The notes beneath the pieces were generated by a model. It ran no database searches, was not told the DNA's origin, and saw only the letters and a list, made by a program, of their open reading frames with translations. A program made the translations under genes and the position numbers. Shown here piece by piece: positions 1-64,000 of a stretch of 64,000 nucleotides of DNA (positions are counted from its first letter, which is position 1; every line of letters starts with the position of its first letter). This DNA is from an uncultured Planctomycetia bacterium (lineage in GTDB: Bacteria > Omnitrophota > Gorgyraeia > 2-02-FULL-51-18). Where the stretch lies: positions 2,981 through 66,980 of the forward strand of contig CAYZGM010000001.1 in the NCBI GenBank assembly GCA_964478015.1, written 5' to 3'.

Positions 1-47
1 ACCCTATGCAAGGGTGGATTCATAAGTTATTTAATATCAATATGTTA

Positions 48-578
48 TCAGAACTTTCTTCTCCGGCCACGAATGTCCTTGGCCCCGTCCACACGAATTT
101 CTATTTCCAATAACCCCGCCGCATTTGTCTTGCCAGACACCCGGGTATCTCTTCCAACAAAAACGGCGGCTAATTCTCTCTGCTGGTCATCCAAAAAAAC
201 AACGGGCTCCGGATTGTCGTCAGAAATAGCATTGGCCACCTCCCTACGCCAAAACTCCTCAGAAACGGTTTCCTCCTCCCTCCCCGCGGGGTCATCGAGA
301 GCAATCAGGTGGTCCCCATCCTTTCGTCTTGGATAGGAAAAAAGACCTCCGTCGGCATTGAATACGATACCGTCCGAAAACCGGCCGTGCATCGAGTCCC
401 TATGGGAACGTTTCAATATTTCAACTGTGTAGCCATGGCCCAGGAAATGCGTTTTTGGTTCACCGATGAAGTCGCGAGCCTCCTTTGCTTTAAGAATCTG
501 CAAGGCGTGCGCCTGCGAAGATTCTGTGCAAAAAAAGACAAAAATTCCAAAAAAAACAATCCAGGGATTCGGTTTCAT
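48..578 (-). CDS. Hypothetical secreted protein (N-terminal signal peptide); start lies 5 nt downstream of the stop of the M23 peptidase gene
   Basis: ORF-track protein begins MKPNPWIVFFGIFVFFCTESSQAHA (hydrophobic signal-like N-terminus); no recognisable catalytic motif; tight spacing to upstream gene. Confidence 0.45.
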   Translation of the reverse strand: MKPNPWIVFFGIFVFFCTESSQAHALQILKAKEARDFIGEPKTHFLGHGYTVEILKRSHRDSMHGRFSDGIVFNADGGLFSYPRRKDGDHLIALDDPAGREEETVSEEFWRREVANAISDDNPEPVVFLDDQQRELAAVFVGRDTRVSGKTNAAGLLEIEIRVDGAKDIRGRRRKF

Positions 579-582
579 GGCA

Positions 583-1221
583 TCACCTCACGATGATCGA
601 TGGGTCTAATTGGTCCGGCAAAGGATTGACCGGCTGTCCATTTTTACGTATCTCAAAATGCAGATGGGGAGACATCTTGGGGTTATTCGCATTGCCTGTT
701 TTGCCCGAGAGTCCAATCACTTGCCCGGCGGCTACCCAGTCCCCCACCTGTGTTTGGATCCGAGATAAGTGTGCGTAACAAGTGCTAGCCTCATCGGGAT
801 GCAGGATGACCACATACCAGCCATAGCCCTTGTCCTCCCCGGCATAAACGACCCTCCCGCTTTTGGCCGCAAAAACTGGATTCCCGACGCGGGTTAAAAG
901 ATCAATGCCTTGATGAGTGCGCCCCCGGTTTCTTGAGACGCCGAACGCGCCTTTTCCAAAAGAGTCGTTTCGTAGCAAAGCGCGGTCGGAAAATGTAACG
1001 ACCGGAAAAAGAAAATAAGGCTCATGGGCTCGAACCGCTTCGCGTTCAAAATAAAGGACCCAGGAGAGGGACGAGAAACACGCACAACCTGAAAGGAAAA
1101 ACAGAGCAGGCCCCAAAAATCTCGTGTGCCGCTTAAAAATGCAGGACCGCCCGAACCATGGCCACCAGCAATATGCCGGCGACCATACCGATAAATGTGT
1201 ATTTGGATGGCTCAAAATCAA
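583..1221 (-). CDS. Peptidase M23 (LytM-type metallo-endopeptidase), membrane-anchored
   Basis: HQGIDLL ... YAGEDKGYGWYVVILHPDEASTCYAHL ... GLSGKTGNANNPKMSPHLHFEIR, i.e. the HxxxD and HxH zinc motifs of M23; a hydrophobic segment precedes the domain; start codon uncertain. Confidence 0.8.
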   Translation of the reverse strand: MILSHPNTHLSVWSPAYCWWPWFGRSCIFKRHTRFLGPALFFLSGCACFSSLSWVLYFEREAVRAHEPYFLFPVVTFSDRALLRNDSFGKGAFGVSRNRGRTHQGIDLLTRVGNPVFAAKSGRVVYAGEDKGYGWYVVILHPDEASTCYAHLSRIQTQVGDWVAAGQVIGLSGKTGNANNPKMSPHLHFEIRKNGQPVNPLPDQLDPSIIVR

Positions 1222-1283
1222 ATCCGGGAAACATGGGGGTATTGTAATACGGGATTCCCTGCCATGGCAACAATTGAAATTTG

Positions 1284-1330
1284 CTCAAAAAAGGACCCCG
1301 CCCCCCTAAACAAGTTTGGAGGGGCGGGGA
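1284..1330 (-). terminator. Rho-independent terminator (GC stem CCCCGCCCC/GGGGCGGGG followed by a T-run on the minus strand)
   Basis: Plus strand 1294-1329 is gaccccgcccccc...ggaggggcgggg, preceded by aaaaaagga (a T-run on the minus strand) immediately downstream of the small ORF stop at 1347. Confidence 0.5.
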
Positions 1331-1346
1331 GTTTAGACGGCCGGTC

Positions 1347-1487
1347 TTATTTCAGGCTGATCATTTTGGCCCCAAAAAGGACGGCCAGAATAACGATCAG
1401 CGGTAGATGCGCGCTTAGCTGGGTTGCAAAAAATAGGCCTAGCACAACACCGTAGAGAAGACCGCTCAAAAGATCATGTTTAATCAT
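1347..1487 (-). CDS. Small hydrophobic protein (46 aa, two predicted TM helices), unlisted in the ORF track
   Basis: Manual translation gives MIKHDLLSGLLYGVVLGLFFATQLSAHLPLIVILAVLFGAKMISLK; SD-like GGGGGTGA lies 5 nt upstream of the ATG; a terminator follows. Confidence 0.4.
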   Translation of the reverse strand: MIKHDLLSGLLYGVVLGLFFATQLSAHLPLIVILAVLFGAKMISLK

Positions 1488-1612
1488 CTGAATCACCCCC
1501 GTTCAGGAGTCATTCCTTTATTCAATGCTCAATAATCATTCCCCCCTTCCTAGTACTTCTAGTATGGATGAGGACAGGAGCCAATGTTAGGGCTTGTTAA
1601 AATATGATAAGA

Positions 1613-2524
1613 TTAGTTAAAAATAGACCTAGATAAGACCCACTGAGAAATTTTGAGGAAGATCGCTTCGCGGGTTGTTTCGTTCAGGAGCTCATGATAC
1701 AGTCCCTCGTAGATCTCGAGCTCTTTATTCTGAGAGCGTAATTTTTCAAAGAAACGTACGGTGGCCTCCCGGGACACCACCCGGTCGTCCCCCGCCTGAA
1801 GAACCAATGCCGGGATATGAATACGCGAGGCCGTCGTATCCGCACAACGGATCATACGAACGAGTTCTGAATAAAGTCTTGCGCTAATCTGGTGATGAAT
1901 CAGGCGGTCAGAGCCGTACTTTTTTTTAATCTCCGCGTCGTGTGTTAAAAATGCGGGATCTACGCGGTTATTCTGGGTGAGATCCGAAAAAAGGCAAGAT
2001 CCGCCGCAGGCCAAAAAATGTCTCCAACGCGGAATCTTCAAACTGATCCCGAAGTTTGGGGAACTTAAGACCAGCCCCCTGGCCTCAATTTCCGGGCGCT
2101 CAGCCAGGAAAGACGAAACCACCAACCCCCCGTAACTGTGTCCCATAAAAAATAGACCGGAAACACCCGCTTTCTCTTTGGCTAGACGATAAACAACGGC
2201 CAGATCAGAAAAATAATCAGAAAACTTTCGGAGGCAGCCGCGCTTGCCGCCGCTTTGCCCGAAACCCCTTAGATCGGGGAGATAGGAGGCAATTCCCGCT
2301 GAGGCAAGGTGTTCAGCGAATGCCGTGTAGCGTCCGCCATGTTCCCCCATCCCGTGAACGACGATCATGGCTGTTTTTGTCGCCGAGGATGGCGTTAACG
2401 CTCGAAAAAAAATAGGGGTCTCGTCATGCGAGACGAAGCGGTGCTCAGACCAAAGGTCCAACGAAGCATTACCTTTCGGCGGCATAAAAAGACTGTAGAA
2501 GGTCTTTGTACCGATTCTGAACAA
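1613..2524 (-). CDS. Alpha/beta hydrolase, lysophospholipase / monoacylglycerol lipase family
   Basis: VVHGMGEHGGRY (HG oxyanion region), GHSYGG nucleophile elbow (GxSxG), C-terminal acid/His region; overlaps the acyl-CoA synthetase 3' end, so the true start is probably the internal MPPKG. Confidence 0.8.
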   Translation of the reverse strand: MFRIGTKTFYSLFMPPKGNASLDLWSEHRFVSHDETPIFFRALTPSSATKTAMIVVHGMGEHGGRYTAFAEHLASAGIASYLPDLRGFGQSGGKRGCLRKFSDYFSDLAVVYRLAKEKAGVSGLFFMGHSYGGLVVSSFLAERPEIEARGLVLSSPNFGISLKIPRWRHFLACGGSCLFSDLTQNNRVDPAFLTHDAEIKKKYGSDRLIHHQISARLYSELVRMIRCADTTASRIHIPALVLQAGDDRVVSREATVRFFEKLRSQNKELEIYEGLYHELLNETTREAIFLKISQWVLSRSIFN

Positions 2525-4337
2525 CCTCCCTTTTGACTTTCAGGGTCGGTGTTAGCTCGCCGGAGGCCTGACTAAAATCTTTATCCAGAAGGGCAAAAAA
2601 TTTGATGCGTTCGTAGGGCGCAAAATCTTTCATGAGTTCTTGCACGCGTCCATCCATGAATTGAAAAATCTTTGGATTGTGTAGCAGATCCTGGTAATCT
2701 CGGTGCTCAATTTTTTGCTCAAGGGCCCATTCCGCGAGAGGGGCCTCCTTAGGAACAATCAGCGCGGTGATGCATTTTTTCCCCTCGCCAAAAAGGACGC
2801 AGCGCAAAATGTAGGGGTCCTTTTCAAGGAGAACTTCGATCGGTCTGGGGGTTATTTTTTTACCGCCGGAGGTGACGATAAGCTCCTTTTTTCTTCCCGT
2901 GATAAACAAAAATCCCTCGGAGTCAAGGTGGCCCAGATCCCCGGTATAAAACCAGCCGTCTTTGAGCGCCTGCGCGGTCTCGACCGGCTTTCGAAAGTAG
3001 CCTTTCATGACGCAGGCGCTTCGTGTGATGATCTCGCCATCCTCGGAAATCTTTACTTCCACCGTCCGAAGCGGAATACCCACGGAGCCAAAACGGTGCC
3101 GATCGTGACGATTCACCGTGATGACCGGAGCTGTCTCCGTCAATCCGTATCCCTCGTAGATCATGACGCCGAGGTCACAAAAAAACTCACCAATCTCCTT
3201 TGACAACGGGGCTCCGCCTGACACGCAAAAACGCAGACGCCCTCCGAGCCCCTTTTTAAACTTATGGTAAACCAAGATTTCGGCCAGGGGCGTCGAAAGC
3301 TTGGCCATCCAGCCTGTTTTTTCTCCCACCCTTTTTCTACGTCCCAGTTCGCGAGCGTAAGCGAACAGTCCTTGCCGGAACGGACTTGCCGAGCGCACCT
3401 TGTCCATGACCCGTGTTTGGATTTTCTCAAAGAACCGAGGGACTCCCAAAATAAAGGTTGGTCGTATCTCAGAAATATTCTGCGGGACGGTATCCAAATT
3501 TTCTGCATAGGCGATCGTCGCGCCCAGACGGACCATCAGGTAATGTCCGGCCATTCGTTCGAACACATGGCAAAGCGGCAGGAAAGATAAGTGTACGTCG
3601 GCGGAGCTCATTTTCAGGGTTTCTTCCGACAGAACAACATTTTGGATGAAATTCGAGTGTGTCAGCATCACTCCTTTTGGGGTCCCGGTCGTTCCGGAAG
3701 TGTAAATGATGCTGGCCAGCTCAGACGACCCGACATTTTTCCGGATCCGGTCCAAATCCTCATGCGTTGGCGTGTTCCAAAGATCCGAGGTTCCAAAGAT
3801 AGGGATCTCAATCTCCCTGCGATCTAGGAGCACGGAGCTTTCAAAAGCGATCATTCCTCGCAGGGACGGTACTTGTCTTTGAATGGAGCTTACTTTCTGG
3901 AACAGAGCTTTATTGGAAAGCGCAAGCCACTCACAGGCGGAATCCACAAGAATGTATTGGATTTCGGAGGCGCTGAGCGTGGTGTAGATCGGAACCGTGG
4001 AAGCGCCGATCGAAAGGGCCGCAAAGTCTGTGATGAGCCATTCAGGCCGGTTTTCCGAGAGGATCCCGATCCGATCGCCAGTTTTTACACCCTGCTTTAA
4101 AAAAAAAGAAGCCAGGGCATTCACGCGGCGCTGGACCTGATCCCAGCCCAGGCCTTGATATTTTTGATTCTCCTTGTGGAATAGGGTTTTTTTTGTCGGG
4201 GTTCGAAAGGATGTTTCTTGCAGCAAAAGCGCCAAATTCTGCGGTGGTGTATTCAAGAGGCCTTTGGTGGGGTCAATTGTCCGTAAATTTCGGTTGGCGT
4301 TTTTCAATGAATGCCCGAATACCCTCCCGCATGTCAT
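2469..4337 (-). CDS. Long-chain fatty acid--CoA ligase (AMP-binding superfamily)
   Basis: YTSGTTGTPKGVMLTH AMP-binding motif, GYGLTET, TGDLG, C-terminal GELTPTLKVKR; the ORF-track start at 4478 overlaps the crotonase gene, so the internal Met at 4337 is more plausible. Confidence 0.85.
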   Translation of the reverse strand: MTCGRVFGHSLKNANRNLRTIDPTKGLLNTPPQNLALLLQETSFRTPTKKTLFHKENQKYQGLGWDQVQRRVNALASFFLKQGVKTGDRIGILSENRPEWLITDFAALSIGASTVPIYTTLSASEIQYILVDSACEWLALSNKALFQKVSSIQRQVPSLRGMIAFESSVLLDRREIEIPIFGTSDLWNTPTHEDLDRIRKNVGSSELASIIYTSGTTGTPKGVMLTHSNFIQNVVLSEETLKMSSADVHLSFLPLCHVFERMAGHYLMVRLGATIAYAENLDTVPQNISEIRPTFILGVPRFFEKIQTRVMDKVRSASPFRQGLFAYARELGRRKRVGEKTGWMAKLSTPLAEILVYHKFKKGLGGRLRFCVSGGAPLSKEIGEFFCDLGVMIYEGYGLTETAPVITVNRHDRHRFGSVGIPLRTVEVKISEDGEIITRSACVMKGYFRKPVETAQALKDGWFYTGDLGHLDSEGFLFITGRKKELIVTSGGKKITPRPIEVLLEKDPYILRCVLFGEGKKCITALIVPKEAPLAEWALEQKIEHRDYQDLLHNPKIFQFMDGRVQELMKDFAPYERIKFFALLDKDFSQASGELTPTLKVKREVVQNRYKDLLQSFYAAER

Positions 4338-5058
4338 GGGTGGGTATGAGGGTTCGGAATTCAGCTTCCTCGATAGACATCCCCTCTTCGAGATTTTTAT
4401 CCAGCCCCTGGCGCATTGCGCGCATCGCCGCCCGAATGGCGGGGAGACCGTGACGCGAAATTTTTTTTCCCATTTCACGGGCCGCTTTGATCAGCGATCC
4501 ATCTGAGACGACCCGGTTGACTAGCCCAATGCGAAGGGCTTCTTGCGGTGTAATCAAGTCCCCCGTCAAGATAAGTTCCGCTGCGCGGCTTGGACCCACC
4601 ACGCGGGGCAAACGCTGACTCCCCCCAAATCCGGGAATAATGCCGAGCGTGATCTCGGGTTGGGCAAAACGCGTGCGGTCAGAGGCGATGCGCAGGTGGC
4701 AGGCCAGAACAAGTTCCTGCCCTCCTCCGACGCAGGCACCGTGAATCGCGGCAATCACTGGTTTTTCAGAATTTTCGATCTTATTGAAAACTTTTTGCCC
4801 CTTTTGAATCACTTTTGCAATTTCTTCCGGCGTGGTGAGGGAGGCCATTTCTTTCAGGTCTACGCCCGCTATAAAAACATTCGGGATGGCGCTGACGATG
4901 ACAATGACTTTTGTTTTTGGTTCCGCGTTCAGCTCATCCGTTGCCTGCTCTAGTTCCCCCAAGAGCTGAGTGCCCAGCGCATTCACGGGGGGCCTGTTGA
5001 TGCTTAAAAAGGAAACCCCGTCTTCCGTGGAGATGCTTAAAAATTGAAATTGGGTCAT
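4273..5058 (-). CDS. Enoyl-CoA hydratase/isomerase (crotonase family)
   Basis: ISINRPPVNALG, AAIHGACVGGGQELVLACHLRIAS, PEITLGIIPGFGGSQRLPR crotonase fold motifs. Confidence 0.9.
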   Translation of the reverse strand: MTQFQFLSISTEDGVSFLSINRPPVNALGTQLLGELEQATDELNAEPKTKVIVIVSAIPNVFIAGVDLKEMASLTTPEEIAKVIQKGQKVFNKIENSEKPVIAAIHGACVGGGQELVLACHLRIASDRTRFAQPEITLGIIPGFGGSQRLPRVVGPSRAAELILTGDLITPQEALRIGLVNRVVSDGSLIKAAREMGKKISRHGLPAIRAAMRAMRQGLDKNLEEGMSIEEAEFRTLIPTHDMREGIRAFIEKRQPKFTDN

Positions 5059-5084
5059 TGGTCCTCCTTGGTCTTAAGAACGCC

Positions 5085-6308
5085 TTACGCGTATTCTAGA
5101 AATCCCCGCTTTGTTTTTTTTCCCAGAAACCCCGCCAGCACCATTCGTCGAATCACGGGAGCTGGCCAAAACCGGTCGCCATAGAGCTTGTGCAGCGATT
5201 CCAGCTCCTGAAGCACAGCATCGATCCCAAGTTCGTCTGCGTATTGGAGCAAGCCGCCTTTGGCTTGAGGAAAACCGATTCCCGCAAGAACAGCTACATC
5301 GATGTCTGCGGGTGAGGCCACTTTTTCCTGAAGACATAAGGCCGCTTCATTGATCATAGCCATGAGAAGGCGATTGGCTGAAAAAGGTGCTTTTTTGGTG
5401 CCGGGCGCCGATGCTTTCTTCTGAATGCCGGCGAGAAGATGTTCCACCGTTCGGTCGTTTTCTTCCCCTCCATAATTGTAGAAGCCCGCACCGTTTTTAA
5501 CGCCAAAACGATTTTTTTGGTAAACCTCCTCCCAAAGTTGGGCAGGAGCCATACGGGGTCCGTACTCCGCAAGCAGAATTCCCACGACATCATGGCAAAT
5601 GTCGAGCCCGATCGTGTCGACCAGAATGAATGGCCCCATCGGAAAGCCAAACTCGACCATCACTCGGTCTATTTCTTTCAAAGACGTACCCTCTTGAGCG
5701 CAGAACGCCGCTTCGTTCAGATAGGGCATGAGAAGACGATTGACCAAAAAACCCGCGCACTCATTGACGCGCACAGGAATTTTTCTTAGGCCCTCGCAAA
5801 ACGCAATGGAATCTGCCACGGTTTCGTCGGAGGTGGCCAGGCCCGGAATGACCTCGATGAGTTTCATCACATGCGCTGGGAAAAAAAAGTGGATGCCAAC
5901 AACTTTTTCGGGGCGTTTGGTCACGGCACCCAAAGCACTGATGGATAGCGCCGATGTGTTGCTCGCCAACAAAGCATGCTCGGGTAGAATGGCGTCTAAT
6001 TCCTGGAATATTTTTTTCTTGATGTGAATTTTCTCAGGAACAGCTTCGATGACGATATCGACGTCCTTGAGAGACGTAAGATCTGTCGTCACGCTGACGA
6101 GAGACATTTTCGACTCCATCTCAGACGGAGACATTTTTCCTTTGTCTACGCGGGCTTGGTAGATCTTTCGAATGTTTGCGAGCGCCTGCTGCGCCAGCTT
6201 GTCATCCACTTCACGCAACACGACGGGCAAGCCAGAATAGCTGATCACCTGCGCGATCCCGGAGCCCATGGCCCCGCCGCCAACCACCGCCGCCTTATAA
6301 ATAGTCAT
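5085..6308 (-). CDS. 3-hydroxyacyl-CoA dehydrogenase (NAD-binding, with a duplicated C-terminal domain)
   Basis: MTIYKAAVVGGGAMGSGIAQV Rossmann motif; 3HCDH N and C domains; start placed at the internal ATG 3 nt after the thiolase stop. Confidence 0.9.
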   Translation of the reverse strand: MTIYKAAVVGGGAMGSGIAQVISYSGLPVVLREVDDKLAQQALANIRKIYQARVDKGKMSPSEMESKMSLVSVTTDLTSLKDVDIVIEAVPEKIHIKKKIFQELDAILPEHALLASNTSALSISALGAVTKRPEKVVGIHFFFPAHVMKLIEVIPGLATSDETVADSIAFCEGLRKIPVRVNECAGFLVNRLLMPYLNEAAFCAQEGTSLKEIDRVMVEFGFPMGPFILVDTIGLDICHDVVGILLAEYGPRMAPAQLWEEVYQKNRFGVKNGAGFYNYGGEENDRTVEHLLAGIQKKASAPGTKKAPFSANRLLMAMINEAALCLQEKVASPADIDVAVLAGIGFPQAKGGLLQYADELGIDAVLQELESLHKLYGDRFWPAPVIRRMVLAGFLGKKTKRGFLEYA

Positions 6309-7504
6309 TTTCTCTCCAAGACGACCGCCGCACCTTGACCGCCGCCGATGCACAGTGAGGCGACGCCGTAACAGAGGCTCTTTCGTTTCATCTCGTGCAA
6401 CAGGGTCAGGATGATTCTGGTCCCGGTGGTTCCGACGGGATGTCCGAGGGCGATGGCACCGCCATTGACGTTCATGAGGTTACGATCAAGACCCAGTACT
6501 TTTTCACAGGCGATCACCTGCGCGGCGAAAGCCTCGTTCAATTCTATCAATTGGATGTCTTTGAGCGTCAGGCCCGCTTTTTTAAGCGCCAGAGGGATTG
6601 CCACTGTCGGGCCAATGCCCATCCGTTGCGGTTCCACGCCGCCAAACGCGTAAGCGCGGACGGTCCCCAACACCTGCTTGTATCCTAATTCATCTGCTTT
6701 TTTTCGCGTCATGATAAGAAGAGCTGCTGCGCCATCGGAGATTCCACAGGCGTTTCCCGGCGTCACCGTTCCGTTCTCCTTGAACGTGGTCGGATAGAGC
6801 GCGAGCATTTGCTCGTTGAGCGCCGGATTTGGACCCTCGTCCTGCATCACCGTTTCGGGCGGCAAGGGTTTCCCCATGGTTCTTTTTTGGACCAGGACGG
6901 GGGCGATTTCTTCCTTGAACTTTCCCTCGCGTGTGGCGCGAAAAGCGCGCTGATGGCTCAGCACCGCATACTGGTCTTGCTCAGACCGGGTGATCTTGAA
7001 TTCTTCCACGAGATTCTCGGCGGTGCGTCCCATCAATTGACCGCAGATAGGGTCCGTGAGCCCCTCCCACAGAGCATCGATCATTTCGGTGCTGCGCATG
7101 CGTTTTCCAAACCGTAGATCACGGCTAACATAGGGTTGGGTTGACATGGACTCTGTCCCGCCCACGATTTGGACATTCGCATCCCCAGAGAGAATATTTT
7201 GGCAGCCGCTCACCACCGCCTGAATGCCAGAAGCGCAGTTTCTTGCCACCGTGTACCCAGGAACTGTTTTGGGAATGTCGGCCATCAACGAGATGACGCG
7301 CGCAATATTCGGCGCATCGCTGGCCTGTCCCACGCAGCCGAAGATGACCTCGTCCACCGAGGCCGGCGTGATTTTTGTTTTTTCCAGGAGAGCCCGCACA
7401 ACAACCTCGCCGAGTTTTTGCGCGGATAGATCGCGAAAAGCTCCGCCAAACACGCCCTGCGGCGTACGCACACCATCTACGATCACGATCTCTGTTTCAG
7501 GCAT
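6305..7504 (-). CDS. Acetyl-CoA acetyltransferase / 3-ketoacyl-CoA thiolase
   Basis: VARNCASGIQAV active-site Cys region, NVNGGAIALGHPVGTTG and CIGGGQGAA C-terminal thiolase motifs. Confidence 0.9.
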   Translation of the reverse strand: MPETEIVIVDGVRTPQGVFGGAFRDLSAQKLGEVVVRALLEKTKITPASVDEVIFGCVGQASDAPNIARVISLMADIPKTVPGYTVARNCASGIQAVVSGCQNILSGDANVQIVGGTESMSTQPYVSRDLRFGKRMRSTEMIDALWEGLTDPICGQLMGRTAENLVEEFKITRSEQDQYAVLSHQRAFRATREGKFKEEIAPVLVQKRTMGKPLPPETVMQDEGPNPALNEQMLALYPTTFKENGTVTPGNACGISDGAAALLIMTRKKADELGYKQVLGTVRAYAFGGVEPQRMGIGPTVAIPLALKKAGLTLKDIQLIELNEAFAAQVIACEKVLGLDRNLMNVNGGAIALGHPVGTTGTRIILTLLHEMKRKSLCYGVASLCIGGGQGAAVVLERK

Positions 7505-7527
7505 GGGCCCCTCGTTTTGTATTTTTA

Positions 7528-9615
7528 TCAGACATTCTGCTGCGATACAAGCGCTTTTATCTTCGGAAGAAGCCGCAGGGTCTCTTCTTCTCCCCGATGA
7601 ATGAAAGGGGCCGGTTTATAGAAGTTGACCCAGCTCGAGTTCGGAAGAACCGGCCTCACAAGAACGTCTGCGCCCTCCCCCTCAATGTCAGCAATTTCCG
7701 CTTCCATCGATTGGATCGTGTTCATCAAAATATCGAATAAGTTGGGCGAAAAAAACCGGGCCATGGATTGCTTGAACCAAAAAAGACCTTGGGCTGCGAA
7801 GCCTTTCTCCATTGCTTCGGACCGGGCTTTTTCTACGGCCTCATTCTTGATCAGTCTTTTTTCCATCATGTCCTTGCTCGTGGGAAAGACGTTTACGGCG
7901 ATCACCTTGTTGGCTCCGGCCTGATGGAGCGCACGAATGGGCAAAGGGTTTAAAATACCGCCGTCGACGATGACATTCCCATCCATCATGATCGGTTTGA
8001 TGATGGCCGGGATCGCGATCGAGGCCCTGACAGCGTCTGCCACGGAACCCGATTCGAACAGGAAGCTTTGCCGTGTGGTGAGATTGGCCGCTGTTACTTT
8101 TAGAGAGATGCGGCATTGATCGAAGCTTTTATTGCCAAGATACTTGCGAAAATGGCGGATTACCTGTTGCCCGTGAAGCAGACCCCTGTAGGGGAAGAGG
8201 TTGATGTCAATAAGATTGCTCATCAGAAGCCTCAAATTAATCTGCATGGCGGCTTTCTCGATCTCCATGGGATTGAGCCCCACCGCATAGAGCGAGCCGA
8301 TCAAAGCGCCTATGCTGGAACCGGCGATGATATCCACGGGTATTTTTTCGCGCTCCAGTACTTTTAAGACGCCAATATGCGCCAGGCCAAAGGCCGCACC
8401 GCTGCCCAGCGCTAACCCGACAAGATTCCCGCTCAGGTATCGTGCCATGTGGCGTATGCGGCGCGAGTATTCCGCGTCAGGGTTTTCGGTGACAATGGGC
8501 CACCCAGCCCCCTGGTCCTGACTGGCCGGTGCGATCGGCACGGAAAAACATCGCTTTTTCCCAAACATTTCTTGTCTTAGCGCAGCCGTTGTGTGAGCGC
8601 CGAAAGCGACCTCATGGATCACGATGACGATCTTGTCCTCGGGGAATGACAACGATTTTTCGATGTCACGCAAGGCATCCCGAGATTCCGCAAGGCTATT
8701 GAGATGACTATCTGTGACGAGAAATAAAAAATCGGACTGCGATACGGCTTTCATGGACGCCTCATCGGGCTCCGGGCTCAGATCCATGACGATGAAGCGG
8801 AAATCGATCGACAGATGATTCAAAAGCGAAATCAACGTCGCGTGGGCATCCGTGTCTTTCGGGTCGTAGGATAAACAAAGAAAATCAAAACCGGCGCGAT
8901 GCTTCAAAAGACGGCTTTTCAATTCTTCGGCGGAAAAAGATTCGATGTTCTGGAAATTTCTGAGCGGAATCTTTTCAATGCGTTCACCGAGCGACGGGCC
9001 CTCTGATCCCGAGGAGGACAGATCCAGCAGAACCGTCTTTTGGCGGGTCTGCTCCAGAAGGCTGGCCGCCAAATTCATGGAGAAAAAACCTCTCTGGGTT
9101 TTTGGCAAACTTCCATAGATCGAGAGAATATCGCTTTTAAAAAGCGAGCGGGAACGAGTTTCGGTTATCTTGAGGCGAGAACTCAGGCGCCGGCTAAGTT
9201 CAAGCGAAATCGTGGCATTACGTTCGATGGATTTTTTAAAACCATCCTTTTTTATTTCGAGTACCAGGGAATCCGAGAGAGCGTGGATTGTAGCGGAATG
9301 CGGTTGCTCCGTAAGAAGGGACATTTCGCCAAAATAATCACCGCGCCGAAGGTACGCCAGGACCTTTTTCTTGTCGAGTACCGTGACGAATGCCTCGAAG
9401 CGGCCCGAAACAATGACGTAAAAACTCTCCGCCTCCCCGCCCTCCCGGTAAACAGTTTCATCTTTTTTGTACTCGACCAGGCGCATCAGCTGGCTGATGG
9501 ATCTTAGCTCCCAAGGACTTAATCCTGCAAAGAGCGGGCATTGGCCCAACAGCACAACCTTGTCAATTTTCTGGAAACGATTGCCTGCGTCCTGACCGAG
9601 CGGCGCCGAGTCCAT
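7528..9615 (-). CDS. Cyclic-nucleotide-binding-domain-containing patatin-like phospholipase (NTE-like architecture)
   Basis: N-terminal CAP_ED domain (GDYFGEMSLL ... HSATIHA); C-terminal patatin domain with GSGAAFG oxyanion loop, GSSIG nucleophile motif and VIVDGG catalytic Asp; start overlaps the PilZ stop (TAATG). Confidence 0.85.
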   Translation of the reverse strand: MDSAPLGQDAGNRFQKIDKVVLLGQCPLFAGLSPWELRSISQLMRLVEYKKDETVYREGGEAESFYVIVSGRFEAFVTVLDKKKVLAYLRRGDYFGEMSLLTEQPHSATIHALSDSLVLEIKKDGFKKSIERNATISLELSRRLSSRLKITETRSRSLFKSDILSIYGSLPKTQRGFFSMNLAASLLEQTRQKTVLLDLSSSGSEGPSLGERIEKIPLRNFQNIESFSAEELKSRLLKHRAGFDFLCLSYDPKDTDAHATLISLLNHLSIDFRFIVMDLSPEPDEASMKAVSQSDFLFLVTDSHLNSLAESRDALRDIEKSLSFPEDKIVIVIHEVAFGAHTTAALRQEMFGKKRCFSVPIAPASQDQGAGWPIVTENPDAEYSRRIRHMARYLSGNLVGLALGSGAAFGLAHIGVLKVLEREKIPVDIIAGSSIGALIGSLYAVGLNPMEIEKAAMQINLRLLMSNLIDINLFPYRGLLHGQQVIRHFRKYLGNKSFDQCRISLKVTAANLTTRQSFLFESGSVADAVRASIAIPAIIKPIMMDGNVIVDGGILNPLPIRALHQAGANKVIAVNVFPTSKDMMEKRLIKNEAVEKARSEAMEKGFAAQGLFWFKQSMARFFSPNLFDILMNTIQSMEAEIADIEGEGADVLVRPVLPNSSWVNFYKPAPFIHRGEEETLRLLPKIKALVSQQNV

Positions 9616-9986
9616 TAAACCTTACGAGTCAGCCGGCTTTCAATGAATCTGACCAGGATTTCGCGGTCCTGATCCGATATTTTGGAAAAATAAAGGGCGA
9701 GAAAGTAATCGTCGGACGAGGGGTCTTTTTCGCGTCGCACCACCACTGCTTTCATGCGCAGGGTTTTGCCGTGCTTCGCATTCTTGTCCACTGGCGGGAG
9801 CATCAGCGCAAGCGCCACCTGCGTCATCAGAGGAATATTTTTATCCACCAGACACAATGCCCCATGTTCGCTGATGTTGACTGTCCGCGCCCGGGCCTCA
9901 TAATTCTGGTGGCCTATCTTAAAGGGCAGCTCCTCGTCAACTCGGACCGAGCGCCGCCGATCTAAGATCGGTTTTGGGGTTCTCAT
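9615..9986 (-). CDS. PilZ domain protein (c-di-GMP receptor)
   Basis: RRRSVR (RxxxR) and NISEHGA (D/NxSxxG) motifs in correct spacing; start taken at internal MRTPKPIL, overlapping the upstream gene stop by 4 nt. Confidence 0.7.
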   Translation of the reverse strand: MRTPKPILDRRRSVRVDEELPFKIGHQNYEARARTVNISEHGALCLVDKNIPLMTQVALALMLPPVDKNAKHGKTLRMKAVVVRREKDPSSDDYFLALYFSKISDQDREILVRFIESRLTRKV

Positions 9987-10267
9987 TCCGCTGTGGCAGC
10001 GGGCGCGGACTGGGCTTGGGCCGCTTTCGCCGCCGCCTCTTCCTGGGCTTTCTTGGTCTTCGCGGCTTCCTGCGTGACATATAGCTGAAAGCACTGTTTG
10101 TTAGCGAAATATTTTCCATCACGATAGTACCAGTCCTTACGGCGAATACGCTTGTTGGACTGCGCGCAGTTGGTGGGACGCGATTTTTTCTTTTTGAGTT
10201 TTTTTAAAGGCGTCTCAGCAGATTCTGTCTTGGCTGCAGCGGACTTTGTTTCTTCTACCATGATCAT
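9983..10267 (-). CDS. Small basic Lys/Ala-rich protein of unknown function (about 94 aa)
   Basis: MIMVEETKSAAAKTESAETPLKKLKKKKSRPTNCAQSNKRIRRKDWYYRDGKYFANKQCF... with a GGAG SD 5-8 nt upstream of the ATG at 10267; embedded between two PilZ genes. Confidence 0.4.
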   Translation of the reverse strand: MIMVEETKSAAAKTESAETPLKKLKKKKSRPTNCAQSNKRIRRKDWYYRDGKYFANKQCFQLYVTQEAAKTKKAQEEAAAKAAQAQSAPAATAE

Positions 10268-10373
10268 TGCTCCATTTTTTTTGATTTGATTTTCTTCCTG
10301 ACCTATCTTAAACGCTGGGCGCTTAAAATCAAGACTAATCTTGGGGGTGATCCCGGGGGTCAAACGATCGGAC

Positions 10374-10754
10374 CTAGGCTTGAGCTTGTTTCTTGTTCGT
10401 CCTCAACCATTCACGGTAAACATACTCGAGAACACGCGTTCGATCGTGCAGGCTGATTTTTGTAAGACGTATTCCCGCCTCGAGCCCGTCAGCCCAAGCG
10501 ACTTTTCCTGTGGCAAAGACGGGTAGGTTGTCTCCCGGAACATTCATGCAGACTTCGATGGGAGTTCCGGAAGCGACGGTTTCTTTGAAGCCAACACGCA
10601 TCCCCTCCCGGCTCAAGTCTTTCGCCAGCGTTTTCCCAAATATGGGATTCAGCGTCAGCGTACGAAATTCCAAATCGAGCGGCGCATTGAAGCGCATGAA
10701 TTTACGTCTTTCAGTGGCGGTGAGGTTGGGTCGTGATCCCGAATCGTCAGTCAT
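10374..10754 (-). CDS. PilZ domain protein (c-di-GMP receptor), second copy
   Basis: RRKFMR (RxxxR) and DLSREGM (DxSxxG) motifs; start overlaps the HTH gene stop by 8 nt. Confidence 0.7.
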   Translation of the reverse strand: MTDDSGSRPNLTATERRKFMRFNAPLDLEFRTLTLNPIFGKTLAKDLSREGMRVGFKETVASGTPIEVCMNVPGDNLPVFATGKVAWADGLEAGIRLTKISLHDRTRVLEYVYREWLRTNKKQAQA

Positions 10755-10947
10755 TTTTAAAGTAACGGATTAGGTCGCTTTTTAGGAAGCGGTAATTGTC
10801 CCCCACCTTGCGGCCCGGGATTTTTTTAGATTTGACGAGTTTGTACAGCGTTTGCCGACTAATGCTAAGAAACTGGCAGGCGTTTTCCGTTGTCAACGCC
10901 TTATCAACGCTCTCGAGCTCGGCTTCCTGTAAATTATTTTTATTCAT
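10747..10947 (-). CDS. Excisionase-family helix-turn-helix DNA-binding protein (MerR-like HTH_17)
   Basis: LTTENACQFLSISRQTLYKLVKSKKIPGRKVGDNYRF is a typical excisionase/HTH_17 signature; GGGAGAG SD 7 nt upstream of the ATG at 10947; a putative promoter places the TSS downstream of the longer ORF-track start. Confidence 0.6.
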   Translation of the reverse strand: MNKNNLQEAELESVDKALTTENACQFLSISRQTLYKLVKSKKIPGRKVGDNYRFLKSDLIRYFKND

Positions 10948-10997
10948 CGCATCTCTCCCTGCCTTGGAGGTAAGAGCCTCAATCAAAACGGACATTT

Positions 10998-11026
10998 ATT
11001 AAAACAATTCAGTCTGTTTATGTCAA
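10998..11026 (-). promoter_or_regulatory. Putative sigma70 promoter of the HTH-PilZ-patatin operon (-35 TTGACA, 17 bp spacer, -10 TTTAAT)
   Basis: Minus-strand reading: TTGACA (11026-11021), 17 nt, TTTAAT (11003-10998). Confidence 0.35.
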
Positions 11027-11073
11027 GTAAATAATAAGTAAGTTAAAACTGGTTAAACCCTAGGTGGGTCCTG

Positions 11074-11104
11074 GGAATAAAAAAGCCGGGCTTTCGTGCC
11101 CGGC
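11074..11104 (-). terminator. Rho-independent terminator downstream of the TIGR04073-like gene
   Basis: Perfect 7 bp stem GCCGGGC/GCCCGGC (11085-11104) with a 6 nt loop, followed on the minus strand by a T-run (plus strand aataaaaaa at 11076-11084). Confidence 0.5.
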
Positions 11105-11129
11105 TCTCACAAAAAAACCAGCGGATTAC

Positions 11130-11453
11130 TTAAAACACGTATTCCGGCTCTAGGATGGGACGGTAATTCTCAGGCAGCGGGAATGGGAAAGTCGCGATTT
11201 CATAGATACCGGCACCCGTTCTAACCACGGTCATTCCGGCGCCCTTTGCCAAGCCCAGCGTCATTCCGGTGAATGCATTGTCTTCGACGCTCATATTGTA
11301 AATATTCTTGGGAAGCTCCACCCAACCCGTCAAGGTGTTTGCCACTCCGCGACCCAATTTTGTGAAAGCATCCTGAGCAAAGCAAACAGTTGTTGTCATC
11401 AGGATGAGCATTGCCACGTGCGCTGCCACCCCCTGCCAAAATTTCTTTGTCAT
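11130..11453 (-). CDS. Exosortase-system-associated small secreted protein (TIGR04073-like)
   Basis: About 107 aa with a signal peptide (AAHVAMLILMTTTVCFAQDA) then KLGRGVANTLTGWVELPKNIY and a Gly-rich C-terminal half; this matches my recollection of the TIGR04073 family, which I could not confirm without a search. Confidence 0.55.
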   Translation of the reverse strand: MTKKFWQGVAAHVAMLILMTTTVCFAQDAFTKLGRGVANTLTGWVELPKNIYNMSVEDNAFTGMTLGLAKGAGMTVVRTGAGIYEIATFPFPLPENYRPILEPEYVF

Positions 11454-11479
11454 GCCGACGCCTCCTTAGACCATAAAAT

Positions 11480-11508
11480 CATCGCGCTTAGTATACCTAA
11501 CACAAAGG
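11480..11508 (-). promoter_or_regulatory. Near-consensus sigma70 promoter for the TIGR04073-like gene (-35 TTGACA, 17 bp, -10 TATACT) with an AGGAGG RBS downstream
   Basis: Minus-strand reading: TTGACA (11508-11503), 17 nt spacer, TATACT (11485-11480), then AGGAGG 7 nt before the ATG at 11453. Confidence 0.45.
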
Positions 11509-11590
11509 GTTATGTCAAATTTAATTTGCAAAAATGCATAAAAAATCTTTGTGTTCCCCTGATAACATTGTTAGAATCCTGGGGATAGCT

Positions 11591-12406
11591 ATGTATGAGT
11601 CATTCTACGCGCTAAGGCAGAAGCCTTTTTCGGTCACGAGCAACCCGTCGTTCCTTTTTTTAAGTGAACGCCACAGGGAGGCCTTGGCTCATCTGACCTA
11701 CGGGATCAGGGAGCGCGTGGGCTTCATCGAGATCACCGGCGAGGTTGGGACTGGAAAAACGACGATTTGCCGTACGCTTTTGAATCAGCTAGACGAGAAG
11801 ACAAAGACCGCGTTTATCTTCAACTCCAATTTATCGGAGCTTCAGCTGATGCAGACGATCATTGAGGATTTCGGCATTAAAACGGCTCAGAGAAGTAAGA
11901 GCGCCCTTTTTTTTGAGCTCAATCGTTTTCTGATTGAGCAGCTGGCTCTAGAAAACAACGTTGTCCTCATCATTGATGAGGCCCAAAACCTAAGCCTGAA
12001 GCTGTTGGAGCAGGTACGCATGCTGTCGAATCTTGAATCGGAAAATGAGAAGTTGCTCCAAATCGTGCTGGTGGGTCAGCCGGAACTGCGCGACAAGCTG
12101 AACTCGCCATCCCTGCGGCAGTTGCGCCAGAGGATTGCGGTGCGTTACCATATTGAGGCTTTGAGCAAGGAGGAAGTGCCTCTCTACATTGGCCATCGCC
12201 TGGGGTTGGCGGGCGCGAACGGCGCTTCGCCCATCTTTGACGCCGAGGCAATCGAGGAGATCTACCGGTATTCCAAGGGGATTCCAAGACTAATCAACAT
12301 GGTTTGCAACAAAGCGCTTTTAACCGGGTTTGTCCGGGAGGAGCGCCTTATTTCAGAGGAGATCATCAAACGGTCGATCCGCGAACTGGAAGGAAACTTC
12401 ACATGA
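11591..12406 (+). CDS. ExeA/GspA-like AAA ATPase (PEP-CTERM-locus type secretion ATPase, TIGR03015-like)
   Basis: TGEVGTGKTTICRTLL Walker A, VVLIIDEAQNL Walker B, ExeA-like N-terminus YALRQKPF; start chosen at MYESF with a GGGGA SD 6 nt upstream. Confidence 0.8.
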   Translation: MYESFYALRQKPFSVTSNPSFLFLSERHREALAHLTYGIRERVGFIEITGEVGTGKTTICRTLLNQLDEKTKTAFIFNSNLSELQLMQTIIEDFGIKTAQRSKSALFFELNRFLIEQLALENNVVLIIDEAQNLSLKLLEQVRMLSNLESENEKLLQIVLVGQPELRDKLNSPSLRQLRQRIAVRYHIEALSKEEVPLYIGHRLGLAGANGASPIFDAEAIEEIYRYSKGIPRLINMVCNKALLTGFVREERLISEEIIKRSIRELEGNFT

Positions 12407-12972
12407 GCATTATCAATGAGGCATTGAAAAAAGCTGGTCAACCGATTATCCACCAAGCGGACGAAAAGAAGTCCGGGGCGTCCTTGCGTCCGCAGATCGA
12501 GCGTCAGCAACAGAGACCGCGCTCCCATTGGGGGCCATTTTTCATCGTGGGCGTGGTGGCGCTGATCACGGGCCCAATCTTGGTGCCCCTGTTTCACGGA
12601 GCGTCACAAAAAAATAGAACCGGGGACACGGCGCAATCGGCGCGATTGGCGTCGATGGGCGAGGCAGTTTCTGGGAGTTTTTCGCTGGGTCAGGAGAATT
12701 CAAGCGCCTTGGCGCAATTTGCCATTGAAGAAACGCCAACCCCGCCGTCTCCACCCCCCGCGTGGGCTGGTTTCGGTTCAAAAAAAAGTTCCGCCTCCAA
12801 ATTTGATTTGAGCGGCATCGTTTACTCGGAAAGCGATTCCTATTGCCTGCTCAACGGAAAGGTTTTGAAAGTCGGCGAGAAAATCGGCGGCGCAACTTTA
12901 GTGCAGATCTTGCCGAACCAAGTTACGCTGGATTACCTTGGGGAGAAGATCATGATCTCCGCCTCTTCCTGA
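12403..12972 (+). CDS. GspB/ExeB-like membrane protein (N-terminal cytoplasmic tail, one TM, Pro-rich linker, C-terminal T2SS-B-like domain)
   Basis: TM segment WGPFFIVGVVALITGPILVPLF; C-terminal LSGIVYSESDSYCLLNGKVLKVGEKIGGATLVQILPNQVTLDYLGEKI resembles the GspB C-domain; ATGA overlap with the ATPase gene. Confidence 0.6.
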   Translation: MSIINEALKKAGQPIIHQADEKKSGASLRPQIERQQQRPRSHWGPFFIVGVVALITGPILVPLFHGASQKNRTGDTAQSARLASMGEAVSGSFSLGQENSSALAQFAIEETPTPPSPPPAWAGFGSKKSSASKFDLSGIVYSESDSYCLLNGKVLKVGEKIGGATLVQILPNQVTLDYLGEKIMISASS

Positions 12973-12985
12973 GAGGGTTTGGGAC

Positions 12986-14107
12986 TCAGCCTTTTCTTTT
13001 TTCGAGCGCTCCTAAAATTACCGCAGCCGGAACATCCGACACGACTACAACTTTCCCCGTTCTTACGGGAAGGACAAAGCGGTTCTTTTTTTGAATAGAT
13101 TTTTTATCATAGTGGATAGACTTGAGAATGTTTTCGGTTGAAAGGCCCTTGAAGTAAAGCGGCAGGTTAAACTTCATCAAGACTTTTTCCAGCCTCTGCG
13201 TGAGACCGGCATCTTTGAGCACCCCTAGCTCCCGCGAGATATCGCAGGCCACCAGCATCCCTATGCCCACCGCTTCCCCGTGCGTGTAGGCTCTTGAATA
13301 TGCCGACACGGTTTCGATCGCATGTCCGGCCGTGTGGCCAAAATTAAGAATGATTCGGGTCCCCGTTTTGTCCAATTCATCGGCTTCGACCACGTCAGAT
13401 TTGATTTTGGCGCAGCGCTCGATCACATTTTCAAGGCGGGTTTCATCTTTGCGGAGAGCCTCAAGTCCCAAGGATTCCAGAAGTTCAAAAAGTGTCGCGT
13501 CCTTGATCACCCCATACTTGATGATCTCCGCAAAACCATCGCTCCAGACCCGGTCCGGCAGGCTTGAGAGCATGGTGATGTCACTTAGCACGAGGGACGG
13601 CTGGTAAATGCTTCCGAGGAGATTTTTCCCCTCCGGCAGGTCCACACCCGTTTTTCCGCCGATGGCGGAGTCCACCTGTGCGGTGAGGGTCGTTGGAACC
13701 TGAACGTAGGGAATTCCGCGACGGTACGTCGCCGCTGCGAAACCGGTCAGATCCCCAACAACTCCTCCGCCAAGAGCCAGCAAAGCCAAGGGCCTGCCCT
13801 TTCCATCCCTGGCTGCTAGGAATTTGATAAGGCGTGACCAAACCGCCTGGGTTTTGGTGGCCTCAGAGCTTTTTGCTTGGGGCATTAAGAACAGAGCTTG
13901 GTCAAGAGCTTCTCTGGAAAGAGCGCTGTGGATGGCCTGCCCGTAGTACACCCAAATGGGCTTTTGCGACACGACGACGAGCGTGTGGTTTGAAAAACCG
14001 GCTTGTTTGAGGTGGGCGCCCAATCGTGTCAACAGCCTGGGCCCAATGAGTATTTTGTAGGCTCTGTCTTTCAGGCGGACGCGGACAGATCTCATCCGAT
14101 AGGACAC
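12986..14107 (-). CDS. aroB: 3-dehydroquinate synthase
   Basis: GGGVVGDLTGFAAATYRRGIPYVQVPTTLTAQVDSAIGGKTGV nucleotide/metal-binding motifs of AroB. Confidence 0.9.
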   Translation of the reverse strand: MSYRMRSVRVRLKDRAYKILIGPRLLTRLGAHLKQAGFSNHTLVVVSQKPIWVYYGQAIHSALSREALDQALFLMPQAKSSEATKTQAVWSRLIKFLAARDGKGRPLALLALGGGVVGDLTGFAAATYRRGIPYVQVPTTLTAQVDSAIGGKTGVDLPEGKNLLGSIYQPSLVLSDITMLSSLPDRVWSDGFAEIIKYGVIKDATLFELLESLGLEALRKDETRLENVIERCAKIKSDVVEADELDKTGTRIILNFGHTAGHAIETVSAYSRAYTHGEAVGIGMLVACDISRELGVLKDAGLTQRLEKVLMKFNLPLYFKGLSTENILKSIHYDKKSIQKKNRFVLPVRTGKVVVVSDVPAAVILGALEKRKG

Positions 14108-14418
14108 CCTGCAGAAATTTCTTTATCCAGGGTGAGCAAAGTCAATTTGTCGCCATCCTTAGCCGCCAAAAGCATCCCCTGGGATTCCACGCCGCGAATA
14201 ATGCTGGGAACAAGATTCGTAACAACAACCACCATTTTTCCGAGCAATTCCTCTCGGGAGTAGAACTTCTTGATGCCTGCAACCACGGTCTTTTTTTCTG
14301 CACCCAGATCTATGTCAACTCGCCACAGGCGGTCCGCTCCGGGGATCTCCTGGGCATCCAGGATCTTGGCCGCTCGAAGCTGAGTCTTCTTGAAATCTTC
14401 GAGGGTCAGATCGCTCAT
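14092..14418 (-). CDS. tRNA-binding domain protein (CsaA / Trbp111 / MetRS C-domain-like)
   Basis: LRAAKILDAQEIPGADRLWRVDIDLGAEKKTVVAGI ... VVVVTNLVPSIIRGVESQGMLLAA OB-fold tRNA-binding domain signature. Confidence 0.8.
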   Translation of the reverse strand: MSDLTLEDFKKTQLRAAKILDAQEIPGADRLWRVDIDLGAEKKTVVAGIKKFYSREELLGKMVVVVTNLVPSIIRGVESQGMLLAAKDGDKLTLLTLDKEISAGCPIG

Positions 14419-14723
14419 TTCTTATCAGATTTTCCGGCTGCGCCTTTTCCGCCGGGAGCTGCTGAGCCCTTGGCGGCAACGGGAGCTGCCGTTGTCGCGT
14501 CCGCTTTTGCCGGAGCTCCCGCACCCGCTGCCCCCGCTTCAGCCACCGCTTTTTCCTTCTTAACCTTGATACGCTGCATCTTTACCTTTGGGATGCCAAG
14601 AACCGAAATGCTCTCGCCCCACAGACTTTTATCTTTCAAAACTTTCAAACGCTCATAGCGTTTAAGCACCGAACGATGCTTCTTGCCTTTTCCTCCCGCG
14701 CGCAAACTCGAATGTATCGACAT
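14415..14723 (-). CDS. Small basic protein with an Ala/Gly/Lys-rich low-complexity tail (histone-H1-like composition); coding status uncertain
   Basis: MSIHSSLRAGGKGKKHRSVLKRYERLKVLKDKS ... AEAGAAGAGAPAKADATTAAPVAAKGSAAPGGKGAAGKSDKK; no family motif recognised. Confidence 0.3.
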   Translation of the reverse strand: MSIHSSLRAGGKGKKHRSVLKRYERLKVLKDKSLWGESISVLGIPKVKMQRIKVKKEKAVAEAGAAGAGAPAKADATTAAPVAAKGSAAPGGKGAAGKSDKK

Positions 14724-14767
14724 TCCTCGCCCTCCTCGATTTCGTTGAAGCCGGGTATTCTACCATA

Positions 14768-15361
14768 TTACCGTCGGCGCAGAAAACAATCCTTGTATTT
14801 GCTCGAAAAGCGCGCCTGATCCTTTTTCGCCTCCTCCTTAGAGGCGTATTGTCCGGCGCATACCTGAAAATACTCACCGCTGGGAATGATCGAACTGGTA
14901 AAACCCATTTGTTGGAGGGCCGCCATCTCTGCCTCTGCGAGCGATTTCTTGCGGTGGGTCACCAGCTGGATCGTATAAGGTTTTGCGGACGCTTCCACGG
15001 CTGCCGGTCCCGGGTTTTGGGCCCGTTCCGGTGCCATGGAAATGGTCGGGGAAACTGCCGGTGTTGTCTGCGATCTCTTCTGGTGGGTTTCGATCGTTGG
15101 GGCGGCTGGGCTCGCTTGGATGGTCCGGGATGAGGTTAGGGCAGACCGCACAATAGATTTGCCGCGCAGGACACCCAAGAAAAATACTCCGCAAAGAAGC
15201 AGAATCACGAGAATGCCGCCCATCAACAACTGCTCTGTGTTGGTGCTCAGCAGAATCGGTTTTTGCGACCGCGGCAGGCCCGGAAAACGCTCCGCTTTTT
15301 TTGGCTCTTGCGAAAACTGCTCAAAAAGTTCTTGCTGGGTCTCTTTCGACTTTGGATCCAT
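14768..15361 (-). CDS. SPOR domain protein (peptidoglycan-binding, cell-division associated), single TM
   Basis: TM segment LLMGGILVILLLCGVFFLGVL; C-terminal YTIQLVTHRKKSLAEAEMAALQQMGFTSSIIPSGEYFQVCAGQYASKEEAKK fits the SPOR fold pattern. Confidence 0.7.
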   Translation of the reverse strand: MDPKSKETQQELFEQFSQEPKKAERFPGLPRSQKPILLSTNTEQLLMGGILVILLLCGVFFLGVLRGKSIVRSALTSSRTIQASPAAPTIETHQKRSQTTPAVSPTISMAPERAQNPGPAAVEASAKPYTIQLVTHRKKSLAEAEMAALQQMGFTSSIIPSGEYFQVCAGQYASKEEAKKDQARFSSKYKDCFLRRR

Positions 15362-15413
15362 CTACCATTCTTTCTACGTGTTAAATTAAAAGTGAGGATT
15401 CCGTAGTATACAA

Positions 15414-16001
15414 TTACTGCCAGCTCGCTTCAAGCATTCGGCCGGAAGCTCCGTACAACACCCAGCGCCCTCCGCTGGAAGATATCTTTGCAACGCGAGT
15501 GCCGTCGCCAAATTTTGGAAAACGCCTGTCGACCAATTTTGAGAATGGCTCTAGCGAATTTTCCGGAACGCATAGCCGCAAGAAAATCTTTTGGATTTTT
15601 CCGTTTTTCAAAGAAAATCCCGCGCGCAGCGCCGCCTCTCCGATCCTGCCATCAAGCAACCGCACGCTCCACCCTCCCCGCTTCGGGAGCCACACCCAGC
15701 GAGAATCCTGCAACTCCAAGCGCTCCGTTCCGTTGAAATTTTTAAATATTTGGTTCAAAGAAAAAAGCTGTGTCTTAGACATCTTCCCGAGGGTTATTTT
15801 TTTTATTGAGAATTCGGCGCCAAAAAGAAAGAATTTCGTGTGAATTCCCTGAATTTGAATGGGGTGGCCTGCCATGCGCGCGCATTGGATCGATAACCCT
15901 CGATCTACCAAGGGGTTAGGGAATAAGATCAGGGCGAGTAAAAATGCAGACGCACCGGCAAGGATCGTCATCACAGGTCGGAGGAGCCGACGTTTATGCA
16001 C
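15414..16001 (-). CDS. Hypothetical membrane-anchored protein; start overlaps the stop of the GAF/HD-GYP gene
   Basis: N-terminal hydrophobic anchor VMTILAGASAFLLALILF; no recognisable domain; 8 nt overlap with the upstream gene suggests co-translation. Confidence 0.4.
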   Translation of the reverse strand: MHKRRLLRPVMTILAGASAFLLALILFPNPLVDRGLSIQCARMAGHPIQIQGIHTKFFLFGAEFSIKKITLGKMSKTQLFSLNQIFKNFNGTERLELQDSRWVWLPKRGGWSVRLLDGRIGEAALRAGFSLKNGKIQKIFLRLCVPENSLEPFSKLVDRRFPKFGDGTRVAKISSSGGRWVLYGASGRMLEASWQ

Positions 16002-17172
16002 GCGGCGTTCGCCTCAGTCTCTTATAAAGGCTTTCTTTTTTAACGATGCGAATAAAGGCGTCCACGACTTTCGGATCAAACTGGGATCCACTGTTTCTTT
16101 CAAGCTCCGTCAAAGCCTGAGCCTGCGTCAATTGGCCGCGATAAGGCCGGCCTATGATGATCGCCTCGAAAGCATTCATCACAGACAGAATGCGCGCCCC
16201 GATCGGAATTGCATCGCCGGCCAGCCCCTCCGGATAACCTGTGCCGTCGTATTTTTCGCGGGAGTAGAGAATGATTGGGGCGACGGTTTTCAAGTTTTCA
16301 AATTTTAAGACGATCTTGGCGCCGTGAGCCGGATGATCGCGAAGGGCCCAAAACTCCTCCCGCGTCAGTTTGGAGGGTTTTCTCAGAATTTCCTCTGGGA
16401 TGCCAATCTTGGTGGTTTCTTTCAAAAGAGCCGCATAATGAAGCGCTTGTTTTTGCTCATCGGACAATCCCAGTAAGTCCGCGGTTCTTAGCGCCATATG
16501 GGCGAACATCTCTGGGGACATGACCGATTGGTTGGGCGACCTGCTCCCGAGGATGCTGGCCAGGGACTGGATGGTGCTGAGCGTAACGCGACGCTGCTCC
16601 TCATAGAGCTGGGCGTTCTTGATGGCAATCACCGCTTCTTCCGCGAGGGTGGTCAGGATCTCCAGATCAAAGTGATTAAACGCGTTTCTATCTTTTTTTC
16701 CCGAGACCGTGACGACACCGATAACATCCTCGTCAATGAGCGGGATACAAAGGGTTTTTTTTCTCAGCTGGATTTCCGCGGACTTGGCGACCCGCCCCTC
16801 CATCTTCTTTCCTAGGGAGATCGCTCTCTCTGCGGGCCCCTTTTTTGGATATCCCACAAGCGCCTTGCAGACAAGGTGGCCCTTTTTTTTGTTGCTTTTA
16901 TCAAGCAGGTAGATCGAACACCGGTTTACGCGTAAGACCTGCGCCGTCAAATAAGCAAGCCGGGATACCAGCTCATCGAGGTTTAGGGTTGAATTGATGA
17001 TGCGGTGCACCGTGTGGACGGTCGAAAGCGCGATGGCTCGCGGTCGAATGGTGGCGGAGAGGCGGTTCAACTCCTCGGATTTCCAAAAGTTTTCCAGGCA
17101 GGAATGCAATGCGTACGCAAGCGGCGCTAACGAGGCTTTTGCCGCGTCCGGGGTCGCCTTGGCAATAACCAA
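15994..17172 (-). CDS. GAF domain / degenerate HD-GYP domain protein; the ORF probably extends about 110 codons further upstream (to about 17505) with no canonical start codon
   Basis: GAF-like LCIPLIDEDVIGVVTVS; HD-GYP scaffold with GYP motif YDGTGYPEGL, but the HD dyad is replaced (AALLKETTKIG in place of LLHDIGK) and HHE is replaced by YSRE. Confidence 0.75.
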   Translation of the reverse strand: MVIAKATPDAAKASLAPLAYALHSCLENFWKSEELNRLSATIRPRAIALSTVHTVHRIINSTLNLDELVSRLAYLTAQVLRVNRCSIYLLDKSNKKKGHLVCKALVGYPKKGPAERAISLGKKMEGRVAKSAEIQLRKKTLCIPLIDEDVIGVVTVSGKKDRNAFNHFDLEILTTLAEEAVIAIKNAQLYEEQRRVTLSTIQSLASILGSRSPNQSVMSPEMFAHMALRTADLLGLSDEQKQALHYAALLKETTKIGIPEEILRKPSKLTREEFWALRDHPAHGAKIVLKFENLKTVAPIILYSREKYDGTGYPEGLAGDAIPIGARILSVMNAFEAIIIGRPYRGQLTQAQALTELERNSGSQFDPKVVDAFIRIVKKESLYKRLRRTPRA

Positions 17173-17516
17173 ATAGCCGAGAAAGCGACCTCCAAGATTA
17201 ATCGGTAGACAAAGGAGCGCCTCTTTGTGAGAAAGTTCATGGCAAAGAGCGTGTTCAGACTTGGTGACCCTGCGTTTTAGCGCGGGTGCCGCCTTGCGAA
17301 GCTCTTGTGAAAAGTGATGCGTGTGTCCATCCTGCCAGATAGCGGCGGAAACTTTTGAAGTTTGAAGCCATTGCCGTGCATTCAGTTTGAGTCTCGGCAG
17401 AAGCCACCAGACCGTTCCCGGCAGGCAAAGGCGGAACGCCTCTCTTAGCTTTTTGAGCGCAGGGTCTTTCTGAAGATTATCGAACAGCTCTTTTTCGCCA
17501 GCGATGGTCTGCCTCC

Positions 17517-18695
17517 TTAACCTCTTTCGAATGCTTCAAAAAAACGACGGTACTCGTCCTGAGCGTACCGGTCGGTCATTCCCGCCAGATAATCGCAAAT
17601 GACCCGATGGGGACCCTCGGTTTTGAGCCGCCGCTGACTCCCGGGCGGCAATTGCTCGGGGCGAGACAAATACACCTCAAAGAGCTCGCGCAGAAAGCGG
17701 CGGGCCTTATCGCTCATCCTCACGACCCGGTAATGCCTGTAAAGGCGTGTTTTCAAAAAATCCCTCAACTCTTCGCGTTTCTTGAGGAGTTCCGGACTAA
17801 ACCCGATGAGAAAATGGTCTATTTGCATGGCTTGCGCCGCATTGCGAAGACTGTGCATTTTAATTTTTTTTACCGAATGACGAATTAAGTCCGTCACCTC
17901 TAGGTTGATCAGCCCCCGGATGATCTGATATTTCCTGACGTCTGGATTCTTGATGGATTTGCCGCCAACCTTCGTGCTTACAGCCCTCCACAGAGCCAGC
18001 TTGGCCAGCTCTTCCTCCTTAATAAGACCAGAGGTAAGCCCATCGTCAATGTCATGATTATCATAAGCGATTTCGTCCGCGACATCCACTGTCTGGGATT
18101 CCAGGGACGGCGATAAAAAACTATGAAACTTCCCCATGCCAGACTGTTCGGCTTTCTTAACGAGCTCGGGATGCTTAAAAAGCCCCACTCGGGTTTCATA
18201 AGATAAGTTGAGCCCGCGAAAGGCCGGATAGCGTTCTTCCAAATAATCCACGATGCGTAAGCTTTGGAGGTTGTGATCGAATCCGCCATGATTTACCATA
18301 AGCTCGCGCAGCTCATCTTCCCCGGCGTGCCCAAAGGGGGTATGGCCCAGGTCATGCGCAAGCGTGATGGTTTCGACAAGATCCGAGTTGAGACGCAAGA
18401 CTTTAGCGATGACCCGCGCCACCTGACTGGTTTCCAGCGAATGTGTTAATCGCGTACGGTAATAATCTCCCTCATGGTTCACGAATACCTGTGTTTTGTA
18501 TTCCATTCTCCGAAATGCGGTGCTGTGGATGATGCGGTCCCGGTCGCGTTGAAACGCGGTGCGGTAAGGGTGCTCTTTCTCTCTGTGAACGCGGCCGCGG
18601 CTATCACAGCTTTTGGTGGCATAAGGCGCCAGAGATCTTTTTTCTTCTTTTTCTAAAGTGATGCGACGAACTCCTTGGTTCAAGTTGGTTGTCAT
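17517..18695 (-). CDS. dGTP triphosphohydrolase-like HD-domain protein (Dgt family)
   Basis: RTRLTHSLETSQVARVIA ... ITLAHDLGHTPFGHAGE ... DVADEIAYDNHDIDDG are classic Dgt motifs; the start (MTTNLN) lies 2 nt after the stop of the upstream ATPase gene. Confidence 0.9.
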   Translation of the reverse strand: MTTNLNQGVRRITLEKEEKRSLAPYATKSCDSRGRVHREKEHPYRTAFQRDRDRIIHSTAFRRMEYKTQVFVNHEGDYYRTRLTHSLETSQVARVIAKVLRLNSDLVETITLAHDLGHTPFGHAGEDELRELMVNHGGFDHNLQSLRIVDYLEERYPAFRGLNLSYETRVGLFKHPELVKKAEQSGMGKFHSFLSPSLESQTVDVADEIAYDNHDIDDGLTSGLIKEEELAKLALWRAVSTKVGGKSIKNPDVRKYQIIRGLINLEVTDLIRHSVKKIKMHSLRNAAQAMQIDHFLIGFSPELLKKREELRDFLKTRLYRHYRVVRMSDKARRFLRELFEVYLSRPEQLPPGSQRRLKTEGPHRVICDYLAGMTDRYAQDEYRRFFEAFERG

Positions 18696-18696
18696 T

Positions 18697-20388
18697 TTAC
18701 GCGGATGCGGCCTGAACGGCCGCCGGCACTCCAAGGCGGATGGGTTTTGCGGTTTGAATAATGGGTGATTTGCCGTAGAGGTCCATCAATAGGTTGATGC
18801 GCGAAAGCCCGAGAGTCAGGATTCTTTTTTCTTTGGCAAGGAGTTTGGCATTATCCTCCATCCCATTCAGCGCCAGCAGCACTTTTGTGTGGCTGCTCTT
18901 TTTATCGGAAAAGCCTTGAACCAATTCCAAAACTTCCCGCTCAGTCGCTTTGTCTTCGACAATTTTGCAGACCCAGCAGCGCCCGTTCCCCTTGGCGACA
19001 ATATCCCGGGAGTTTGAATTTGTTTGAGGCCCGGCGGCCGGCCGCAAAAACTCCGAAAAATGAGGAAGTTTACGTTTTTTTTCTCCCAACTCCACGATAT
19101 CGTTCTGAAACTCGCTAAAAAGAGCCAAAATCCGCCTCGAGACATCCACCCCAGATGACGCCTCCTCTTCCTCCAGAACTTCTGTCATGCGACGCAGAAA
19201 ACCCTCGCTTTTTGCGGTAGTCCCTAGGAGGGACAGTTCCTTTTTTTGGTAAACTTCCTTTAGCCAGAACCTGAATGTTTTGTTGTGGAATCGGTAAAAA
19301 ACCCCGTTTTTTACGATTAGCTCATGTTCGATCAGCTCCTGCAGTTGGACCGAGGTCTCACGCTGGTTACGATTGATGCTGGAGGCAATGTCCTTAATCC
19401 GGTTCTTCCCATTGGCGATCTGGGTCAGAATGAGCACGTGGCTTCCTCTGGAAACGGCCTGGGTCCACGGGGAGATCAGTTTGGAGAAATATTGGTTTAA
19501 GACCCCCTGAGACTCGTAAAAAAGTTTGAGGAGTGTTTCACAAACACTTTGTTGGCTGACTTGCGTTTCGTTCTTAGAAAGAGCCAATTCGCGTAATCGA
19601 GAAACGGTGTTCTCCAGTAAAAAAGGATGCCCGTCCGTCAAGGACACGAAAAATTTTTGCAGGGTCATAGGAACTTCGACAGGCGCCATCTTTTGAGTGA
19701 TGAATTGGAAAGCGGTTTCAAAATCAAAAGCCTCCAGATACACGCGCTCAAAATGACCGAATAACAACGTCAACTTTTCAGCCAAAATCTTCCGACTTTG
19801 AGAAAAAGAAGAGCTGGAAAGAATGTACAGAGTGTCTTTTTGAACCATGATGCGTTTGCCAAAATCCGAAAATGCATTCTTGATTCCGAATTCGCCAAGC
19901 CGGTGAAATTCATCCAGGATCACAATGGTGTTCTTGCCCGTCTCCTGTTTAAGGACATGGGTCAACTCAAACAGTTTCACGTAGGCTTCCTCCGCGTGCC
20001 GCTGCTTCAGCAAGACTGCTATTTCTCCGATGCGGGAAACGGTCTTTGGGATAAAAGCGCTCGCCTTTTCCGCAAGGGAAATCAGCGTGTCCGCCGGGTC
20101 CGCTTCCCCGCGCTGAGTCAAATACTGGTAAAGCAGGGATCGAATGAATTGATCGACGAAATAGTCCAGGGCTTGAAACTTGATTTCAACGTAGATGGGA
20201 AGAATTTCCTCGTCACGAAAAACGTGCATGAAGTGACGCAGGACTGATGATTTTCCGAGTTGCTGATGTCCGATGATCGCGACATTCTGGCGGTAACCAG
20301 ACTTGAGCCCATTCGCGCGCTTGATCAGAAGATCAATTACTTCTTGTCGGCCAAAGAAATTATCGCCGACAACGGGATCGCTGAACAT
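18697..20388 (-). CDS. PF01637-type (archaeal-ATPase-like) P-loop NTPase with a DUF234-like winged-helix region and a C-terminal domain carrying a candidate PD-(D/E)xK motif
   Basis: FFGRQEVIDLL ... VAIIGHQQLGKSSVL Walker A; IVILDEFHRL Walker B; wHTH-like IKDIASSINRNQRETSVQLQELIEHELIVKNGVFYRF; C-terminal RDIVAKGNGRCWVCKIVEDK (D...EDK). Confidence 0.75.
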   Translation of the reverse strand: MFSDPVVGDNFFGRQEVIDLLIKRANGLKSGYRQNVAIIGHQQLGKSSVLRHFMHVFRDEEILPIYVEIKFQALDYFVDQFIRSLLYQYLTQRGEADPADTLISLAEKASAFIPKTVSRIGEIAVLLKQRHAEEAYVKLFELTHVLKQETGKNTIVILDEFHRLGEFGIKNAFSDFGKRIMVQKDTLYILSSSSFSQSRKILAEKLTLLFGHFERVYLEAFDFETAFQFITQKMAPVEVPMTLQKFFVSLTDGHPFLLENTVSRLRELALSKNETQVSQQSVCETLLKLFYESQGVLNQYFSKLISPWTQAVSRGSHVLILTQIANGKNRIKDIASSINRNQRETSVQLQELIEHELIVKNGVFYRFHNKTFRFWLKEVYQKKELSLLGTTAKSEGFLRRMTEVLEEEEASSGVDVSRRILALFSEFQNDIVELGEKKRKLPHFSEFLRPAAGPQTNSNSRDIVAKGNGRCWVCKIVEDKATEREVLELVQGFSDKKSSHTKVLLALNGMEDNAKLLAKEKRILTLGLSRINLLMDLYGKSPIIQTAKPIRLGVPAAVQAASA

Positions 20389-20634
20389 TCCTCGCCTCTT
20401 CTTAAAAAAAAACTTTGACTGTTAAATTTTTGGCGGCTAAAAACCCACCGCGATCCAAAAACACCGAAGCCACTTTCCTTGCAGCTCATAGTACCTCGGC
20501 CGCCCCAACCGAGTCAAAAAAAACATATCATAAAACGATTTGCGGCCAAAGAAACTCTTGACAACTTTACCGACGAATTACCAGCAGCCTTGTGTGTATT
20601 CCCAAGCAGACCACAACACGAAAAGACCTTTTAA

Positions 20635-20708
20635 TGGAGCGGGTGATGGGAATCGAACCCACATCTAAAGCTTGGGAAGCTTTCATTCTACCACTGAACT
20701 ACACCCGC
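20635..20708 (-). tRNA. tRNA-Gly (anticodon CCC), CCA encoded
   Basis: Reverse complement GCGGGTGTAGTTCAGTGGTAGAATGAAAGCTTCCCAAGCTTTAGATGTGGGTTCGATTCCCATCACCCGCTCCA folds as a cloverleaf; the anticodon loop TTCCCAA gives CCC. Confidence 0.85.
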
Positions 20709-20713
20709 GAATT

Positions 20714-21622
20714 TTAAAACCGCGTTAATTTTCTGAAATGCCTGTAACGGCTCTCGATCTGACTGCGTTTTAGGCTCACCAGACGATCCAGGCTGAAGCT
20801 TTCCACATTATACGAGGCCAACACACTTCCGTAAATGGCAGCGCGGCGCACAAACGTTTCATTCAACCGACCGGAGCCCGCCAAGAATCCGATAAAGGCT
20901 CCGGCAAATGTGTCACCCGCACCCGTCGGGTCAAAAACCCTTTCCAGGGGATAGGCGGGAACCGTAAAGATACTTTTCTTTGAAAAACAGGCGACCCCAT
21001 GCTCCCCTTTCTTGATCACCACAAGTTTCGGGCCTCGATCCAAGATCCAGCGCGCGGCGCCGATGAGATTGTATTCGCCGGAAAGTTCGCGAGCTTCTCC
21101 GTCATTGCAGAGAAAAATATCCATTTTCTTGAGAAGCGTCATCAACGAATTTTTTTTATGTTCGATCCAGTAGTTCATGGTGTCGCAGGCGCAAAGAACC
21201 GGTTTTTTCATCTGCTTCAGAACGGAGCGCTGGATGTCCGGATCGATATTGGCTAGAAAAAGGACGCGTTTGGACCGATTTTCATCCGAAAGATCCGGGC
21301 GAAAATCCGTGAATACGTTGAGTTCCGTCTTCAGTGTCCTCGGGTTGTTGAGGTCGTAGCTGTAAGAGCCTTTCCAACGGAAAGTCCGTCCGGCAACAGT
21401 GTGAAGGTCGCGCGTATCGACGCCGAGCTTTTTAAGAAGTGTCAGATATTTTTTTGGGAAGTCCTCCCCCACCACCGCGACCACAGAAACCGGTGAAAAA
21501 AAACGGGCGCTGGCGCTGAAATACGTGACCGAGCCCCCAAGCGCATCGCGTGCCCTTCCGAAAGGGGTGCTGACCGTGTCCAGAGCCACTGAACCCAATG
21601 CCAAGATGCCCTTATTTGTCAT
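20714..21622 (-). CDS. PfkB-family carbohydrate kinase (ribokinase-like), specificity unknown
   Basis: DPTGAGDTFAGAFIGFLA is the PfkB C-terminal signature; N-terminal GSVALD; it lacks the conserved RfaE domain-I N-terminus. Confidence 0.85.
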   Translation of the reverse strand: MTNKGILALGSVALDTVSTPFGRARDALGGSVTYFSASARFFSPVSVVAVVGEDFPKKYLTLLKKLGVDTRDLHTVAGRTFRWKGSYSYDLNNPRTLKTELNVFTDFRPDLSDENRSKRVLFLANIDPDIQRSVLKQMKKPVLCACDTMNYWIEHKKNSLMTLLKKMDIFLCNDGEARELSGEYNLIGAARWILDRGPKLVVIKKGEHGVACFSKKSIFTVPAYPLERVFDPTGAGDTFAGAFIGFLAGSGRLNETFVRRAAIYGSVLASYNVESFSLDRLVSLKRSQIESRYRHFRKLTRF

Positions 21623-22271
21623 GTGCGTTAATCCTGTTTTCCATTTTTCGAATAAGCGTTTGAGCCGCCTCCCCGGGATTGTCCGAGCCCATCAAGGACC
21701 GGACAACCGCAACGCATTTGGCACCGGCCTTTAAAACCTCGTAGATATTATTTTCGTCGATCCCGCCGATAGCGACAAAAGGGATCTTAATATTTTTTGA
21801 AGCGAAGCGAACAAGCTCAAGTCCAACCGCCGCCCGTCCCGGCTTCGTGGGTGTCGCATAAACAGGACCGACGCCGATATAATCAAATCCCTCGCGCTCG
21901 GCCGCCAAGGCCTGCTCGGCGCTGTGCGTGGAACGCCCAATAAGGGCATTCTCTCCCAGCAATTGACGAGCCTGCACCAGAGTCCCATCGTCTTGGCCCA
22001 AGTGGACGCCGTCCGCCCCGCATTCCCTGGCCAGCTGCAAGCGATCGTTGACGATGAGCGGCACTCCCATGTGATGGGTCAGGGACCGCAGGACTTTGGC
22101 TTCGGCCAAAAACTCTTTGTCCGAGGCCGTTTTATTGCGAAGCTGGAGCACGTCGGCGCCGCCGCGAATCGCCGCTTCGGCGAGAGCCGCGAGATCTCGG
22201 CCTTTCAGGCGATCCGGACAGGTGATTGCGTAAAGCCTCCAATTGAGGGACTGCCTTTTTTTCAAGCGCAT
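21612..22271 (-). CDS. thiE: Thiamine-phosphate synthase
   Basis: LYAITCPD ... [11 protein letters not shown] ... IGRSTHSAEQA ... YIGVGPVYATPTK ... AIGGI are ThiE motifs. Confidence 0.9.
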   Translation of the reverse strand: MRLKKRQSLNWRLYAITCPDRLKGRDLAALAEAAIRGGADVLQLRNKTASDKEFLAEAKVLRSLTHHMGVPLIVNDRLQLARECGADGVHLGQDDGTLVQARQLLGENALIGRSTHSAEQALAAEREGFDYIGVGPVYATPTKPGRAAVGLELVRFASKNIKIPFVAIGGIDENNIYEVLKAGAKCVAVVRSLMGSDNPGEAAQTLIRKMENRINAHDK

Positions 22272-22653
22272 AGAAGCGGAACCTTATTTCTTTTATCCGA
22301 CGTGATGCGGGCCGATCCGCAAGCTTTGAAAATTCTTCCAGGGCTCTCAGAGATTCCTTCACGCGTTGAGCATTGGCCGTAAAAATATCCGCCAAATCAG
22401 CCCTATCCTCCTCCAACGAAGAGGAGCTTCTTCCCACGTCCTTTCGCGTGTCGCGCGATCTCAAGAGGGTTTGCGGACTGACCGCGTAATTCCTCAAAAT
22501 ATCGCTCAGCGCATGACGGGACCGCTTTAGCGAGTCCTGCAGCAAGGCGGAACCCGCTCCGAACCGAAGCACTTCCTCCAGCACGCGCAGCCCTTCCCGC
22601 GCGCGGTTAAAATTGGCATCCAAGATTCTATAGAGCTTTCTTGGCTCGGTCAA
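22132..22653 (-). CDS. Hypothetical protein whose 3' region overlaps the thiE start in another frame (true C-terminus uncertain)
   Basis: N-terminal 125 aa look protein-like ([25 protein letters not shown] ...); the last 45 aa are Arg-rich, typical of an out-of-frame read across thiE. Confidence 0.4.
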
Positions 22654-23156
22654 AGGTTCTGAATCTTTCCAAGCAGCCCCGACGTGGAAAATCCCCGGAC
22701 GTAAGGGATAAGTCGCACATGGCCGCCGTGAGCCTCGACGAGCGAAGCACCCACCACGTCCTTTTTTTTCCAGTCCCCGCCTTTGACGAGAACATCGGGG
22801 CGGATGGCCCGAATGACCTCGAGAGGCGACTCCTGGGAAAAAATAACGACGTGATCGACGCAGGAAAGCGCCGAAAGAACCTCGGCGCGGTCTTTTTCGC
22901 GATTGAGAGGCCGGCCGGCCCCTTTCAATCGGCGCACAGAGGCGTCCGAATTAAGCCCGACGACCAGAACGTCCCCGAGCTTTTTTGCTTTTTGCAAATA
23001 GGACGTGTGGCCCCTGTGCAAAATGTCAAAGCAGCCGTTTGTGAAAACAATGCGTTTGCCGGCCGCGCGAGACGCCCTGAGTTTCCTGAGCAGACCGTTT
23101 AACGCCAAGAGCTTTGTGCTCATTTGGCCGATAACGCCTCGTCGACACATTCGCAC
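22650..23156 (-). CDS. hldC: D-glycero-beta-D-manno-heptose-1-phosphate adenylyltransferase (RfaE domain II / HldC, cytidylyltransferase-like)
   Basis: [19 protein letters not shown] HxGH nucleotidyltransferase motif; RfaE-II-like length and context with gmhA. Confidence 0.85.
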
Positions 23157-23689
23157 AGGATGTGTCCGATCATGATGTGGGATTCCTGGATCCGCGAAGT
23201 TTTTTTTGAGGGAATCACGAGGGCAAGATCCACCGACGTTTTCAATTCACCGCCGGTGCCGCCCGTAAGGCCGATCGTGTAAATACCCATTATTTTGGCG
23301 CGTTTGACCGCAGCCAACACGTTCTTGGAGTTACCGCTGGTGGAAAGGGCAATCGCCACATCGTTTCTTTTCCCCAAGGCCTCTATCTGGCGCTCAAAAA
23401 CGCGATCAAATCCATAGTCATTGCCCACCGCGGTCAGGATCGACGTGTCTGTGGTCAGCGAGATCGCTGCCAGCGCCCGACGTTCTTTTTCATAGCGTCC
23501 AACAAATTCAGCGGCCAGGTGCTGACTGTCGCTGGCGGAACCGCCATTCCCAAAAAAAAGGATCTTGTTTCCAGATTTCAAACAATCCACAAGTTTGGCG
23601 GCAGCTTTTTCAATCTCCGGCACCAATGTCCGGAGGATCTCCTGTTTGACCAAAAGAGCGTCTTGGATGTGTTGGGAAATATTCGTCAT
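23120..23689 (-). CDS. gmhA: Phosphoheptose isomerase (SIS domain)
   Basis: [23 protein letters not shown] and [12 protein letters not shown] are SIS/GmhA motifs. Confidence 0.9.
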
Positions 23690-23698
23690 GGGTCTACG

Positions 23699-24721
23699 TC
23701 AACCGAAAAATGTCCGCGCCATGTCATAGTATTCGGCTTCGACTGTTTTTAGCTTTTTCACGGCGTCCTCAATGGGAATCGCAATGATCTCGGTGCCTTT
23801 GAGCGCAACCATCTTGCCAAAGGAGCCCTGTTTTATCAACTGCACCGCTTTTTCTCCGAAGCGCGTTCCAAGCACACGGTCATAGGCGCTTGCCGTGCCT
23901 CCCCGCTGAACATGCCCAAGGACGGTGGTTCGCGTCTCAAGCTTTGTTTCCTCCTCGATCCGTTTGGCCAGGAGCTCTCCTATGCCTCCGAGGCGGACAT
24001 GCCCGAACTGATCCAATTTTTTTTCGATCAGGATTTCATTCCCCTCAAATTTTGCGCCCTCCGCGACAACGATGATGCTGAAATATTTGCCCCGGTCGAT
24101 CCTTCTTTGGATCACCTCACAGACTTCCTTCATTTTGATCGGGACTTCAGGGATCAAGATCAGGTCTGCGCCTCCCGCAATGCCGGAGTGAAGCGCGATC
24201 CATCCTGCATGGCGTCCCATGACTTCGACCACCATGATGCGGCGGTGGCTCTCCGCCGTGCTATGGAGCCGGTCGATGGCTTCCATGGCGATGTTGACCG
24301 CTGTGTCAAAACCAAAAGTCACGTCGGTCCCCGACAGATCATTGTCGATCGTTTTGGGAACACCCACCACATTGAAGCCGTCCTTAAAAAATTTATTGGC
24401 CACCCCCAACGTGTCTTCGCCCCCGATCGCGATCAGGGCATCGAGCCCCATTTTTTTAAAGTTGGTCTTTAGCTTTTCTGCGGCAGAGGCTTCCTTGTAG
24501 GGGTTCGTCCGGCTGGTTCCGAGGATCGTGCCCCCGCGATGGATAATCCCGGACACCGCGGCCGCATCCAGAGGCATGGTTTCCGAATCTACCAATCCTT
24601 TCCAACCATTCTTGATGCCAAGCACCTGGTGCCCTTGCTTGATCGCCGTTTTCACGGCGGCGCGGATCACCGGATTAAGCCCAGGGCAGTCTCCCCCGCC
24701 GGTTAAAATACCTAGCTTCAT
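23699..24721 (-). CDS. pfk: 6-phosphofructokinase, probably pyrophosphate-dependent
   Basis: MKLGILTGGGDCPGLN; GGEDT in place of GGDGS, and PKTIDND, i.e. Asp at the position-104 equivalent and Lys at the position-124 equivalent, the published PPi-PFK signature. Confidence 0.9.
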   Translation of the reverse strand: MKLGILTGGGDCPGLNPVIRAAVKTAIKQGHQVLGIKNGWKGLVDSETMPLDAAAVSGIIHRGGTILGTSRTNPYKEASAAEKLKTNFKKMGLDALIAIGGEDTLGVANKFFKDGFNVVGVPKTIDNDLSGTDVTFGFDTAVNIAMEAIDRLHSTAESHRRIMVVEVMGRHAGWIALHSGIAGGADLILIPEVPIKMKEVCEVIQRRIDRGKYFSIIVVAEGAKFEGNEILIEKKLDQFGHVRLGGIGELLAKRIEEETKLETRTTVLGHVQRGGTASAYDRVLGTRFGEKAVQLIKQGSFGKMVALKGTEIIAIPIEDAVKKLKTVEAEYYDMARTFFG

Positions 24722-24742
24722 GCCAGCCTCCTTCTTCTCAAC

Positions 24743-26149
24743 TTACGGCACCGCAACTTCGTTTGATTTTTTGGACTTCTCATCTTCCGATCTTTTATTC
24801 GGCCAATCATCCAATAGCCTCGGGACAAAGTCCGTATAAACCTGACCCCGGCGGAAAAGAGGATTCTTTAAAATCTCTCGGTGAATGGGGATCGTGGACT
24901 TGATGGGTTCGATGATGAACTCTTCAAGCGCCCGTTGCATGATGCTGATGGCTTCCGGACGGTTCCGGCCGTAGGCCATGAGCTTTCCGATCATCGAATC
25001 ATAATAGGGCAGCACTTTGTATCCGGCGTGGGCATGACTGTCGATGCGGATCCCAGGGCCGCCCGGCGCATTGTAGCGCTCGATCAGCCCGGGGGACGGC
25101 GAAAAATCATTCTCCGGGTCTTCGGCATTGATCCGGCATTCGATCGCATGGCCGCGCATCGGAACCTTGTCCTGTCTTTTGATGGAGAGTTTCTCTCCGG
25201 CCGCGATTCGGATTTGCTCCTTGACGATGTCAATGCCCGTCACGAGCTCTGTGATCCCGTGCTCAACCTGCACTCGCGTGTTCATTTCAATGAAATAAAA
25301 CCGTCCGTCCGTATCCAATAAAAATTCGATCGTGCCGGCGTTGGTGTAGTTGACGGCCCGGGCAGCCTTGATGGCCATGTCGCCCATTTTTTTCCGGAGT
25401 TTCCAATCCAGAACAGGCGAGGGACATTCCTCCAGAAGTTTCTGATGGCGTCTTTGGATCGTGCAGTCACGCTCGTACAAGTGGATCATGTGCCCATGGG
25501 TGTCGGCCAGGATCTGAAATTCAATGTGTCTGGGCTTTTCGAGATATTTCTCGATGTAAACGGCGGAGTTGCCAAATGCTTTTTCGGCTTCATGCTGCGC
25601 GGTCATCAGCGCGCTGACAAGCCTTACCTCGTTGTGACAGACACGCATGCCGCGTCCCCCGCCGCCCGCGGTGGCTTTGATGATGACCGGATACTTGATC
25701 TTCTTGGCAATCTTGAGCGCCTCGTCTTTGTCTTTCACGGCTTCCGAGGTTCCCGGAATAATAGGAACACCCGCCTTTCGCACGGTTTCGCGTGCGGCCA
25801 TTTTATCTCCCATGGCCCGGATCGCTTCCGGCTGCGGCCCGATGAATTTAATCTGACAAGACCCGCAGATTTCCGCAAAATGGGCATTTTCGGAGAGAAA
25901 ACCATAACCCGGATGGATCGCGTCGACGTCCGTAATTTCGGCCGCGCTGATAATGGCCGGAATATTCATATAACTTTGGCCGGCAGAGGCTCCGCCGATA
26001 CAGACGGCATCATCTGCCAGATACACATGCGGTGAATCTGCGTCCGGCTGGGAGTAAACGGCAACCGTTTGCACGCCCATTTCCTTACAGGCGCGTATGA
26101 TGCGAAGGGCTATTTCTCCCCGGTTGGCAACTAGGATTTTTGAGAACAT
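24743..26149 (-). CDS. accC: Acetyl-CoA carboxylase, biotin carboxylase subunit
   Basis: [28 protein letters not shown]-grasp motifs, [14 protein letters not shown]. Confidence 0.95.
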
Positions 26150-26170
26150 GTTTAGCGAAAGCCCGGTAAG

Positions 26171-26623
26171 TTACTCGATCACAAAAAGGGGCTGGCCAAA
26201 TTCAACAGGATCCCCGTTGTGAACCAGAATCTCGGAGATTTTTCCGCGAACCTCTGATTTGATCTCATTCATAAGTTTCATGGCTTCGATGACGCAAATC
26301 ACCTGTCCGACTTCGACTTGATCTCCGATCTGGACAAATGGCGCGGCATCGGGTGCGGGCGAGGAATAGAAAGTGCCGACCATCGGGGATTTGATTGTCT
26401 GGCGCTGTGCAGTCGGAGTGGCTGCCTCGCGTGGCGCGGTCTCGGAGACCCGCGCTTGGGCTGCCTGTGCGCGAACGGGCGACTCACCGGACATACTGGA
26501 CTCAATCACGCCTCCGGACCCTTTCCTTAGGCGTATTTTCAAACCGTCCTTTTCCATCTCAAATTCCATAAGTCCATGCTCGTTCATCAGCTGGATCATC
26601 TCTTTAATCTCTTTTAAATTCAC
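26171..26623 (-). CDS. accB: Biotin carboxyl carrier protein of acetyl-CoA carboxylase
   Basis: EAMKLMNEI biotinyl-lysine motif, Pro/Ala-rich linker. Confidence 0.9.
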   Translation of the reverse strand: MNLKEIKEMIQLMNEHGLMEFEMEKDGLKIRLRKGSGGVIESSMSGESPVRAQAAQARVSETAPREAATPTAQRQTIKSPMVGTFYSSPAPDAAPFVQIGDQVEVGQVICVIEAMKLMNEIKSEVRGKISEILVHNGDPVEFGQPLFVIE

Positions 26624-26681
26624 CCTGCCCTCCCTCTGCGAAGACCGCGGTCATTTGAAAAATTTTGTCACCGGTTGCATT

Positions 26682-27239
26682 TTAAGCCCGTTCGAGATAT
26701 TGGCCGGTGCGCGTGTCCACCCGGATTTTATCGCCGGGATTCACGAAAAGCGGCACCTTGATCGTCGCGCCCGTTTCCACGGTGGCTGGTTTTGTTCCGC
26801 TTTTGGCCGTGTCACCCCGAACCCCCGGTTCCGTTTGCGTCACCTCGAGGGTTACCGATGCCGGGAGTTCCACCAAAATGAGTTCCTCGTCGTTGTACCG
26901 TCCAATGACCTCCATGTTTTCTTTCAGGTAGTTGACCTGCTCACCCAAAAGAGTTTTGGAGATCATCACCTCGTTGTAGGACTGGTTGTCCATAAAGTTA
27001 TACTTATCGCCATCGCTGTAGAGATATTGGATCGGACGATCCTCGAGATAGATCTCCTCAAAGCGTTCGCCCGAACGGAAAGGTTGATCCAGAACGCTGC
27101 CTGTTTTGATATTTTTAAGACGCGTCCGGACAATCGCCTGACGCTGTTGCATACGAACCAACTGAAAATCGATGATCTCGTACATCCCGTGCTCGTATCG
27201 AATAACCATGCCGTTCTTAAAATCACTTGTCGAGATCAC
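26682..27239 (-). CDS. efp: Elongation factor P
   Basis: [49 protein letters not shown] is a canonical EF-P N-terminus. Confidence 0.95.
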   Translation of the reverse strand: MISTSDFKNGMVIRYEHGMYEIIDFQLVRMQQRQAIVRTRLKNIKTGSVLDQPFRSGERFEEIYLEDRPIQYLYSDGDKYNFMDNQSYNEVMISKTLLGEQVNYLKENMEVIGRYNDEELILVELPASVTLEVTQTEPGVRGDTAKSGTKPATVETGATIKVPLFVNPGDKIRVDTRTGQYLERA

Positions 27240-28281
27240 GAGTCAACACCTCATTCCCTTTTTTGGTTATCAAAACCATGTCTTCGATTCGAACGCCGAA
27301 TTTACCCGGCAAATAGATCCCTGGTTCGACGGTGATCACCATGCCCGGCTTAAGCACCGTGTCGCTGCGAGAGGAAACGCTGGGGGACTCGTGTACCTCC
27401 AGCCCAACGCCATGGCCGGTGCTATGCCCGAACTGCCTACCGTACCCCTGTTTCTCAATGTGATCGCGGCAGGCTTTGTCGACTTCGCTGCATGGGACTC
27501 CCGGCCTGGCCCTGTGAATGCCGGCGCGCTGCGCCTTCCAAACGATTTCAAAAATTTTCTTGTAAAGGGGCGCCATTTTACCCAAAAAAATAGGACGGGT
27601 CAAATCGGAGTGATAACCCTCAAAGACAACTCCCATGTCCACCAGCACCGACTCATTATTTTTGAGACGAGTTCCATTGGATTGGCAGTGCGGCATTGAG
27701 GCGCGCGCGCCGGCGGCGATGATGATGTCAAAGGCGGGCTTTTCAGAACCCAGGGATTTAGTGTAATGCTCCAAACGCCCCTGCAGATCCCGCTCTTTCA
27801 TCCCCGGTTGCGCAATGCGGCGAACATAGCGCAGCCCTTTGACCGCAATATCGGCGGATCGGCGGATCGATAGAATCTCCCCATCATCCTTGATCACCCG
27901 GAGCGCCTCGACCAGATTTTCCGTGGGCACGAGGTTGTCCTTGCCAACTCGCTTGGCCAAGGCGGCATAAAAAGAATAGGTGACGACGCGGGCCTCAAAA
28001 CCCAGACGCCGGACTTTCCACGCTTTTACCTGATCGGCCACTATTTCGGCGACATTTTTTTTGTCACGCAGAACAATTTTGAATCCGACGGCCTCCTCTT
28101 GGGCCTGTTGAACATAACGGGAATCCGTGATGAAAATCTGTCCTTTTGGCGATACCAGAATCCAGGACTCGGTTGCCTTAAAACCGCTAAGATAGGTCAC
28201 GTTAGGCCATGAACTTATAAGCAGGGCGTCAATGCCTGCTTTTTTGAATGAACCGAGGAGTTTCACGAGACGGGGTTTCAT
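27223..28281 (-). CDS. pepP: Xaa-Pro aminopeptidase (M24B)
   Basis: [13 protein letters not shown] and the VLTRDLDK M24 metal-binding motifs, creatinase N-domain. Confidence 0.9.
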
Positions 28282-28724
28282 CGTTTTTTCTTTGCCGAGG
28301 CCAGGTGGATGGCAGCAAAAAAGCCCAGTTCATAGCTTTTGGCCCCAAAACCGGAGATCTGTCCCGCGGCCACCGGCGCAATAAGCGACTGATGGCGGAA
28401 CGTTTCCCGCGAGTAAATATTCGATAGGTGCACCTCCACGACCGGGACCTTGACCGCCGAAACCGCATCGCGGATTGCGACGCTCGTATGAGTGTAAGCC
28501 GCTGGATTCATGACGATGGCATCAAACACGTCCTCGGACTCCTGAATCTTGGTTACAATTTCACCCTCATGATTGGATTGAAATATTTCAAGCGTCGCTT
28601 TCTGCGATTTGGCAAGTCTTTGCAGATTTCGGTCGACAGTTTTAATCGAGAGCTTGCCGTATACGTCCGGTTCACGTTTTCCGAGCAGGTTGAGGTTGGG
28701 TCCATGAATGATAAGGATTTTCAA
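28278..28724 (-). CDS. aroQ: 3-dehydroquinate dehydratase, type II
   Basis: [23 protein letters not shown] and the HLSNIYSRE type II DHQase signature. Confidence 0.9.
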
Positions 28725-29695
28725 GCCGCCGACTCCTCTTGTATCGCCGCTTCCTTAAACCGAATGTGGTAGTCGTGGCGCACAAAATAGATGATTCCCC
28801 CGATCACGCTCAAGAGGATCAAGAGGCCAAGCCATAAAATACCCAACGCCGCCGCATACTCTCTTCCGGTGTAGGGTGTCAGAAAATATATGAAAGCCCC
28901 CTCGCGTATGCCAAGCCCGTTGAGCGATGGAAGCATGCTCACCAGCTGGACCACCGGCACCAAAAGAAAAAAATAGGTCGCTGAGGTTTTAACGCCAAGT
29001 GCCACTGCCATCAAATAGAGGACGTAAATGCCCGCGCTTTGCCCGACGACCGATAAGGCCATTGCAAAAAAAACGGTCCATCTGTGGTTCTTGAAATCAT
29101 GAAGGCCCTCATAGATCTCTCGAATTTTCCGGCCCAAGCCGAACCGATCCAGAAAAACCTGGAGGAATAGAAAGTTGCGTGCGGCACTGCGGCTAAAGAT
29201 TAAACAAAAGAAAACACAGGCCAATCCAAGAAGCGTGTACACCACCGCAGGCACCATGGGATTCCCGATCTGCTTCCTGAAAAAAATAAGTGTTAGGCTC
29301 GGAATGATAATGAACGTGAACAAACCGAAGATGCGATCCATGAGAACGCCCGTCACCGATTTGACAGCATTCTTCGTGATGCGGGCGGCACACATCGCTT
29401 TTACAATATCTCCCCCGACGGATGTCGGCAAAAAATTGTTGAAGAAATAACCGACGAAAGTAAGTTGGCAGCCCTCGCTTAGGGGTATCCAAAGCTCTTT
29501 TGCCGCGAAGATCAGCTTGAGGCGGATCCCCATCACGAGCACCGTTGAGAGCATGAACAGGACCGAAATCGCTATCAAGCCATGGTCCGCTTTTTTCAGC
29601 ACTCCCGCGATTACGGGGATATCCTCGCGAACCAGAGTGTACAAAAGACCCAAAAAAAGGGCGCTGATGGTCCCGCGGAAAAGGATTTTTTTCAT
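28721..29695 (-). CDS. LPG_synthase_TM / UPF0104-family polytopic membrane protein (flippase-like)
   Basis: Multiple TM helices from [22 protein letters not shown] onward; the upstream ORF-track extension (MPTGGRGRAR...) is Gly/Arg-rich junk and is preceded by a consensus promoter, so the start is placed at MKKILF. Confidence 0.65.
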
Positions 29696-29704
29696 GAAGC
29701 GCTC

Positions 29705-29733
29705 ATTATAGACAAACCCTCCCCCAAATGCAA
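29705..29733 (-). promoter_or_regulatory. Putative sigma70 promoter (TTGCAT, 17 bp, TATAAT) ending 9 nt upstream of the ATG at 29695, implying a near-leaderless transcript
   Basis: Minus-strand reading: TTGCAT (29733-29728), 17 nt spacer, TATAAT (29710-29705), then gagcgcttcATG. Confidence 0.4.
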
Positions 29734-29938
29734 GGAATTGAGCCCGGATTAGGGCCGCCAAACGGGCCCGACCCCTTCCGCCAGTCGGCAATCCCCACTT
29801 ACGGCATGCTCCAACTCGGTCTCACGTTTTCTGCGAAAAACCCATGCCCAATGGCCAGCCCCAAGCCACGCGGCCGACATTAGGGCCTGCTTACCCTTAG
29901 GCTGCGAGCAGCGTTGGCCAGTCATGGCTCGGGATGGT

Positions 29939-30925
29939 CTAGAGGGTGTTTCGTAGGCGTTGGGCGGCGGCTTCCGGGGGAGTGGGATTGATGTAAAAAC
30001 CGGTTCCCAGTTCAAAACCGGCTACCTGGGTCAGATGAGGGATAATCTCCATATGCCAATGAAAACTGTCCGACGATTTTGTTTGTAGCGGCAGGGTGTG
30101 GATCATAAAATTGTAGGAGGGGTCACCCAGGGAATGCTTAATCTTGCTTAAAACTGCTTTGAGCGCGGTTGCCATCGATCGGAGGGAAGCCTCCGGCATG
30201 CTGTCAAAACTCGCCTCATGACTTTTGGGCAATAACCATGTCTCAAACGGAAAACGTGAGGCAAAAGGCGCCAGGGCCATAAAATGCTCATTCGAATAGA
30301 CGGTCAGTATTTTTTCGGCGCTTTCCTGGCGAAGCATGTCGCAGAAGAGGCAGCGCTCCGTGTGCTCCTCGTGCAATTGGGCGTTCTTGAGCTCCCCCTG
30401 AACGCGCGAGGGCACGATCGGCAAGGCGATAAGCTGAGAATGCGGGTGCTCGATGCTCGCTCCTGCCTCCGAGCCATAATTTTTAAAGAGCAGAATATAT
30501 TTGAATCGTGGATCTTTTCTTAGATCACGACAGCGGTCCAGGTAAGCGCGAAGAATGCACTCCACCTCCTCTTCGGATAGATCGGCAATCTCTCGGTGGT
30601 GGTCCGGATTCTCGATGATCACCTCGTGTGCACCGAAACCTCCCAAACGGTCATAGAGACCGGAAGCGCTTCTTTCGGGATTTTCCTCGATGCTGAGCGC
30701 TGGAAACCTGTTGGGAATGACCCGTACTTGCCAATCGGGGCCGCTTGTCGTCCCCTTTTTGGAATACACGGCGATTGCAGGAGGCGTCGTCGCTTCACTA
30801 CCGGGACAAAAGGGGCAGGCTTTGCTGGATTTCAGGTACTTCTGGGGGCTGAACTCGAGTTTTGGGTGCTCCTGATCGACGATAACCCATCGGCCCGTGA
30901 CAGGATCTTTTCTAAGTTGTGGCAT
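29939..30925 (-). CDS. Galactose-1-phosphate uridylyltransferase family (HIT superfamily) protein
   Basis: MPQLRKDPVTGRWVIV, CPFCPG zinc motif, HPHSQ nucleotide-binding His motif. Confidence 0.85.
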   Translation of the reverse strand: MPQLRKDPVTGRWVIVDQEHPKLEFSPQKYLKSSKACPFCPGSEATTPPAIAVYSKKGTTSGPDWQVRVIPNRFPALSIEENPERSASGLYDRLGGFGAHEVIIENPDHHREIADLSEEEVECILRAYLDRCRDLRKDPRFKYILLFKNYGSEAGASIEHPHSQLIALPIVPSRVQGELKNAQLHEEHTERCLFCDMLRQESAEKILTVYSNEHFMALAPFASRFPFETWLLPKSHEASFDSMPEASLRSMATALKAVLSKIKHSLGDPSYNFMIHTLPLQTKSSDSFHWHMEIIPHLTQVAGFELGTGFYINPTPPEAAAQRLRNTL

Positions 30926-30927
30926 GC

Positions 30928-31965
30928 TCAGTCATCCCCCGGCGTATCGCGTAGAAGCGCGGCCGCCTCTTCCGGGGGCGTTGGGTTGATGTGGATTCCT
31001 GTGCCCCATTCAAATCCTGCATCCTGCGTCAATCGAGGCATGATTTGCCAGTACCAATGGGTGTCTTCCTCCAACGTTTTCCAATAAATGGCGCTTTTTT
31101 TATGACGAAAAGGTGCGGTGTGAAGGACCAGGTTATGCGGCGGGTCGTTGAGTAAATTGCGTAATCTTACCAGGCATTGCCTGAGCACCCATGCCAGGTC
31201 GGCAAAAGCGTCTACCTGCGTCTTGGCGAAATCAGCCGAGTGCTTCTTTGGAAGAATCCACATTTCGAATGGATAGCGGGAAGCGAACGGACAATAGGCA
31301 AAAAAAGAATTGTTCTCGACCACGACCCGCGCGCCGTTAACCCTCTCCTGTTTTAGCACGTCGCAGACCACGCAACGCTCTCGGCGCTCGTAATAGTTCC
31401 TGGCAAGCGACAGCTCTTCTTTCACTCGCTTGGGAATGATGGGCATGGCCAAAAGTTGGGAACGTGAATGGCGGATGACGTCCGTTGCGGAACCGGAAAC
31501 TAGCCCGTGATTTTTGAAAAGAAGCGCGTACTCAAAACGCGGGTCATCGCCGAGTTCACGCAATCTCTCTGCGTATACCGCCAAAACCTTTTCGATTGCC
31601 TGCAGAGAGAATTCATCCAGATCGTGCTGGTGGCGCGGCGTTTCCACGATTACTTCGTGCTGCCCCACCGCGTCGCGGGTATCGTAAATGCCGACGCCCT
31701 CCGAATCGTACCCATCGGCCAGGTTCGAGAGAATGGGCACCTTGCTCAAAATAGATCGAACATCCCAGCCGGGTCCGTTTGGCGGGCTACCGGGCTTGCG
31801 CAAGGCGAAGACCTCGGAGGTTGTCATCGCCTCTTTGCCCTCGCAAAACGGACATTCGCGCTGATCCATTGCTTTTTTTGGACGGTATTCCATTGGCCGC
31901 CATCCGCGCTCGGAGGAAATGATGGTCCAGTAGCCAGCCAGGGGATCGCGCCGCAACTCAGACAT
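30928..31965 (-). CDS. Second GalT-family nucleotidyltransferase paralog (tandem copy)
   Basis: MSELRRDPLAGYWTII, CPFCEG, HSRSQ variant of the HxHxQ motif; directly adjacent to the first copy with a 2 nt gap. Confidence 0.85.
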   Translation of the reverse strand: MSELRRDPLAGYWTIISSERGWRPMEYRPKKAMDQRECPFCEGKEAMTTSEVFALRKPGSPPNGPGWDVRSILSKVPILSNLADGYDSEGVGIYDTRDAVGQHEVIVETPRHQHDLDEFSLQAIEKVLAVYAERLRELGDDPRFEYALLFKNHGLVSGSATDVIRHSRSQLLAMPIIPKRVKEELSLARNYYERRERCVVCDVLKQERVNGARVVVENNSFFAYCPFASRYPFEMWILPKKHSADFAKTQVDAFADLAWVLRQCLVRLRNLLNDPPHNLVLHTAPFRHKKSAIYWKTLEEDTHWYWQIMPRLTQDAGFEWGTGIHINPTPPEEAAALLRDTPGDD

Positions 31966-33271
31966 GATTTTCTCCGGGACGTAAATACGTCAAAAGATCC
32001 GAGGGCCGGATGGTTCCCACAATCTTGTTGTTCTTGTCCTGAATCACAAGGATCTCGCATTTGGATTCCTTGAACTTCCGGATCGCGTCGCTGATGGTGG
32101 CATCCTTGCCGATCACCGCAAAATCTTTTTTTACAAAATCCGCCACCGATTTGTCCAATTCTTTCAAACTTAGATTGGGGATAGCGAATTTTTCTAAGTT
32201 CCGCACATTCAAAAGACGCCGGTTGATGTATTCGTAGAACTGCGTTGAAAGAATACGCTTAAAACTTACGGGTAAAGGCAGGATGGGCTTGCCCTCGATA
32301 AAATCCAGGTGATTCCGCAGGGCGCAGCTCTGTGAGCGCGGATCGATGGACAAAAGATAGCGTAGGGAGCTATCCGGGATCAGGTGCTCCTCGGCTTCGG
32401 GAATCGCGGAAAGCGAAATAAGCTCATGCACGTCCTCGAGGCTGATTTGGAGCGAATTGAATCCACGCGCGATTTGGAATGAGAGGTTGCCGTCTTGGTC
32501 GCTGAATACCGGCGCGTATTTTTCGAGGGTGTCGATCGCGTCTGCCAAAAAAACCCCCAGAGCGACGTCGGGATTGTATAGCACGCCGCCCATGATAAAA
32601 GCCGCGTCATCGGATTGGCCAGGGCCGATCCGGTGGCGGATATAAAAGTATTTTTGAGTTTTGGGATCCACGGCCCCCTCGGTGCCCACGATAAGTCCGC
32701 GCCGCGAGTAGTCATCTATTTCGGCCTCATGCGCTTCTTCGGCCAGTTTCTCGCCGTCCAGGTTCATCGCGAGCATGGTTTTGACGTCGATGACATAGCA
32801 CCGGCCTCCCCCGATCTTGATCTGATATTTTTTTTCGGCCTCTTTGCGGAAATCCGGATTATCCCGTAGTCCGCCCAGGTAAAGGCCGCGAACCACATCG
32901 CGCGCATTGACCTTGCGGTCGCGGAATAACGCCAATCCCAGGATGGGGTCCCCGTCTTCGCTGAGTAGTCTATCGCGCTTTTCGCCGTTCATCGTGGATG
33001 ACGCAAATTCGACAATGTCGTCGATGAGCGCCTGACGCTTGGCTTTCACCTCGTCCGCATCCCGCCCCAAGGCGCGCACCACATCATCGATCGTGGTGTT
33101 CACAAACACACGATTTTCGAAAGCGCCAGCCCCGTTGTGAGCGCGACCCTCCAGGGATTGCATGAAAAGGAGGTCCTCTATTTCAGGAGTGGTCTCAAGG
33201 TGCTCGTAGGATTTTAAAAGTTCATAGTCGGCCTGAATGAGCTCTTTTGGCGCGACGGAGTGCAAATACAT
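31958..33271 (-). CDS. CBS-domain protein with a large uncharacterised N-terminal domain
   Basis: C-terminal CBS-like region ILVIQDKNNKIVGTIRPSDLLTYL; about 330 N-terminal residues without a recognisable motif; start overlaps the GalT paralog by 8 nt. Confidence 0.6.
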   Translation of the reverse strand: MYLHSVAPKELIQADYELLKSYEHLETTPEIEDLLFMQSLEGRAHNGAGAFENRVFVNTTIDDVVRALGRDADEVKAKRQALIDDIVEFASSTMNGEKRDRLLSEDGDPILGLALFRDRKVNARDVVRGLYLGGLRDNPDFRKEAEKKYQIKIGGGRCYVIDVKTMLAMNLDGEKLAEEAHEAEIDDYSRRGLIVGTEGAVDPKTQKYFYIRHRIGPGQSDDAAFIMGGVLYNPDVALGVFLADAIDTLEKYAPVFSDQDGNLSFQIARGFNSLQISLEDVHELISLSAIPEAEEHLIPDSSLRYLLSIDPRSQSCALRNHLDFIEGKPILPLPVSFKRILSTQFYEYINRRLLNVRNLEKFAIPNLSLKELDKSVADFVKKDFAVIGKDATISDAIRKFKESKCEILVIQDKNNKIVGTIRPSDLLTYLRPGENHV

Positions 33272-33298
33272 AAGCGCGATTATATCAGCTGTGATCGA

Positions 33299-34228
33299 TT
33301 ATTCAAGGAGTTCTCCTGCTTTCAGGGGAGTTCCTTTCAGGAATTCGGAAGCTCTGAGAGTTTTTCGACCCTCCAGCTGCAACTCTTCCAGGACAAGGCA
33401 GCCATCGGAGGTGGCAACCGCGATGCCCGCGGGCGATACCCGCTGGATCTGGCCATGCTTGCAGGGACTTGTCGAGATTTCAGGGCGGCTCACTTTTACC
33501 ACGAGTCGTTTTCCCTTACAGAGCGTGTAAGAACCAGGCCAGGCCAAGTAGGCCCTTACCTGACGATCAAGCTGTTGAGCGCTCAGGTCCCAACGGAGTC
33601 TCCCGTCTTCTTTTTTGATCTTGGCGCAATAGGTGGCCCGGTTCGGATCTTGAGCGATCCAATCCGCTTTCCGCGCTTCGATCGGTCCCAAAGATTCCAT
33701 CAAGGCATGCGATGCCAAGGCCGAAAGCTTGGGTTCTAGCGTCACGATGGTTTCTTTGTCTTGGAGGCTTATTTTTTTTGTGAGACATACTTCTCCGGCA
33801 TCCAACTCTTCGACCATCCGCATGACGCTAACACCTGTTTCCGAATCTCCGCCCAGAACGGCCGATTGCATGGGAGATGCTCCCCGGTATTTGGGAAGCA
33901 GCGAGCCATGAACATTGATCGCACCCAAAACCGGAAGCTCCAAATAATTTTTCCTTAAAATTTTACCAAACGCGATCACGATAAAAAGGTCCGGTTTTAT
34001 TTCTTTGAGTTGGGCGAAACATTCAGATTCCTTGGAAGAAGCCATTTCAATCACGCGGATGTGATTTTGAATGGCCCACAATTTAACGGCGGAGGGCTTG
34101 GGCGCCAAATGCCGCCCGCTGGGTTTTTCGGGTGATGTGACGACAGCCGCCAAGCGGTGGTCTGATGCCAGAAGCGCGTCGAGTGAGGGGAGGCCGAAAG
34201 CGCCCGCCCCGAAGAAAACGAGGGTCAA
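33299..34228 (-). CDS. fmt: Methionyl-tRNA formyltransferase (probable TTG start overlapping the def stop)
   Basis: LTLVFFGAGAFGLPSLDAL N-terminus, formyltransferase core; the ORF-track N-terminal extension has no Met; a TTG at 34228 overlaps the def TGA as TTGA. Confidence 0.85.
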   Translation of the reverse strand: MTLVFFGAGAFGLPSLDALLASDHRLAAVVTSPEKPSGRHLAPKPSAVKLWAIQNHIRVIEMASSKESECFAQLKEIKPDLFIVIAFGKILRKNYLELPVLGAINVHGSLLPKYRGASPMQSAVLGGDSETGVSVMRMVEELDAGEVCLTKKISLQDKETIVTLEPKLSALASHALMESLGPIEARKADWIAQDPNRATYCAKIKKEDGRLRWDLSAQQLDRQVRAYLAWPGSYTLCKGKRLVVKVSRPEISTSPCKHGQIQRVSPAGIAVATSDGCLVLEELQLEGRKTLRASEFLKGTPLKAGELLE

Positions 34229-34734
34229 TCGCTGCTCTTGGCCGAAACTCGGCGCGCCAGCCGAGTTTTGATACGGCAGCCTTTCAAAAATCCTAAGCGG
34301 TCGATGAACAGAATCCCGTTCAAATGATCGATCTCGTGTTGAAAGATCCTCGAAAGGAGCCCCTCGCCTTTCACCTCGACTTCTCTGCCATCGAGAGACA
34401 GGGCTTTCATCCAAACGCGCTTGGCACGTTTCACGGGTTCATAAAATTCGGGCACGCTAAGACAGCCCTCAAACTCTTTGATGACACCCTCCGAACGCAC
34501 GATGCGGGGATTAAGGAAAACAAGCTCCTGTCCCGGAATCTGGTCGGCGCTGGCCACAAAAATCCGCTTGGCAATCCCGACCTGGTTCGCCGCCAGGCCA
34601 ACGCCGTTTTCGGCATGCATGGTCTGGATCATGTCGCGAACAAGGCGCCGCTCCGCCTCGGTGATTGTTTTGACCTCATTGGTTTTGGCCGCCAGTACCG
34701 GGTGAGGGTACTTGATTACCGGTAAAATAGGCAT
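34225..34734 (-). CDS. def: Peptide deformylase
   Basis: GVGLAANQVGI, EGCLSVP, HEIDHLNG are the three PDF motifs. Confidence 0.95.
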   Translation of the reverse strand: MPILPVIKYPHPVLAAKTNEVKTITEAERRLVRDMIQTMHAENGVGLAANQVGIAKRIFVASADQIPGQELVFLNPRIVRSEGVIKEFEGCLSVPEFYEPVKRAKRVWMKALSLDGREVEVKGEGLLSRIFQHEIDHLNGILFIDRLGFLKGCRIKTRLARRVSAKSSD

Positions 34735-34758
34735 GACGCCGTCATTTTAGCATGTCTT

Positions 34759-36768
34759 TTAACAAGGGTCCACATCGACCGCGATGCTACCCCGGATTTT
34801 TTTGTGGGATTCTAGGATTGGTTTGAAGAATAGATGGATGCAGGGCACATCGGGCCCTTTTAGAAAAAGATTCCAATAAAATTGCCCATGCTCTTTGGAA
34901 TTAATGCATGGCGCCGGTCCCAGAACGCGGATGGGTCCGTCTTCGGACCGGGCGCGGATCTCCTTGGAGAGTTCGAGGATCGTACGCACCACGTCCCGCT
35001 CCGCGGCCCCTTTCACCAAGACGCGCACCAAATGCGTGAAAGGCGGCATCGAAAGCTCGCGGCGCAACACGATCTCTTTATCGTAAAACTCAAGAAAATC
35101 ATGGTCCTTTGCGCTCTGGATCGAATAATGATGCGGCACAAAAGTCTGTATCACCACTTTTCCCGGCACGTCCCCCCGGCCGGCACGTCCCGCGACCTGG
35201 GTTAACAGGTCGAACGTACGCTCGCTGGAGCGAAAATCAGGGATATGCAGAGCCGTGTCGGCGGAGATAACGCCGATTAAAGAGACGTTTGGAAAATCAT
35301 GACCCTTGGCGATCATTTGAGTCCCGATGAGAATGTCGATCTCTTTTTTTTTGAAAGATTTTAAAATTGTCTCGTGCGCATCTTTTTTGGCCATCGAATC
35401 CGTGTCCATGCGTCCCAGGCGCGCTTCAGGAAAAAGGCGTCTGGCCTCCTGCTCCACTTTTTGAGTTCCGATTCCGAAATAGTGCAAATAATTTTTCTGG
35501 CAGCCCGGGCACAATCTCTGCGGCATGCTTTGGTGATGGCAGACGTGACACAAAAGCACGGTCTTATCAAAATGATAGGCGAGGCTGATGCGGCAGTTGG
35601 GGCAGGTCATCACGTAGCCGCAGGAGGCACAGTGCAGATAGGTGGAAAAACCGCGGCGGTTCAAAAGCAGCATCACCTGTTCTTTTTTGAACAGCGCGTC
35701 CCGGATGGCCTGCTCAAGGACCGTTGAATAAATGCGCTCTTTTTTACCTTCGCGCTGACGGCGCATGTCGACAATCTCGACGGCGGGGAGAGGCCTATTT
35801 TCGATGCGCTGAGGGAGCGAGAGGCACTTTATCCGGCCGATCTCGGAGCCGTGGTAGGCTTCCAGAGATGGAGTGGCGCTCCCCAACACAAGAACGGCTT
35901 TTTCCAGTTCCGCGCGTTTTTTTGCCACCTCCCGAGCATGGTAGCGAGGAGTTTCATCTTGCTTGTAGGACCCCTCATGTTCTTCGTCAATGACGATGAG
36001 GCCCAAATTTTGAACGGGGCTGAAAAGCGCCGACCGCGCGCCAACAACGACTTTCGCCTCCCCGCTCCGGATTCGATGCCATTCCTCCACGCGCCGGCCC
36101 TGGCTTAAACGGCTGTGAATGACGGCCACGCAATCGCCAAAGCGGGAGTAAAAACGATTCACCGTCTGGGGAGTCAACGAGATCTCTGGAACCAGGACAA
36201 TGCTGGAGCGGCCCTGCTTCAGAAGTCCGCGAATGAGTTGGATGTAAACTTCTGTTTTTCCGCTGCCGGTTACTCCGTGAAGAAGAAAGACGGCTGACTG
36301 TGCAGCATTTAGTTTTTCTAGGATCGCATCGTATGCCGTTTGCTGTGCGGGAGTGAATGAAAGATCCAGCGGGTTCTCGACTTCGGAGCCTGCATGAGTC
36401 TTTGGGGAGCGGCTCTTCATGAAATGCCGCCCTTTTCTAAACGGTGAGGGCAGCGCGGTATCCACGGCTTGGCCCTGGGAGCAAAGGTAGTATTCGGACA
36501 TCCATCGCGTAAGTTCGAGCATATTCTTATCAAGAACGGGCCTCTCATCGACCACGGAGTCTATGGCTTTCACGGATTCGACGATTTTGAGCTGGGACAA
36601 GCCGACCACCGTGCCAACCATAACCCGATTCCGCATCTTCACGAAGACGCGTACCCCCGGGCGAACCTTTGAAACAAGATGTTCCGGGACCGAATATTGG
36701 AATGACCCCGCGGAGGGCACGGCCAACGCGACATCGGCGTAAACAGATTGATCCGTGATTGTGGTCAT
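34759..36768 (-). CDS. priA: Primosomal protein N' (replication restart helicase)
   Basis: LLHGVTGSGKTEVY Walker A, DEEHE DExH box, zinc-finger CASCGYVMTCPNCRISLAYH...CHVCHH; start at MTTITDQ overlapping the UDG stop as ATGA. Confidence 0.9.
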   Translation of the reverse strand: MTTITDQSVYADVALAVPSAGSFQYSVPEHLVSKVRPGVRVFVKMRNRVMVGTVVGLSQLKIVESVKAIDSVVDERPVLDKNMLELTRWMSEYYLCSQGQAVDTALPSPFRKGRHFMKSRSPKTHAGSEVENPLDLSFTPAQQTAYDAILEKLNAAQSAVFLLHGVTGSGKTEVYIQLIRGLLKQGRSSIVLVPEISLTPQTVNRFYSRFGDCVAVIHSRLSQGRRVEEWHRIRSGEAKVVVGARSALFSPVQNLGLIVIDEEHEGSYKQDETPRYHAREVAKKRAELEKAVLVLGSATPSLEAYHGSEIGRIKCLSLPQRIENRPLPAVEIVDMRRQREGKKERIYSTVLEQAIRDALFKKEQVMLLLNRRGFSTYLHCASCGYVMTCPNCRISLAYHFDKTVLLCHVCHHQSMPQRLCPGCQKNYLHYFGIGTQKVEQEARRLFPEARLGRMDTDSMAKKDAHETILKSFKKKEIDILIGTQMIAKGHDFPNVSLIGVISADTALHIPDFRSSERTFDLLTQVAGRAGRGDVPGKVVIQTFVPHHYSIQSAKDHDFLEFYDKEIVLRRELSMPPFTHLVRVLVKGAAERDVVRTILELSKEIRARSEDGPIRVLGPAPCINSKEHGQFYWNLFLKGPDVPCIHLFFKPILESHKKIRGSIAVDVDPC

Positions 36769-37424
36769 TCCGCCGGCGCTCCCAATTCTTTCATGATCTT
36801 TTGCATGTCGTCCCAAACAAGTTTTTTGTCACCGGGATTTCTCAGCAGATATGCCGGATGAAACGTTGGCATGAGCTTGATGCCGTGGTTCCAGTCAAAA
36901 AATCGCCCGCGAATACGGCTAATAGGCTCCTCTGTTTTAAGCAAGGTCTGGGCCGCAAACTTACCCAAGGCGCAAATGATTCTTGGGCGGATGATTTCAA
37001 TCTGCTTGGCCAGGATAGGGCCGCATGAGGCAATCTCGGTTGGAAGCGGGTTCCGGTTTTCCGGAGGGCGACACTTCAGGCAATTCGCAATGTAAACTTC
37101 CTCGCGACTAAGTTTCATGGCCTCAATGATCTTTGTGAGCAGCTGTCCCGCCGCCCCCACGAATGGCAATGCCTGTTTATCCTCCTCAAATCCGGGCGCT
37201 TCCCCGACGAACATCAGCCGGGCCAGGGGATTTCCAGCTCCAAACACGACATGGGTCCGGTGCTGACTGAGCGGGCATTGCTGACAATTTAGGTATTGGG
37301 AGTTCAGCGATGCGAGGGCGTTCGTTTTTTTGGTCAAGTCTCCAACCTTAGGGAGCTGCGTCAAACCAAAGGCGATTTCGGTTTCAAGGTATTGGCGAGC
37401 TTGGCGATGAACGGAGAAATCCAT
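36765..37424 (-). CDS. Uracil-DNA glycosylase, family 4 (4Fe-4S type)
   Basis: CQQCPL, FVGEAPGFEED (GEAPG family-4 motif), CRPPENR. Confidence 0.85.
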   Translation of the reverse strand: MDFSVHRQARQYLETEIAFGLTQLPKVGDLTKKTNALASLNSQYLNCQQCPLSQHRTHVVFGAGNPLARLMFVGEAPGFEEDKQALPFVGAAGQLLTKIIEAMKLSREEVYIANCLKCRPPENRNPLPTEIASCGPILAKQIEIIRPRIICALGKFAAQTLLKTEEPISRIRGRFFDWNHGIKLMPTFHPAYLLRNPGDKKLVWDDMQKIMKELGAPAE

Positions 37425-38537
37425 TTAATTCAATGCAAGGCGGAGGATTTTTTCGGCAGAATTCAGACAACGAATCTTTTCTATCGCCTCGGAGGCTTCG
37501 CGGTAAAGCCGGGTGTCTTTCCGAAAGGCGGTGACCTGCTCCACGACCTCGTTCAGAGATCGGGCCCTTTTAGCCGCGCCGCAGGCCACGACCTGGTCCA
37601 CATTACGTGTTTCCTGCCCGGGCACGGCGCCAAAGAGCACCATGGGTTTCCCAACACAGAGGCTTTCGGTGATCGTGAGGCCGCCGCCTTTGCCCACAAT
37701 AAGGTCGGAGGCAGCCATCAGCTCGTGGATATTGTCAACAAAGCCGTAGAAATGCAGCCAAGGTCTGCCCGCGTATTTGCCGCGGAGCTGGTTTAAAAGA
37801 GTGCCATTTGTTCCGCAAACCACCAGTTGCTGCATCGGCGGTTCCAAAATAGAGAGGCGATCCACCAGCGCGCCCGCAATTCCCACCCCCGCGCCCCCGC
37901 TTGTCACAAGCACCGTGAAAGCCGACGGGTCGAGCCCAAGGCTTCGAGAGGCTTGATCGCGCGTCAACCCGCTTGAAAATTTCGGTTCGATCGGGATGCC
38001 GGTTATGCTGATTTTTTCCTCCGGAACCCCGCGTCGGACCATCGCTTCCTTTGTCAGCTGTGTCGCCACCGCGTAGGAATCAGTTTGGCCGGTGATCCAG
38101 AAAGAATGCGGCATGTAGTCGGTGACCACGGTGATAAGCCGGCATTTCACCCGGCCTGTTTTTTTTAGGTTGCTCACGACCTCGGTCGCCAAAAAATGCG
38201 TGGCGATGACTACGTCCGGCGCTTCAGACTCGACGAATGTTTCCAAGTTTTTCGCAAAAAATTGATTGTTCACACGCCTCAGCGGCCGGATAAAAAAATA
38301 GGCCCAACCCCAATCCGTGACGGCATATAAAAACCCCCATAGCCACGGGATTTGGCGGATCATGAAAAAATAGACCGCCCGGTAGCCGTCGCCGAAACAA
38401 CCGGAAGTCATCTTTAACATGTCGACAAGGCCGACCTCGGAGACACCGGCTTTGTGACACTCGGCCTCCATGGCCTTGGCCGCTTTTTCGTGGCCGTGTC
38501 CCGCACTGGCATAGAGGATCAGGATTTTAGAAGCCAT
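37425..38537 (-). CDS. Monoglycosyl-diacylglycerol synthase-family glycosyltransferase (GT28, MGDG_synth N-domain)
   Basis: MASKILILYASAGHGHEKAAKAM N-terminus, GT-B C-domain GGGLTITESLCVGKPMVL. Confidence 0.8.
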   Translation of the reverse strand: MASKILILYASAGHGHEKAAKAMEAECHKAGVSEVGLVDMLKMTSGCFGDGYRAVYFFMIRQIPWLWGFLYAVTDWGWAYFFIRPLRRVNNQFFAKNLETFVESEAPDVVIATHFLATEVVSNLKKTGRVKCRLITVVTDYMPHSFWITGQTDSYAVATQLTKEAMVRRGVPEEKISITGIPIEPKFSSGLTRDQASRSLGLDPSAFTVLVTSGGAGVGIAGALVDRLSILEPPMQQLVVCGTNGTLLNQLRGKYAGRPWLHFYGFVDNIHELMAASDLIVGKGGGLTITESLCVGKPMVLFGAVPGQETRNVDQVVACGAAKRARSLNEVVEQVTAFRKDTRLYREASEAIEKIRCLNSAEKILRLALN

Positions 38538-39061
38538 TCAGCCGCCTCCTTGAGATCTTTTTTGATGACATCGGGCTTTATCCTCAGGGCAGCAACATCC
38601 TTTTTTTTTAGACGCCCCGAAAGAACAAGAACGGTGCGGCAGCCAAAATTTTTTCCCGCCAGAATATCCTCCTCCGAGTCCCCGATAAAATAGAGTTTCG
38701 AACGGTCGGGACGCCGACCCCGCATCGCTTTTTTAAGCAGGGCGGTTTTAGGTTTCTTGCATTCGCAGCAGTCCGTCGTTTGATGGGTGCAATAATAAAC
38801 TTTTCGGATTCGGCCGCCAACGCGGCGAATCCTTTGAAGCATTTGCCGGGTCATTTGGTTCAGAGTTTTTTTTGTAAGAAGCCCGCGAGAAACGCAGCCC
38901 TGGTTCGAAATCACGACAAGCTCATAACCGGCCCGGGTCAGTTTTTTTATGGCCCCCAGAGCCCGGGGAAAGATTTTGAAATCGGCGAGGCTTGTCACGT
39001 ATCGCCCTTTTCCGGGAAATCGATTGATAACCCCGTCCCGGTCAAGAAATGCGAAGCGCAT
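38519..39061 (-). CDS. gmhB: D-glycero-D-manno-heptose 1,7-bisphosphate phosphatase (HAD IIIA)
   Basis: FLDRDGVIN DxD motif, VVISNQ, C-terminal GDSEEDILAG; the long ORF-track N-extension is rejected and the start set at MRFAFLDRDG. Confidence 0.85.
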   Translation of the reverse strand: MRFAFLDRDGVINRFPGKGRYVTSLADFKIFPRALGAIKKLTRAGYELVVISNQGCVSRGLLTKKTLNQMTRQMLQRIRRVGGRIRKVYYCTHQTTDCCECKKPKTALLKKAMRGRRPDRSKLYFIGDSEEDILAGKNFGCRTVLVLSGRLKKKDVAALRIKPDVIKKDLKEAAEWLLKS

Positions 39062-40073
39062 GGGACTCCAGAACTTCTTTTGCGTTTCGGGCCAACAGGT
39101 CCATGTCGAGCTCTTGCATGCACTGTTCATCAATGGGGCAATCCCGCTTATAACACGGCGAGCAAACGATGGTTGAGACAATTTTACGGCCGCGGCCGTA
39201 CAGTTCAATTTCGGCCGCACAGGTGGACGCAAAATACGCGACGACCGGAACTTTCCCGGCAATCGCCACATGCATCGCGGTGGTATCTCCGGTGATCACC
39301 AGATCGCAGGCATTCACGATCCCCGAAAAAATCTCAATGGGGTGGCTCCCCGTATCGACAACGGGAACGGCGGAGTTTTTGGCAATCCACCGGTTTCTCT
39401 CGACCTCATCTTCGCCGCCCAGCAAAAATACAACGGCTCCAAGATCCTCATGCAATTTTTTGGCCAGACTTACGAGGTGTTCCCTTGGGAGTTTTTTTCC
39501 GGCAAACCGGTTGCCGCTGCCCGTGTTGATGCCAATCACCCTTGTTTTTTTACTTCCGGGATCAAAACCCCTTTCCCGGAGAGCGCCTTCCGCTTTAGCC
39601 AGACTGGCGGTGTCCGGAAAAAAACTATACTCCTCCTTTTGGAACCGGAGGCCGACCTGCTCAAAACTGATTTCCTGGTAGGTTTTTTTGTTTATCCGGA
39701 ATTTCAAATCATCGTCTACGCCGAGCCGGTAAGCATATTCGCTGAGCGCATTCACGGGGCAGACTTTCCCGTCGCGCGTTCTGCCGAAGCCCATTTTTAA
39801 CGAGGCTTTTGTATTCTCGAGCGCCTCCAGGGCTTCGGGCTCCTTGTCCAGGTTGATCACAACATCGTAGCGTAATTTATTCCAATCCTGGTTCCCGGGC
39901 GCGAGAGACTCCAGGCGGTTGATTCGCGGGTTGCGTTCCAGCACGGCGCGATTCCGCGGATCCACCAGCCATGTGATGTGGCACTGGGGGTGCGTCTTTC
40001 GCAAGCCCTCCAAAAGCGGCGTGGTTCGCAAGACATCTCCCAGGGCGCCCAGTTTTACGAGGAGGATTTTCAT
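39042..40073 (-). CDS. ADP-heptose:LPS heptosyltransferase (GT9)
   Basis: MKILLVKLGALGDVLRTTPLLEGLRKTHP is a GT9 N-terminal signature; C-terminal GDTTAMHVAIAGKVP. Confidence 0.85.
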   Translation of the reverse strand: MKILLVKLGALGDVLRTTPLLEGLRKTHPQCHITWLVDPRNRAVLERNPRINRLESLAPGNQDWNKLRYDVVINLDKEPEALEALENTKASLKMGFGRTRDGKVCPVNALSEYAYRLGVDDDLKFRINKKTYQEISFEQVGLRFQKEEYSFFPDTASLAKAEGALRERGFDPGSKKTRVIGINTGSGNRFAGKKLPREHLVSLAKKLHEDLGAVVFLLGGEDEVERNRWIAKNSAVPVVDTGSHPIEIFSGIVNACDLVITGDTTAMHVAIAGKVPVVAYFASTCAAEIELYGRGRKIVSTIVCSPCYKRDCPIDEQCMQELDMDLLARNAKEVLESHALRIS

Positions 40074-40912
40074 TTTGCGGTCCCCTGCTTGGCATCCACG
40101 ACCTCCCAGTACTTAGCCCAATTGATGAAATGCACCCAGGCAAAAAGCACCGAAAATATAAAACCATGCATGCCGTCCAAAAAACCTTTTTTCCGGATAT
40201 AAAATTTTACAAATCGCTTGAGCGGCTTTGTTTTTAGTTCGAACAGGAGTTGATTGGGCGGCAAAAAACCGCATTCCTCGTATTTTGCCCTGGCTTCTCG
40301 CGAAGAATAACCGTTATGGCGGCAGACAAATTGGCTCAGGGATGCGAATGGCCTGTGCTCCACGGGCGCTTCCAGCCGGCCGATGGGACCGTCCACGAGA
40401 AGGGATTCGTGGATCACCCCGTCGTACCTGGCAAGTTTTCGCCGAAAAAGATGCAGGCTGTAATGGTACCAGCCGCCATGCTTCATCCATTTTCCAAGAA
40501 AAAAATTCTTCTTTCTGAATTCAAAGGCCGCAAACGATGTGCCGCGTTCGAGTATTTTTAACACGGCATCCCGGAAAGCGGGCGTCGACTTTTCGTCGGG
40601 ATCAACGTGAAAGCACCAGTCCGAGGCGGCTTTTTCAATTCCCAAATTCCGTTCCGTGCAAAACCGGTAGCCGTCCCACCGGTTTTGAAAGACTTTGTCG
40701 GTGTACCTCCGACAAATTTCAACGGTGCGATCCGAGCTGAACCCGTCAATCACGACGATTTCATCGACCCACGGCGCAACGCTCTGAAGTGTGCCCTCGA
40801 TGAGATCTTCGCAGTTCTTCGTCATGATCACCGCGGAGATGCTTTCGCGGGATTTTTTAGACGGTTCTGGATTTGGCGCCTGAATCTCTTTTGAGTTCCC
40901 AGTACTTTGCAT
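40070..40912 (-). CDS. Glycosyltransferase family 2 (LPS core, KdtX/WaaE-like)
   Basis: AVIMTKNCEDLIEGTLQSVAPWVDEIVVIDGFSSDRT, GT2 DxD region. Confidence 0.8.
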   Translation of the reverse strand: MQSTGNSKEIQAPNPEPSKKSRESISAVIMTKNCEDLIEGTLQSVAPWVDEIVVIDGFSSDRTVEICRRYTDKVFQNRWDGYRFCTERNLGIEKAASDWCFHVDPDEKSTPAFRDAVLKILERGTSFAAFEFRKKNFFLGKWMKHGGWYHYSLHLFRRKLARYDGVIHESLLVDGPIGRLEAPVEHRPFASLSQFVCRHNGYSSREARAKYEECGFLPPNQLLFELKTKPLKRFVKFYIRKKGFLDGMHGFIFSVLFAWVHFINWAKYWEVVDAKQGTAK

Positions 40913-41639
40913 AGGTTAGAAATTGGTACATGCCTGAGTTGACGGCCAAAAAAAGGCCGATGACGCCGTCCTTGTGCCCCTGCTTTGAGACGTAGGCTTT
41001 CCAAAACCGGTCAACCATCTTACGCAGAATTGAAAAAACGCCAACCTTGCGGTTCTCCCGAAACCATTTTTTGGCTTCCAGGTCCGTTTGCCTGTCGAGC
41101 TTCGCGATCGCATCCGTAAAATCACGGTAGGTGTAATGCAGAATATCGTTCTTCAGCATGCCTCGCGGATCTTGCATGTAGGCCTGGGGATGCACCTCCG
41201 CCAGTTCGTCGTACCGAAAAGCATCCTTGCGGAAAAGCCGGAGCTGCGCCGAGGGGTACATGCCTCCGTAGCGCACCCACACCCGACCCATAAAATTGCG
41301 TCTGGGGATCGCGTACCCATTGCAGGACGGGTTGTTCTTCAGAGTTTCGATAATTTCTTGCTTCAGTTCAGGCGTGACGCGCTCATCCGCATCGAGACTC
41401 AAGATCCAGCTATTTTTTGCCATCTGGTAAGCAACGTTTCGGTGTTTGCCCTCCACGTCCATTTTTCGAACATGCACGGAAGCACCCAGCGAGCGCGCGA
41501 GCGCCACAGTGTTATCGGTCGACTCATCGTCCAGCACAATGACTTCATCCGCCCAATCCACGCTTTTTAAGCAATCGGAAATGCGCGAAGCCTCGTTTTT
41601 GGTGATCACCACCACGGAAAGCGCGATTTTTTGATCCAT
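40857..41639 (-). CDS. Glycosyltransferase family 2
   Basis: LSVVVITKNEASRISDCLKSVDWADEVIVLDDESTDNT. Confidence 0.8.
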   Translation of the reverse strand: MDQKIALSVVVITKNEASRISDCLKSVDWADEVIVLDDESTDNTVALARSLGASVHVRKMDVEGKHRNVAYQMAKNSWILSLDADERVTPELKQEIIETLKNNPSCNGYAIPRRNFMGRVWVRYGGMYPSAQLRLFRKDAFRYDELAEVHPQAYMQDPRGMLKNDILHYTYRDFTDAIAKLDRQTDLEAKKWFRENRKVGVFSILRKMVDRFWKAYVSKQGHKDGVIGLFLAVNSGMYQFLTYAKYWELKRDSGAKSRTV

Positions 41640-41650
41640 AACGCTTTATC

Positions 41651-42745
41651 TTATGAGATTTTAGCGATGGCAGCCAGAACTTTCTGCACACTTAACTGTT
41701 CCAGGCACCGGCGCTCATGCGGGCACGGGGGAAAATGGAACCGAGAGTAGCACGGCCTGCAGGCCACGGGCTCGCATACGACCTCCACATCCGCGTAGGC
41801 ACCATACGGGCCGTATACTTTTTCGTCCACCGGCCCGAAGATGGGGACCGTCTTCACCCCCAGCGCATGCGCCATATGGATCAAGCCACCGTCGTTGCCC
41901 AGCAGAAACTGCACGCGTTTTAAGAGCGCCGCCACCACTCCCAGGGATTGTCCGCACACCATTTTGTTTGGAACCGCGAGGTTCCTGCGAACAATTTCAA
42001 GGAGCTCTCTTTCGCTTTCGTCCCCGATTAAAAGAACGGCCGCTTTTGATTCAACGCACCAGGTGTTTGCCGCCTCGGCAAATTTCTCCGGATTCCACTG
42101 TTTATAAATTGCGTTTACTCCCCAGCTCTTTCCCCCGCCCGGAGCCATGGCCATGAACGAGCCGGCGTCTTCGAGGGCCTCATGCTGAAAAAAAAGAGAG
42201 GCTCTTTTCTCCAGCTCCGGAGAAATGCTTAGCAGTGGTCCGGTCCCGGCGGCCGGAGGCCGGATCCCGAGAGACTGCAGAATCTCCAGCTGAGATTCCG
42301 CGACGGACTTTTTTTCGTAGCCCTCGAACGGTGTTTTTTCGTTCAAAAAAAATCCCCGGCCACGGTAATCAAAGCCTATCCGGCGATGGATTCCGGCGCA
42401 AAAGCCTAAAAAACTGAATTCACGACCCAGGGAGTAGTCGACCATCACGTCATACTTCTTTTCGGCGATGGATCGGATGAGCCGGCGGTATTCCCGCAAG
42501 AAGAGAACAGGGTTGCTTGTGCGTATCTTGCGAAACCGATCGCGGTCAAGTTCATGGACGGTCGTCACGCCGGGGTACAGGGTAATTAATTCTTTCACAC
42601 GCTCATTGCAGAGAAGCCCTATCTCGACCCGGGGAAGACTCTTTCTCGCCGCTTCCACGGCAGCCAGAGAAAAAAGGACATCCCCTATCCCAAAAGGATT
42701 CGCAAATAGGATCCTCTTTGCTCCGATGGTCATAGAACCCCGCAC
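41651..42745 (-). CDS. Heptosyltransferase-family glycosyltransferase (GT9)
   Basis: KRILFANPFGIGDVLFSLAAVEAARK; C-terminal GNDGGLIHMAHALGVKTVPIFGP. Confidence 0.8.
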   Translation of the reverse strand: MRGSMTIGAKRILFANPFGIGDVLFSLAAVEAARKSLPRVEIGLLCNERVKELITLYPGVTTVHELDRDRFRKIRTSNPVLFLREYRRLIRSIAEKKYDVMVDYSLGREFSFLGFCAGIHRRIGFDYRGRGFFLNEKTPFEGYEKKSVAESQLEILQSLGIRPPAAGTGPLLSISPELEKRASLFFQHEALEDAGSFMAMAPGGGKSWGVNAIYKQWNPEKFAEAANTWCVESKAAVLLIGDESERELLEIVRRNLAVPNKMVCGQSLGVVAALLKRVQFLLGNDGGLIHMAHALGVKTVPIFGPVDEKVYGPYGAYADVEVVCEPVACRPCYSRFHFPPCPHERRCLEQLSVQKVLAAIAKIS

Positions 42746-43710
42746 AGCGCGGCATAAACCTCATCCGCGGTGATGTCCTGAATATTCTTGTGAATGGCGA
42801 TGCTGCCCGGGCTGCGCGGTCCCCACCGAAGAGGATCGGATCCTCGGATATTTTTTGCAAACAGGGCTACGACGGGTTTTCCTTGTATCCAAGCCACATG
42901 CACGGGACCGCTGTCACAGGAGACAAGTGTTTTGACGCGGCTCAGCCCAAGGAATGCCGCAAGCTCTTTTAAACTTAAAACGCCTGTCCAGTCCGTGACA
43001 GGCTCTTCGCATCGACGGACGACCTCTCGTGAAATCGCCGTCTCTTCGGAACCGCCTATTAAAACGGGGGCGTAGCGGCCTCCCCGCGCCAGTCTTTGGC
43101 AAATCTCCAAAAACTTTTCGCCATCCCAACGCTTTGCGGGGTTGCTGGTCCCGGGGTGAATGGCCACAACCATTTTATCCTTGGGTATTTCCTTGGCCAG
43201 GCGCGAGTCTATCCGCCGGACCGTTTCCTCATCCGCGAGCGGCCCCCAAGAGCCGTCCCACTTTTTTGATGAAACAAGACCGGCCAGACGAAGGTTGGAG
43301 TCGATCTCATGCTGCAGCTGGGCCGCCTTGTTATCCGGCAAAGAACGGTTCAGCAAAAAACCCCATTTTCGTCGCCACCCTACGCGGAGCCGGATCCCGG
43401 CGCTGAAAAGCATCCAGTGAAAAAACTTATGCGGGTTGGATGCGATCGCCAGGTCAAACTTTGCGCTCCGGATCTGACGCAGAAGCCCCCGCCGATAGGC
43501 GGCGCTTCTCTCCAGCTCGGCTCCATCAATCTCCAAGACCTCATCGATGTCCGGGTGGCCTTTTAAAATTCCGGCCACGGAGCGGTCAACCATCCATGTT
43601 AGCCAGCATTTTGGGTAGGTTTGTCTCAAGAGGTGGACGGCGGGCAAATTCATCAACACATCACCCAAACGATCCGTTCGGATGAAAAGGATCCTGCGAA
43701 TTTTTATCAT
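42730..43710 (-). CDS. ADP-heptose:LPS heptosyltransferase (GT9)
   Basis: MIKIRRILFIRTDRLGDVLMNLPAVHLLRQTYP; C-terminal SCDSGPVHVAWIQGKPVVALF. Confidence 0.85.
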   Translation of the reverse strand: MIKIRRILFIRTDRLGDVLMNLPAVHLLRQTYPKCWLTWMVDRSVAGILKGHPDIDEVLEIDGAELERSAAYRRGLLRQIRSAKFDLAIASNPHKFFHWMLFSAGIRLRVGWRRKWGFLLNRSLPDNKAAQLQHEIDSNLRLAGLVSSKKWDGSWGPLADEETVRRIDSRLAKEIPKDKMVVAIHPGTSNPAKRWDGEKFLEICQRLARGGRYAPVLIGGSEETAISREVVRRCEEPVTDWTGVLSLKELAAFLGLSRVKTLVSCDSGPVHVAWIQGKPVVALFAKNIRGSDPLRWGPRSPGSIAIHKNIQDITADEVYAALCGVL

Positions 43711-43749
43711 CGACCGGCTCCGGGCCGCCGCCGTAGACCATCGGTCCGG

Positions 43750-45159
43750 TCAATAGGCATTGCGTCGGGCAAAAAAAGTCATGAAAAGAATCTTGATATC
43801 CAACAGCAGAGACCAGTTCTCGATGTAGTAAAGATCGTACTTGGTCCTTTCTTCGATGGACGTATTTCCGCGCAAGCCATTGACCTGCGCCCATCCGGAC
43901 ATGCCGGAACGTATGGAATGGCGCGCCATGTACCGAGGGATATCCTCCTTGAATTGACTCGCAAAAAATGGGCGCTCGGGTCTGGGTCCCACCAGGCTCA
44001 TGTCCCCTTTCAAGACATTCCACAGTTGCGGTAATTCATCGAGGTTGTTCCTCCTCAAAAAACCGCCAATCTCGGTGCGGCGGTCATCGTTTTCACGGGC
44101 CCATACAGGGCCGGTCTTGGCTTCGGCGTCCACGCGCATCGTCCTAAACTTGTACAGCATAAAATGACGGCCATCCTGTCCTACGCGCTCCTGCTTGAAA
44201 AAAACAGGACCTGGGGAACTGCGGCGTATACCGTACGCAATCGGAATGAACACCGGCAAAAAAAGCAGGAGCCCGCCTGCCGAAAAAAGAATGTCCATGA
44301 ATCGTTTCAAGACCCGATTTTCCCACTCCGCCAAAGGGGAATCCATAAAAGACAGTATCGAGATGCCGCCGAGGTAGGAAATATTCATTTTGGATGCGAT
44401 CAGACCAAAAATGTCCGCGATCCAGCGGAAAGCCACCATTTCTTTTTCACATTCATACAGGATCTTGAGGACCGCATCTCCCTGGATTGCGGGGTCCGAC
44501 AGGATGACCTCGTGCACCTGGTGCTCCTTTTTGAGCAGCTCAGGGAGATCACCCACCCTCCCAAGAACGGGGACCCCGCAGACCTGCTCCCCAGTCGTTT
44601 TCCGATCATCTAAAATACCGGCCACTTTCGTCGCCAGACGGAGATTTTTTCGGTAGACCTGGATCAATTTTTCAGCGTTTGCGTCAGACCCGATGAGGAG
44701 AACATTCCGGAAGCTTCCGCGTGAGCGGTCCAGACCCATCAAAAGAAGCCCCAGGAGAAAGCGAGCCAGGGATATTCCGGGCCCCAAGACGAGACCCGAC
44801 ATCACCAGGAATGTGCGGGAAAAACTGAATTGTCTTACAAAAAATGTGATGGCCATCAAGACAAGCGTTCCCGCCAGAACCGATTTCATGACACGCCATG
44901 TTTCGTCCGCGAATGTAAGACGGGCGATGGGCCGATAGAGCCCGTAAAAACGTAAAAAAAAGATCATGATGATGACGATAAGATGGAAAGCCTTGAAGTA
45001 AACGGCGTGGTCTTCTCGCGCCAAAAGAGTCTGGAATAGTCCGCTTTGGAAACGGAACCAAAAGAGCGTCCAAAGCAAAAAATAGACTACCCCGGCGTCC
45101 AGCATAAGCTGGATCCAGGGGAGAAATGTTTCTCGCTGTCTTCGTCTGGGCTGAATCAT
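43750..45159 (-). CDS. Initiating polyprenyl-phosphate hexose-1-phosphate transferase (bacterial sugar transferase, WbaP/EpsB-like)
   Basis: N-terminal TM helices; C-terminal Bac_transf domain FKQERVG...MLYKFRTM...[21 protein letters not shown]. Confidence 0.85.
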
Positions 45160-45165
45160 GCGATG

Positions 45166-46272
45166 TTAGGTTGCCCCCATCCGTTTTCTTTGAAGCATGC
45201 TCCTCATTTCCATTATAAAACGTTCATCTGAAAACCGGAGCGCGTTTTTTCTGGGCGATTCAGGGTTCCACGATGCGGATTCAAACCGCCGCACCGCTTC
45301 CATGAGGCTCTCCACGTTTAAGTCGGAGAAAAAAAGACCCGTTTCTCCCGCCAAAACCGTTTCCAAAGTGCCGCCCTTTCCGTAGCCGATCACGCATCCC
45401 CCGCAGGCCTGCATTTCTACCGGAACAATGCCGAAGTCTTCCTCGCCCGGAAAGAGGAGCCCTCGGCAGCGCCGGTAATGGTCGCGAAGCACCTCGTCGG
45501 CCTGCCAACCCAAAAACCGGGTTCCCTCCCCCGCCATTTTTTCCAAAGAACGCCTCTGAGGGCCGTCTCCGATAATGACCAGGGTTTTTTTCATTTTTTT
45601 CGCAGCCAGCACGGCCAAGTCTATTTTTTTGTATGGGACAAGCGCCGAAACAACGAGATAAAATTCTTCCCGGGCCAAACGATGATCCGGCGTGTAATAA
45701 CCGGTATTTACCGGCGGGTAGATAACGTCCGAATCGCGTCCGTAGCACGATTGGATTCTCTTGCGAATGTGCTGGGATATCGCCACGAAATGATCAACGC
45801 CCGCGGCCGAGGCGTGATCCCATTTTCTAAGTCGCTTCAAGAAGAGGCGGATCAGTGTCTTAGAAAAAAAGTTCATTTGCCCAAAGTAGTCATCAAAGAA
45901 TCCCCAGGCATACCGCATGGGTGTAAAGCAATAGCAAATATGGGTTGAATTTTTTCGTTTGCGAATCCCCTTGGAGACGCAATGACTGAAAGACAGAACC
46001 ACATCGCACGGAACCGCGCGAAGCGACCCTATTGCCGCGGGGAAAAGCGGCAGATAATGCCGGTACGCTCCCAGGATCCCCGGCGCTTTCTGAAGCCAGG
46101 AGGTGCGAATCGGGTGGCTCAGAATATTCTTGGATAGCTTTTTTTTATCGCAAAACAGAGTATAGATAGGGCTTTCCGGGTAGGCCTCGCAAAGAACTTC
46201 CAGGCACTTTTCCCCGCCGCGCATTCCGTTTAGCCAATCATGAGCGAAAACCATTCGGATGGATTCAGTCAT
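45166..46272 (-). CDS. Glycosyltransferase family 4 (GT-B)
   Basis: FPGEEDFGIVPVEMQACGGCVIG (EX7E-type motif). Confidence 0.8.
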   Translation of the reverse strand: MTESIRMVFAHDWLNGMRGGEKCLEVLCEAYPESPIYTLFCDKKKLSKNILSHPIRTSWLQKAPGILGAYRHYLPLFPAAIGSLRAVPCDVVLSFSHCVSKGIRKRKNSTHICYCFTPMRYAWGFFDDYFGQMNFFSKTLIRLFLKRLRKWDHASAAGVDHFVAISQHIRKRIQSCYGRDSDVIYPPVNTGYYTPDHRLAREEFYLVVSALVPYKKIDLAVLAAKKMKKTLVIIGDGPQRRSLEKMAGEGTRFLGWQADEVLRDHYRRCRGLLFPGEEDFGIVPVEMQACGGCVIGYGKGGTLETVLAGETGLFFSDLNVESLMEAVRRFESASWNPESPRKNALRFSDERFIMEMRSMLQRKRMGAT

Positions 46273-47375
46273 GGGCTCAGCACTTTTTCATAAAGGTTCA
46301 GGGTTTCTTGCGCGGCCTTTTCCCAGGAGAAATGGCTGGCTCTCTCCAACCCCTTGGAAGAAAGTTTTTGACGCAAGCGGCTATCTTGAAGCGTCTGGGT
46401 TAAAAGTTCTTCCAAATGATCCGCTCGCTCCGGATCAAACAGAAGCGCCGCGTCGCCGGCGACCTCCGGAAGACTGGACCTATCCGAGCAGAGCACCGGC
46501 GTTCCGCAGGACATGGCCTCAAGCACCGGCAAGCCAAAACCCTCCCATAGGGACGGCAATACGAGAGCCTCCGCCAAGTGGTACAACTCAAAAAGCGAGG
46601 TATCCCCCAAGTTCTCCAAACATCTCACGCGAGGCATGCTCTGAAGACGCCTCAAAAGTTTTTTTTCTTTGGGGTCTTTTTTTCCGGCTAGCACGAGCTC
46701 GTATTTCGCCCCGGATTTTTTTTGAATCCCTTCGAAGGCATCCAAGAGGACGGGTAAATTTTTATGCGCCTTGAAACTCCCGACGAAAAGAACAAACGGC
46801 GAAAAGAGCCCAAACCTCTCTCTGGCGGCTCTCAAGACCAGGGGGTTCGCGTGTTGGCGAAAGTTGGCTGAGGCAGATTCATGGATCACCGTAACTTTCC
46901 CCTCAAGTTTAGGAAAGGACTTGAGAAGATCTTTCCTGGTGAAATCAGAAACGGCGATGACGGCGTCCGCATTGGCCTGGATTCCGCGAAAAAGCGCCTG
47001 CGCATAGAGCTTTCCCGCAAAAAATCCGCTAAAACGCGCCTCTTTTAAATAAATAAGATCATGCACCGTGACAATCAATTTTGAAGAACAAAATAACGGT
47101 GCGTTGAAATGCGGCACATGCAAAAGATTCACGGTTTTTGAAAAATCAAAAAGTTCTTTCTGCTCTCTCGGGCTGTAAATGCTGGCCGAGGACTCTTTGA
47201 ACCCGGCGTTCGGGAAAAAATGTCTGATTTGGGCCCTGTCCCGGCCGGCGCCCAAGAATGAGTATCGATGGTCGTCGCCCAACGCGGACAGCGCCCCGAT
47301 CAATTCTCTCAGGTAACGTCCAATGCCGGAATGGTTCCACATCCGGACATCGATTCCAATGAGAGACCTATCCAT
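46269..47375 (-). CDS. Glycosyltransferase family 4 (GT-B)
   Basis: PSLWEGFGLPVLEAMSCGTPVLCSDRSSLPEVAGDAALLFDP. Confidence 0.85.
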   Translation of the reverse strand: MDRSLIGIDVRMWNHSGIGRYLRELIGALSALGDDHRYSFLGAGRDRAQIRHFFPNAGFKESSASIYSPREQKELFDFSKTVNLLHVPHFNAPLFCSSKLIVTVHDLIYLKEARFSGFFAGKLYAQALFRGIQANADAVIAVSDFTRKDLLKSFPKLEGKVTVIHESASANFRQHANPLVLRAARERFGLFSPFVLFVGSFKAHKNLPVLLDAFEGIQKKSGAKYELVLAGKKDPKEKKLLRRLQSMPRVRCLENLGDTSLFELYHLAEALVLPSLWEGFGLPVLEAMSCGTPVLCSDRSSLPEVAGDAALLFDPERADHLEELLTQTLQDSRLRQKLSSKGLERASHFSWEKAAQETLNLYEKVLSP

Positions 47376-47378
47376 GGA

Positions 47379-48527
47379 TTAACAACGCGCCCTTAGCCAG
47401 GACCCCACGTCCTCCGCCCCGATCCCCGACATGCAGGGGTGCCCCTCTACGGGGCATTGGGTTCGATGGCAGGGAGAGCATGGCACCGCATGGCGCAAAA
47501 AATGCGCGCTTTCAGCCAAAGATTTCCACTGGTCAAAAGAATTGGTGCCGCTAAACAAGAAGAGCGTGGGAATGGCCTGAGAGGCCGCCACATGGGCCGG
47601 GCCTGAGTCGGGGCCGACGTAGGCTCTCAGGGACCTCATCAAATAAAAAAGTTCCCGCAGACTTGTTTTTCCCACAAGATTTAGACAATTCTTCCCGGGC
47701 AACTTGGATAAAATTTTCTCGAGATATTTTGCGCCATCGGTGTCGTCTCCCAAAAGCACAATTTTAAGGTTGGGTGCCCCGGCGGCGAGGGCCGCGAGAA
47801 GCTTTTCTAGGTTCTGCAGCGGCCATTTTTTTGCCGACGTTCCCGCGTCCACTTGAATGGCAACCCATTTATCTTCAAGAAAACATTTCTCTTTTAAACT
47901 CTGTCGATAGCCGGCTTCTTCCTCGTGGGTCCAATAGAGTTTTGTCTTCAGCGGTGCGGGCTGGATCCCCAAAGAATGGAGCAGGTCGAGCGCGTGACGT
48001 GACTCATGCGCATTCCAAGCGTACGGGACTCGATGCGTCAAAAAAAAGCCTCCTCCCGTAATCCCGTACCCAAGCCTGATTTTTGCCCTGATTCTCCACA
48101 AAAGGAAATTTTCCCGTATATCGCCCCTGGGCGCCAGCGCCAGATCGAACCGCTCGGCACGGAGCGATCTCAGGAGGTCTGAAAATTTTGGCTCCGAGGG
48201 GCTCTTCGCGCCGGAACGCTTATACCAGCCGGGGCTAAAGATCCAAACACGGTTTACGTAGGGGTTGTTTCTCAGGAGCGTCTCGCCGGCGGCATTGGTG
48301 AGAAAGTGGATCTCGGCGCCCGAAAAGTTTTCCTTTAGAACTTGGGGAAGTGCTGCGGCTTGTAGAACATCCCCGAGATGATCCAGCCTCACGATCAATA
48401 TTTTTTTTGGACTGATCTTCCGCAGGGGGACACCATGCCTGCCCGGCGATGAAACAAGAACATTTCCTATTCCATCCAGAATGCTCGCCAGCAGCGCATA
48501 CCCTTTTTTCCGAAACACGTATCTCAC
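47379..48527 (-). CDS. Heptosyltransferase-family glycosyltransferase (GT9), fourth copy
   Basis: KKILIVRLDHLGDVLQAAALPQVLKENF; C-terminal GPDSGPAHVAASQAIPTLFLFSG. Confidence 0.75.
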   Translation of the reverse strand: MRYVFRKKGYALLASILDGIGNVLVSSPGRHGVPLRKISPKKILIVRLDHLGDVLQAAALPQVLKENFSGAEIHFLTNAAGETLLRNNPYVNRVWIFSPGWYKRSGAKSPSEPKFSDLLRSLRAERFDLALAPRGDIRENFLLWRIRAKIRLGYGITGGGFFLTHRVPYAWNAHESRHALDLLHSLGIQPAPLKTKLYWTHEEEAGYRQSLKEKCFLEDKWVAIQVDAGTSAKKWPLQNLEKLLAALAAGAPNLKIVLLGDDTDGAKYLEKILSKLPGKNCLNLVGKTSLRELFYLMRSLRAYVGPDSGPAHVAASQAIPTLFLFSGTNSFDQWKSLAESAHFLRHAVPCSPCHRTQCPVEGHPCMSGIGAEDVGSWLRARC

Positions 48528-49291
48528 TGAACGCCCCTATCGATGGCTTTTTTGGCAAAAATACGCAAAGAACCGGCTATTTCTTTCACCACGGGAATTC
48601 GTTCCAAAATTCCACCGATTGCCTCTGCGGATGGTGCCAAGGCACCGGGGATCCATGGGTGCAAAAAATCAAAGGGCTCGATGCAAATATCAGCGAAACC
48701 GTGATTTTTCAAAAAACGGTTGAGAGGCCATTTAAAAAAGGCCGTTTCGTCAGGCGTGTCCCCCATGAGGCGCTTCACGAAAGGGATATTTTTTTGGATC
48801 ATGATTTGGGGGTTCAGCATGTTAGGCTCACAGAATGCGATGACGCCCCCCCTTGCCAAAACGCGGCTAATTTCGGCGAAAGATGCCTCCATGTCCAGGT
48901 GGTGAAGAACCCTGATGCCTACGACCGCGTCAAAGACCCCGTCCTTGTAGGGCAAGGATTCGATATCGCATAGGCGAAAGTCGATTTTTTTTTCTTTTGT
49001 CTGACCAGCGGCGGGTAGAAAACGTTCGCGCGCTTTGGCTAAAAGTTCCGGCGAGATATCAATGGCGTGAAGATCGATCCCATGGCGCAGAAAGATCTCC
49101 GAAAAAAAACCCGTTCCGCAACCCACTTCCAGCACCCGCAGGCCCGGACGAAAACCGGCGGCCTTTGCCACCCAGTCCGCCCGTCTGACGGATCCGCGAT
49201 AACCCGAAGAAGTCGCCGAATTCCAATAAAACTCCGGGTGATGGAGAATTTTGCGGGCGTGCTCAAGTTCCAGGGCCTTGTTTTGACCCAT
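48524..49291 (-). CDS. Class I SAM-dependent methyltransferase
   Basis: LRVLEVGCGTGFFSE motif I, DAVVGIRVLHH motif II region. Confidence 0.8.
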   Translation of the reverse strand: MGQNKALELEHARKILHHPEFYWNSATSSGYRGSVRRADWVAKAAGFRPGLRVLEVGCGTGFFSEIFLRHGIDLHAIDISPELLAKARERFLPAAGQTKEKKIDFRLCDIESLPYKDGVFDAVVGIRVLHHLDMEASFAEISRVLARGGVIAFCEPNMLNPQIMIQKNIPFVKRLMGDTPDETAFFKWPLNRFLKNHGFADICIEPFDFLHPWIPGALAPSAEAIGGILERIPVVKEIAGSLRIFAKKAIDRGVQ

Positions 49292-49294
49292 GGG

Positions 49295-50800
49295 TCAATC
49301 GGTGTCTGTGCCGAAGTTGAACGCGTGGGTCCTTAGGAGGCGAAGCCCCGACCGGACGTAATTTACAAAAACATGGAAAGACCGGATGTCCCGGAGAGTG
49401 TTGAAAATATAGGTGGGACGAAGATAAAATCCCAGCAGGGCTTTTTTACGCAGGCTTATTAACTGCGCCGTGCTGAGCGTCAGGGTCCGGACAATGGGGC
49501 GCGCATAATCGCCCTTGGATAAATCTTGATCACTGAACAGGCCCATCTCCTTGGCGATCCGGTAGTACTCCGTTCCGGGCAGCGGGTACGCAATATTAAA
49601 ATCCAAGAAGCTCGGGTTGATTTTCTTGGCAAAATCCACGGTTTGTTTCACCGTTTCAAGCGTCTCCCAGGGAAGACCGATCAGAAAAAGGCCATAGGTT
49701 TTGATGCCGTGTTTCTTGCATAGGGCAATGGCTTTCTCCGCATCTTCAAGCTTGGCGCGTTTTTTCATTTTATCCAGCATTTCCTGGTTGCCGCTTTCAA
49801 TGCCGAAGCCGATCACCCAACAGCCGGCGCGCTTCATCGCTTCGAGCCGCTTTTCGCTGATCGTATCCACGCGGCTATTGGAGCCCCAGCGAATATCTAA
49901 TTTTCTTTCGATGATCATTCCGCAAAGGTCCGTCACCCATTTCTCATCCCAGGTAAACGTATCCGCCCGAAAGAAGAAATTGCGAATATGGTGATTTTTG
50001 ACGCATTCTTCGATCTCATCGACAATGTTGGCGGGAGTCCGTACCTTGAGCTTGTAGCCGGACGCAATGGTCACCGCGCAATAAATGCATTGGTGGGGGC
50101 AACCGCGCCCGGTATTGATCATGGTGATCGGCTCACCTGTGTCCGGCGCGACGTACAGATCGTTGTTTAAGAGGTGGCGGGCGGGAAATGGCAGCTGGTC
50201 CAGATTATCGACTTCGATGTAAGGCCTGTCGGCGTTACGCTTCAAGACTCCCTCCGAGCGGTAGGCCAGGCCCAGGATCGTGGAAAGGTCCTTTCTTTCC
50301 ACGATCTCTACGATCGCGTGTTCAGACTCTCCCCGGATGACAAGGTCCAGTTCCGGGAATTGCAGTAACACCTCATCATCTTTCGAAGTAAAGTGCGCCC
50401 CCTTTGCTACAGTGAGGATCTCAGGATCAATTTTTTTTGCGATACGGCAGGCCGCCAGATCCTGCTGGATCGTCGGGGTTGTCACGCTGACGAGTAGCAG
50501 GTCGGGCTTGAACCGGCGTAGATCTTTCTCAAGATCGTCCCACGGGGATTTTTTTGCCGCATAGTCCTCGATCCGGCAAGTGATTTCCAGTTTTTCCAGC
50601 ATGGCCGCCATGTAGGCCAGATCGAGCGGTGCACGGTTGGGCTGGGCAGTCATCCCCTCCACGGGGGCCTGGCACCGGTCGTCCCTCATGTAAACCCCGG
50701 TGGGAGGATAGATTAGGAATACTTTTTTGATCTTCTTATTTAACGAAGCTTCAGTCGACAAATCGATACTTGAGGAGGGTGAAAATGGCTTCAAACCCAT
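49295..50800 (-). CDS. B12-binding-domain radical SAM protein
   Basis: N-terminal B12-binding region; CPHQCIYCAV (CxxxCxxC) radical SAM cluster motif. Confidence 0.85.
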   Translation of the reverse strand: MGLKPFSPSSSIDLSTEASLNKKIKKVFLIYPPTGVYMRDDRCQAPVEGMTAQPNRAPLDLAYMAAMLEKLEITCRIEDYAAKKSPWDDLEKDLRRFKPDLLLVSVTTPTIQQDLAACRIAKKIDPEILTVAKGAHFTSKDDEVLLQFPELDLVIRGESEHAIVEIVERKDLSTILGLAYRSEGVLKRNADRPYIEVDNLDQLPFPARHLLNNDLYVAPDTGEPITMINTGRGCPHQCIYCAVTIASGYKLKVRTPANIVDEIEECVKNHHIRNFFFRADTFTWDEKWVTDLCGMIIERKLDIRWGSNSRVDTISEKRLEAMKRAGCWVIGFGIESGNQEMLDKMKKRAKLEDAEKAIALCKKHGIKTYGLFLIGLPWETLETVKQTVDFAKKINPSFLDFNIAYPLPGTEYYRIAKEMGLFSDQDLSKGDYARPIVRTLTLSTAQLISLRKKALLGFYLRPTYIFNTLRDIRSFHVFVNYVRSGLRLLRTHAFNFGTDTD

Positions 50801-51491
50801 GTCTCCAATTCAGTTTTTTACCCTCCTTGCGGGACCGAGGGTGGTAGTTGATCGGCACTTCAAAAATACGATACCCGGCTTTCCTTGCCTTGGCTGTAAA
50901 CTCCGGGCAGAATTCAAAACCCCGGCATCTGAGCTTAACCTTACCTAACACCTCACGCCGGAAAGCCTTGTAGCAGGTCGCTTCGTCCGATATGTTAGCA
51001 GAGTATAAAATATTTGCCAAGAAGTTTAGGGTTTGAATGCCTAAAAAATGGTGCAGATAGCGTATCTCGTAATGGGCGCCCAGAAAACGGTTGCAGAACC
51101 AATGCCAAACGAATAAATACTTGTTGACCCCCCAAAACCTCGTGCCATACACCACGGAGACTTCCGGATCTCTGAACTTACGCATGATTTGCAGGTAATC
51201 CTTGGGGTCGTACTCCAGATCGGCATCCTGAATAATGATCACGTCGCCACCGGCTTTTTTGAGGCCGGTAAGAATCGCCGCACCTTTACCCAGATTTTTG
51301 GAATGCCGCTCTGACCGAATATCCGGATAACTCTTAAGGATGCGTTCTTCAATGATCTTGGAGGTGCCGTCGGTCGATGCGTCATCGATGAGAATAATTT
51401 CCTTTTCCAGGGGAGTTGCGATGACACGTCTTACAAGTTCCTCGATCTGGGTCGCCTCGTTGTAAACGGGGATAATGACGGAAAGTTTCAC
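50751..51491 (-). CDS. Glycosyltransferase family 2 (dolichyl-phosphate-sugar-transferase-like); probable GTG start overlapping the wecB stop as GTGA
   Basis: KLSVIIPVYNEATQIEELVRRV...LIDDASTDGT; the ORF-track start at 51596 overlaps wecB by about 109 nt, so the GTG at 51491 is preferred. Confidence 0.8.
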   Translation of the reverse strand: MKLSVIIPVYNEATQIEELVRRVIATPLEKEIILIDDASTDGTSKIIEERILKSYPDIRSERHSKNLGKGAAILTGLKKAGGDVIIIQDADLEYDPKDYLQIMRKFRDPEVSVVYGTRFWGVNKYLFVWHWFCNRFLGAHYEIRYLHHFLGIQTLNFLANILYSANISDEATCYKAFRREVLGKVKLRCRGFEFCPEFTAKARKAGYRIFEVPINYHPRSRKEGKKLNWRHGFEAIFTLLKYRFVD

Positions 51492-52606
51492 GATAAACGG
51501 TGAGTTTCCACGATTTGAAGGATTCTTTCGGATGCGTGGCCGTCCCCGAAAGGATTTTTCCAGCTGCGTTTGAGGCGGATCATACGACGTGAGCACTTTA
51601 AAATATTTTCGGGTCGATAACCCGCGATCGCATTGGCCCCCACCTCGACCGTCTCGGGCCGTTCGGTGGACGTTCGAAGCGTCACGCAGGGCACACGCAA
51701 AATACAGCTTTCCTCCTGAACTCCGCCGGAATCCGACAGAATTAAGCGGGCCGCCGCTTCCAAACGCAAAAAGTCTAAAAAACCGACCGGCGCGTGCGCC
51801 CCAACACCCTTGGGCAGCGAAAGACCGAAGTGATGGAGCATTTTCACCGTGCGGGGATGGGCCGGAAAAACGATGGGCATTTTAAAATGAGCGGATACTT
51901 TCTCAAGGCCCCTGAGAATGGAGGCCAGCCGCTTTTTATCATCCACATTCTCTTGGCGATGTAGCGTGAGCAGAATAAAATCGTCTTTCTCTCCTAAGCC
52001 GTACGGCAGCTTCCGCGATTTTTTTTTGGCAATGCTTAAGTTTTGCAGAACTGCGTCCACGATCGTGTTCCCCGTCATAAAAATCTTTTTGTCCGGTATC
52101 CCCTCTCGCCTGAGGATCTTTCTGGCGCCTAGCGTTGGAGCGAACAAATAATCCGACACATGGTCGGTCATGATGCGGTTCACTTCCTCGGGCATCTCGC
52201 GGTCGTAGCTTCTGAGACCCGCCTCCACATGTCCAAGTTTCATCCCGGAGATCTTGGACGCGATCAGGGCCCCCGCGAGCACCGTGTTCGTATCCCCTTG
52301 CACGAGCACCGTGTGCGGCATTTCCTTGAGAAAAATTTTCTCAAGATCCGGGAGCATCCGGCCCACGTGGTGGCCGTGACCGGTGGATGGCGTCTGGTGC
52401 ACGGACAACTGATATTTTGGTTCCGGAAGTTCAAGTTCCTTAAAAAATACTCGATCCATCTCGTAGGAGTAATGTTGCCCGGTATGTAAAAGGACATAGG
52501 GTTGGCTGGATTTTTCAAGCAGGCGGATCAAAGCGCTGAGCTTGATGATTTCGGGACGCGTCCCCAGAATAACCGCGACGGGACGTGGGTTACTTCTTGA
52601 TTTCAT
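51488..52606 (-). CDS. wecB: UDP-N-acetylglucosamine 2-epimerase (WecB/NeuC family)
   Basis: RPVAVILGTRPEIIKLSALIRLL, HVEAGLRS, GNTIVDA, DSGGVQEE. Confidence 0.9.
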   Translation of the reverse strand: MKSRSNPRPVAVILGTRPEIIKLSALIRLLEKSSQPYVLLHTGQHYSYEMDRVFFKELELPEPKYQLSVHQTPSTGHGHHVGRMLPDLEKIFLKEMPHTVLVQGDTNTVLAGALIASKISGMKLGHVEAGLRSYDREMPEEVNRIMTDHVSDYLFAPTLGARKILRREGIPDKKIFMTGNTIVDAVLQNLSIAKKKSRKLPYGLGEKDDFILLTLHRQENVDDKKRLASILRGLEKVSAHFKMPIVFPAHPRTVKMLHHFGLSLPKGVGAHAPVGFLDFLRLEAAARLILSDSGGVQEESCILRVPCVTLRTSTERPETVEVGANAIAGYRPENILKCSRRMIRLKRSWKNPFGDGHASERILQIVETHRLS

Positions 52607-53663
52607 CTTTAAATATTCCAAGCATTCGTCTTGCATAATTAGTCATGGAAAAATCCCCCGCCCTCTGCAAGGCAGCCTGAGAAAGAGCGCGCCTAAGCTT
52701 CGCGTCCTCGGAATAGCGTCTCAGCGCCTCCGAAATTTGGTCGACATTTTCAGGGTCCACCATCAGCGCGGTATCCCCGGCCACCTCCGGCAGCGAACTC
52801 CGGTTGGAGCAGACGCCGCTTAAACCGCAACTCATGGCCTCCAAAACAGGCAGCCCAAAACCCTCATAAAGTGAGGTTATAGCATACCCCAGCGCGGCGT
52901 TGTAGAGATAAATTAGCTCATCCAACGCGACATAACCTAAAAAGACAACATCCTCCCGCAACCCCCGGTCTCGAACAAAGCTTTTGATCTGCTTGTCGGC
53001 AGTCGCGGGCTTTCCTACAATGACAAGAGCGAAAGAGTGGAGTTTTTTTTGCTTAAGTCTGTCATAGGCCTCCAGCAGACGCAGGTGGTTTTTCCGAGGC
53101 TCCAGAGTCCCAACGCTAATAAAAAATGGGCGTTGGATGCCGTGTTTGTCTAAGATGTTTTGCGCCGCGGCCGGGTTTGTTGTTCTTCTGAAGACAGGGT
53201 TTACCGCCAGAGGCACCACGCTTACACGTTCGGGTCCGATATTCAAGAACCGGGAGAGATCCCCCCGCGTGTGTTCGGAGCTTGCGATGATGCATTTCGC
53301 CCGACGCACCGCCCCTGGGAGCCAGCGTGACCAATAAAAACCGGAAACAACCCCCTGGTTTCCCGGATATGCCATGCCGATCAGATCGTGAACGGTCACC
53401 ACCGATGGAACGGAGCTCCACATGGGCGGGGCAAAACCCGGGCTGTAGAGAAGGTCCACCCTGTCATGCCGAGCCTTCAAGGGAAGAGTCGCAGATTCCC
53501 AATAAATTCGTCTTGGCGTATTCAGCTCTCTCCCGGAAGCGGTGTAGAGAAGAAACTCCGTTTCAGGCGATTCTTTTTTCATGGCCTGGATTAAATTTTG
53601 GGCGGCCATGCCGATTCCGGTCTTGCCCTGAACCACCGAGGCGTAATCGACCCCTATTTTCAT
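52590..53663 (-). CDS. Glycosyltransferase family 4 (GT-B)
   Basis: TSLYEGFGLPVLEAMSCGLSGVCSNRSSLPEVAGDTALMVDP. Confidence 0.8.
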   Translation of the reverse strand: MKIGVDYASVVQGKTGIGMAAQNLIQAMKKESPETEFLLYTASGRELNTPRRIYWESATLPLKARHDRVDLLYSPGFAPPMWSSVPSVVTVHDLIGMAYPGNQGVVSGFYWSRWLPGAVRRAKCIIASSEHTRGDLSRFLNIGPERVSVVPLAVNPVFRRTTNPAAAQNILDKHGIQRPFFISVGTLEPRKNHLRLLEAYDRLKQKKLHSFALVIVGKPATADKQIKSFVRDRGLREDVVFLGYVALDELIYLYNAALGYAITSLYEGFGLPVLEAMSCGLSGVCSNRSSLPEVAGDTALMVDPENVDQISEALRRYSEDAKLRRALSQAALQRAGDFSMTNYARRMLGIFKDEIKK

Positions 53664-54307
53664 CGGGACAGGATCCCCATAAGCATCAACGGCCGCTTGA
53701 TCAAAAAATTTCTCTTCACACGTTTCATGAAATAGGGTTTCATGCGCAACGAACCGCTGGCGGCAAAAATTTTACGCCAATCATTTTCTTTGAGCAGGCG
53801 TTCATTGCCAAAGTCCTTATGCCTGTAATAATAGCCGGGCACGCTGAAAATAAACACCGGCGCGACGCGCAGAGCCTCGGCAGACGCGGCCCGAATTTCT
53901 TCATCCGTCATGTGTTCAAGAACGCCTTGAGAAAAGACGGCATCAAAAGAATTCTTTGGATATCGCAGTCTGAATATATCCTGGTTTTCAAACAGAACGC
54001 TCGCTTTCCAATTTTTTGCGGTCTCGCGGGCCTTTTCAAGCACTTCTTCATCCCGGTCGCAGGCGTTCACATTCACGCCCGCCATCGAGAAAAAAACAGA
54101 CATGATGCCCGACCCGCAGCCGGCTTCAAGAAGCCTCGCGGGTTTGAGGTCCAAGACCCCCTTTAAAAAATCTCTATGAATGGCCGTGTGCTCGGCAAAA
54201 TATTCTTTTCCGCCGGCCCCCTCATAAAAATCACCCCACCTTTTCGTCTCTTTATTCACCGGCAAGCACCCCTTTTTCCCAACGCTTTGCCCAGCGCACG
54301 AATTCAT
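53660..54307 (-). CDS. Class I SAM-dependent methyltransferase
   Basis: LLEAGCGSGIMSVFFSMAGVNVNACDRDEEVL motif I, DAVFSQGVLEHM. Confidence 0.75.
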   Translation of the reverse strand: MNSCAGQSVGKKGCLPVNKETKRWGDFYEGAGGKEYFAEHTAIHRDFLKGVLDLKPARLLEAGCGSGIMSVFFSMAGVNVNACDRDEEVLEKARETAKNWKASVLFENQDIFRLRYPKNSFDAVFSQGVLEHMTDEEIRAASAEALRVAPVFIFSVPGYYYRHKDFGNERLLKENDWRKIFAASGSLRMKPYFMKRVKRNFLIKRPLMLMGILSR

Positions 54308-54992
54308 GGTAGGAGGATAGCACTGAATAGATGAAACCCTCCATTCCGTCTCGGAATCCCTGCTTCAAAAAATAGATGTCCAGAAAGCGATAAATCGGTC
54401 TTCCGAGCACATGCGCCATTCCAATCGTTTTCTCCTCTGACGGCTGGGCAATGGCCGTATACAATTGCAGTTTTTTCCAATAATCCTCCAACGTTTGAAA
54501 AGAAATGTGCCGTAAGGGCTCTCGCAGCAACCCTGTTTTTCCGTCCACCCTCAATTCTTCATGAACCGGGTTCTTAAAAACACCCCGCCCTCTCCGGAAT
54601 AGGCGAACAGGCTTATCATTTTGAAGGCCGCTGTACCGGAATTCCTTGTTGAAGAGCCGCGTATGACGCAATACTCGGTAGGCAACATCGGCGGTCTCAG
54701 AGGAAATCGTCCTTTGAATTTCACTCGCAAGCGCGACGCTCACCCGCTCATCCGCATCCACGGATAAAATCCACTCCCCCTTGGCCAGCGAAAGAGCAAA
54801 ATTTTTCTGGGATGAAAAATCATCGAATTTTCTGAGCAGCACGTTTGGCGTGAATCGCCTTGCGATTTCGCAGGTCCTGTCCGCGCTGTGGCTATCGACT
54901 AGAATTATTTCATCGGCAAACTTCAGGGCCGTCAGACAATCGGCGATATTATTTTCCTCATTCAGGGTGATAACAATAGCCGACAGCCTCAT
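54252..54992 (-). CDS. Glycosyltransferase family 2
   Basis: MRLSAIVITLNEENNIADCLTALKFADEIILVDSHSADRT. Confidence 0.8.
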   Translation of the reverse strand: MRLSAIVITLNEENNIADCLTALKFADEIILVDSHSADRTCEIARRFTPNVLLRKFDDFSSQKNFALSLAKGEWILSVDADERVSVALASEIQRTISSETADVAYRVLRHTRLFNKEFRYSGLQNDKPVRLFRRGRGVFKNPVHEELRVDGKTGLLREPLRHISFQTLEDYWKKLQLYTAIAQPSEEKTIGMAHVLGRPIYRFLDIYFLKQGFRDGMEGFIYSVLSSYHEFVRWAKRWEKGVLAGE

Positions 54993-55939
54993 CAGAGGCT
55001 CTCCGATATCTTAAATATTTCTCGGTCGGAGCGGCGATGCTCCTCGCCACGCAATTGATCTCGCCTTTTTAAGGCGGCCCCCAGCCTTCCCAAAGCCCAA
55101 AGAGTTCCCCACAAGAATTCTGGTCTTGCCTGGAACAAAAAATAGATCGGCCGGACGAGAATCCACAAAAAATAACTTGCCCAAATGCGCTCATCCGTAA
55201 TATTTTTCCAAATAAACAGATGATTATTCCGATGATTGATTGCGGCCAGCCGGCGACGCCCAAAGTGCTTTTTAAACGTGGCCTGGCCCTTATGATACAC
55301 GCGGCTTTGGGGGACATAGTAGCAGGCCCGGCCCGTCTTCCAGGCGCGGAAACAAATATCGGCGTCTTCCACCGTTCCGGGCAGATACAAGTCATCAAAA
55401 CCGCCCAATGCCAAAAAAATTTTTCGATGATATGCGCCGAAACCCGCCTGCATCGTAAATCCCGGCGCTCCCACTTTCGCTTCATATCCCTGGAAGCGAG
55501 TTTCGGCACGCAAGATCCCATTTTTAAAATCCATTTTAGATAAACTGCCCTCGTACTGCTTCCCGTCAAACGTCCACGCCTGCGGAGCCGCCAAAAAAGC
55601 ATCACGATGATTCCGGAACGCATCGATGAGCGGGTCTATGAAATCCGACTCCACTTTGAGGTCGTTGTTCAGCAAAATCACGATGTCCGCTGCGCTTTCC
55701 CGGGCAGCATCATTGAAAGAGCACAGGACGCGGTTCTTGGATAAACGGATCCTGATGGATGGGAATTCCTTTTTTAGCATCTCGACGCTTCCATCGCGGC
55801 TGTCATTGTCAATCACTGTAAGAGCGCAAGGGGTTAAGCTTTTTTCTACGGCCTCAACAATGGACGGAAGACACTCTCTCAGCAAATCTGTTCCCTTGTA
55901 GTTCAGCACAAATACTTCGGCTTTCAGCGGCTCATTCAT
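54992..55939 (-). CDS. Glycosyltransferase family 2
   Basis: VFVLNYKGTDLLRECLPSIV...VIDNDSRDGS; the ORF-track start at 56086 overlaps the upstream membrane-protein gene by 155 nt, so the start is moved to MNEPLK. Confidence 0.75.
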   Translation of the reverse strand: MNEPLKAEVFVLNYKGTDLLRECLPSIVEAVEKSLTPCALTVIDNDSRDGSVEMLKKEFPSIRIRLSKNRVLCSFNDAARESAADIVILLNNDLKVESDFIDPLIDAFRNHRDAFLAAPQAWTFDGKQYEGSLSKMDFKNGILRAETRFQGYEAKVGAPGFTMQAGFGAYHRKIFLALGGFDDLYLPGTVEDADICFRAWKTGRACYYVPQSRVYHKGQATFKKHFGRRRLAAINHRNNHLFIWKNITDERIWASYFLWILVRPIYFLFQARPEFLWGTLWALGRLGAALKRRDQLRGEEHRRSDREIFKISESL

Positions 55940-57776
55940 GGGGCAGCTCATACAAATAAATTCGTGAATTGTCTTTGCCATGGGCAAAATTTTCTTCGTG
56001 CAATAGTTTGGCTTGGCGCTGCGAGAGCGCGCTCTGGAGAACACTCGTCGCCCCCTCGGAAGTTTGCGTCGCCCTAAGAAGCGCATGGGTAAATCCTCGC
56101 GCTCTTATCTCATCGATTAATTTCTCGGCGCTAAGCAATGCAAGTTGCGGTTCAAGCCCCAAGAGAATATCCAATCGCGCGGAACGCCTGTCCAGGTAGT
56201 ACTGAGACGGCTCGTTCTCCAAAAGAATGGCGGCGCTTGGGTCCAAATGTTCATTGATCCAGGCCTGCATGGCATAAGAGCGCTCGGTTTTTTCCAGGTA
56301 TTTCGCCTTGGATGGATACGCAAGGTATCGTGATAATTTTCCGTTATAGTAAAAAATAAATAGGGCTTGCGTGAAAATGGCCGCGATCATCAGTGCTTTT
56401 AATGCCTTCCACGACTTGTCTCGATAACCAAATAGCTCTTCGGCTGCCAGGCCGCACAAAAGAACCAGCACAGGAACCAGTGGAAAAAGGAATCGGAAAT
56501 GCTGGACAAGATAGAACCAAAAAAGGAATTGGGAAATAATAAGAAAAAGAAGCCTTGCCTTGTCCTCTTTTTTCATGCGAACGGCTACGAGGATAGGCGT
56601 CAGCATCAGGACAAGGATCCCGACCTGGCTGTCTCCGCCGCCAAAACGCTCCGGATCCAAAAAGAAAAGAAAGGGCGCTCGAAAAAGCGCCGCCACTCCT
56701 CGGCCGATTCCGGTCTGGTCGCGTATATCACTTACCCACGCATGCCCGGTGAACCATGCGTTAAAGTAAGGAAAGATCGGATTCCCCGTGGCCAGGTAAG
56801 AACGCAAATACCACCCTGCGCACGGCAGGAGCGCCACGCAAGAGAAAATAAGCAAAACCCTGAACCCGCGCACCCCCTTTTCACGAAATGTTTTCCGGGC
56901 GAGCATCAGAAATAAAGCCGCCACGAATGGCGCGGCCAACAGCTTTACGGCCAAAGCGACGCCCGAAAAAAGCGCCGTTGCCATAAGAAACAATTCTTTC
57001 GATTCGTGAAAATAGCGCCACATGGCAAAAAAAGATAAGAAAAGAAAAAAACTCAGCGCGATGTCCGTGTAAGCATAGGGAGCTTGCGCCATGAATCCGG
57101 TCGTGGTTAACAAGAGCAGTGCCGCGGCGAGGCCTCTGGCGCGCGGCTCAAATAAGCGGCATGCGGAGGTCAACATTCCCGCGGTCCCCAAGAGAAAACC
57201 AAGGTTGTAAAGCTTGGAGAAAATTTCGCTCCGAAAAAGAAGCCCTTGTAAATACAGCATTTGGATCAACAACGGTTGGAAGGCGTTCACGCTGTAGGGG
57301 ATCGGATAAATCGCGCCCTTTTGGATGAACGCTTTTGGGCAGTAGAAATGATAGGCCAGCGCGTCCCTGCCCGGCTGCCCGGACGCGATTGCTAACAAGG
57401 TGACGAGAAGTGAAAGTGAGGCCACCCATGTTAAAAAAACCTCGAAGCCGCCGCGGAACGTAAAAAGTACTTTTAGATATCTTCCAAATGACGCAAGCCA
57501 CTCAAAAAACGATCGTAGGGTCGCAATCCACACCCCGATCACAACGATGGATAGCGCCCCGACTGACCAGAACCGAAGACCCGATAAAAGACCCAACAGC
57601 CAAATTGCGGAGGCAAAGAGCGCTGTCCCGAGACCCAGCGAAAAACACCCCTCTTCCATCTCATCCAGAAAAGGGTATCTCGCCAGCAAAAATAATAGAC
57701 GGCCGGTCTGCAGCAGCGCCGCCGCAAAAACCGCCCACAGTGGAAGCGTAAAAATTAGTTCAACGAAAGAACTCAT
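55932..57776 (-). CDS. Large polytopic membrane protein, GT-C-like (ArnT/PMT-like glycosyltransferase, or O-antigen polymerase/ligase-like)
   Basis: At least 12 hydrophobic helices over 614 aa, with a soluble C-terminal domain; no sharp family motif, so the call rests on architecture and context only. Confidence 0.45.
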   Translation of the reverse strand: MSSFVELIFTLPLWAVFAAALLQTGRLLFLLARYPFLDEMEEGCFSLGLGTALFASAIWLLGLLSGLRFWSVGALSIVVIGVWIATLRSFFEWLASFGRYLKVLFTFRGGFEVFLTWVASLSLLVTLLAIASGQPGRDALAYHFYCPKAFIQKGAIYPIPYSVNAFQPLLIQMLYLQGLLFRSEIFSKLYNLGFLLGTAGMLTSACRLFEPRARGLAAALLLLTTTGFMAQAPYAYTDIALSFFLFLSFFAMWRYFHESKELFLMATALFSGVALAVKLLAAPFVAALFLMLARKTFREKGVRGFRVLLIFSCVALLPCAGWYLRSYLATGNPIFPYFNAWFTGHAWVSDIRDQTGIGRGVAALFRAPFLFFLDPERFGGGDSQVGILVLMLTPILVAVRMKKEDKARLLFLIISQFLFWFYLVQHFRFLFPLVPVLVLLCGLAAEELFGYRDKSWKALKALMIAAIFTQALFIFYYNGKLSRYLAYPSKAKYLEKTERSYAMQAWINEHLDPSAAILLENEPSQYYLDRRSARLDILLGLEPQLALLSAEKLIDEIRARGFTHALLRATQTSEGATSVLQSALSQRQAKLLHEENFAHGKDNSRIYLYELPHE

Positions 57777-57866
57777 AGACTTTCGGAATCACGTAACTCT
57801 GCATGTAAAGGCAAAAAAATAACGCACCCCAAGCGATCGAAAACCACCTGAAGAATCCGCCGTTTT

Positions 57867-58916
57867 TCATGGAACCCTCTTTCCTGAACCAAGAAGATCA
57901 AGCATGGCATCCATTTCCCTGAGGCCGTCCAACTGAGTCGCCAGCATGAATCGCCACCGAGACCTTTTGCGATCGAGCATCTCGCCCACGACGTAAAGGA
58001 GCCTTTTCAGCACATCCATCTGGCCGTAAACTAGCAGCTCCTCAAAGGAATACCCCATCTTTCTTGCGCGAAGTATTTTTTTAAGCCGTAGGAGATGATT
58101 CCCAAATGCCGGGCCTTTTTTGCCGACCAACAGCTCGCGCGCACACTTAAAGACCGAGAAACCAAGGCTCAGCTCAAGCGTTGTCGTTCGGAAACTATCA
58201 AAATCCGCCAAGAGCGACAGGCGATTGTTTTGGAACAACACATTGAGCGGATGGATATCTACGTGGAAAACGGCGCGATGCAAATTTTTTTCATTCTTTT
58301 CATAAATCCGCCTTAGATGGGTGAATTTTTTTAGCACATACGCGATCTCCGCCTTATGGAGGCCTGTCCCGCTGGGAAAATTTCTCAGCTTCCTTATCAC
58401 ACGGGTGTCGGAGATCTCAAAAAAATTTCTTGACCCGACCCGGGAAGAAAATTTCTTTGGTGAGTTCCTAATACAGTACGCGGCAAGCCGTCGTTCATGC
58501 CCCAGGAGATTCGCCCATCGCCGTGAGGAGGCGCCAAGATACGAGCCCTTTTTAAAATGGGTCAGGCACCAGGCATGCCCCCCAAAAAGAAAGACGAGTT
58601 TCTTTTTTTTATTTGGGCAGAAGCGCGCGGCCGGAAATCCGCCTGCCGAAAGGCGCTGAACCCACGCGGCCTGAAGCTCAAGCGCAACGGCTTTGGATGC
58701 ATCCACCCGCTTCAGAACAAAGGCGCCGCGCCGGCACGAAATCTTCCAATTTTGGCTATTGACCCCAAAGGCGTTTACCGCGGAGATTCGTGTCGGCTCT
58801 AGTGCCGGGAACTGATGCCGAATGACTTCCCGGATGCGCTCTGTCTGCGATGAGCCGACGGGAAGTAAGCTCGGTCTCCGCACCGAAAACCTATTTTTTT
58901 TAAAAAGGGTTGACAT
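57867..58916 (-). CDS. Aminoglycoside-phosphotransferase/choline-kinase-fold kinase (probable sugar or LPS-core kinase)
   Basis: HVDIHPLNVLF (HxDxxxxN catalytic loop) and LADFDS (DFD-like metal-binding motif). Confidence 0.7.
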   Translation of the reverse strand: MSTLFKKNRFSVRRPSLLPVGSSQTERIREVIRHQFPALEPTRISAVNAFGVNSQNWKISCRRGAFVLKRVDASKAVALELQAAWVQRLSAGGFPAARFCPNKKKKLVFLFGGHAWCLTHFKKGSYLGASSRRWANLLGHERRLAAYCIRNSPKKFSSRVGSRNFFEISDTRVIRKLRNFPSGTGLHKAEIAYVLKKFTHLRRIYEKNEKNLHRAVFHVDIHPLNVLFQNNRLSLLADFDSFRTTTLELSLGFSVFKCARELLVGKKGPAFGNHLLRLKKILRARKMGYSFEELLVYGQMDVLKRLLYVVGEMLDRKRSRWRFMLATQLDGLREMDAMLDLLGSGKRVP

Positions 58917-58922
58917 TAAATA

Positions 58923-59702
58923 TTAGGGGCTCTTACGCACCATGCCTCCATCCACCGGGATCACGGTCCCGCTAATGAAAGAGGCGTCCTCCGATGCCAA
59001 AAATACGGCCAGGTGCGCGAACTCCTCCGGGCTGGCAATCCTCTGAAGCGGAATCGTCTTGGCGGCAATCTCCAGGATCTCTTTCTCCGTTTTTCCGGAA
59101 CTTTTGGCCTGATCTTTAAATAGAGACAGAAGTCGATCCGTGAGCACCGCCCCCGGACACACCGTATTCATCGTGATGCCATCCTTTCCCGCAAGATGCG
59201 CCGCGCATTTAATGGCATTGATAAGCATGGCCCGGTAACCGGCCGACAAGATCATCCCTACGGTTGGCTCCACGGCGATCGTCGAACTGACATTGATAAC
59301 CCGCCCCCACTTTTTCTTTCGCATTCCCGGCAAAAAAGCCTTTAAAAGCATCAAAGAGCTTTTAAACTGCTGCTGAAAGGCGCTCTCCCAGTCCTCCACC
59401 GAAATATCGTCGAACGTGCCGGCCTTTGGCCCTCCGGTGTTGAGAACAAGAACATCCGGAGCTCCGGGGCCATTATTGATGGATAAGATAAGGTCCTCGA
59501 CCGACTTGGATGAAGAATAATCGGAGGCGAACGCATAAACTTTTCGGCCCGTATATTTATTTTTTAAAGCCGCTTCCGTCATCCCCAGGCGCTCCCGGTC
59601 CCGGGCCGTGAGAATGACGTCCATGCCGCTTTTCAAGAGGCCCTCTGCGACGGCTTTCCCGATTCCGGCGCTCGAACCTCCGACCAATGCGAGTTTACTC
59701 AT
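58923..59702 (-). CDS. SDR-family oxidoreductase
   Basis: LALVGGSSAGIGKAVAEGL (TGxxxGIG-type Rossmann motif); catalytic Tyr region in YRAMLINAIK. Confidence 0.85.
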   Translation of the reverse strand: MSKLALVGGSSAGIGKAVAEGLLKSGMDVILTARDRERLGMTEAALKNKYTGRKVYAFASDYSSSKSVEDLILSINNGPGAPDVLVLNTGGPKAGTFDDISVEDWESAFQQQFKSSLMLLKAFLPGMRKKKWGRVINVSSTIAVEPTVGMILSAGYRAMLINAIKCAAHLAGKDGITMNTVCPGAVLTDRLLSLFKDQAKSSGKTEKEILEIAAKTIPLQRIASPEEFAHLAVFLASEDASFISGTVIPVDGGMVRKSP

Positions 59703-59719
59703 GACTGGACTCCTGTTCT

Positions 59720-60436
59720 TTACGTTTCCTGATATGTCTTCAGCCGATCTTTTAATGTTTGAGAAAATCCCGCCTGATCAGCGTTTTCTAAGAGTTCCTC
59801 CAAATAGGCGCCCAGCCCCCGGTCCTGGGCATGAGCAAATCCAAGAAGTTTTTCTCGAATCTCGTGAACGTACTCCCGCCGGACCGCTTCGTCAGGATTG
59901 AGACATAAAACAAAAAGATTATCCATTTTGTCCAAGAGCTTAATGAGCATAACCTCTTTTTCCCCCACCCCCAAACGGTTGTAATAGGCCTCCTTTTGCG
60001 CCGAAAAAGGGATGCTGCGATCCACTAACAAAATACGTATTGCGGATGAAACCCAGCCGCCAAAGGCCCTTTCAATTTCAGGCAGAGACACGGAGGTCAC
60101 TTCCGGCACGTTGTGCAGGACCGCCGTCACCAACGCATCCGCTCGCACCGAAGGATCGATGCGAAGCAAGAAATTTGCCACGCGAATCGGGTGACTGAGA
60201 TAGCTCGATCTCAAAGCGCTCTTTAAAAAATCAAGGGTCTTGGCATAATCCAGAGCCCTGTGGATCTCATTGTCAAAACGTTCAAATTTTTTTAGATCGT
60301 TCAAAAAAACTCGCTCCGTGTCTGTTGCGGATACACACAGACTTTCTATTTTCTTTAGTCTCTCCGTCTCGACCGATTCAAAGACCGTACGCCCCCTAAG
60401 AACCAGATCCATGAAGCGCCTTGTATTTTCTTTCAA
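59720..60436 (-). CDS. HD-domain protein (RelA/SpoT-hydrolase-like small HD), with Asp-to-Asn change in the HD dyad
   Basis: HPIRVANFLL ... AVLHNVPE ... KLLDKMDNL parallels the SpoT-type HD motifs, but reads HN instead of HD. Confidence 0.55.
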   Translation of the reverse strand: MKENTRRFMDLVLRGRTVFESVETERLKKIESLCVSATDTERVFLNDLKKFERFDNEIHRALDYAKTLDFLKSALRSSYLSHPIRVANFLLRIDPSVRADALVTAVLHNVPEVTSVSLPEIERAFGGWVSSAIRILLVDRSIPFSAQKEAYYNRLGVGEKEVMLIKLLDKMDNLFVLCLNPDEAVRREYVHEIREKLLGFAHAQDRGLGAYLEELLENADQAGFSQTLKDRLKTYQET

Positions 60437-61139
60437 GCGTAAGCCAATCCTCCGGGGTATCCACGTCTACGGCAAGAGAGTCGGGAACGGAGTAGCAATT
60501 CAATCCTTGTTTTACATTGAACCAATGCCCGCCGTGACGAACCAGCCTGGCGTAGTCCAAAAAATAGAACAAGCCCGCATCCACCTGAGCCTGCGGCAGT
60601 TTTTGCGAAAAGGTCAAAAGTTTTTTTGGAAATAAGGGTTTCCACCGGCCATGGGGGCTTTGAACAAGCGCGCGGTATGGGCTATGTGAAAATTTGGTCG
60701 TGGCCACAAGAACAGAGGCCATTTTTTTTAAAAATTCCCTGTGCGCTTTTTGGTAAGTGCCTGCGTCAACCAATGCTGCCGTGGCCAGCGCGAAGAGGAC
60801 GGTCGTGCCAGTCCCTTTCATTCCCAGGGCTCTCAAATATCGCGGGATGTCCTTTTTTAGAAGTTCCATCAACGTTGTGTGATCATCTGAAAACTTGGGG
60901 TCGCGTAGATCCAAAACCAACGCCCCGGCAGCCTCTGCGATTCGCTTGATCCCCGGGTCATCCGTCGAGACGGCGACCGTTTCCGCCACGCCTGATTTCT
61001 GAATCGCCTCGATGACGTGACAAATGACTGGCTTGCCGCCTAGACGCTTCACGTTTTTTCTGGGAACTCTTTTCGAGCCAGCTCTGGCCGGAATATAGGC
61101 AATCAAAGCCACCGTCACCCCCTCAATTCTTCTGCACAA
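60396..61139 (-). CDS. CMP-sugar (acylneuraminate/pseudaminate-type) cytidylyltransferase
   Basis: VALIAYIPARAGSKRVPRKNVKRLGGKPVICHVIEAI is the CTP_transf_3 signature. Confidence 0.8.
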   Translation of the reverse strand: MCRRIEGVTVALIAYIPARAGSKRVPRKNVKRLGGKPVICHVIEAIQKSGVAETVAVSTDDPGIKRIAEAAGALVLDLRDPKFSDDHTTLMELLKKDIPRYLRALGMKGTGTTVLFALATAALVDAGTYQKAHREFLKKMASVLVATTKFSHSPYRALVQSPHGRWKPLFPKKLLTFSQKLPQAQVDAGLFYFLDYARLVRHGGHWFNVKQGLNCYSVPDSLAVDVDTPEDWLTLERKYKALHGSGS

Positions 61140-63177
61140 CCGTAAACTGTGTGATATCTGCGTCGACCGCGGAATTAACTTTTTCGGCGCGCAGGACTTT
61201 CAGGCCCATCTCTTGATAAATCCGGGCATGGTCATAACCATACCTCGAAAAGTTGATGTCCGTATCTTCCTTGTGGACCACATATTTTTTGCTTACGCGG
61301 AGGATCTCGCGGCGCATTTTATCCGCTTTTTTAGGGGGATTGTGGAGAATAACGTTGGATGTGAATACCACATCAAAAGTACCGTCAGGAAACGGCAGGC
61401 TCTCGGCATCCCCTTGGATCAGCGTGATTCCCTCAAGACCAGAAAGATACTCCTTTGCTTTCTCCAGCTGAGTTCGGCTGAAGTCGATCCCGGTTAGCGG
61501 CGCAGCCGTGAACTCTCTCAAAGATTTAAGGACTTTGCCGTACCCGCAGCCCACCTCCAAAATCGACGCCCCCCCTAAACCGCCTATCTCTCTTGCCAAA
61601 AAACGGCTGGTCTCCCCGCGGTCCTTGCGGGACTCCTGCTCTTCAAAGTAACGTTTTCCTCCTCTGCGCTCCCAATAGCGGCGTATATTGCTGTATAGCA
61701 AAAGTCGCCCCAACGTTGGGTTCTGTTGAAAAATACCCACAAGAAGACGACTTGTTCCAAAACGCCGCTGCCCATAAAAAAGCAAGGGGGCGCTACCCAA
61801 CATTGCCGCAAGAGGGCGAAAAAATTGGGCATGGGATGAATTCTCTGGCAGCCATCGATCGAGCAGAAAAAGAAGAATCAGCGGATAAGAGGCACAGAAA
61901 ACAACTTTAAAAATTTCCGCAAAAACGGTCGCACGGCCAAACAATGTCCGAAGCGCCAGCGCGGCATAGACAACGTACAGGGTGAGATACGCCCCGAAAG
62001 TGACCCAGGCAACGGAAGTGATGCCGCCACCGCCGGCTATTACCGCGGCGTTGATGATCAGACATGCGACCCCCAGGAATCCCTGGACTGGAATCATCCA
62101 AAGATATTTTTTAAATGTGACCAGTGTATCGGACATGTTATTCAAAAGAATCATAAAAAGCGTTGCAAACAAACCAACCTTCATTGCCGAAATGCCGTCG
62201 ACATACTGAGGTAAAAAAGTACGGACAGCCCAGGGCCCAAGCATCCAGAGGAACGCCACCATGAGCGGCATGTAGACTGCCATGAACAGCGTTGGGTAGA
62301 CCGCGAGTTTTCTTAATCTAGCGGAATCGTTCGAGGCCCCATACGTTTCATTCAAATAAGGGAAAGTGATCACGCCGAGGTTATTGGGAAAAGCTGTAAC
62401 CAGACTGCTGGCCATAATCACGAGACTATAGATTCCAAGCGCTTTGAAACCGAGTAGCGCGCTGATCGATATTTTGTCCACACTGCTAAGAAAGGTAAAA
62501 AAAATATTCACCACAATCAAACCGACGCCCATTTTGAACAAAGATGAAAGCTCCCGCCAGTCCCAGTCGAGCCGGAAGCGAACATTTGAAAATCTTAATA
62601 CATAGATGAAGTTGAGGACAAAACTCAGGATCATGGATAGGTAATATCCGTATAGACCTAAGCCTGTGATCAACAGCACCGTGAGGACCGCGTTTGCGAG
62701 CGCCGAGTAAACATTAAACCGATTGATGAATAAAAACTGCTTCTCTGCCCTCAAAAGGCTGATGCAAAATGTGGATGCCCGTTGAAAAAAGCTCAAAAAA
62801 GACAATGCAAGCAGGCTGTAAAAAAACAGTTCCCCCATTTTTCCACGCAGCACAAATGCGGCCACTGCCATCGCCAGGCTCAGGAACAAGGCGATCACGA
62901 TCGTAAAAGTGAAGGAGACGTTTCGGATGCTCTCCGCGCGATCAAAGCGCTGTCTGCCTTTTTCAAATGGAATCTCACGGCCCGCCGCGTTGGCGAGACC
63001 AAGGTTTGAATATTTTGTGTAATTTAAAATGACCTGCAGGCTTACCCAAACACCCATTTGCTCCGGCCCAAGAACATTCCGGATGAAAATGGCAAGCCCG
63101 ATGGTGATAAGCTGCATAAAAAAATAGCCCGCCGAGTAAGACGCAAATTCACGCGTGAGTGTACGGCTGAAGCTCAT
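61123..63177 (-). CDS. Fusion protein: Wzx-like MOP/polysaccharide flippase (N-terminal, about 450 aa) plus class I SAM methyltransferase (C-terminal, about 200 aa)
   Basis: 12-14 TM helices typical of the polysaccharide-biosynthesis Wzx family, then ILEVGCGYGKVLKSL motif I and FDVVFTSNVILH motif II in the same uninterrupted ORF. Confidence 0.75.
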   Translation of the reverse strand: MSFSRTLTREFASYSAGYFFMQLITIGLAIFIRNVLGPEQMGVWVSLQVILNYTKYSNLGLANAAGREIPFEKGRQRFDRAESIRNVSFTFTIVIALFLSLAMAVAAFVLRGKMGELFFYSLLALSFLSFFQRASTFCISLLRAEKQFLFINRFNVYSALANAVLTVLLITGLGLYGYYLSMILSFVLNFIYVLRFSNVRFRLDWDWRELSSLFKMGVGLIVVNIFFTFLSSVDKISISALLGFKALGIYSLVIMASSLVTAFPNNLGVITFPYLNETYGASNDSARLRKLAVYPTLFMAVYMPLMVAFLWMLGPWAVRTFLPQYVDGISAMKVGLFATLFMILLNNMSDTLVTFKKYLWMIPVQGFLGVACLIINAAVIAGGGGITSVAWVTFGAYLTLYVVYAALALRTLFGRATVFAEIFKVVFCASYPLILLFLLDRWLPENSSHAQFFRPLAAMLGSAPLLFYGQRRFGTSRLLVGIFQQNPTLGRLLLYSNIRRYWERRGGKRYFEEQESRKDRGETSRFLAREIGGLGGASILEVGCGYGKVLKSLREFTAAPLTGIDFSRTQLEKAKEYLSGLEGITLIQGDAESLPFPDGTFDVVFTSNVILHNPPKKADKMRREILRVSKKYVVHKEDTDINFSRYGYDHARIYQEMGLKVLRAEKVNSAVDADITQFTVVQKN

Positions 63178-63743
63178 GCAGAAACCTCCACGCCGGATGT
63201 CCGCCCCTTTTGACTCATCAACTGCTCGACGGGCCGTTCATCCTGAAGAGGAATAATTGGCTGATAAACGCCTGGGTTCTTTCGGAAATCAAGCAAAAAT
63301 TGGTCTATCCTGTTGAATGCGTCTTCGAAACTTGAAAACTGTTGAAGAGATTTTCCAAATACCGCCGCACACTCACGGTCAATCAAACCCTCAATGAAGT
63401 CCGGATACAGAGCAAGAACCGGCAAACCGCTGGTGGCAACCTCGTAGAGCGCCGTCGTGGGCCTGTCTAAAATGACCGCATCTACGGTCATCAAACTTTC
63501 CCTGACTGACCGGTGATTATCCGTCATGTGGCTTGCTTTTTTTTCCCTTAAATACGGCAGCACCGACGTTTCGGCGTAACGATTCACCCGACCGGCCGAG
63601 TGCTTGTAGATAAAATTAAAATCTTTCTTTTGAGCGAAAAAATCGATCAATTTTTTTTGGTATTCAAAGTACCAGACAGCCGGGTAAGTCATGCAGTTAA
63701 AATATCTCTGATGAATTAAAAGTTTTGTCGGAATATACAACAC
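63174..63743 (-). CDS. C-terminal segment of a TagF/capsule-type transferase-like protein (GTG start); probably the 3' part of a frameshifted longer gene
   Basis: VLYIPTKLL... loosely resembles the TagF-family KxxLYAPTWR region; an upstream open frame continues to the window edge in a different frame. Confidence 0.35.
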   Translation of the reverse strand: MLYIPTKLLIHQRYFNCMTYPAVWYFEYQKKLIDFFAQKKDFNFIYKHSAGRVNRYAETSVLPYLREKKASHMTDNHRSVRESLMTVDAVILDRPTTALYEVATSGLPVLALYPDFIEGLIDRECAAVFGKSLQQFSSFEDAFNRIDQFLLDFRKNPGVYQPIIPLQDERPVEQLMSQKGRTSGVEVSA

Positions 63744-64000
63744 AGTCGGCGCATCTCTTTTCGGTGCCTGAGATTTGCGCTGCGCGTCTCTTGCTGTTTC
63801 TTTCAGAAAATGGGGGGCGGTAAGGAGACGACATGCGCTAACATAGGTCTCTTTCAGGCTGCGCTTAAATTTTTCACTCGAAAGCCCGTCCGTTGTTAAA
63901 TACCAATCAAATGCATCAATATCGGAGACTTGCCACGCAACGTCCCAAAATACGTCACTGCCGTGCTGGATTCCGACGGTTTCTATTCCTTTTCTCTTGG
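63705..64000 (-). pseudogene. Partial upstream reading frame (runs off the window) that is out of frame with the 63174..63743 ORF; candidate 5' half of a frameshifted TagF-like gene
   Basis: Manual translation of minus frame: ...VGIQHGSDVFWDVAWQVSDIDAFDWYLTTDGLSSEKFKRSLKETYVSACRLLTAPHFLKETARDAQ..., stops at about 63705. Confidence 0.3.

Follow-up and report, generated by a model that had tools for sequence, protein, structure and literature searches.

A conserved AUC codon as the probable start of a GAF/HD-GYP-like gene in uncultivated Omnitrophota

Results

Layout of the dGTPase-GAF/HD-GYP junction

The window, a 64,000-nt stretch of contig CAYZGM010000001.1 from an uncultured bacterium of the phylum Omnitrophota, carries on its minus strand a dGTPase-like HD phosphohydrolase gene (17517..18695; 392 aa from an ATG at 18695; Pfam HD and HD_assoc) and, downstream of it, a gene for a protein with a GAF domain and a degenerate HD-GYP domain. 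Automatic annotation starts the second gene at a TTG (17170..17172). The original prediction, made from this DNA alone, was that the gene begins well upstream of the TTG, in a frame that is open back to an in-frame TGA (17536..17538, minus strand) and contains no ATG, GTG or TTG. On re-reading, the coordinates were right and the three canonical codons were absent between the TGA at 17538-17536 and the TTG at 17172, although this run comprises 121 codons rather than the 115 first counted, a minor miscount.

At the junction of the two genes the minus strand reads TAAGGAGG-N6-ATC (17519-17503), an arrangement that had likewise been predicted and that is read directly from the DNA. The Shine-Dalgarno (SD) sequence TAAGGAGG occupies 17512..17519, with AGGAGG at 17517-17512, and overlaps the TAA stop codon of the dGTPase-like gene (17517..17519, read as 17519-17517). 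A spacer of six nucleotides, CAGACC (17511-17506), separates AGGAGG from the ATC (17503..17505, minus strand), which we propose as the initiation codon. The ATC and the dGTPase TAA are out of frame with each other; the ATC lies 10 codons downstream of the TGA that closes its own frame and is in frame with the annotated TTG, 111 codons upstream of it. Read from the ATC, the revised full-length CDS would extend over 15994..17505 (minus strand) and, by translation, comprise 503 codons and a stop. The 111 codons overlooked by gene callers (17173..17505, minus strand) would then encode most of a compact α/β domain (residues about 1-118), and the annotated TTG would be an internal leucine codon, residue 112. 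The GGAGG closest to the TTG is located 16 nt upstream of it, beyond the usable SD distance.

ATG, GTG and TTG together make up 6.45% of the codons in the 27 other genes of the window, and from this share the probability of a start-free run of 121 codons at a given place is about 3e-4. Start-free runs reach a maximum of 101 codons inside those same 27 genes; the length of the run is thus a chance tail that exposes the case and not a biological signal. Selection against canonical codons in the N-terminal region was rejected in view of these 101-codon runs elsewhere and of relatives that carry some canonical codons at +5 to +39. No second long open start-free 5' stretch was found among the approximately 55 gene-like ORFs of the window, of which this one is the sole outlier, and genome-wide use of non-canonical starts was rejected since the scan gave no other case. 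The strength of the SD sequence does set the site apart. The duplex with the anti-SD has an energy of -11.9 kcal/mol here, compared to a median of -3.5 kcal/mol at 31 unambiguous window starts, and was matched by one of the 31 other window starts. The window genome is SD-poor, and the SD before the ATC is among its strongest.

The upstream 111 codons as coding sequence

Used as query, the 503-aa protein translated from the ATC returned thousands of homologues, the best of which are about 500 aa in length and come from Omnitrophota metagenome-assembled genomes. These orthologues of about 500 aa span 99-100% of the query, whereas the database entry with 100% identity, P0001, is a truncated 392-aa call from the TTG at 17172. 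Conserved positions occur all through the extension in the alignment; W33 is invariant, and W34, W57, D59, P101 and G110 are near-invariant. For codons 2-111, dN/dS between ATC-bearing lineages was 0.08-0.22, with dS ranging from 0.7 up to saturation. This conservation, together with the dN/dS values, indicates that the 111-codon segment is translated and is under purifying selection, and on these comparative grounds we regard it as genuine coding sequence. The predicted extension of the gene by about 110 codons upstream of the TTG is therefore upheld. So is the alignment with orthologs that had been suggested as a check on it, in which the ATC position corresponds to Met1/ATG in close relatives and the extension is conserved.

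Domains of the full-length protein

Pfam places a GAF domain at residues 175-297 and an HD_5 domain at residues 292-480 (E 1.8e-39) of the 503-aa protein; no hit with E ≤ 1, to the GAF profiles PF01590, PF13185 and PF13492 or to any other, fell within residues 1-111, and the full protein had none N-terminal to residue 175. AlphaFold2 predicted residues 1-125 to form a compact α/β domain (pLDDT 86.5, pTM 0.80) with strands at residues 32-36, 87-90, 96-104 and 107-117, followed by a long helix and then the GAF domain. The original prediction held that a start at the TTG would cut a GAF domain in half. The TTG, as residue 112, does fall within the last predicted strand (107-117) and would cut a confidently predicted N-terminal domain, but this domain is not detectably a GAF domain. 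An alignment of the N-terminal segment with the protein's own GAF domain by hhalign covered 22 columns only, a hairpin, at a probability of 46%, and Foldseek with the N-terminal domain gave nothing below E 0.05, the fold searches being non-specific; together with the negative Pfam result, these data leave a GAF assignment unsupported. A GAF profile match in the upstream residues had been proposed as the point on which the extension would stand or fall, and Pfam found none. Because conservation shows the segment to be coding, the missing match is not a valid refutation of the extension.

The remainder of the protein (residues about 170-500) best matched PmGH, the GAF-HD-GYP c-di-GMP phosphodiesterase of Persephonella marina (PDB 4mcw; Foldseek E 2.4e-15, phmmer E 1.9e-29). 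The GAF and HD-GYP architecture is common to both, as is the GYP motif, present in the window protein as DGTGYPEG. Unlike PmGH, the window protein carries an additional N-terminal domain (about 118 residues), joined by a long helix to the GAF domain, and its motifs differ as well: aligned to 4mcw, it has K-E for the HD dyad and SRE for HHE, with LKD/LKE and YSRE occurring family-wide. These replacements make metal binding and catalysis doubtful, and the protein is probably not an active c-di-GMP phosphodiesterase.

The start codon position in related genomes

Junction DNA of the window was compared with that of 13 relatives within its subclade and of eight more distantly related orthologues. 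Pattern scans of genome and metagenome contigs yielded only nine and three loci, respectively, because the patterns were derived from a single protein. Among the 14 subclade loci, the codon homologous to the ATC was ATC in 10 (the window, L003, L004, L005, L006, L007, L015, L020, L022 and L023), ATT in one (L024) and ATG in three (L018, L019 and L021), where it is the codon of Met1. The interchange is illustrated by L022 and L021, whose proteins read ITDREL and MTDREL. The N-terminus is pinned to the ATC codon, and ATC/ATT and ATG swap at exactly that codon. In the more distant orthologues, the ATG start lies 3-6 codons 5' of this position and 0-7 nt beyond the stop of the dGTPase gene.

Residues 5' of the ATC/ATT codon are not conserved as protein. 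The upstream in-frame stop lies 1-24 codons before the ATC/ATT, and in nine of the 11 loci with these codons the interval is free of canonical starts; in L006, it is a single codon long. An upstream TTG is present in L003 and L015, inside the dGTPase gene. The use of ATC rather than ATT is not evidence in itself, since ATC is the ordinary preferred isoleucine codon: it accounts for 80% of conserved internal isoleucine codons, and of 17 such columns, 7 likewise have ATC in at least 10 of 11 sequences. Against this internal control, selection for ATC over ATT or ATA was not significant and was not considered further.

Identical DNA, with the ATC, is present in two further assemblies of this organism, L002 and L001, the latter from Hainich groundwater; this excludes an assembly error. 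The suggestion in the original prediction that a point error might have removed the start was abandoned, as was sequencing error in general, since the ATC recurs in all three assemblies and in nine other lineages. The same observations bear on the alternative that the short 392-aa protein from the TTG at 17172 is the sole product, with the upstream 111 codons a recent remnant left after an ATG-to-ATC mutation or created by a sequencing error. Public automatic annotation calls exactly this protein (P0001), and the first 111 residues lack a Pfam domain. However, a recent remnant would not be expected to share its ATC with lineages that diverge down to 58-60% protein identity, nor to keep an open frame under the constraint seen in the dN/dS values between ATC lineages. 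The TTG at 17172 also lies inside a predicted β-strand of a confident domain and is without an SD at usable spacing. We consider the short protein as sole product very improbable.

A further alternative is that each genome uses a start codon of its own, either a TTG or CTG at the leucine of 'ELF' 5-7 codons downstream (Leu7 in the window) or a later canonical codon, so that the ATC is merely the last untranslated codon or an internal one. In L003, L004, L015, L020 and L022, the 'ELF' leucine is indeed encoded by TTG, a potential start that gene callers chose in three database entries (P0003, P0008 and P0010), and in the window, L005 and L006 it is the near-cognate CTG. The original prediction had named this CTG (17485..17487, minus strand) as a second candidate start. 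The codon varies among CTG, TTG, CTA (L007), CTT (L023) and CTC (L019) by locus, however, which is ordinary synonymous drift, and the leucine is 18-24 nt past the SD (24 nt in the window), out of functional spacing; the CTG was rejected as a start on both counts. The next canonical codon downstream of the ATC/ATT is found at +5 to +111 codons, depending on the locus. In L007, L023, L024, L005, L006 and the window it is at +19 to +111, and a protein started there would lack conserved residues on which purifying selection acts. Starts that differ per genome would also leave unexplained the strong SD that is located 4-8 nt before the ATC/ATT in 11 of 11 loci and is gone where the codon is ATG. 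In light of these points, a separate start in each genome appears improbable.

Start codon switches and SD strength

The relationships among the loci were assessed with a neighbor-joining tree of one protein and 100 bootstraps. Of these 100 bootstraps, 86 recovered as monophyletic the subclade with its start at the ATC-homologous position. The three ATG lineages, nested inside this subclade, formed a monophyletic group in 0 of 100, and L015, with ATC, and L018, with ATG, were sisters in 100 of 100. The tree thus points to at least two independent switches between ATC and ATG.

Pairing energies were computed against the canonical anti-SD, which was assumed for these organisms. The anti-SD duplex ranged from -7.3 to -12.1 kcal/mol at the 11 loci with ATC/ATT starts, with spacers of 4-8 nt, and from -3.9 to -6.3 kcal/mol at the 11 loci with ATG starts, with spacers of 0-12 nt. 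SD strength fully separates the two groups (Mann-Whitney p = 4e-5, phylogeny ignored), and the strong SD is lost in the nested ATG lineages. A weak codon is thus paired with an exceptional SD, and the pairing dissolves when the codon is ATG, as would be expected if ATC/ATT were the functional initiation codon. The prediction of an AUC start behind the SD is borne out in this comparison: the ATC aligns with Met1, ATC/ATT occurs in 11 divergent lineages and the SD covaries with the codon. We conclude with good, though not full, confidence that translation of the GAF/HD-GYP-like gene starts at the AUC (17505-17503) and yields a 503-residue protein.

Relation to translation of the dGTPase gene

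Synteny of the dGTPase gene and the GAF/HD-GYP-like gene is conserved in all related loci, and along the whole operon, genes overlap or directly adjoin one another. At each of the 11 ATC/ATT loci, the dGTPase stop codon lies within or right next to the SD; the combined stop/SD takes the forms TAAGGAGG, TAGGAG, TAGGGAG and TAAGGGAG, 8-15 nt before the start. Such an arrangement might also be read as recoding, where stop readthrough or programmed frameshifting in the dGTPase gene yields a dGTPase-GAF-HD-GYP fusion and no independent initiation occurs. The two genes are always adjacent, and in L004, L005, L007, L020 and L024 the dGTPase stop and the ATC/ATT share a frame. Across the 11 loci, however, the offset from stop to ATC/ATT falls in all three frames (e.g., 14 nt in the window, 16 nt in L003, 15 nt in L004 and 11 nt in L023), which excludes a fusion by readthrough or frameshifting. 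A conserved slippery site is absent, the residues that a fusion would include between the dGTPase stop and the ATC lack conservation, and the ATG-bearing relatives clearly initiate independently. Recoding is therefore left with a very small probability.

For the AUC start, we propose the following mechanism. The initiator tRNA would pair with the AUC with its third position mismatched, and the near-perfect SD TAAGGAGG, 6 nt upstream, would offset the poor codon. Ribosomes fresh from the dGTPase TAA inside the SD would probably boost initiation further through termination-reinitiation coupling, and the expected result would be a signalling protein made at a low, tightly set level. We infer that initiation at the AUC uses fMet-tRNA, that the protein is made at a low level and that coupling plays a part. 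For the last of these, the position of the dGTPase stop suggests that termination-reinitiation probably contributes to AUC initiation.

Whether coupling could account for all of the initiation is a variant of the AUC start and is not exclusive of it. In this variant, AUC initiation would depend wholly on reinitiation, de novo initiation by 30S subunits would be negligible, and the protein would be made at a fixed low ratio to dGTPase. The stop codon in or abutting the SD at every ATC/ATT locus fits such dependence, as do the overlapping or abutting genes of the operon and the distant orthologues, whose ATG closely follows the stop without an SD, a classic form of tight coupling. On the other hand, a strong SD at optimal spacing is also enough for de novo 30S binding, and sequence cannot separate the two modes. 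The SD is furthermore not sequestered by stable structure: no significant mRNA structure sequestering it was found around the junction (z = -1.3). Complete dependence on reinitiation is thus a reasonable possibility, but one that we would place somewhat below even chances.

Discussion

AUU start codons serve infC and pcnB in E. coli, and infC of Listeria monocytogenes starts with ATT. As in such genes, a near-cognate AUH codon appears here to be the conserved start of a normal protein-coding gene, although the present gene belongs to a different family (GAF / degenerate HD-GYP signalling) and to a different phylum (uncultivated Omnitrophota). Conservation of the codon is also much deeper, to about 60% protein identity, and is accompanied by clear covariation with SD strength and by repeated ATC-to-ATG switching; unlike the earlier cases, the present one is a prediction from sequence. 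For infC, the unusual codon is part of IF3 autoregulation, whereas no comparable autoregulatory logic is evident for the GAF/HD-GYP-like gene. ATC itself is a fixed and experimentally confirmed start in Listeria rnhC, and lineage-wide fixed use of a non-canonical codon has been reported for Listeria rnhC and infC; such codons make up <0.3% of Listeria starts (PMC13068326). In E. coli, AUC initiates at 1-2% of the AUG level (0.02-3% across constructs) and the product carries an N-terminal Met (bioRxiv 10.1101/063800). Given this weak initiation in E. coli, the level of the GAF/HD-GYP-like protein may be very low. On the comparative evidence, we consider the gene a well-supported addition to the known rare class of AUH start codons, and one that is kept across a deep Omnitrophota clade.

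The site also resembles known termination-reinitiation systems, with the stop codon likewise 8-15 nt before the start and overlapping the SD, and with distant orthologues that show the TGATG, TAAATG and stop-N2-ATG arrangements. It differs from them in that the start is AUC/AUU and not AUG, GUG or UUG, and in that the spacer is widened to make room for a strong SD; coupling itself is probable here.

The AUC and the strong SD overlapping the stop could be more than a tolerated weak start and together form a conserved regulatory device, a reading that is speculative and that we consider rather unlikely. If it were true, output would be set by start-codon fidelity, through the IF3 level or the state of the ribosome, and by translation of the dGTPase gene. 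The abundance of the protein would then report translational or nucleotide status, extending an infC-like logic to second-messenger signalling, and the repeated ATC-to-ATG reversions with loss of the SD would represent alternative routes to one expression set-point.

Apart from any regulatory role, the clade offers a clean comparative case, in which an AUC start appears to be conserved and start codon and SD strength covary over independent switches in a largely SD-poor phylum. It may serve as a natural system in which to examine how a weak start codon is compensated and whether termination-reinitiation makes the choice of start codon less strict.

All public calls examined for the ATC/ATT lineages misplace the start. 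The proteins are truncated by 19 to 111 residues (P0001, P0004, P0005, P0012, P0019 and P0020), set to begin at the TTG 5-7 codons downstream (the three entries named above) or over-extended into the dGTPase gene (P0002 and P0011). As a result of these wrong starts, the whole conserved N-terminal domain is absent from several database entries. A search of metagenome-assembled genomes for long 'intergenic' gaps that remain open in the reading frame of the gene that follows could be a practical way to screen for non-canonical starts. At the locus of P0021, a gap of 272 nt after the dGTPase gene suggests a further case of the same kind.

Results and Discussion

The GAF/HD-GYP-like gene lies in a conserved gene cluster (minus strand, 14768-20388 of the window) that also occurs at loci L003, L004 and L018-L024 of relatives. 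Across the family the order is ATPase_2/AAA_16, dGTPase-like HD, GAF/HD-GYP-like, a hypothetical protein of ~195 aa and a SPOR-domain protein, and the overlapping or abutting junctions between these genes suggest a single translationally coupled operon. Mechanical ORF calling starts the dGTPase-like gene (5’ end, minus strand, 18693-18734) at TTG 18734. Its actual start is ATG 18695, as indicated by orthologues 390-393 aa long and by the TAAAATG sequence where the ATPase gene upstream meets it.

Most genes in the window have a weak or absent SD (median -3.5 kcal/mol), and starts that overlap or directly adjoin the stop of the preceding gene are numerous. Among the other unambiguous starts in the window, the SD ahead of the proposed ATC is matched in strength at just two, namely TAAGGAGGC-N6-ATG (11453-11475) and CAAGGAGGC-N6-ATG (38537-38560), both on the minus strand.

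Other family proteins in databases (P0021, P0023, P0025, P0029 and P0043) begin 20-90 residues too late and are probably additional instances of an ATC or ATT start. At the P0021 locus (ENA ERZ27296333), a 272-nt gap lies downstream of the dGTPase gene.

When the window protein was aligned to PmGH (4mcw), the c-di-GMP phosphodiesterase of Persephonella marina, the GYP motif was found in both, whereas the HD-GYP domain of the window protein (residues ~300-500; minus strand, 15997-16620) is otherwise degenerate, with K-E replacing the HD dyad in 'AALLKETTKIGIP' and SRE replacing the HHE motif in 'ILYSREKYDGTGYPEGL'. Equivalent substitutions (LKD/LKE and YSRE) run throughout the family, which argues that its members are probably non-catalytic.

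Of the relatives that are not identical to the window, L005 is the nearest: identity is 81% at full length and 88% when the comparison is confined to its called protein of 378 aa. It encodes 468 aa compared with 503 aa in the window. At L005:100-180, ~35 residues of the N-terminal domain, corresponding to window residues ~35-70, are deleted in frame, which could be a genuine variant or a misassembly of the 1.6-kb contig.

Follow-up and report, generated by a model that had tools for sequence, protein, structure and literature searches.

Several described systems resemble parts of the locus analysed here. In Wzx-dependent clusters, such as the WcaJ pathway of colanic acid and the heptan-containing O-antigen of H. 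pylori, glycans are built on a lipid carrier, and in H. pylori heptose-rich chains can belong to an undecaprenyl-linked O-antigen (PMC5371381). We have analysed a window of 64,000 nucleotides from an uncultivated bacterium, whose minus-strand cluster shares with them a WcaJ-type initiating polyprenyl-phosphate transferase (PGT), many GT2 and GT4 genes, Wzx, an in-cluster nucleotide-sugar supply and, presumably, heptose in a carrier-built glycan. Unlike them, this cluster belongs to an uncultivated organism, its PGT block is interspersed with four GT9 genes, its Wzx is fused to a methyltransferase, and the window holds no Wzy, Wzz, WaaL, export gene or other ligase or polymerase. Only four polytopic membrane proteins are encoded in the whole window.

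In the ArnC/ArnT, PpgS/Rv3779 and GtrB/GtrC systems, a DPM1/ArnC-like GT2 and a PMT_2-type GT-C protein are found in one cluster, as here. However, the putative tailoring in our case is by a B12-radical SAM enzyme and a class I methyltransferase, the GT2 (GT2c) lacks transmembrane (TM) helices, and no dedicated flippase has been identified. In the HpnI/HpnK/HpnJ hopanoid cyclitol-ether pathway, the B12-radical SAM enzyme HpnJ contracts the ring of lipid-linked GlcN. Among named families, our radical SAM enzyme scores highest with HpnJ (247 bits), and in both systems a GT2 stands beside a class B radical SAM enzyme for which an amino sugar bound to lipid is the known or proposed substrate. Nevertheless, the score is far below the equivalog cutoff of 577.6, no hopanoid genes are present here, and hpn clusters have neither the partner methyltransferase nor the GT-C. 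Loci for acetamidino-modified pseudaminic and legionaminic acids (PseB/C/H/G/I/F; WbuX/HisH/HisF2) resemble ours in the PseF-like cytidylyltransferase, and our Wzx carries a domain like the Pse-associated methylase (47 bits). PseC (459 bits, cutoff 423.5), HisH, WbuZ and WbuX (323 bits, cutoff 203) lie directly upstream in L091, a syntenic relative, next to its counterpart of the cytidylyltransferase cassette. On the other hand, the cytidylyltransferase scores 160 bits with PseF (TIGR03584), below the cutoff of 205.7, no nonulosonate (NeuB-type) synthase is seen within the window, and the conserved HD(HN)-SDR-kinase trio and the orphan GT-B occur in no described Pse or Leg pathway. Finally, the waa core locus of E. 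coli and Salmonella (WaaC, WaaF, WaaQ, WaaP, WaaY) also combines several GT9 paralogs with a kinase.

Gene content and packing

The operon-like cluster at 37425–64000 is genuine and comprises 26 genes or more, which serve the assembly and decoration of a cell-surface sugar chain (Table 1). The first-pass annotation had described a ~26 kb minus-strand chain with many overlaps, and this holds: 25 complete genes lie between 37425 and 63177, and a 26th runs off the window end. With start codons corrected by independent gene calls before measurement, 15 of the 24 junctions overlap by 1–56 nt, and the widest gap is 90 nt. The minus-strand run and the overlaps are, however, common to almost the whole window and not specific to the cluster, and the flat GC content gives no foreign-island signal. 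The last ORF, listed as 63174–63743 (189 aa), is in fact open to the window end and forms the C-terminus of a 638-aa protein, so the cluster extends past 64000 and is truncated by the window.

Table 1 Features of the cluster and the two heptose-supply genes outside it
Feature	Position	Strand	Evidence
HldE domain II-type adenylyltransferase (outside cluster)	22650..23156	-	rfaE_dom_II 206 bits (> 181.5 cutoff)
GmhA isomerase (outside cluster)	23120..23689	-	gmhA 203 bits (cutoff 209); PRK13936 227 bits
GT28/MGDG-synthase-like GT-B (UgtP-like)	37425..38537	-	Pfam MGDG_synth 98 bits
GmhB-like HAD-IIIA heptose-bisphosphate phosphatase, 180 aa	38519..39061	-	NF006506 149.7 bits (cutoff 178)
GT9a (heptosyltransferase family), full length	39042..40073	-	PF01075 51 bits (> 22 cutoff); HepI/HepII models match N- and C-terminally
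GT2a	40070..40912	-	PF00535 55 bits
GT2b	40857..41639	-	PF00535 70 bits
GT9b	41651..42745	-	PF01075 78 bits
GT9c	42730..43710	-	PF01075 101 bits
Initiating polyprenyl-phosphate hexose-1-phosphate transferase (large PGT, WcaJ-type)	43750..45105	-	Bac_transf 234 bits; CoA_binding_3
GT4a	45166..46272	-	Glycos_transf_1 77 bits
GT4b	46269..47375	-	Glycos_transf_1 116 bits
GT9d	47379..48527	-	PF01075 102 bits
Class I SAM methyltransferase MT11 (radical SAM partner)	48524..49291	-	Methyltransf_11 83 bits
Class B (B12-binding) radical SAM enzyme of an uncharacterised subfamily	49295..50800	-	Radical_SAM 88 bits; B12-binding 56 bits
GT2c, polyprenyl-phosphate sugar synthase-type (DPM1/ArnC/PpgS-like)	50751..51491	-	NCBIfam best matches AglJ, PpgS, ArnC, dolichyl-P hexose transferase
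WecB, non-hydrolysing UDP-GlcNAc 2-epimerase (to UDP-ManNAc)	51488..52636	-	TIGR00236 378 bits (> 210 cutoff, equivalog passed)
GT4c	52590..53663	-	Glycos_transf_1 123 bits
Class I SAM methyltransferase MT25	53660..54307	-	Methyltransf_25 63 bits
GT2d (MT25 partner)	54252..54992	-	PF00535 58 bits
GT2e, 315 aa (length as called independently on L001 and L090)	54992..55939	-	PF00535; Glyco_tranf_2_3
GT-C-fold membrane glycosyltransferase (PMT/PMT_2-like)	55932..57776	-	PMT 31 bits (> 22.7 cutoff)
APH/choline-kinase-fold small-molecule kinase, 338 aa	57867..58883	-	
Classical SDR oxidoreductase	58923..59702	-	adh_short_C2 140 bits
SpoT/MESH1-like HD-fold protein, HN replacing HD	59720..60412	-	HD_4 29.5 bits; PDB MESH1, CG11900
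PseF/NeuA-like CMP-sugar-acid cytidylyltransferase	60396..61112	-	CTP_transf_3 71 bits; PDB NeuA 9FTB
Wzx-type flippase fused to C-terminal class I methyltransferase	61123..63177	-	Polysacc_synt_3; Methyltransf_25
Orphan GT-B-fold protein of 638 aa, C-terminal 275 codons	63174..64000	-	

For every ORF from 37425 to 63177, a Pfam family of the class first annotated exceeds its gathering score. Pfam and NCBIfam matches thus agree with the earlier inventory for WecB, GT-C, the APH kinase, the SDR, the HN-variant HD protein, the cytidylyltransferase, the Wzx-methyltransferase fusion, the B12-radical SAM enzyme and two class I methyltransferases. The counts of six GT2 and four GT4 genes have to be revised to five GT2, and to three GT4 plus one GT28/MGDG-synthase-like GT-B. 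The latter ends the chain, shares 19 nt with gmhB and scores 216 bits as diglucosyl-DAG synthase in NCBIfam, below the cutoff of 500. The gene annotated as a WbaP-like initiating transferase does encode an initiating PGT with four TM helices (TIGR03025 460 bits, cutoff 296); since it passes the WcaJ equivalog (TIGR03023 437 bits, cutoff 411), it is WcaJ-like rather than WbaP-like. Apart from PGT, WecB and HldE-II, all sub-family scores fall below the curated equivalog cutoffs.

The four GT9 genes counted before are indeed four, and they are intact, ancient paralogs, not fragments or pseudogenes: pairwise identity is 20–24%, and the GD, K, E and DxGxxH positions are kept in all. In the PDB, GT9c best matches 3TOV (GT9) and 1PSW (WaaF), and its GD, KRW and DSGPxH motifs align with theirs. 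For heptose supply, gmhB in the cluster and gmhA and rfaE-II at ~14–15 kb distance are present as annotated. The GmhB-like protein scores 117.8 bits with TIGR01656 (above the cutoff of 84), and its corrected start is Met71 in the longest ORF, followed by the HAD motif DRDG. HldA and HldD are absent from the window, where the ADP-heptose pathway is incomplete; a PfkB gene (20714–21622) is not rfaE domain I.

Exact copies of cluster sequence, GT4a included, are found on groundwater contigs from Hainich well H51. Among species representatives, a Candidatus Omnitrophota MAG is nearest; it is syntenic, and its radical SAM enzyme is 81% identical to ours. Judged by the cluster genes, the source is most likely a groundwater member of Omnitrophota. 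A syntenic core, GT2e-GT2d/MT25-GT4c-WecB-GT2c-rSAM-MT11-GT9d-GT4b-GT4a-PGT(-GT9-GT9-GT2), is shared by L005, L007, L088 and L091. Orthologs in L005 are 78% identical for GT2b and 48% for GT9b. GT9d has orthologs in L003, L005, L007 and L014, and adjoins MT11 syntenically in relatives.

Two enzyme modules

No characterised equivalog fits the radical SAM enzyme, in which C234, C238 and C241 are invariant. Besides HpnJ, it matches BchE (183 bits), and its best PDB match is AprD4 (6FD2), while the methylases TsrM and TokK reach 33 bits only. MT11 directly follows it in L003, L005, L007, L011–L014, L016 and L036, and the two activities are fused in the proteins P0037 and P0058. The gene upstream, GT2c, overlaps the radical SAM gene by 50 nt, and its product best matches DPMS (5MLZ), ArnC (8VXH) and GtrB (5EKP) in the PDB. 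Of 80 genome loci, 28 have a DPM1-like GT2 at most 300 nt from the radical SAM homolog, and 41 have one within 3 kb. Being soluble, GT2c could also be an ordinary glycan-extending GT2. The GT-C protein (~11 TM helices and a C-terminal soluble domain) has orthologs in L005, L088 and L091, and a GT-C-like membrane protein adjoins the radical SAM gene in L003, L011, L012 and ten Nitrospirota loci.

The cytidylyltransferase-HD(HN)-SDR-kinase cassette keeps its order in L091 and L093 at 36–65% identity, and recurs in L094. The HN pair of the HD-fold protein (residues 107–108, motif LHNVPE) is kept in L088, L093 and L094. The kinase belongs to a very rare family, and its fold most resembles those of homoserine kinase, NahK and choline kinases. 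Next to the cassette, the Wzx part has at least 10 TM helices, its methyltransferase fusion is also present in L091 (683 aa), and the orphan protein, of GT-B/TagF-like fold, always adjoins Wzx.

A three-module model and its alternatives

Gene content, order, conservation, fusions and folds lead us to a model to which we assign an even chance, with substrates, step order and final acceptor (lipid A-core, protein or lipid) as predictions. One tightly packed, co-transcribed cluster would build, on undecaprenyl diphosphate, one long oligosaccharide with few repeats or none, and two add-on modules would decorate it. In the first module, the PGT would prime undecaprenyl phosphate with hexose-1-phosphate, and the three GT4, GT2a, b, d and e, and the four GT9 enzymes would extend the chain in the cytoplasm from UDP-sugars, including UDP-ManNAc from WecB, and from ADP-heptose made with GmhB and the distant GmhA and HldE-II. 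MT25 would O-methylate the sugar added by GT2d, as the two form a single polypeptide in L005 (479 aa), L088 and L091 (446 aa), with MT25 as C-terminal domain and our frame change falling in the interdomain linker. The Wzx-methyltransferase fusion would then flip the product. In the second module, GT2c would make a polyprenyl-monophosphate sugar, possibly ManNAc-derived, which the radical SAM enzyme and MT11 would modify in its lipid-bound state and the GT-C would then move onto the glycan at the outer face of the inner membrane, in an ArnC/ArnT-like way. In the third, the cassette may produce a cytidine-nucleotide-activated acidic or phospho unit for transfer by the orphan GT-B; a nonulosonate of the pseudaminic acid type is most likely, and the rest of its genes would lie beyond the window end.

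The classical substrate of GT9 enzymes is Kdo2-lipid A rather than an undecaprenyl-linked intermediate, and thus some of the four here, or all, could be core enzymes. One alternative is a composite LPS locus, which we regard as rather unlikely: GT9a–c, perhaps GT9d, and GmhB would be inner-core enzymes on Kdo2-lipid A, like WaaC/WaaF/WaaQ, and PGT, GT4, GT2 and Wzx would make a separate O-unit ligated by a WaaL encoded elsewhere. LPS heptosyltransferase I/II/III models are the best match of all four GT9s, but at 63–92 bits, far below the equivalog cutoffs of 134–185. The alignment of GT9c to WaaF, the embedding of gmhB among GT9a–c, the three GT9 genes of E. coli waa loci and a Wzy_C/O-antigen-ligase family gene right after PGT in the closest relative, L007, also speak for it. 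However, Kdo transferase, lpx and kds genes are absent from the window, and the positions of GT9d inside the syntenic PGT/GT4 block and of GT9c directly after PGT fit action on an undecaprenyl-linked intermediate.

The same Wzy_C family gene counts against a product not bound to LPS, which we find improbable. There, the GT-C or an oligosaccharyltransferase encoded elsewhere would glycosylate surface proteins with this product, or a diacylglycerol glycolipid anchor for a lipoglycan or capsule would come from the GT28/UgtP-like enzyme. The window without WaaL or Wzy, the conserved GT-C of the PMT (protein mannosyltransferase) family, the diglucosyl-DAG synthase-like gene at the operon end and the similarity of the orphan GT-B to TagF/TarL teichoic-acid polymerases are consistent with this. 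Yet PMT_2-type GT-Cs normally take polyprenyl-P-monosaccharides, not undecaprenyl-PP-oligosaccharides, and neither a target protein nor an anchor has been identified.

A reading along the lines of the first-pass annotation would have the four GT9s build a heptose-rich chain whose heptoses are C-methylated by the radical SAM enzyme, O-methylated by the class I methyltransferases and phosphorylated by the kinase in a WaaP-like way, and this we consider very improbable. It draws on the multiple GT9s with gmhB in the cluster, on three class I methyltransferase domains, and on the fact that class B radical SAM enzymes are mostly methylases (PMC9204698). But ours is nearest to HpnJ and BchE, which the same review counts as non-methylases, with HpnJ acting on lipid-linked GlcN (PMC9204698), and to AprD4, which argues against C-methylation. 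Its gene is linked with those of a polyprenyl-P-sugar-type GT2 and WecB, not with a GT9 gene alone. Methyl-heptoses are likewise not supported: fusions in relatives tie MT25 to a GT2, MT11 to the radical SAM enzyme and the third methyltransferase to Wzx, and none to a GT9. The kinase, far from WaaP, is of a small-molecule type and travels with the cytidylyltransferase cassette.

Place among glycan clusters

Glycan loci of 20–40 kb are common, and syntenic clusters of similar length in L005, L007, L088 and L091 do not agree with the earlier description "exceptionally large". Decoration genes vary among syntenic Omnitrophota-type contigs, with carbamoyl or sulfate genes instead. A glycan that contains heptose and is heavily decorated was a fair prediction, given the intact GT9 paralogs, the in-cluster GmhB and the several SAM methyltransferases. 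Tailoring of a polyprenyl-P-sugar by a B12-radical SAM enzyme and a class I methyltransferase is not described in the literature we searched; by analogy, it would be a sugar modification at the polyprenyl-phosphate stage, comparable to ArnD deformylation or DprE1/E2 epimerisation. Overall, the cluster is of an ordinary kind, with two small uncharacterised enzyme modules.

Layout of the cluster and its relatives

An unbroken chain of minus-strand open reading frames occupies 37425–64000, and each frame from 37425 to 63177 has a Pfam match above the gathering score (see the table). We have corrected the start codons by reference to independent gene calls for identical proteins encoded on metagenome contigs. 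After this correction, overlaps of 1–56 nt are found at 15 of the 24 junctions, and the widest gap is 90 nt. Judged by the Pfam class matches, the gene inventory of the first-pass annotation is right except in minor points: the GT2 genes number five instead of six, and there are three GT4 genes plus one GT28-like GT-B transferase where four GT4 genes were listed. In addition, 63174–63743 is not a 189-aa gene, since its frame is open to the window end. This frame extends over at least 560 aa on a contig of the same population, and the full-length protein has 638 aa (P0144); thus the cluster runs past the right window end. The gene content beyond 64000 has been inferred from the syntenic relative L091, except for ~860 nt gained from L087.

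Coordinates of the cluster genes, in transcription order, and of other features discussed
Order	Feature	Position	Strand
	Whole cluster, cut at the window end	37425–64000	minus
	Orphan GT-B (open frame)	63174 to window end	minus
1	Wzx-type flippase/class I methyltransferase fusion (Wzx-MT)	61123–63177	minus
2	CTP_transf_3 cytidylyltransferase		minus
3	HD_4 protein		minus
4	SDR		minus
5	APH-fold kinase		minus
6	PMT-like GT-C membrane protein		minus
7	GT2e		minus
8	GT2d	53660–54992 (with MT25)	minus
9	MT25	53660–54992 (with GT2d)	minus
10	GT4c		minus
11	WecB		minus
12	GT2c	50751–51491	minus
13	B12-binding radical SAM enzyme (rSAM)	49295–50800	minus
14	MT11	48524–49291	minus
15	GT9d		minus
16	GT4b		minus
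17	GT4a		minus
18	Bac_transf/CoA_binding_3 phosphoglycosyltransferase (PGT)		minus
19	GT9c		minus
20	GT9b		minus
21	GT2b		minus
22	GT2a		minus
23	GT9a		minus
24	HAD phosphatase		minus
25	MGDG-synthase/GT28-like transferase	37425–38537	minus
	Tandem GalT/HIT-family genes	29939–31965	
	LPG_synthase_TM protein	28721–29791	
	PfkB gene	20714–21622	
	tRNA-Gly(CCC)	20635–20708	minus
	HD/HD_assoc protein and STAND-like ATPase	17517–20388	
	AAA_22 ATPase and 222-aa ORF	11534–12972	plus
	LPG_synthase_TM family member in a related locus	L014:1987–2937	
	Phosphotransferase, NTP_transferase and DHBP synthase trio	L003/L008:4282–6490	
	Cytidylyltransferase–aminotransferase fusion and sulfotransferase	L094:110–2164	

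Minus-strand orientation and gene overlaps are typical of nearly the whole window, not of the cluster alone. By composition no foreign-island signature was found: GC is flat across the region, so the cluster is not marked as a horizontally acquired island. The only plus-strand genes in the window, an AAA_22 ATPase and a 222-aa ORF, break the minus-strand run. These two, as well as a dGTPase-like HD/HD_assoc protein that overlaps a 563-aa AAA_16 STAND-like ATPase, could be related to defence or mobile elements. Two tandem GalT/HIT-family genes (galactose-1-phosphate uridylyltransferase-like, DUF4921/DUF4931) may form a nucleotide-sugar salvage pair.

Exact copies of cluster proteins were observed on contigs of the Hainich groundwater well H51, in the 0.2-µm fraction, and on an 86-kb NCBI contig. 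Among species representatives, a Candidatus Omnitrophota MAG (L007) is nearest, with 81% identity in the radical SAM enzyme. It is followed by an Omnitrophota genome (L003/L008, 1.59-Mb contig) and then by the JGI/Logan contigs L005, L088 and L091. The probable placement in this phylum is drawn from the genes of the cluster; of the housekeeping proteins in the window, EF-Tu, PFK and AccC fall into singleton, unnamed clusters. These relatives share the block GT2e-GT2d/MT25-GT4c-WecB-GT2c-rSAM-MT11-GT9d-GT4b-GT4a-PGT in synteny, at 40–89% identity, and in L005 it is followed by two GT9 and two GT2 genes. The decoration genes, on the other hand, vary between relatives: a carbamoyltransferase, a CDP-alcohol phosphotransferase and genes for PAPS synthesis are present in L007 and L003, and in L005 a TagF-like gene and a CDP-alcohol phosphotransferase adjoin the cytidylyltransferase. 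A syntenic core combined with differing decoration genes indicates a surface-glycan locus typical of the lineage, constant in its core and variable in its tailoring. The cluster had been called exceptionally large, but its size is not exceptional for the lineage, given the syntenic loci in relatives.

In L003/L008 (Omnitrophota Bin_62), a CDP-alcohol phosphotransferase, an NTP_transferase and a homolog of DHBP synthase (3,4-dihydroxy-2-butanone-4-phosphate synthase) stand together beside Wzx, a trio that suggests an unusual nucleotide-activated four-carbon substituent.

The assembly line and the putative heptose genes

Overall, the cluster belongs to the well-known class of Wzx-type surface-glycan clusters. 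Its initiating phosphoglycosyltransferase reaches 460 bits with TIGR03025 (EPS_sugtrans subfamily, cutoff 296) and 437 bits with the WcaJ equivalog (cutoff 411), WecB is above its equivalog cutoff, and Wzx matches Polysacc_synt_3 (43 bits, cutoff 23) with at least 10 TM helices. Together, these three proteins are what characterises a Wzx-dependent pathway that works on undecaprenyl diphosphate. Pfam searches found no Wzy polymerase (no Wzy_C or O-antigen polymerase match), WaaL ligase, Wzz/chain-length or export protein in the window, where the polytopic membrane proteins number four: PGT, GT-C, Wzx-MT and the LPG_synthase_TM protein. In the relative L007, a gene of the Wzy_C/O-antigen-ligase family lies directly after PGT. 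The destination of the glycan may be lipid A-core, protein or lipid. H. pylori sets a precedent in that an undecaprenyl-built O-antigen can contain chains rich in heptose (PMC5371381).

The four GT9 proteins match PF01075 with 51, 78, 101 and 102 bits (cutoff 22), are 326–382 aa long and contain no internal stops. Their pairwise identity is merely 20–24%, and G12, D13, K193, E223, D263 and H268 (the N-terminal GD, the Lys of K(K/R)W, the Glu, and DxGxxH) are invariant in all four, in motifs that align with those of the structures 3TOV and WaaF 1PSW. Three of the four have orthologs kept in relatives. All four genes are therefore intact, full length and with catalytic positions kept; they are ancient paralogs, neither fragments nor pseudogenes. 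None of them reaches the NCBIfam equivalogs of LPS heptosyltransferase I/II/III (WaaC/WaaF/WaaQ), for which the best scores are 63–92 bits against cutoffs of 134.6–185.3. Since the scores stay under these cutoffs, donor and acceptor are inferred; a possible use of ADP-heptose as donor and Kdo2-lipid A as acceptor draws its support from gene context alone (gmhB in the cluster; gmhA and hldE-II in the window).

The ADP-L-glycero-D-manno-heptose pathway is partial in the window, that is, not all of its five activities (GmhA, HldA/HldE-I, GmhB, HldC/HldE-II and HldD) are encoded. HldE-II passes its cutoff (206 bits vs 181.5), GmhA is slightly under (203 vs 209 bits), and the in-cluster HAD protein is GmhB-like, passing the domain model only. 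HldD was not found in the window. A PfkB gene was considered as the missing heptose-7-phosphate kinase and rejected, with 33 bits vs 345 for rfaE domain I. The absent pathway genes may be located elsewhere in the genome.

As for methylation, the relatives L005, L088 and L091 have GT2d and the methyltransferase MT25 fused into a single protein. Here the two are separate ORFs that overlap by 56 nt, and their alignment to the fusion changes reading frame within the ~10-residue interdomain linker. This split is present in three independent assemblies, so it is a real gene fission or a tolerated frameshift. The fusion in relatives ties MT25 to whatever sugar GT2d adds and not to heptose. Of the glycan predicted in the first-pass annotation, the decorated nature and a probable heptose content stand, and methyl-heptose is not indicated.

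The B12-radical SAM enzyme and its partners

The radical SAM enzyme has an N-terminal B12-binding domain (PF02310, 56 bits) and a radical SAM core (PF04055, 88 bits), and the CxxxCxxC cysteines C234, C238 and C241 are invariant in 13 homologs. It falls into no characterised family. The best NCBIfam model is HpnJ with 247.5 bits, so far under the cutoff of 577.6 that we reject HpnJ orthology, and BchE follows with 183 bits; no hpn or shc genes occur in the window or related loci. The best solved structure match is AprD4 (PDB, 111 bits). Methylase-type models score 137 bits vs 600 (PhpK), 113 vs 575 (Sden_1168) and 77 vs 650 (HpnR), and the methylase structures TsrM and TokK give 33 bits, under the scores of the non-methylases HpnJ, BchE and AprD4. 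Membership in a characterised class B methylase family (Fom3, GenK, TokK, TsrM, HpnP/R and others) is rejected as well. HpnJ and BchE are non-methylases, and HpnJ rearranges lipid-linked glucosamine (PMC9204698). Considering that the enzyme is closest to such non-methylases, the C-methylation capacity ascribed to it earlier is not established. Searches with ARAGORN and Rfam found no cobalamin riboswitch near the gene; the sole RNA gene in the window is a tRNA-Gly(CCC).

GT2c lies upstream of the radical SAM gene with a 50-nt overlap. It most resembles polyprenyl-phosphate sugar synthases (DPM1/ArnC/GtrB/PpgS-type GT2): its top NCBIfam matches are AglJ, PpgS and ArnC (84, 69 and 59 bits, each under its cutoff), its top PDB matches are DPMS 5MLZ, ArnC and GtrB, and it is without a TM helix. 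The methyltransferase MT11 directly follows the radical SAM gene in all close relatives, and radical SAM-methyltransferase fusion proteins are known (P0037, P0058). WecB adjoins these genes in close relatives. The GT-C protein matches PF02366 (31.3 bits, cutoff 22.7), has ~11 TM helices and gives no PDB sequence match. A 549-aa protein of L007 was rejected as its ortholog, being a pyruvate-kinase-barrel and APS-kinase fusion.

We have further examined the neighbourhoods of radical SAM homologs at 80 genome loci from many phyla. Of these loci, 28 have a DPM1-like GT2 at most 300 nt from the homolog, and 41 have one within 3 kb. A GT-C-like membrane protein stands no more than 3 kb away in 14, among them L003, L011, L012 and ten Nitrospirota loci. 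Pfam shows additional PMT_2 proteins in L005 and L014. Fusions of the radical SAM protein with GT2 were not found among the 80 loci.

In the Nitrospirota loci L052, L056, L059, L060, L063, L067, L069–L071 and L082, a ~670-aa membrane protein of weak GT-C similarity directly follows the radical SAM homolog (~45% identical), and a 233-aa GT2 stands alongside in about half of them (L056, L059, L063, L069, L070). The functional trio of the window is repeated here in another phylum. Arrays of 2–6 B12-radical SAM paralogs interleaved with GT2 genes were seen at many distantly homologous loci, L015, L018, L021, L029, L036, L049 and L080; it seems that radical SAM tailoring in glycan clusters has expanded in Omnitrophota, Planctomycetota, Elusimicrobia and Patescibacteria.

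By analogy, Module 2 (GT2c-rSAM-MT11 plus GT-C) would most economically be read as an ArnC/ArnT-like side branch. GT2c would make a polyprenyl-phosphate-linked sugar, perhaps ManNAc-derived, rSAM and MT11 would tailor it, and GT-C would transfer the tailored sugar outside the cytoplasm. Radical C-methylation, deoxygenation or ring rearrangement, then methylation, are possible forms of this tailoring. If so, these genes, usually with WecB, could represent an undescribed sugar tailoring on polyprenyl phosphate before surface delivery. Encoded 8 kb away from the cluster, the LPG_synthase_TM (MprF flippase-like) membrane protein is a possible flippase of this lipid-linked sugar; in L014, a member of the same family adjoins a PMT_2 GT-C inside a glycan cluster.

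The cytidylyltransferase cassette and the orphan GT-B

The cassette CYTIDYLYLTRANSFERASE consists of a PseF-like cytidylyltransferase, an HD(HN) protein, an SDR and a small-molecule kinase, and together with the orphan GT-B it makes up Module 3. The cytidylyltransferase aligns over its full length with PseF at 160 bits, under the cutoff of 205.7, and also full length with NeuA structures. The HD protein is SpoT/MESH1-like with LHNVPE replacing the HD...ED signature, and as HN is kept in orthologs of 30–69% identity, it is a family trait. For the kinase, the homolog search returned 12 homologous proteins and the metagenome scan one locus; a WaaP-like role of this APH-fold protein as heptose/LPS core kinase (WaaP/WaaY/KdkA) was rejected by fold comparison. 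L091 and L093 preserve the order of the four genes, which are found again in L094. In L094, a cytidylyltransferase domain is also joined to a class III aminotransferase in one 684-aa protein; a sulfotransferase comes next, and a second copy of the kinase-SDR-HD-like-cytidylyltransferase cassette adjoins. The fusion recalls the PntC-AEP transaminase fusions of phosphonate decoration.

The orphan GT-B has no Pfam or NCBIfam match, and 15 homologs were found. Its gene always lies directly upstream of Wzx. The L091 ortholog of this cut-off last gene of the window is 43% identical. The AF2 model of the orphan GT-B (pLDDT 85) shows a GT-B fold, closest to UDP-GlcNAc 2-epimerases, TagF and TarL.

What Module 3 produces can be read in two ways. 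PseB, PseC, PseH, PseG and PseI are all missing from the window; the genes directly upstream of the cassette in the syntenic L091 are PseC, HisH, WbuZ/HisF2, WbuX, the orphan GT-B ortholog and the Wzx-methyltransferase fusion, PseC and WbuX scoring above their cutoffs, and the contig ends at PseC. Together with the PseF-like cytidylyltransferase, this neighbourhood suggests that Module 3 makes and attaches a cytidine-activated substituent, probably a pseudaminic-acid-type acetamidino nonulosonate. Alternatively, the substituent would be a phospho-alcohol, activated with CDP and transferred by a TagF-like enzyme. The cassette and the 638-aa GT-B, which are independent of Module 2, may define a new nucleotide-activated surface substituent. 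We hold only tentatively, and as less likely than not, that Module 2 is an undescribed polyprenyl-phosphate-sugar tailoring and that the Module 3 cassette with its GT-B adds a new nucleotide-activated substituent.

The whole locus is one more large surface-glycan cluster from an uncultivated lineage, and it changes no concept. The remaining novelty is in the two uncharacterised, conserved sub-modules, for which no published description was found in the literature on Omnitrophota envelopes or on cobalamin radical SAM enzymes and glycans. The first lead is a radical SAM enzyme genetically locked to a GT2 of the polyprenyl-phosphate-sugar synthase type, a methyltransferase (fused in some genomes) and a GT-C protein, with homologous arrangements in several phyla. 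The second is a rare four-gene cassette; searches of 5.8 billion protein clusters gave 12–15 homologs for its kinase and for the orphan GT-B. New sugar chemistry could emerge from either lead, and reconstitution in E. coli would make both accessible without a culture of the organism. Overall, the locus helps annotate Omnitrophota cell envelopes, and since Omnitrophota, Nitrospirota, Planctomycetota and further phyla have homologous radical SAM and GT2 arrangements (with or without GT-C), the Module 2 chemistry would be widespread in uncultivated bacteria.

Follow-up and report, generated by a model that had tools for sequence, protein, structure and literature searches.

WbdD is a chain terminator that combines a kinase with a methyltransferase (MTase), and Wzt-CBM ties its cap to the export of O antigen by an ABC transporter. 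In WbdD/Wzt systems, cytoplasmic methyl modification is thereby tied to the export of a lipid-linked glycan (PMC11127046). Three-component periplasmic modification systems, such as GtrA/B/V, encode a synthase of the lipid-linked donor, a MOP flippase, and a GT-C transferase together; a polyprenyl-phosphoribose synthase, a MATE-family flippase, and a GT136 GT-C enzyme have been described as one such set (Kelly et al., 2024; PMC11127046). Two long-standing questions are by what means Wzx-type flippases choose their cargo and whether non-sugar groups are attached to it before or after it is flipped. A 64,000-nucleotide stretch of DNA from an uncultured Planctomycetia bacterium (GCA_964478015.1, CAYZGM010000001.1:2981-66980; hereafter the window) encodes a Wzx-like flippase that is fused to a class I SAM-dependent MTase. 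The source, a groundwater bacterium, probably belongs to the Omnitrophota, as judged from AccC; all hits among GTDB representatives were at most 51% identical. No description of a flippase-methyltransferase fusion was found in the literature searched. The fusion resembles WbdD in concept only, in that cytoplasmic methylation would be tied to glycan export. Its exporter is of the MOP type instead of an ABC transporter, the coupling would be by a covalent tether instead of cap recognition, and sequence kinship is limited to the class I MTase fold. The fusion has no kinase or coiled-coil, and a WbdD-type kinase-methyltransferase was rejected because Pfam detects only the flippase and the MTase and no residues are left after the MTase for a coiled-coil.

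The fusion gene lies on the minus strand (61123-63177) and is a single complete ORF with an ATG start, 684 codons plus the stop, and no internal stop codons. Both of its Pfam domains scored above cutoff, and an identical 2055-nt CDS is present on an independently assembled contig (L007). The ATG overlaps the stop codon of the upstream gene (ATGA), and a GGAGG ribosome-binding site is located 7 nt upstream of it (63185-63189, minus strand). The upstream gene (63174-64000, minus strand) runs off the window and encodes the C-terminal part of a conserved soluble protein of approximately 635 aa that belongs to no known family (no match in Pfam or NCBIfam, no TM segments) and immediately precedes the flippase, whether or not the latter is fused. 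The first-pass annotation had given the same position for the fusion, leaving the strand unstated, and had described one uninterrupted frame that joins a Wzx-like MOP flippase to a class I SAM MTase, with which the ORF listing, Pfam, and the structure models agree. The two strings that it quoted were located at residues 539-553 (ILEVGCGYGKVLKSL) and residues 601-612 (FDVVFTSNVILH). Inspection of the sequence by eye near residues 470-500 detected neither a Met nor a GTG or TTG preceded by a Shine-Dalgarno sequence that could serve as an internal start for a separate MTase.

The flippase half (residues 1-480; 61738-63177, minus strand) belongs to the MOP/PST superfamily, as indicated by a Polysacc_synt_3 match (PF13440) at residues 80-322 (43.2 bits, cutoff 23), by an AF2 model in which residues 1-473 form 14 helices with a pLDDT of 80-95, and by the extent of its homology to the unfused flippase P0005. 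Foldseek matched the model with a probability of 1.00 to WzxE (9g9o, TMt 0.79), MurJ (505-523 aligned columns), and MATE proteins. The flippase half matched no NCBIfam family in the profile search, and a sequence search of the PDB returned only spurious matches. The last membrane helix, TM14 (residues 448-473; 61759-61836, minus strand), is placed by the AF2 secondary structure and the positive-inside count with its C-terminal side in the cytoplasm. With 14 TM helices and the N-terminus inside, the predicted cytoplasmic loops contain 21 Lys and Arg residues and the periplasmic loops only one; the predicted topology is therefore N-in/C-in, and the MTase is predicted to be on the cytoplasmic side, as had been expected. 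The identity of the first 450 residues as MOP/Wzx also stood, whereas their extent had been underestimated, since the membrane domain extends to about residue 473 and flippase homology to residue 480. The fusion shares with Wzx, WzxE, and MurJ the Polysacc_synt_3 domain, the MOP fold (with WzxE 9g9o as the best target-normalised match), a MurJ-like 14-helix layout, the N-in/C-in topology, and an envelope-glycan locus with a WbaP-type priming enzyme, but differs from them in that a whole enzyme follows at its C-terminus. No MTase of the fused type accompanies the nearest unfused flippases (48-53% identity).

The MTase half (residues 479-684; 61126-61743, minus strand) was recognized by Pfam at residues 539-631 (Methyltransf_25, 72 bits, cutoff 27; Methyltransf_11, 66.8 bits, cutoff 21.2; and also Methyltransf_31), and is covered by standalone homologues. 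When modelled alone, it adopted a Rossmann-type fold (AF2 pLDDT 93.4, pTM 0.90); in the full-length model it was covered by only four alignment rows and had a pLDDT below 55, such that the interdomain geometry is unreliable. Foldseek with the MTase model returned ChlM, PmtA, PH0226, and others (E 1e-11), all of them class I MTases; these structural neighbours are generic (TM 0.6-0.7, 14-24% identity) and point to no particular substrate. SAM-binding motif I, LEVGCGYG (residues 540-547; 61537-61560, minus strand), and GIDFS with D565 are invariant or nearly so in 32 family members and in all four fusions; judging from these alignments, all SAM-binding motifs are intact in the fused MTase. No curated NCBIfam family reached its cutoff. 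TIGR03587, the pseudaminic acid biosynthesis-associated methylase, was the best match, but its cutoff of 112.05 bits was missed by both the fusion (47 bits) and a standalone member from Singulisphaera acidiphila (34.4 bits), and membership of the fusion was rejected. The PmtA-type phospholipid N-methyltransferases (NF045882) were likewise dismissed, at 27.7 bits against a cutoff of 390. PmtA (8ys9), which acts on a lipid head group at the membrane surface, and the phosphoethanolamine N-MTases (5wp5, 3uj6) are among the best profile and structural neighbours of the domain; their similarity to it is limited to the generic Rossmann core (TM about 0.6-0.7, 14-23% identity), with only fold-level resemblance to 8ys9.

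The two halves meet at residues 479-480 (61738-61743, minus strand) without any spacer. In BLASTP comparisons, homology to the unfused 494-aa flippase P0005 stopped at residue 480 of the fusion, and the match to the standalone MTase P0018 began at residue 479, which corresponds to residue 12 of P0018. The MTase begins about six residues past the end of TM14, and no linker has been added. The first-pass annotation had sought the junction at 61800-61950, but that region encodes TM13 and TM14, and the actual junction lies about 60-200 nt below it. It had also allowed that an assembly indel joined two genes, in which case orthologous loci would show them separate. As a rival explanation, a one-base indel from assembly or sequencing may have fused two adjacent genes. 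The general prior for metagenome assemblies, and the variation in fusion state of adjacent genes between orthologous loci, could speak for such an artefact. However, the identical CDS on the independent assembly opposes it, and a third contig carries a member of the cluster (at least 90% identity) of the fusion protein. A search for homologous fusions found three orthologues (P0002, P0003, and P0004; 65, 65, and 54% identity, respectively) from different samples and sources (Logan and two JGI), all of which are fused. The junction is in frame and gapless in all four proteins, synteny is kept around all fusion loci, and the homology of the MTase starts exactly where that of the flippase ends, with no intergenic remnant. 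Synonymous divergence among the fused orthologues is saturated (pS 0.75-0.85), whereas pN in the MTase half is only 0.11-0.18, and amino-acid identity is 72-81% in the MTase half vs. 46-62% in the flippase half, which points to strong purifying selection on the downstream half. The fusion is real and under purifying selection, and the probability of an artefact is negligible. A simple read-through into the MTases that adjoin the closest unfused flippases (L003, L006, and L093) was also rejected as its origin, because these MTases belong to other families (at most 40% identity over 115 aa). Where an MTase of the true family adjoins a flippase, the gene order is the reverse of that in the fusion, with the MTase preceding the flippase.

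The architecture is as unusual as had been supposed. Among 1.84 billion representatives, one 50%-identity cluster spanned both halves, and one independent flippase fusion with a different MTase was found. This protein, P0148 (817 aa), likewise joins a PST flippase to a C-terminal domain, in this case Methyltransf_23, but its flippase is only 25% identical, its MTase is of another subfamily with a Cys-rich insert, and a spacer of approximately 100 aa separates the two. P0227 (687 aa) joins a related PST flippase to another tailoring enzyme, APS kinase, which is attached at the opposite end, the N-terminus. Both are fusion events independent of the one in the window, indicating that flippases of this kind have acquired tethered tailoring enzymes on more than one occasion.

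Standalone homologues of the MTase (approximately 240 aa) cover 95-99% of the fused domain at 43-65% identity and form an uncharacterised family of Planctomycetota and Omnitrophota, with most members from Planctomycetota, such as Singulisphaera acidiphila DSM 18658 (NC_019892, 2376448-2377161; locus L036, 9890-10603). In S. acidiphila, the MTase, flippase, GT-C, and CDP-like genes occupy about 2,376,400-2,381,600. They share with the fusion the invariant motifs YW..RGG..YF.EQE, LEVGCGYG, GxDFS, LHN.P, R.GYD, and QF, as well as a MOP flippase, a GT-C, and a CDP-OH_P_transf-like protein as neighbours. The difference is that the standalone enzymes carry an N-terminal extension of approximately 53 aa where the fusion has the flippase; this extension, absent from the fusion, is basic and amphipathic (median net charge +9, hydrophobic moment 0.57). 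Together with the PmtA neighbour, it makes action of this MTase family at the membrane surface plausible. Of 59 genome loci with enough flanking sequence, 58 have both a GT-C and a CDP-OH_P_transf-like protein after the standalone MTase, and a MOP flippase gene directly follows the MTase in 31. An adjoining flippase is missing from 27 of the 59, and there the GT-C and the CDP-alcohol-transferase-like protein are the constant partners. The fusion loci hold counterparts of the flippase, the GT-C, and the CDP-OH_P_transf-like protein, the latter two being 23-28% identical to their planctomycete equivalents. The CDP-OH_P_transf profile scored 25.3 and 25.0 bits in planctomycete loci (cutoff 22) and 18.5 bits, below this cutoff, in the orthologous fusion locus L001, in a protein that lies outside the window.

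Several envelope-glycan genes accompany the fusion in the window. Downstream, a PseF-like CMP-sugar (nonulosonic/ulosonic acid) cytidylyltransferase (60396-61112, minus strand) is supported by Pfam CTP_transf_3, the gene call on L007, and its sequence; it has a probable GTG start 11 nt after the stop codon of the fusion and scored 160 bits against TIGR03584, below the cutoff of 205.7. The fourth gene downstream of the fusion codes for an APH-family kinase. The same operon contains a PMT-like GT-C membrane transferase of 614 aa (55932-57776, minus strand; Pfam PMT, 31.3 bits, cutoff 22.7) with approximately 10 TM segments by hydropathy; in tblastn it matched the planctomycete and Omnitrophota GT-C proteins at 23-28% identity (E 1e-9 to 1e-16), and it corresponds to the GT-C found with the standalone MTases. 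The GT-C of a three-component system is thus present in the window. The priming enzyme of the locus is a WbaP-type polyprenyl-phosphate sugar-phosphate transferase (43750-45159, minus strand; Bac_transf, PF02397, 233.7 bits), and GT2, GT4, and GT9 genes are also present; neither Wzy nor WaaL was seen in the visible locus. In locus L001, DegT, HisH/HisF-like proteins, and a PP-loop protein are encoded upstream, a set typical of acetamidino-sugar synthesis. From this gene content, the locus would make a CMP-activated nonulosonic/ulosonic acid and probably acetamidino sugars, which are plausible soluble substrates. The literature searched contained nothing on N-methylacetimidoyl legionaminic acid together with a methyltransferase.

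The favoured reading, to which a probability of roughly 0.5 is given as a whole, is that the gene product is a genuine bifunctional inner-membrane protein, in which the flippase half is a putative translocator of a polyprenyl-phosphate-linked glycan or sugar and the MTase methylates lipid-linked cargo on the cytoplasmic side of the flippase to which it is joined. The architecture, the gene context, and the membrane-anchor-like N-termini of the standalone relatives make this reading plausible. The MTase would act on the cargo or on its head group beside the entrance of the flippase, on the inner side of the membrane, and translocation would follow methylation with no other cytoplasmic step between them. 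In place of the basic amphipathic membrane anchor of the standalone MTases, the fusion would have its covalent tether, and after flipping the methylated cargo would probably be passed to the co-encoded PMT-like GT-C enzyme. The fusion would in this way record a partnership that is seen in other phyla as a neighbourhood of MTase, MOP flippase, GT-C, and CDP-alcohol-phosphotransferase-like genes. The first-pass annotation had proposed methylation of the lipid-linked repeat unit, coupled to export; instead of a repeat unit, the flippase may just as well carry a small donor linked to polyprenyl phosphate, for use by the co-encoded GT-C.

The tether may instead ensure only co-expression, stoichiometry, or membrane proximity, as in a Rosetta-stone fusion without mechanistic coupling, while the substrate of the MTase is a soluble precursor such as a CMP-activated nonulosonic acid or its acetamidino group; this is possible although rather unlikely. 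It would agree with TIGR03587 being the best NCBIfam match of the MTase, with the PseF-like gene next to the fusion, and with the acetamidino-sugar genes upstream in L001. Gene fusion and fission are also frequent in this compact operon, where each orthologous locus has its own pattern of fused and separate genes in the adjoining GT2/GT2/MTase set, and the fusion could therefore have arisen neutrally. The flippase-MTase join, however, stays constant and of zero length while these neighbouring fusions vary, and the TIGR03587 match is far below its cutoff (47 vs. 112). In addition, the Planctomycetota family members are encoded in a four-gene membrane-protein module without nonulosonic-acid genes, and an enzyme with a soluble substrate would not need the strongly basic amphipathic extension of the standalone proteins. 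That the MTase domain is instead catalytically dead and controls flipping as a SAM-sensing or gating plug is highly improbable. The very short tether would permit steric gating, and nothing else specific favours such a role. No other part of the protein is as well conserved as this domain, which keeps, exactly as in the standalone enzymes, both motif I and D565, the acidic residue after beta-2, together with Y501, W502, R505, G506, G507, E513, Q514, E515, H612, N613, R627, and R645.

A variant of the favoured reading concerns the cargo, and it is doubtful whether the flippase belongs to a periplasmic modification system like GtrABV or that of Kelly et al. (2024) rather than being an O-unit Wzx. 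Under this tentative scheme, the CDP-alcohol-phosphotransferase-like enzyme would charge polyprenyl phosphate with a small head group; this would be methylated by the fused MTase, flipped by the flippase half, and transferred to an envelope acceptor by the PMT-like GT-C. The module of MTase, (flippase), GT-C, and CDP-OH_P_transf-like protein occurs without other glycosyltransferases in 58 of the 59 loci, counterparts of all components are present in the fusion loci, and there is precedent for a MOP-superfamily flippase with a GT-C and a lipid-donor synthase (PMC11127046). The system of the window would differ from these three-component systems in that the candidate charging enzyme is CDP-alcohol-phosphotransferase-like, not a GT2 or a phosphoribosyltransferase, and in that an MTase is an added conserved component. 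Against the periplasmic scheme, the CDP-like protein of the fusion locus scored below the Pfam cutoff, the GT-C and CDP-like proteins of the fusion and planctomycete loci share only 23-28% identity, and the locus in the window has a WbaP-type primer and many GTs, with no other exporter in view, which would suit an O-unit or oligosaccharide cargo equally well. A wider proposal, also unlikely as it stands, is that a four-component envelope-modification pathway is widespread in Planctomycetota and Omnitrophota. The CDP-alcohol-phosphotransferase-like enzyme would build the head group, a dedicated membrane-surface MTase would methylate it in lipid-bound form on the cytoplasmic face, the MOP flippase would flip it, and the PMT-like GT-C would transfer it to an envelope acceptor; the Omnitrophota clade would have merged methylation and flipping in one polypeptide, such that only methylated cargo would be presented to the transporter. 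On this proposal, the fusion would be the Wzx-pathway counterpart of the modify-then-export checkpoint of WbdD/Wzt.

A tailoring enzyme that is attached without a linker to the cytoplasmic end of a flippase gives a direct handle on both cargo selection and the timing of non-sugar decoration, and methylation of the lipid-linked intermediate just before translocation is what the favoured reading predicts. For structural studies, the protein is a defined construct that combines a flippase with the partner that would modify its substrate. Even as a co-expression device, the fusion would provide a clean Rosetta-stone link from this MTase family to lipid-linked glycan export. The analysis also brings to light an MTase family that is uncharacterised, together with a conserved operon (MTase, flippase, GT-C, and CDP-alcohol-transferase-like protein) that occurs in Planctomycetota that can be cultivated, Singulisphaera acidiphila among them.

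The ORF at 61123–63177 on the minus strand of the window encodes, from an ATG start and without an internal stop, a protein of 684 aa (ORF list); this ATG and the stop codon of the preceding gene overlap as ATGA, and a GGAGG box was read from the sequence 7 nt 5' of the ATG. The Pfam model Polysacc_synt_3 matched residues 80–322 (43.2 bits, cutoff 23), and overlapping class I methyltransferase (MTase) models matched residues ~525–635 (Methyltransf_25, 72 bits; Methyltransf_11, 66.8 bits). The protein belongs to both the MOP/PST flippases and the class I MTases, and is not a member of TIGR03587 or of the PmtA or WbdD type. The first-pass annotation, which reported a single ORF combining a Wzx-like flippase and a class I MTase, was correct in its coordinates and in its two quoted peptide strings (found at residues 539–553 and 601–612), although the membrane part is longer than its ~450 residues: the AlphaFold2 model of the whole protein contained 14 helices in residues 1–473 (pLDDT mostly 80–95).

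In BLASTP, residues 1–480 aligned to P0005, the closest unfused flippase (494 aa, 53% identity), and residues 479–683 to P0018, the closest standalone MTase (216 aa, 64% identity), from its residue 12. Since the first alignment ends at residue 480 and the second starts at 479, there is no spacer between the two homology blocks. The join, located at nt ~61738–61743 (minus strand) by the limits of BLASTP homology, has cost ~14 C-terminal flippase residues and ~11 N-terminal MTase residues, with no insertion. An assembly indel joining two genes, which the first-pass annotation offered as an alternative, would leave two separate genes at orthologous loci. A search of 5.8 billion proteins instead recovered the identical protein and three further complete two-domain proteins, P0002 (683 aa, 65% identity), P0003 (644 aa, 65% identity, N-terminus cut by the contig end) and P0004 (683 aa, 54% identity), from one Logan SRA assembly and two JGI metagenomes; all three are fused in frame, and the join region is gap-free in 4/4 fusions. 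An independently assembled ENA groundwater contig (“Hain_H51”) carried the same CDS with 0 differences in 2055 nt, and a third contig carried a further cluster member (90% identity or more). Pairwise codon analysis of the orthologues showed saturated synonymous sites (pS 0.75–0.85), with amino-acid identity of 72–81% in the MTase half (pN 0.11–0.18) vs. 46–62% in the flippase half. Every fusion locus shares the order ~635-aa protein, fusion, CTP_transf_3, HD_4, SDR, APH, PMT-like and then glycosyltransferases (GTs). A frameshift artefact was rejected because the join is reproduced in four distant lineages and the downstream half is the best conserved; the identical independent CDS and the shared gene order likewise rule out an assembly indel.

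The flippase half matched MOP-superfamily transporters in the PDB with probability 1.00 (Foldseek); the best target-normalised TM-score was to the lipid III flippase WzxE (9g9o, 0.79), and the 14-helix lipid II flippase MurJ aligned over 505–523 columns. In the N-in orientation, the loops contain 21 Lys+Arg on the cytoplasmic side vs. 1 on the periplasmic side, which places the end of TM14, and hence the MTase, in the cytoplasm in the predicted topology, as the earlier annotation had supposed; SAM is available in this compartment. The MTase half alone, modelled from a 32-sequence family alignment (pLDDT 93.4), adopted a canonical class I Rossmann-type fold. Its nearest solved structures by Foldseek and profile search, including ChlM, the phosphatidylethanolamine N-MTase PmtA (8ys9), phosphoethanolamine N-MTases and sugar O-MTases, matched at TM 0.6–0.7 and 14–24% identity, and these matches to the model confirm the fold, not the substrate. 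Motif I (LEVGCGYG) and D565 after beta-2 are invariant or nearly so in the family, and so are the family-specific polar residues YW..RGG..YF.EQE (N-terminal lid) and HN after beta-4, as well as R627, H635, E637, R645 and GYD. The domain looks catalytically competent because the SAM motif and the family-specific residues are kept. These results show that the fusion is a genuine bifunctional membrane protein under selection, whose MTase starts ~6 residues past TM14, on the predicted cytoplasmic side, and keeps its SAM motifs intact.

This architecture is very rare. When 1.84 billion cluster representatives were scanned exhaustively with HMMER, only one matched both halves, P0004, which stands for the fusion clade; the remaining strong matches were flippases of ~490–500 aa or MTases of ~240 aa. 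A second flippase–MTase fusion, P0148 (817 aa), is independent: it has a flippase only 25% identical, a Methyltransf_23-type MTase with a Cys-rich insert and a spacer of ~100 residues. The join had been flagged as unusual in the first annotation, and the search for homologous fusions bears this out; none of the papers found in full-text literature searches described such a fusion. Another relative, P0227, joins APS kinase to a flippase, and P0190 carries an unannotated C-terminal extension. The tethering of a tailoring enzyme to a PST flippase is a theme that has arisen more than once. A sulfotransferase gene lies directly downstream of unfused sister flippases (L003/L004/L006, 11482–13142; L093, 35–1756), and in L093 a pyruvate-kinase-like/ATP-sulfurylase fusion lies upstream. 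These flanking sulfation genes, together with P0227, suggest a sulfated cargo in the sister clade.

With residues 486–684 as query, a large standalone MTase family was found (~200–260 aa, 95–99% query coverage, 43–65% identity). The window's fusion and its three orthologues were missing from this word-indexed search even though they contain the query or a 72–81% identical copy, and absence from its list is no evidence of absence. The family has no curated NCBIfam assignment, the best being TIGR03587 (pseudaminic-acid-associated methylase; 47 bits vs. a cutoff of 112). MTases adjoining the closest unfused flippases (L003, L006, L093) were ruled out as members, with at most 40% identity over 115 aa. 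Scanning species-representative genomes with the family alignment gave 80 loci, almost all in Planctomycetota (Isosphaeraceae, Ca. Kuenenia) and one in Omnitrophota; among the Isosphaeraceae were Singulisphaera acidiphila DSM 18658 and Tundrisphaera lichenicola, both with complete genomes. The standalone MTase is the first gene of a compact operon, which in S. acidiphila (NC_019892; L036, 9023–14982) runs from the MTase (237 aa) through a flippase with a Polysacc_synt_3 match (~500 aa) and a GT-C of the PMT/PMT_2 type (638 aa) to a membrane protein that is CDP-OH_P_transf-like (295 aa), with a DUF2617 gene divergently upstream. In 59 loci the sequence extends at least 5 kb beyond the MTase; among these, GT-C and CDP-like genes occurred downstream on its strand in 58 (Planctomycetota/Omnitrophota), and a MOP flippase gene directly followed it in 31; the arrangement is similar across L012–L091, the flippase being frequent, not constant. 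None of the operon components reached a curated NCBIfam cutoff. The fusion loci hold counterparts of all operon parts: the PMT-like GT-C of the window (55932–57776) corresponds to the operon GT-C, and a 289-aa protein upstream in the orthologous locus L001 is 26% identical to the planctomycete CDP-like protein (E down to 1e-18; Pfam 18.5 bits, below cutoff). The shared operon and these counterparts indicate that members of the MTase family are regularly associated with an export/transfer apparatus for lipid-linked glycans. The fusion is the covalent form of one operon link, with the gene order reversed.

The minus-strand genes that follow the fusion encode, in order, a PseF-like cytidylyltransferase, an HD-domain protein, an SDR, an APH-family kinase, the GT-C, two GT2s, an MTase, a GT4, a UDP-GlcNAc 2-epimerase, a GT2, a B12-binding radical-SAM enzyme (49295–50800), another class I MTase, GT9 and GT4 enzymes, a WbaP-type primer and further GT9/GT2 genes. 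The radical-SAM enzyme may perform C-methylation or another radical sugar modification; L009 and L062, two of the standalone-MTase loci, hold similar genes. At 20–64 kb of the window, neither an ABC exporter nor Wzy or WaaL was visible, which leaves the fused protein as the only exporter in view. The orthologous GT2/GT2/MTase genes (window 53660–56086, minus; L001 17231–19527; L002 9279–11572) are separate in the window, where the 246-aa GT2 and 215-aa MTase overlap in different frames, but form a GT2–MTase fusion (446 aa) in L001 and a GT2–GT2 fusion (566 aa) in L002. These three states indicate that fusion and fission are common in these loci, beside which the constancy of the flippase–MTase join is more notable; by the same token, that join might have had a neutral origin.

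Directly upstream of the flippase, a ~635-aa soluble protein (63174–64000, minus, running off the window; L001 8097–10004) had no Pfam or NCBIfam match. It is translationally coupled to the flippase in fused and unfused loci alike (630–649 aa in L003–L006) and, by position alone, is a candidate novel transferase for nonulosonic/ulosonic acid. Upstream of its fusion and beyond the reach of the window, L001 encodes, at 4291–8118, a DegT aminotransferase, HisH-like and HisF-like proteins and a 395-aa PP-loop protein (N-terminal Cys cluster, SGGKDS), a set typical of acetamidino-sugar synthesis (WbuX/Y/Z, PseA-like); Fe-ADH_2 (G1P-dehydrogenase-like), NUDIX, cytidylate-kinase-like and NTP_transferase genes lie farther upstream. 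Elsewhere the window carries ordinary chromosomal genes (PriA, AccC, dGTPase, beta-oxidation genes). The named relatives of its AccC (77–85% identity) are all Ca. Omnitrophota, which makes an Omnitrophota bacterium from groundwater the most likely source. Two tandem GalT/HIT-like paralogues of the DUF4921/DUF4931 type (nucleotidyl transferases; 29939–31965 and 28721–29791, minus) adjoin an LPG_synthase_TM-family membrane protein. The only tRNA, tRNA-Gly(CCC) (20635–20708, minus), is flanked by the genes of a PfkB-family kinase and of a 563-aa protein without a family match.

Standalone MTases carry a ~53-residue N-terminal extension ahead of the conserved YW..RGG motif. It is rich in aromatic residues, its median net charge is +9 and its helical hydrophobic moment 0.57, as is typical of a peripheral membrane anchor. 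The fusion lacks this extension, and TM14 occupies its position. The anchor-like extension is the main argument that the family acts at the membrane surface and hence probably on a lipid-bound acceptor. The main rival, considered unlikely, holds that the MTase modifies a soluble precursor, for instance the CMP-nonulosonate or acetamidino sugar produced by the neighbouring genes, and that the fusion ensures co-expression only. In the preferred reading (probability about 0.5), the MTase would work at the inner leaflet beside the entrance of the flippase, methylating lipid-linked cargo in the final cytoplasmic step before flipping, and the flipped product would probably be handed to the GT-C. The cargo could be, as for a classical Wzx, an Und-PP-oligosaccharide begun by the WbaP primer, or a small polyprenyl-phosphate-linked donor for periplasmic modification, analogous to three-component systems (Kelly et al., 2024; PMC11127046). 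The four-gene module of the planctomycetes speaks for the small donor, and the oligosaccharide is retained because no other exporter is visible in the window's locus. Both halves are members of well-known superfamilies; the novelty lies in their combination in one protein and in the gene context with which this connects an uncharacterised MTase family. The fusion provides a specific and testable case in which to study the order of modification vs. flipping and how Wzx-like flippases select their cargo.
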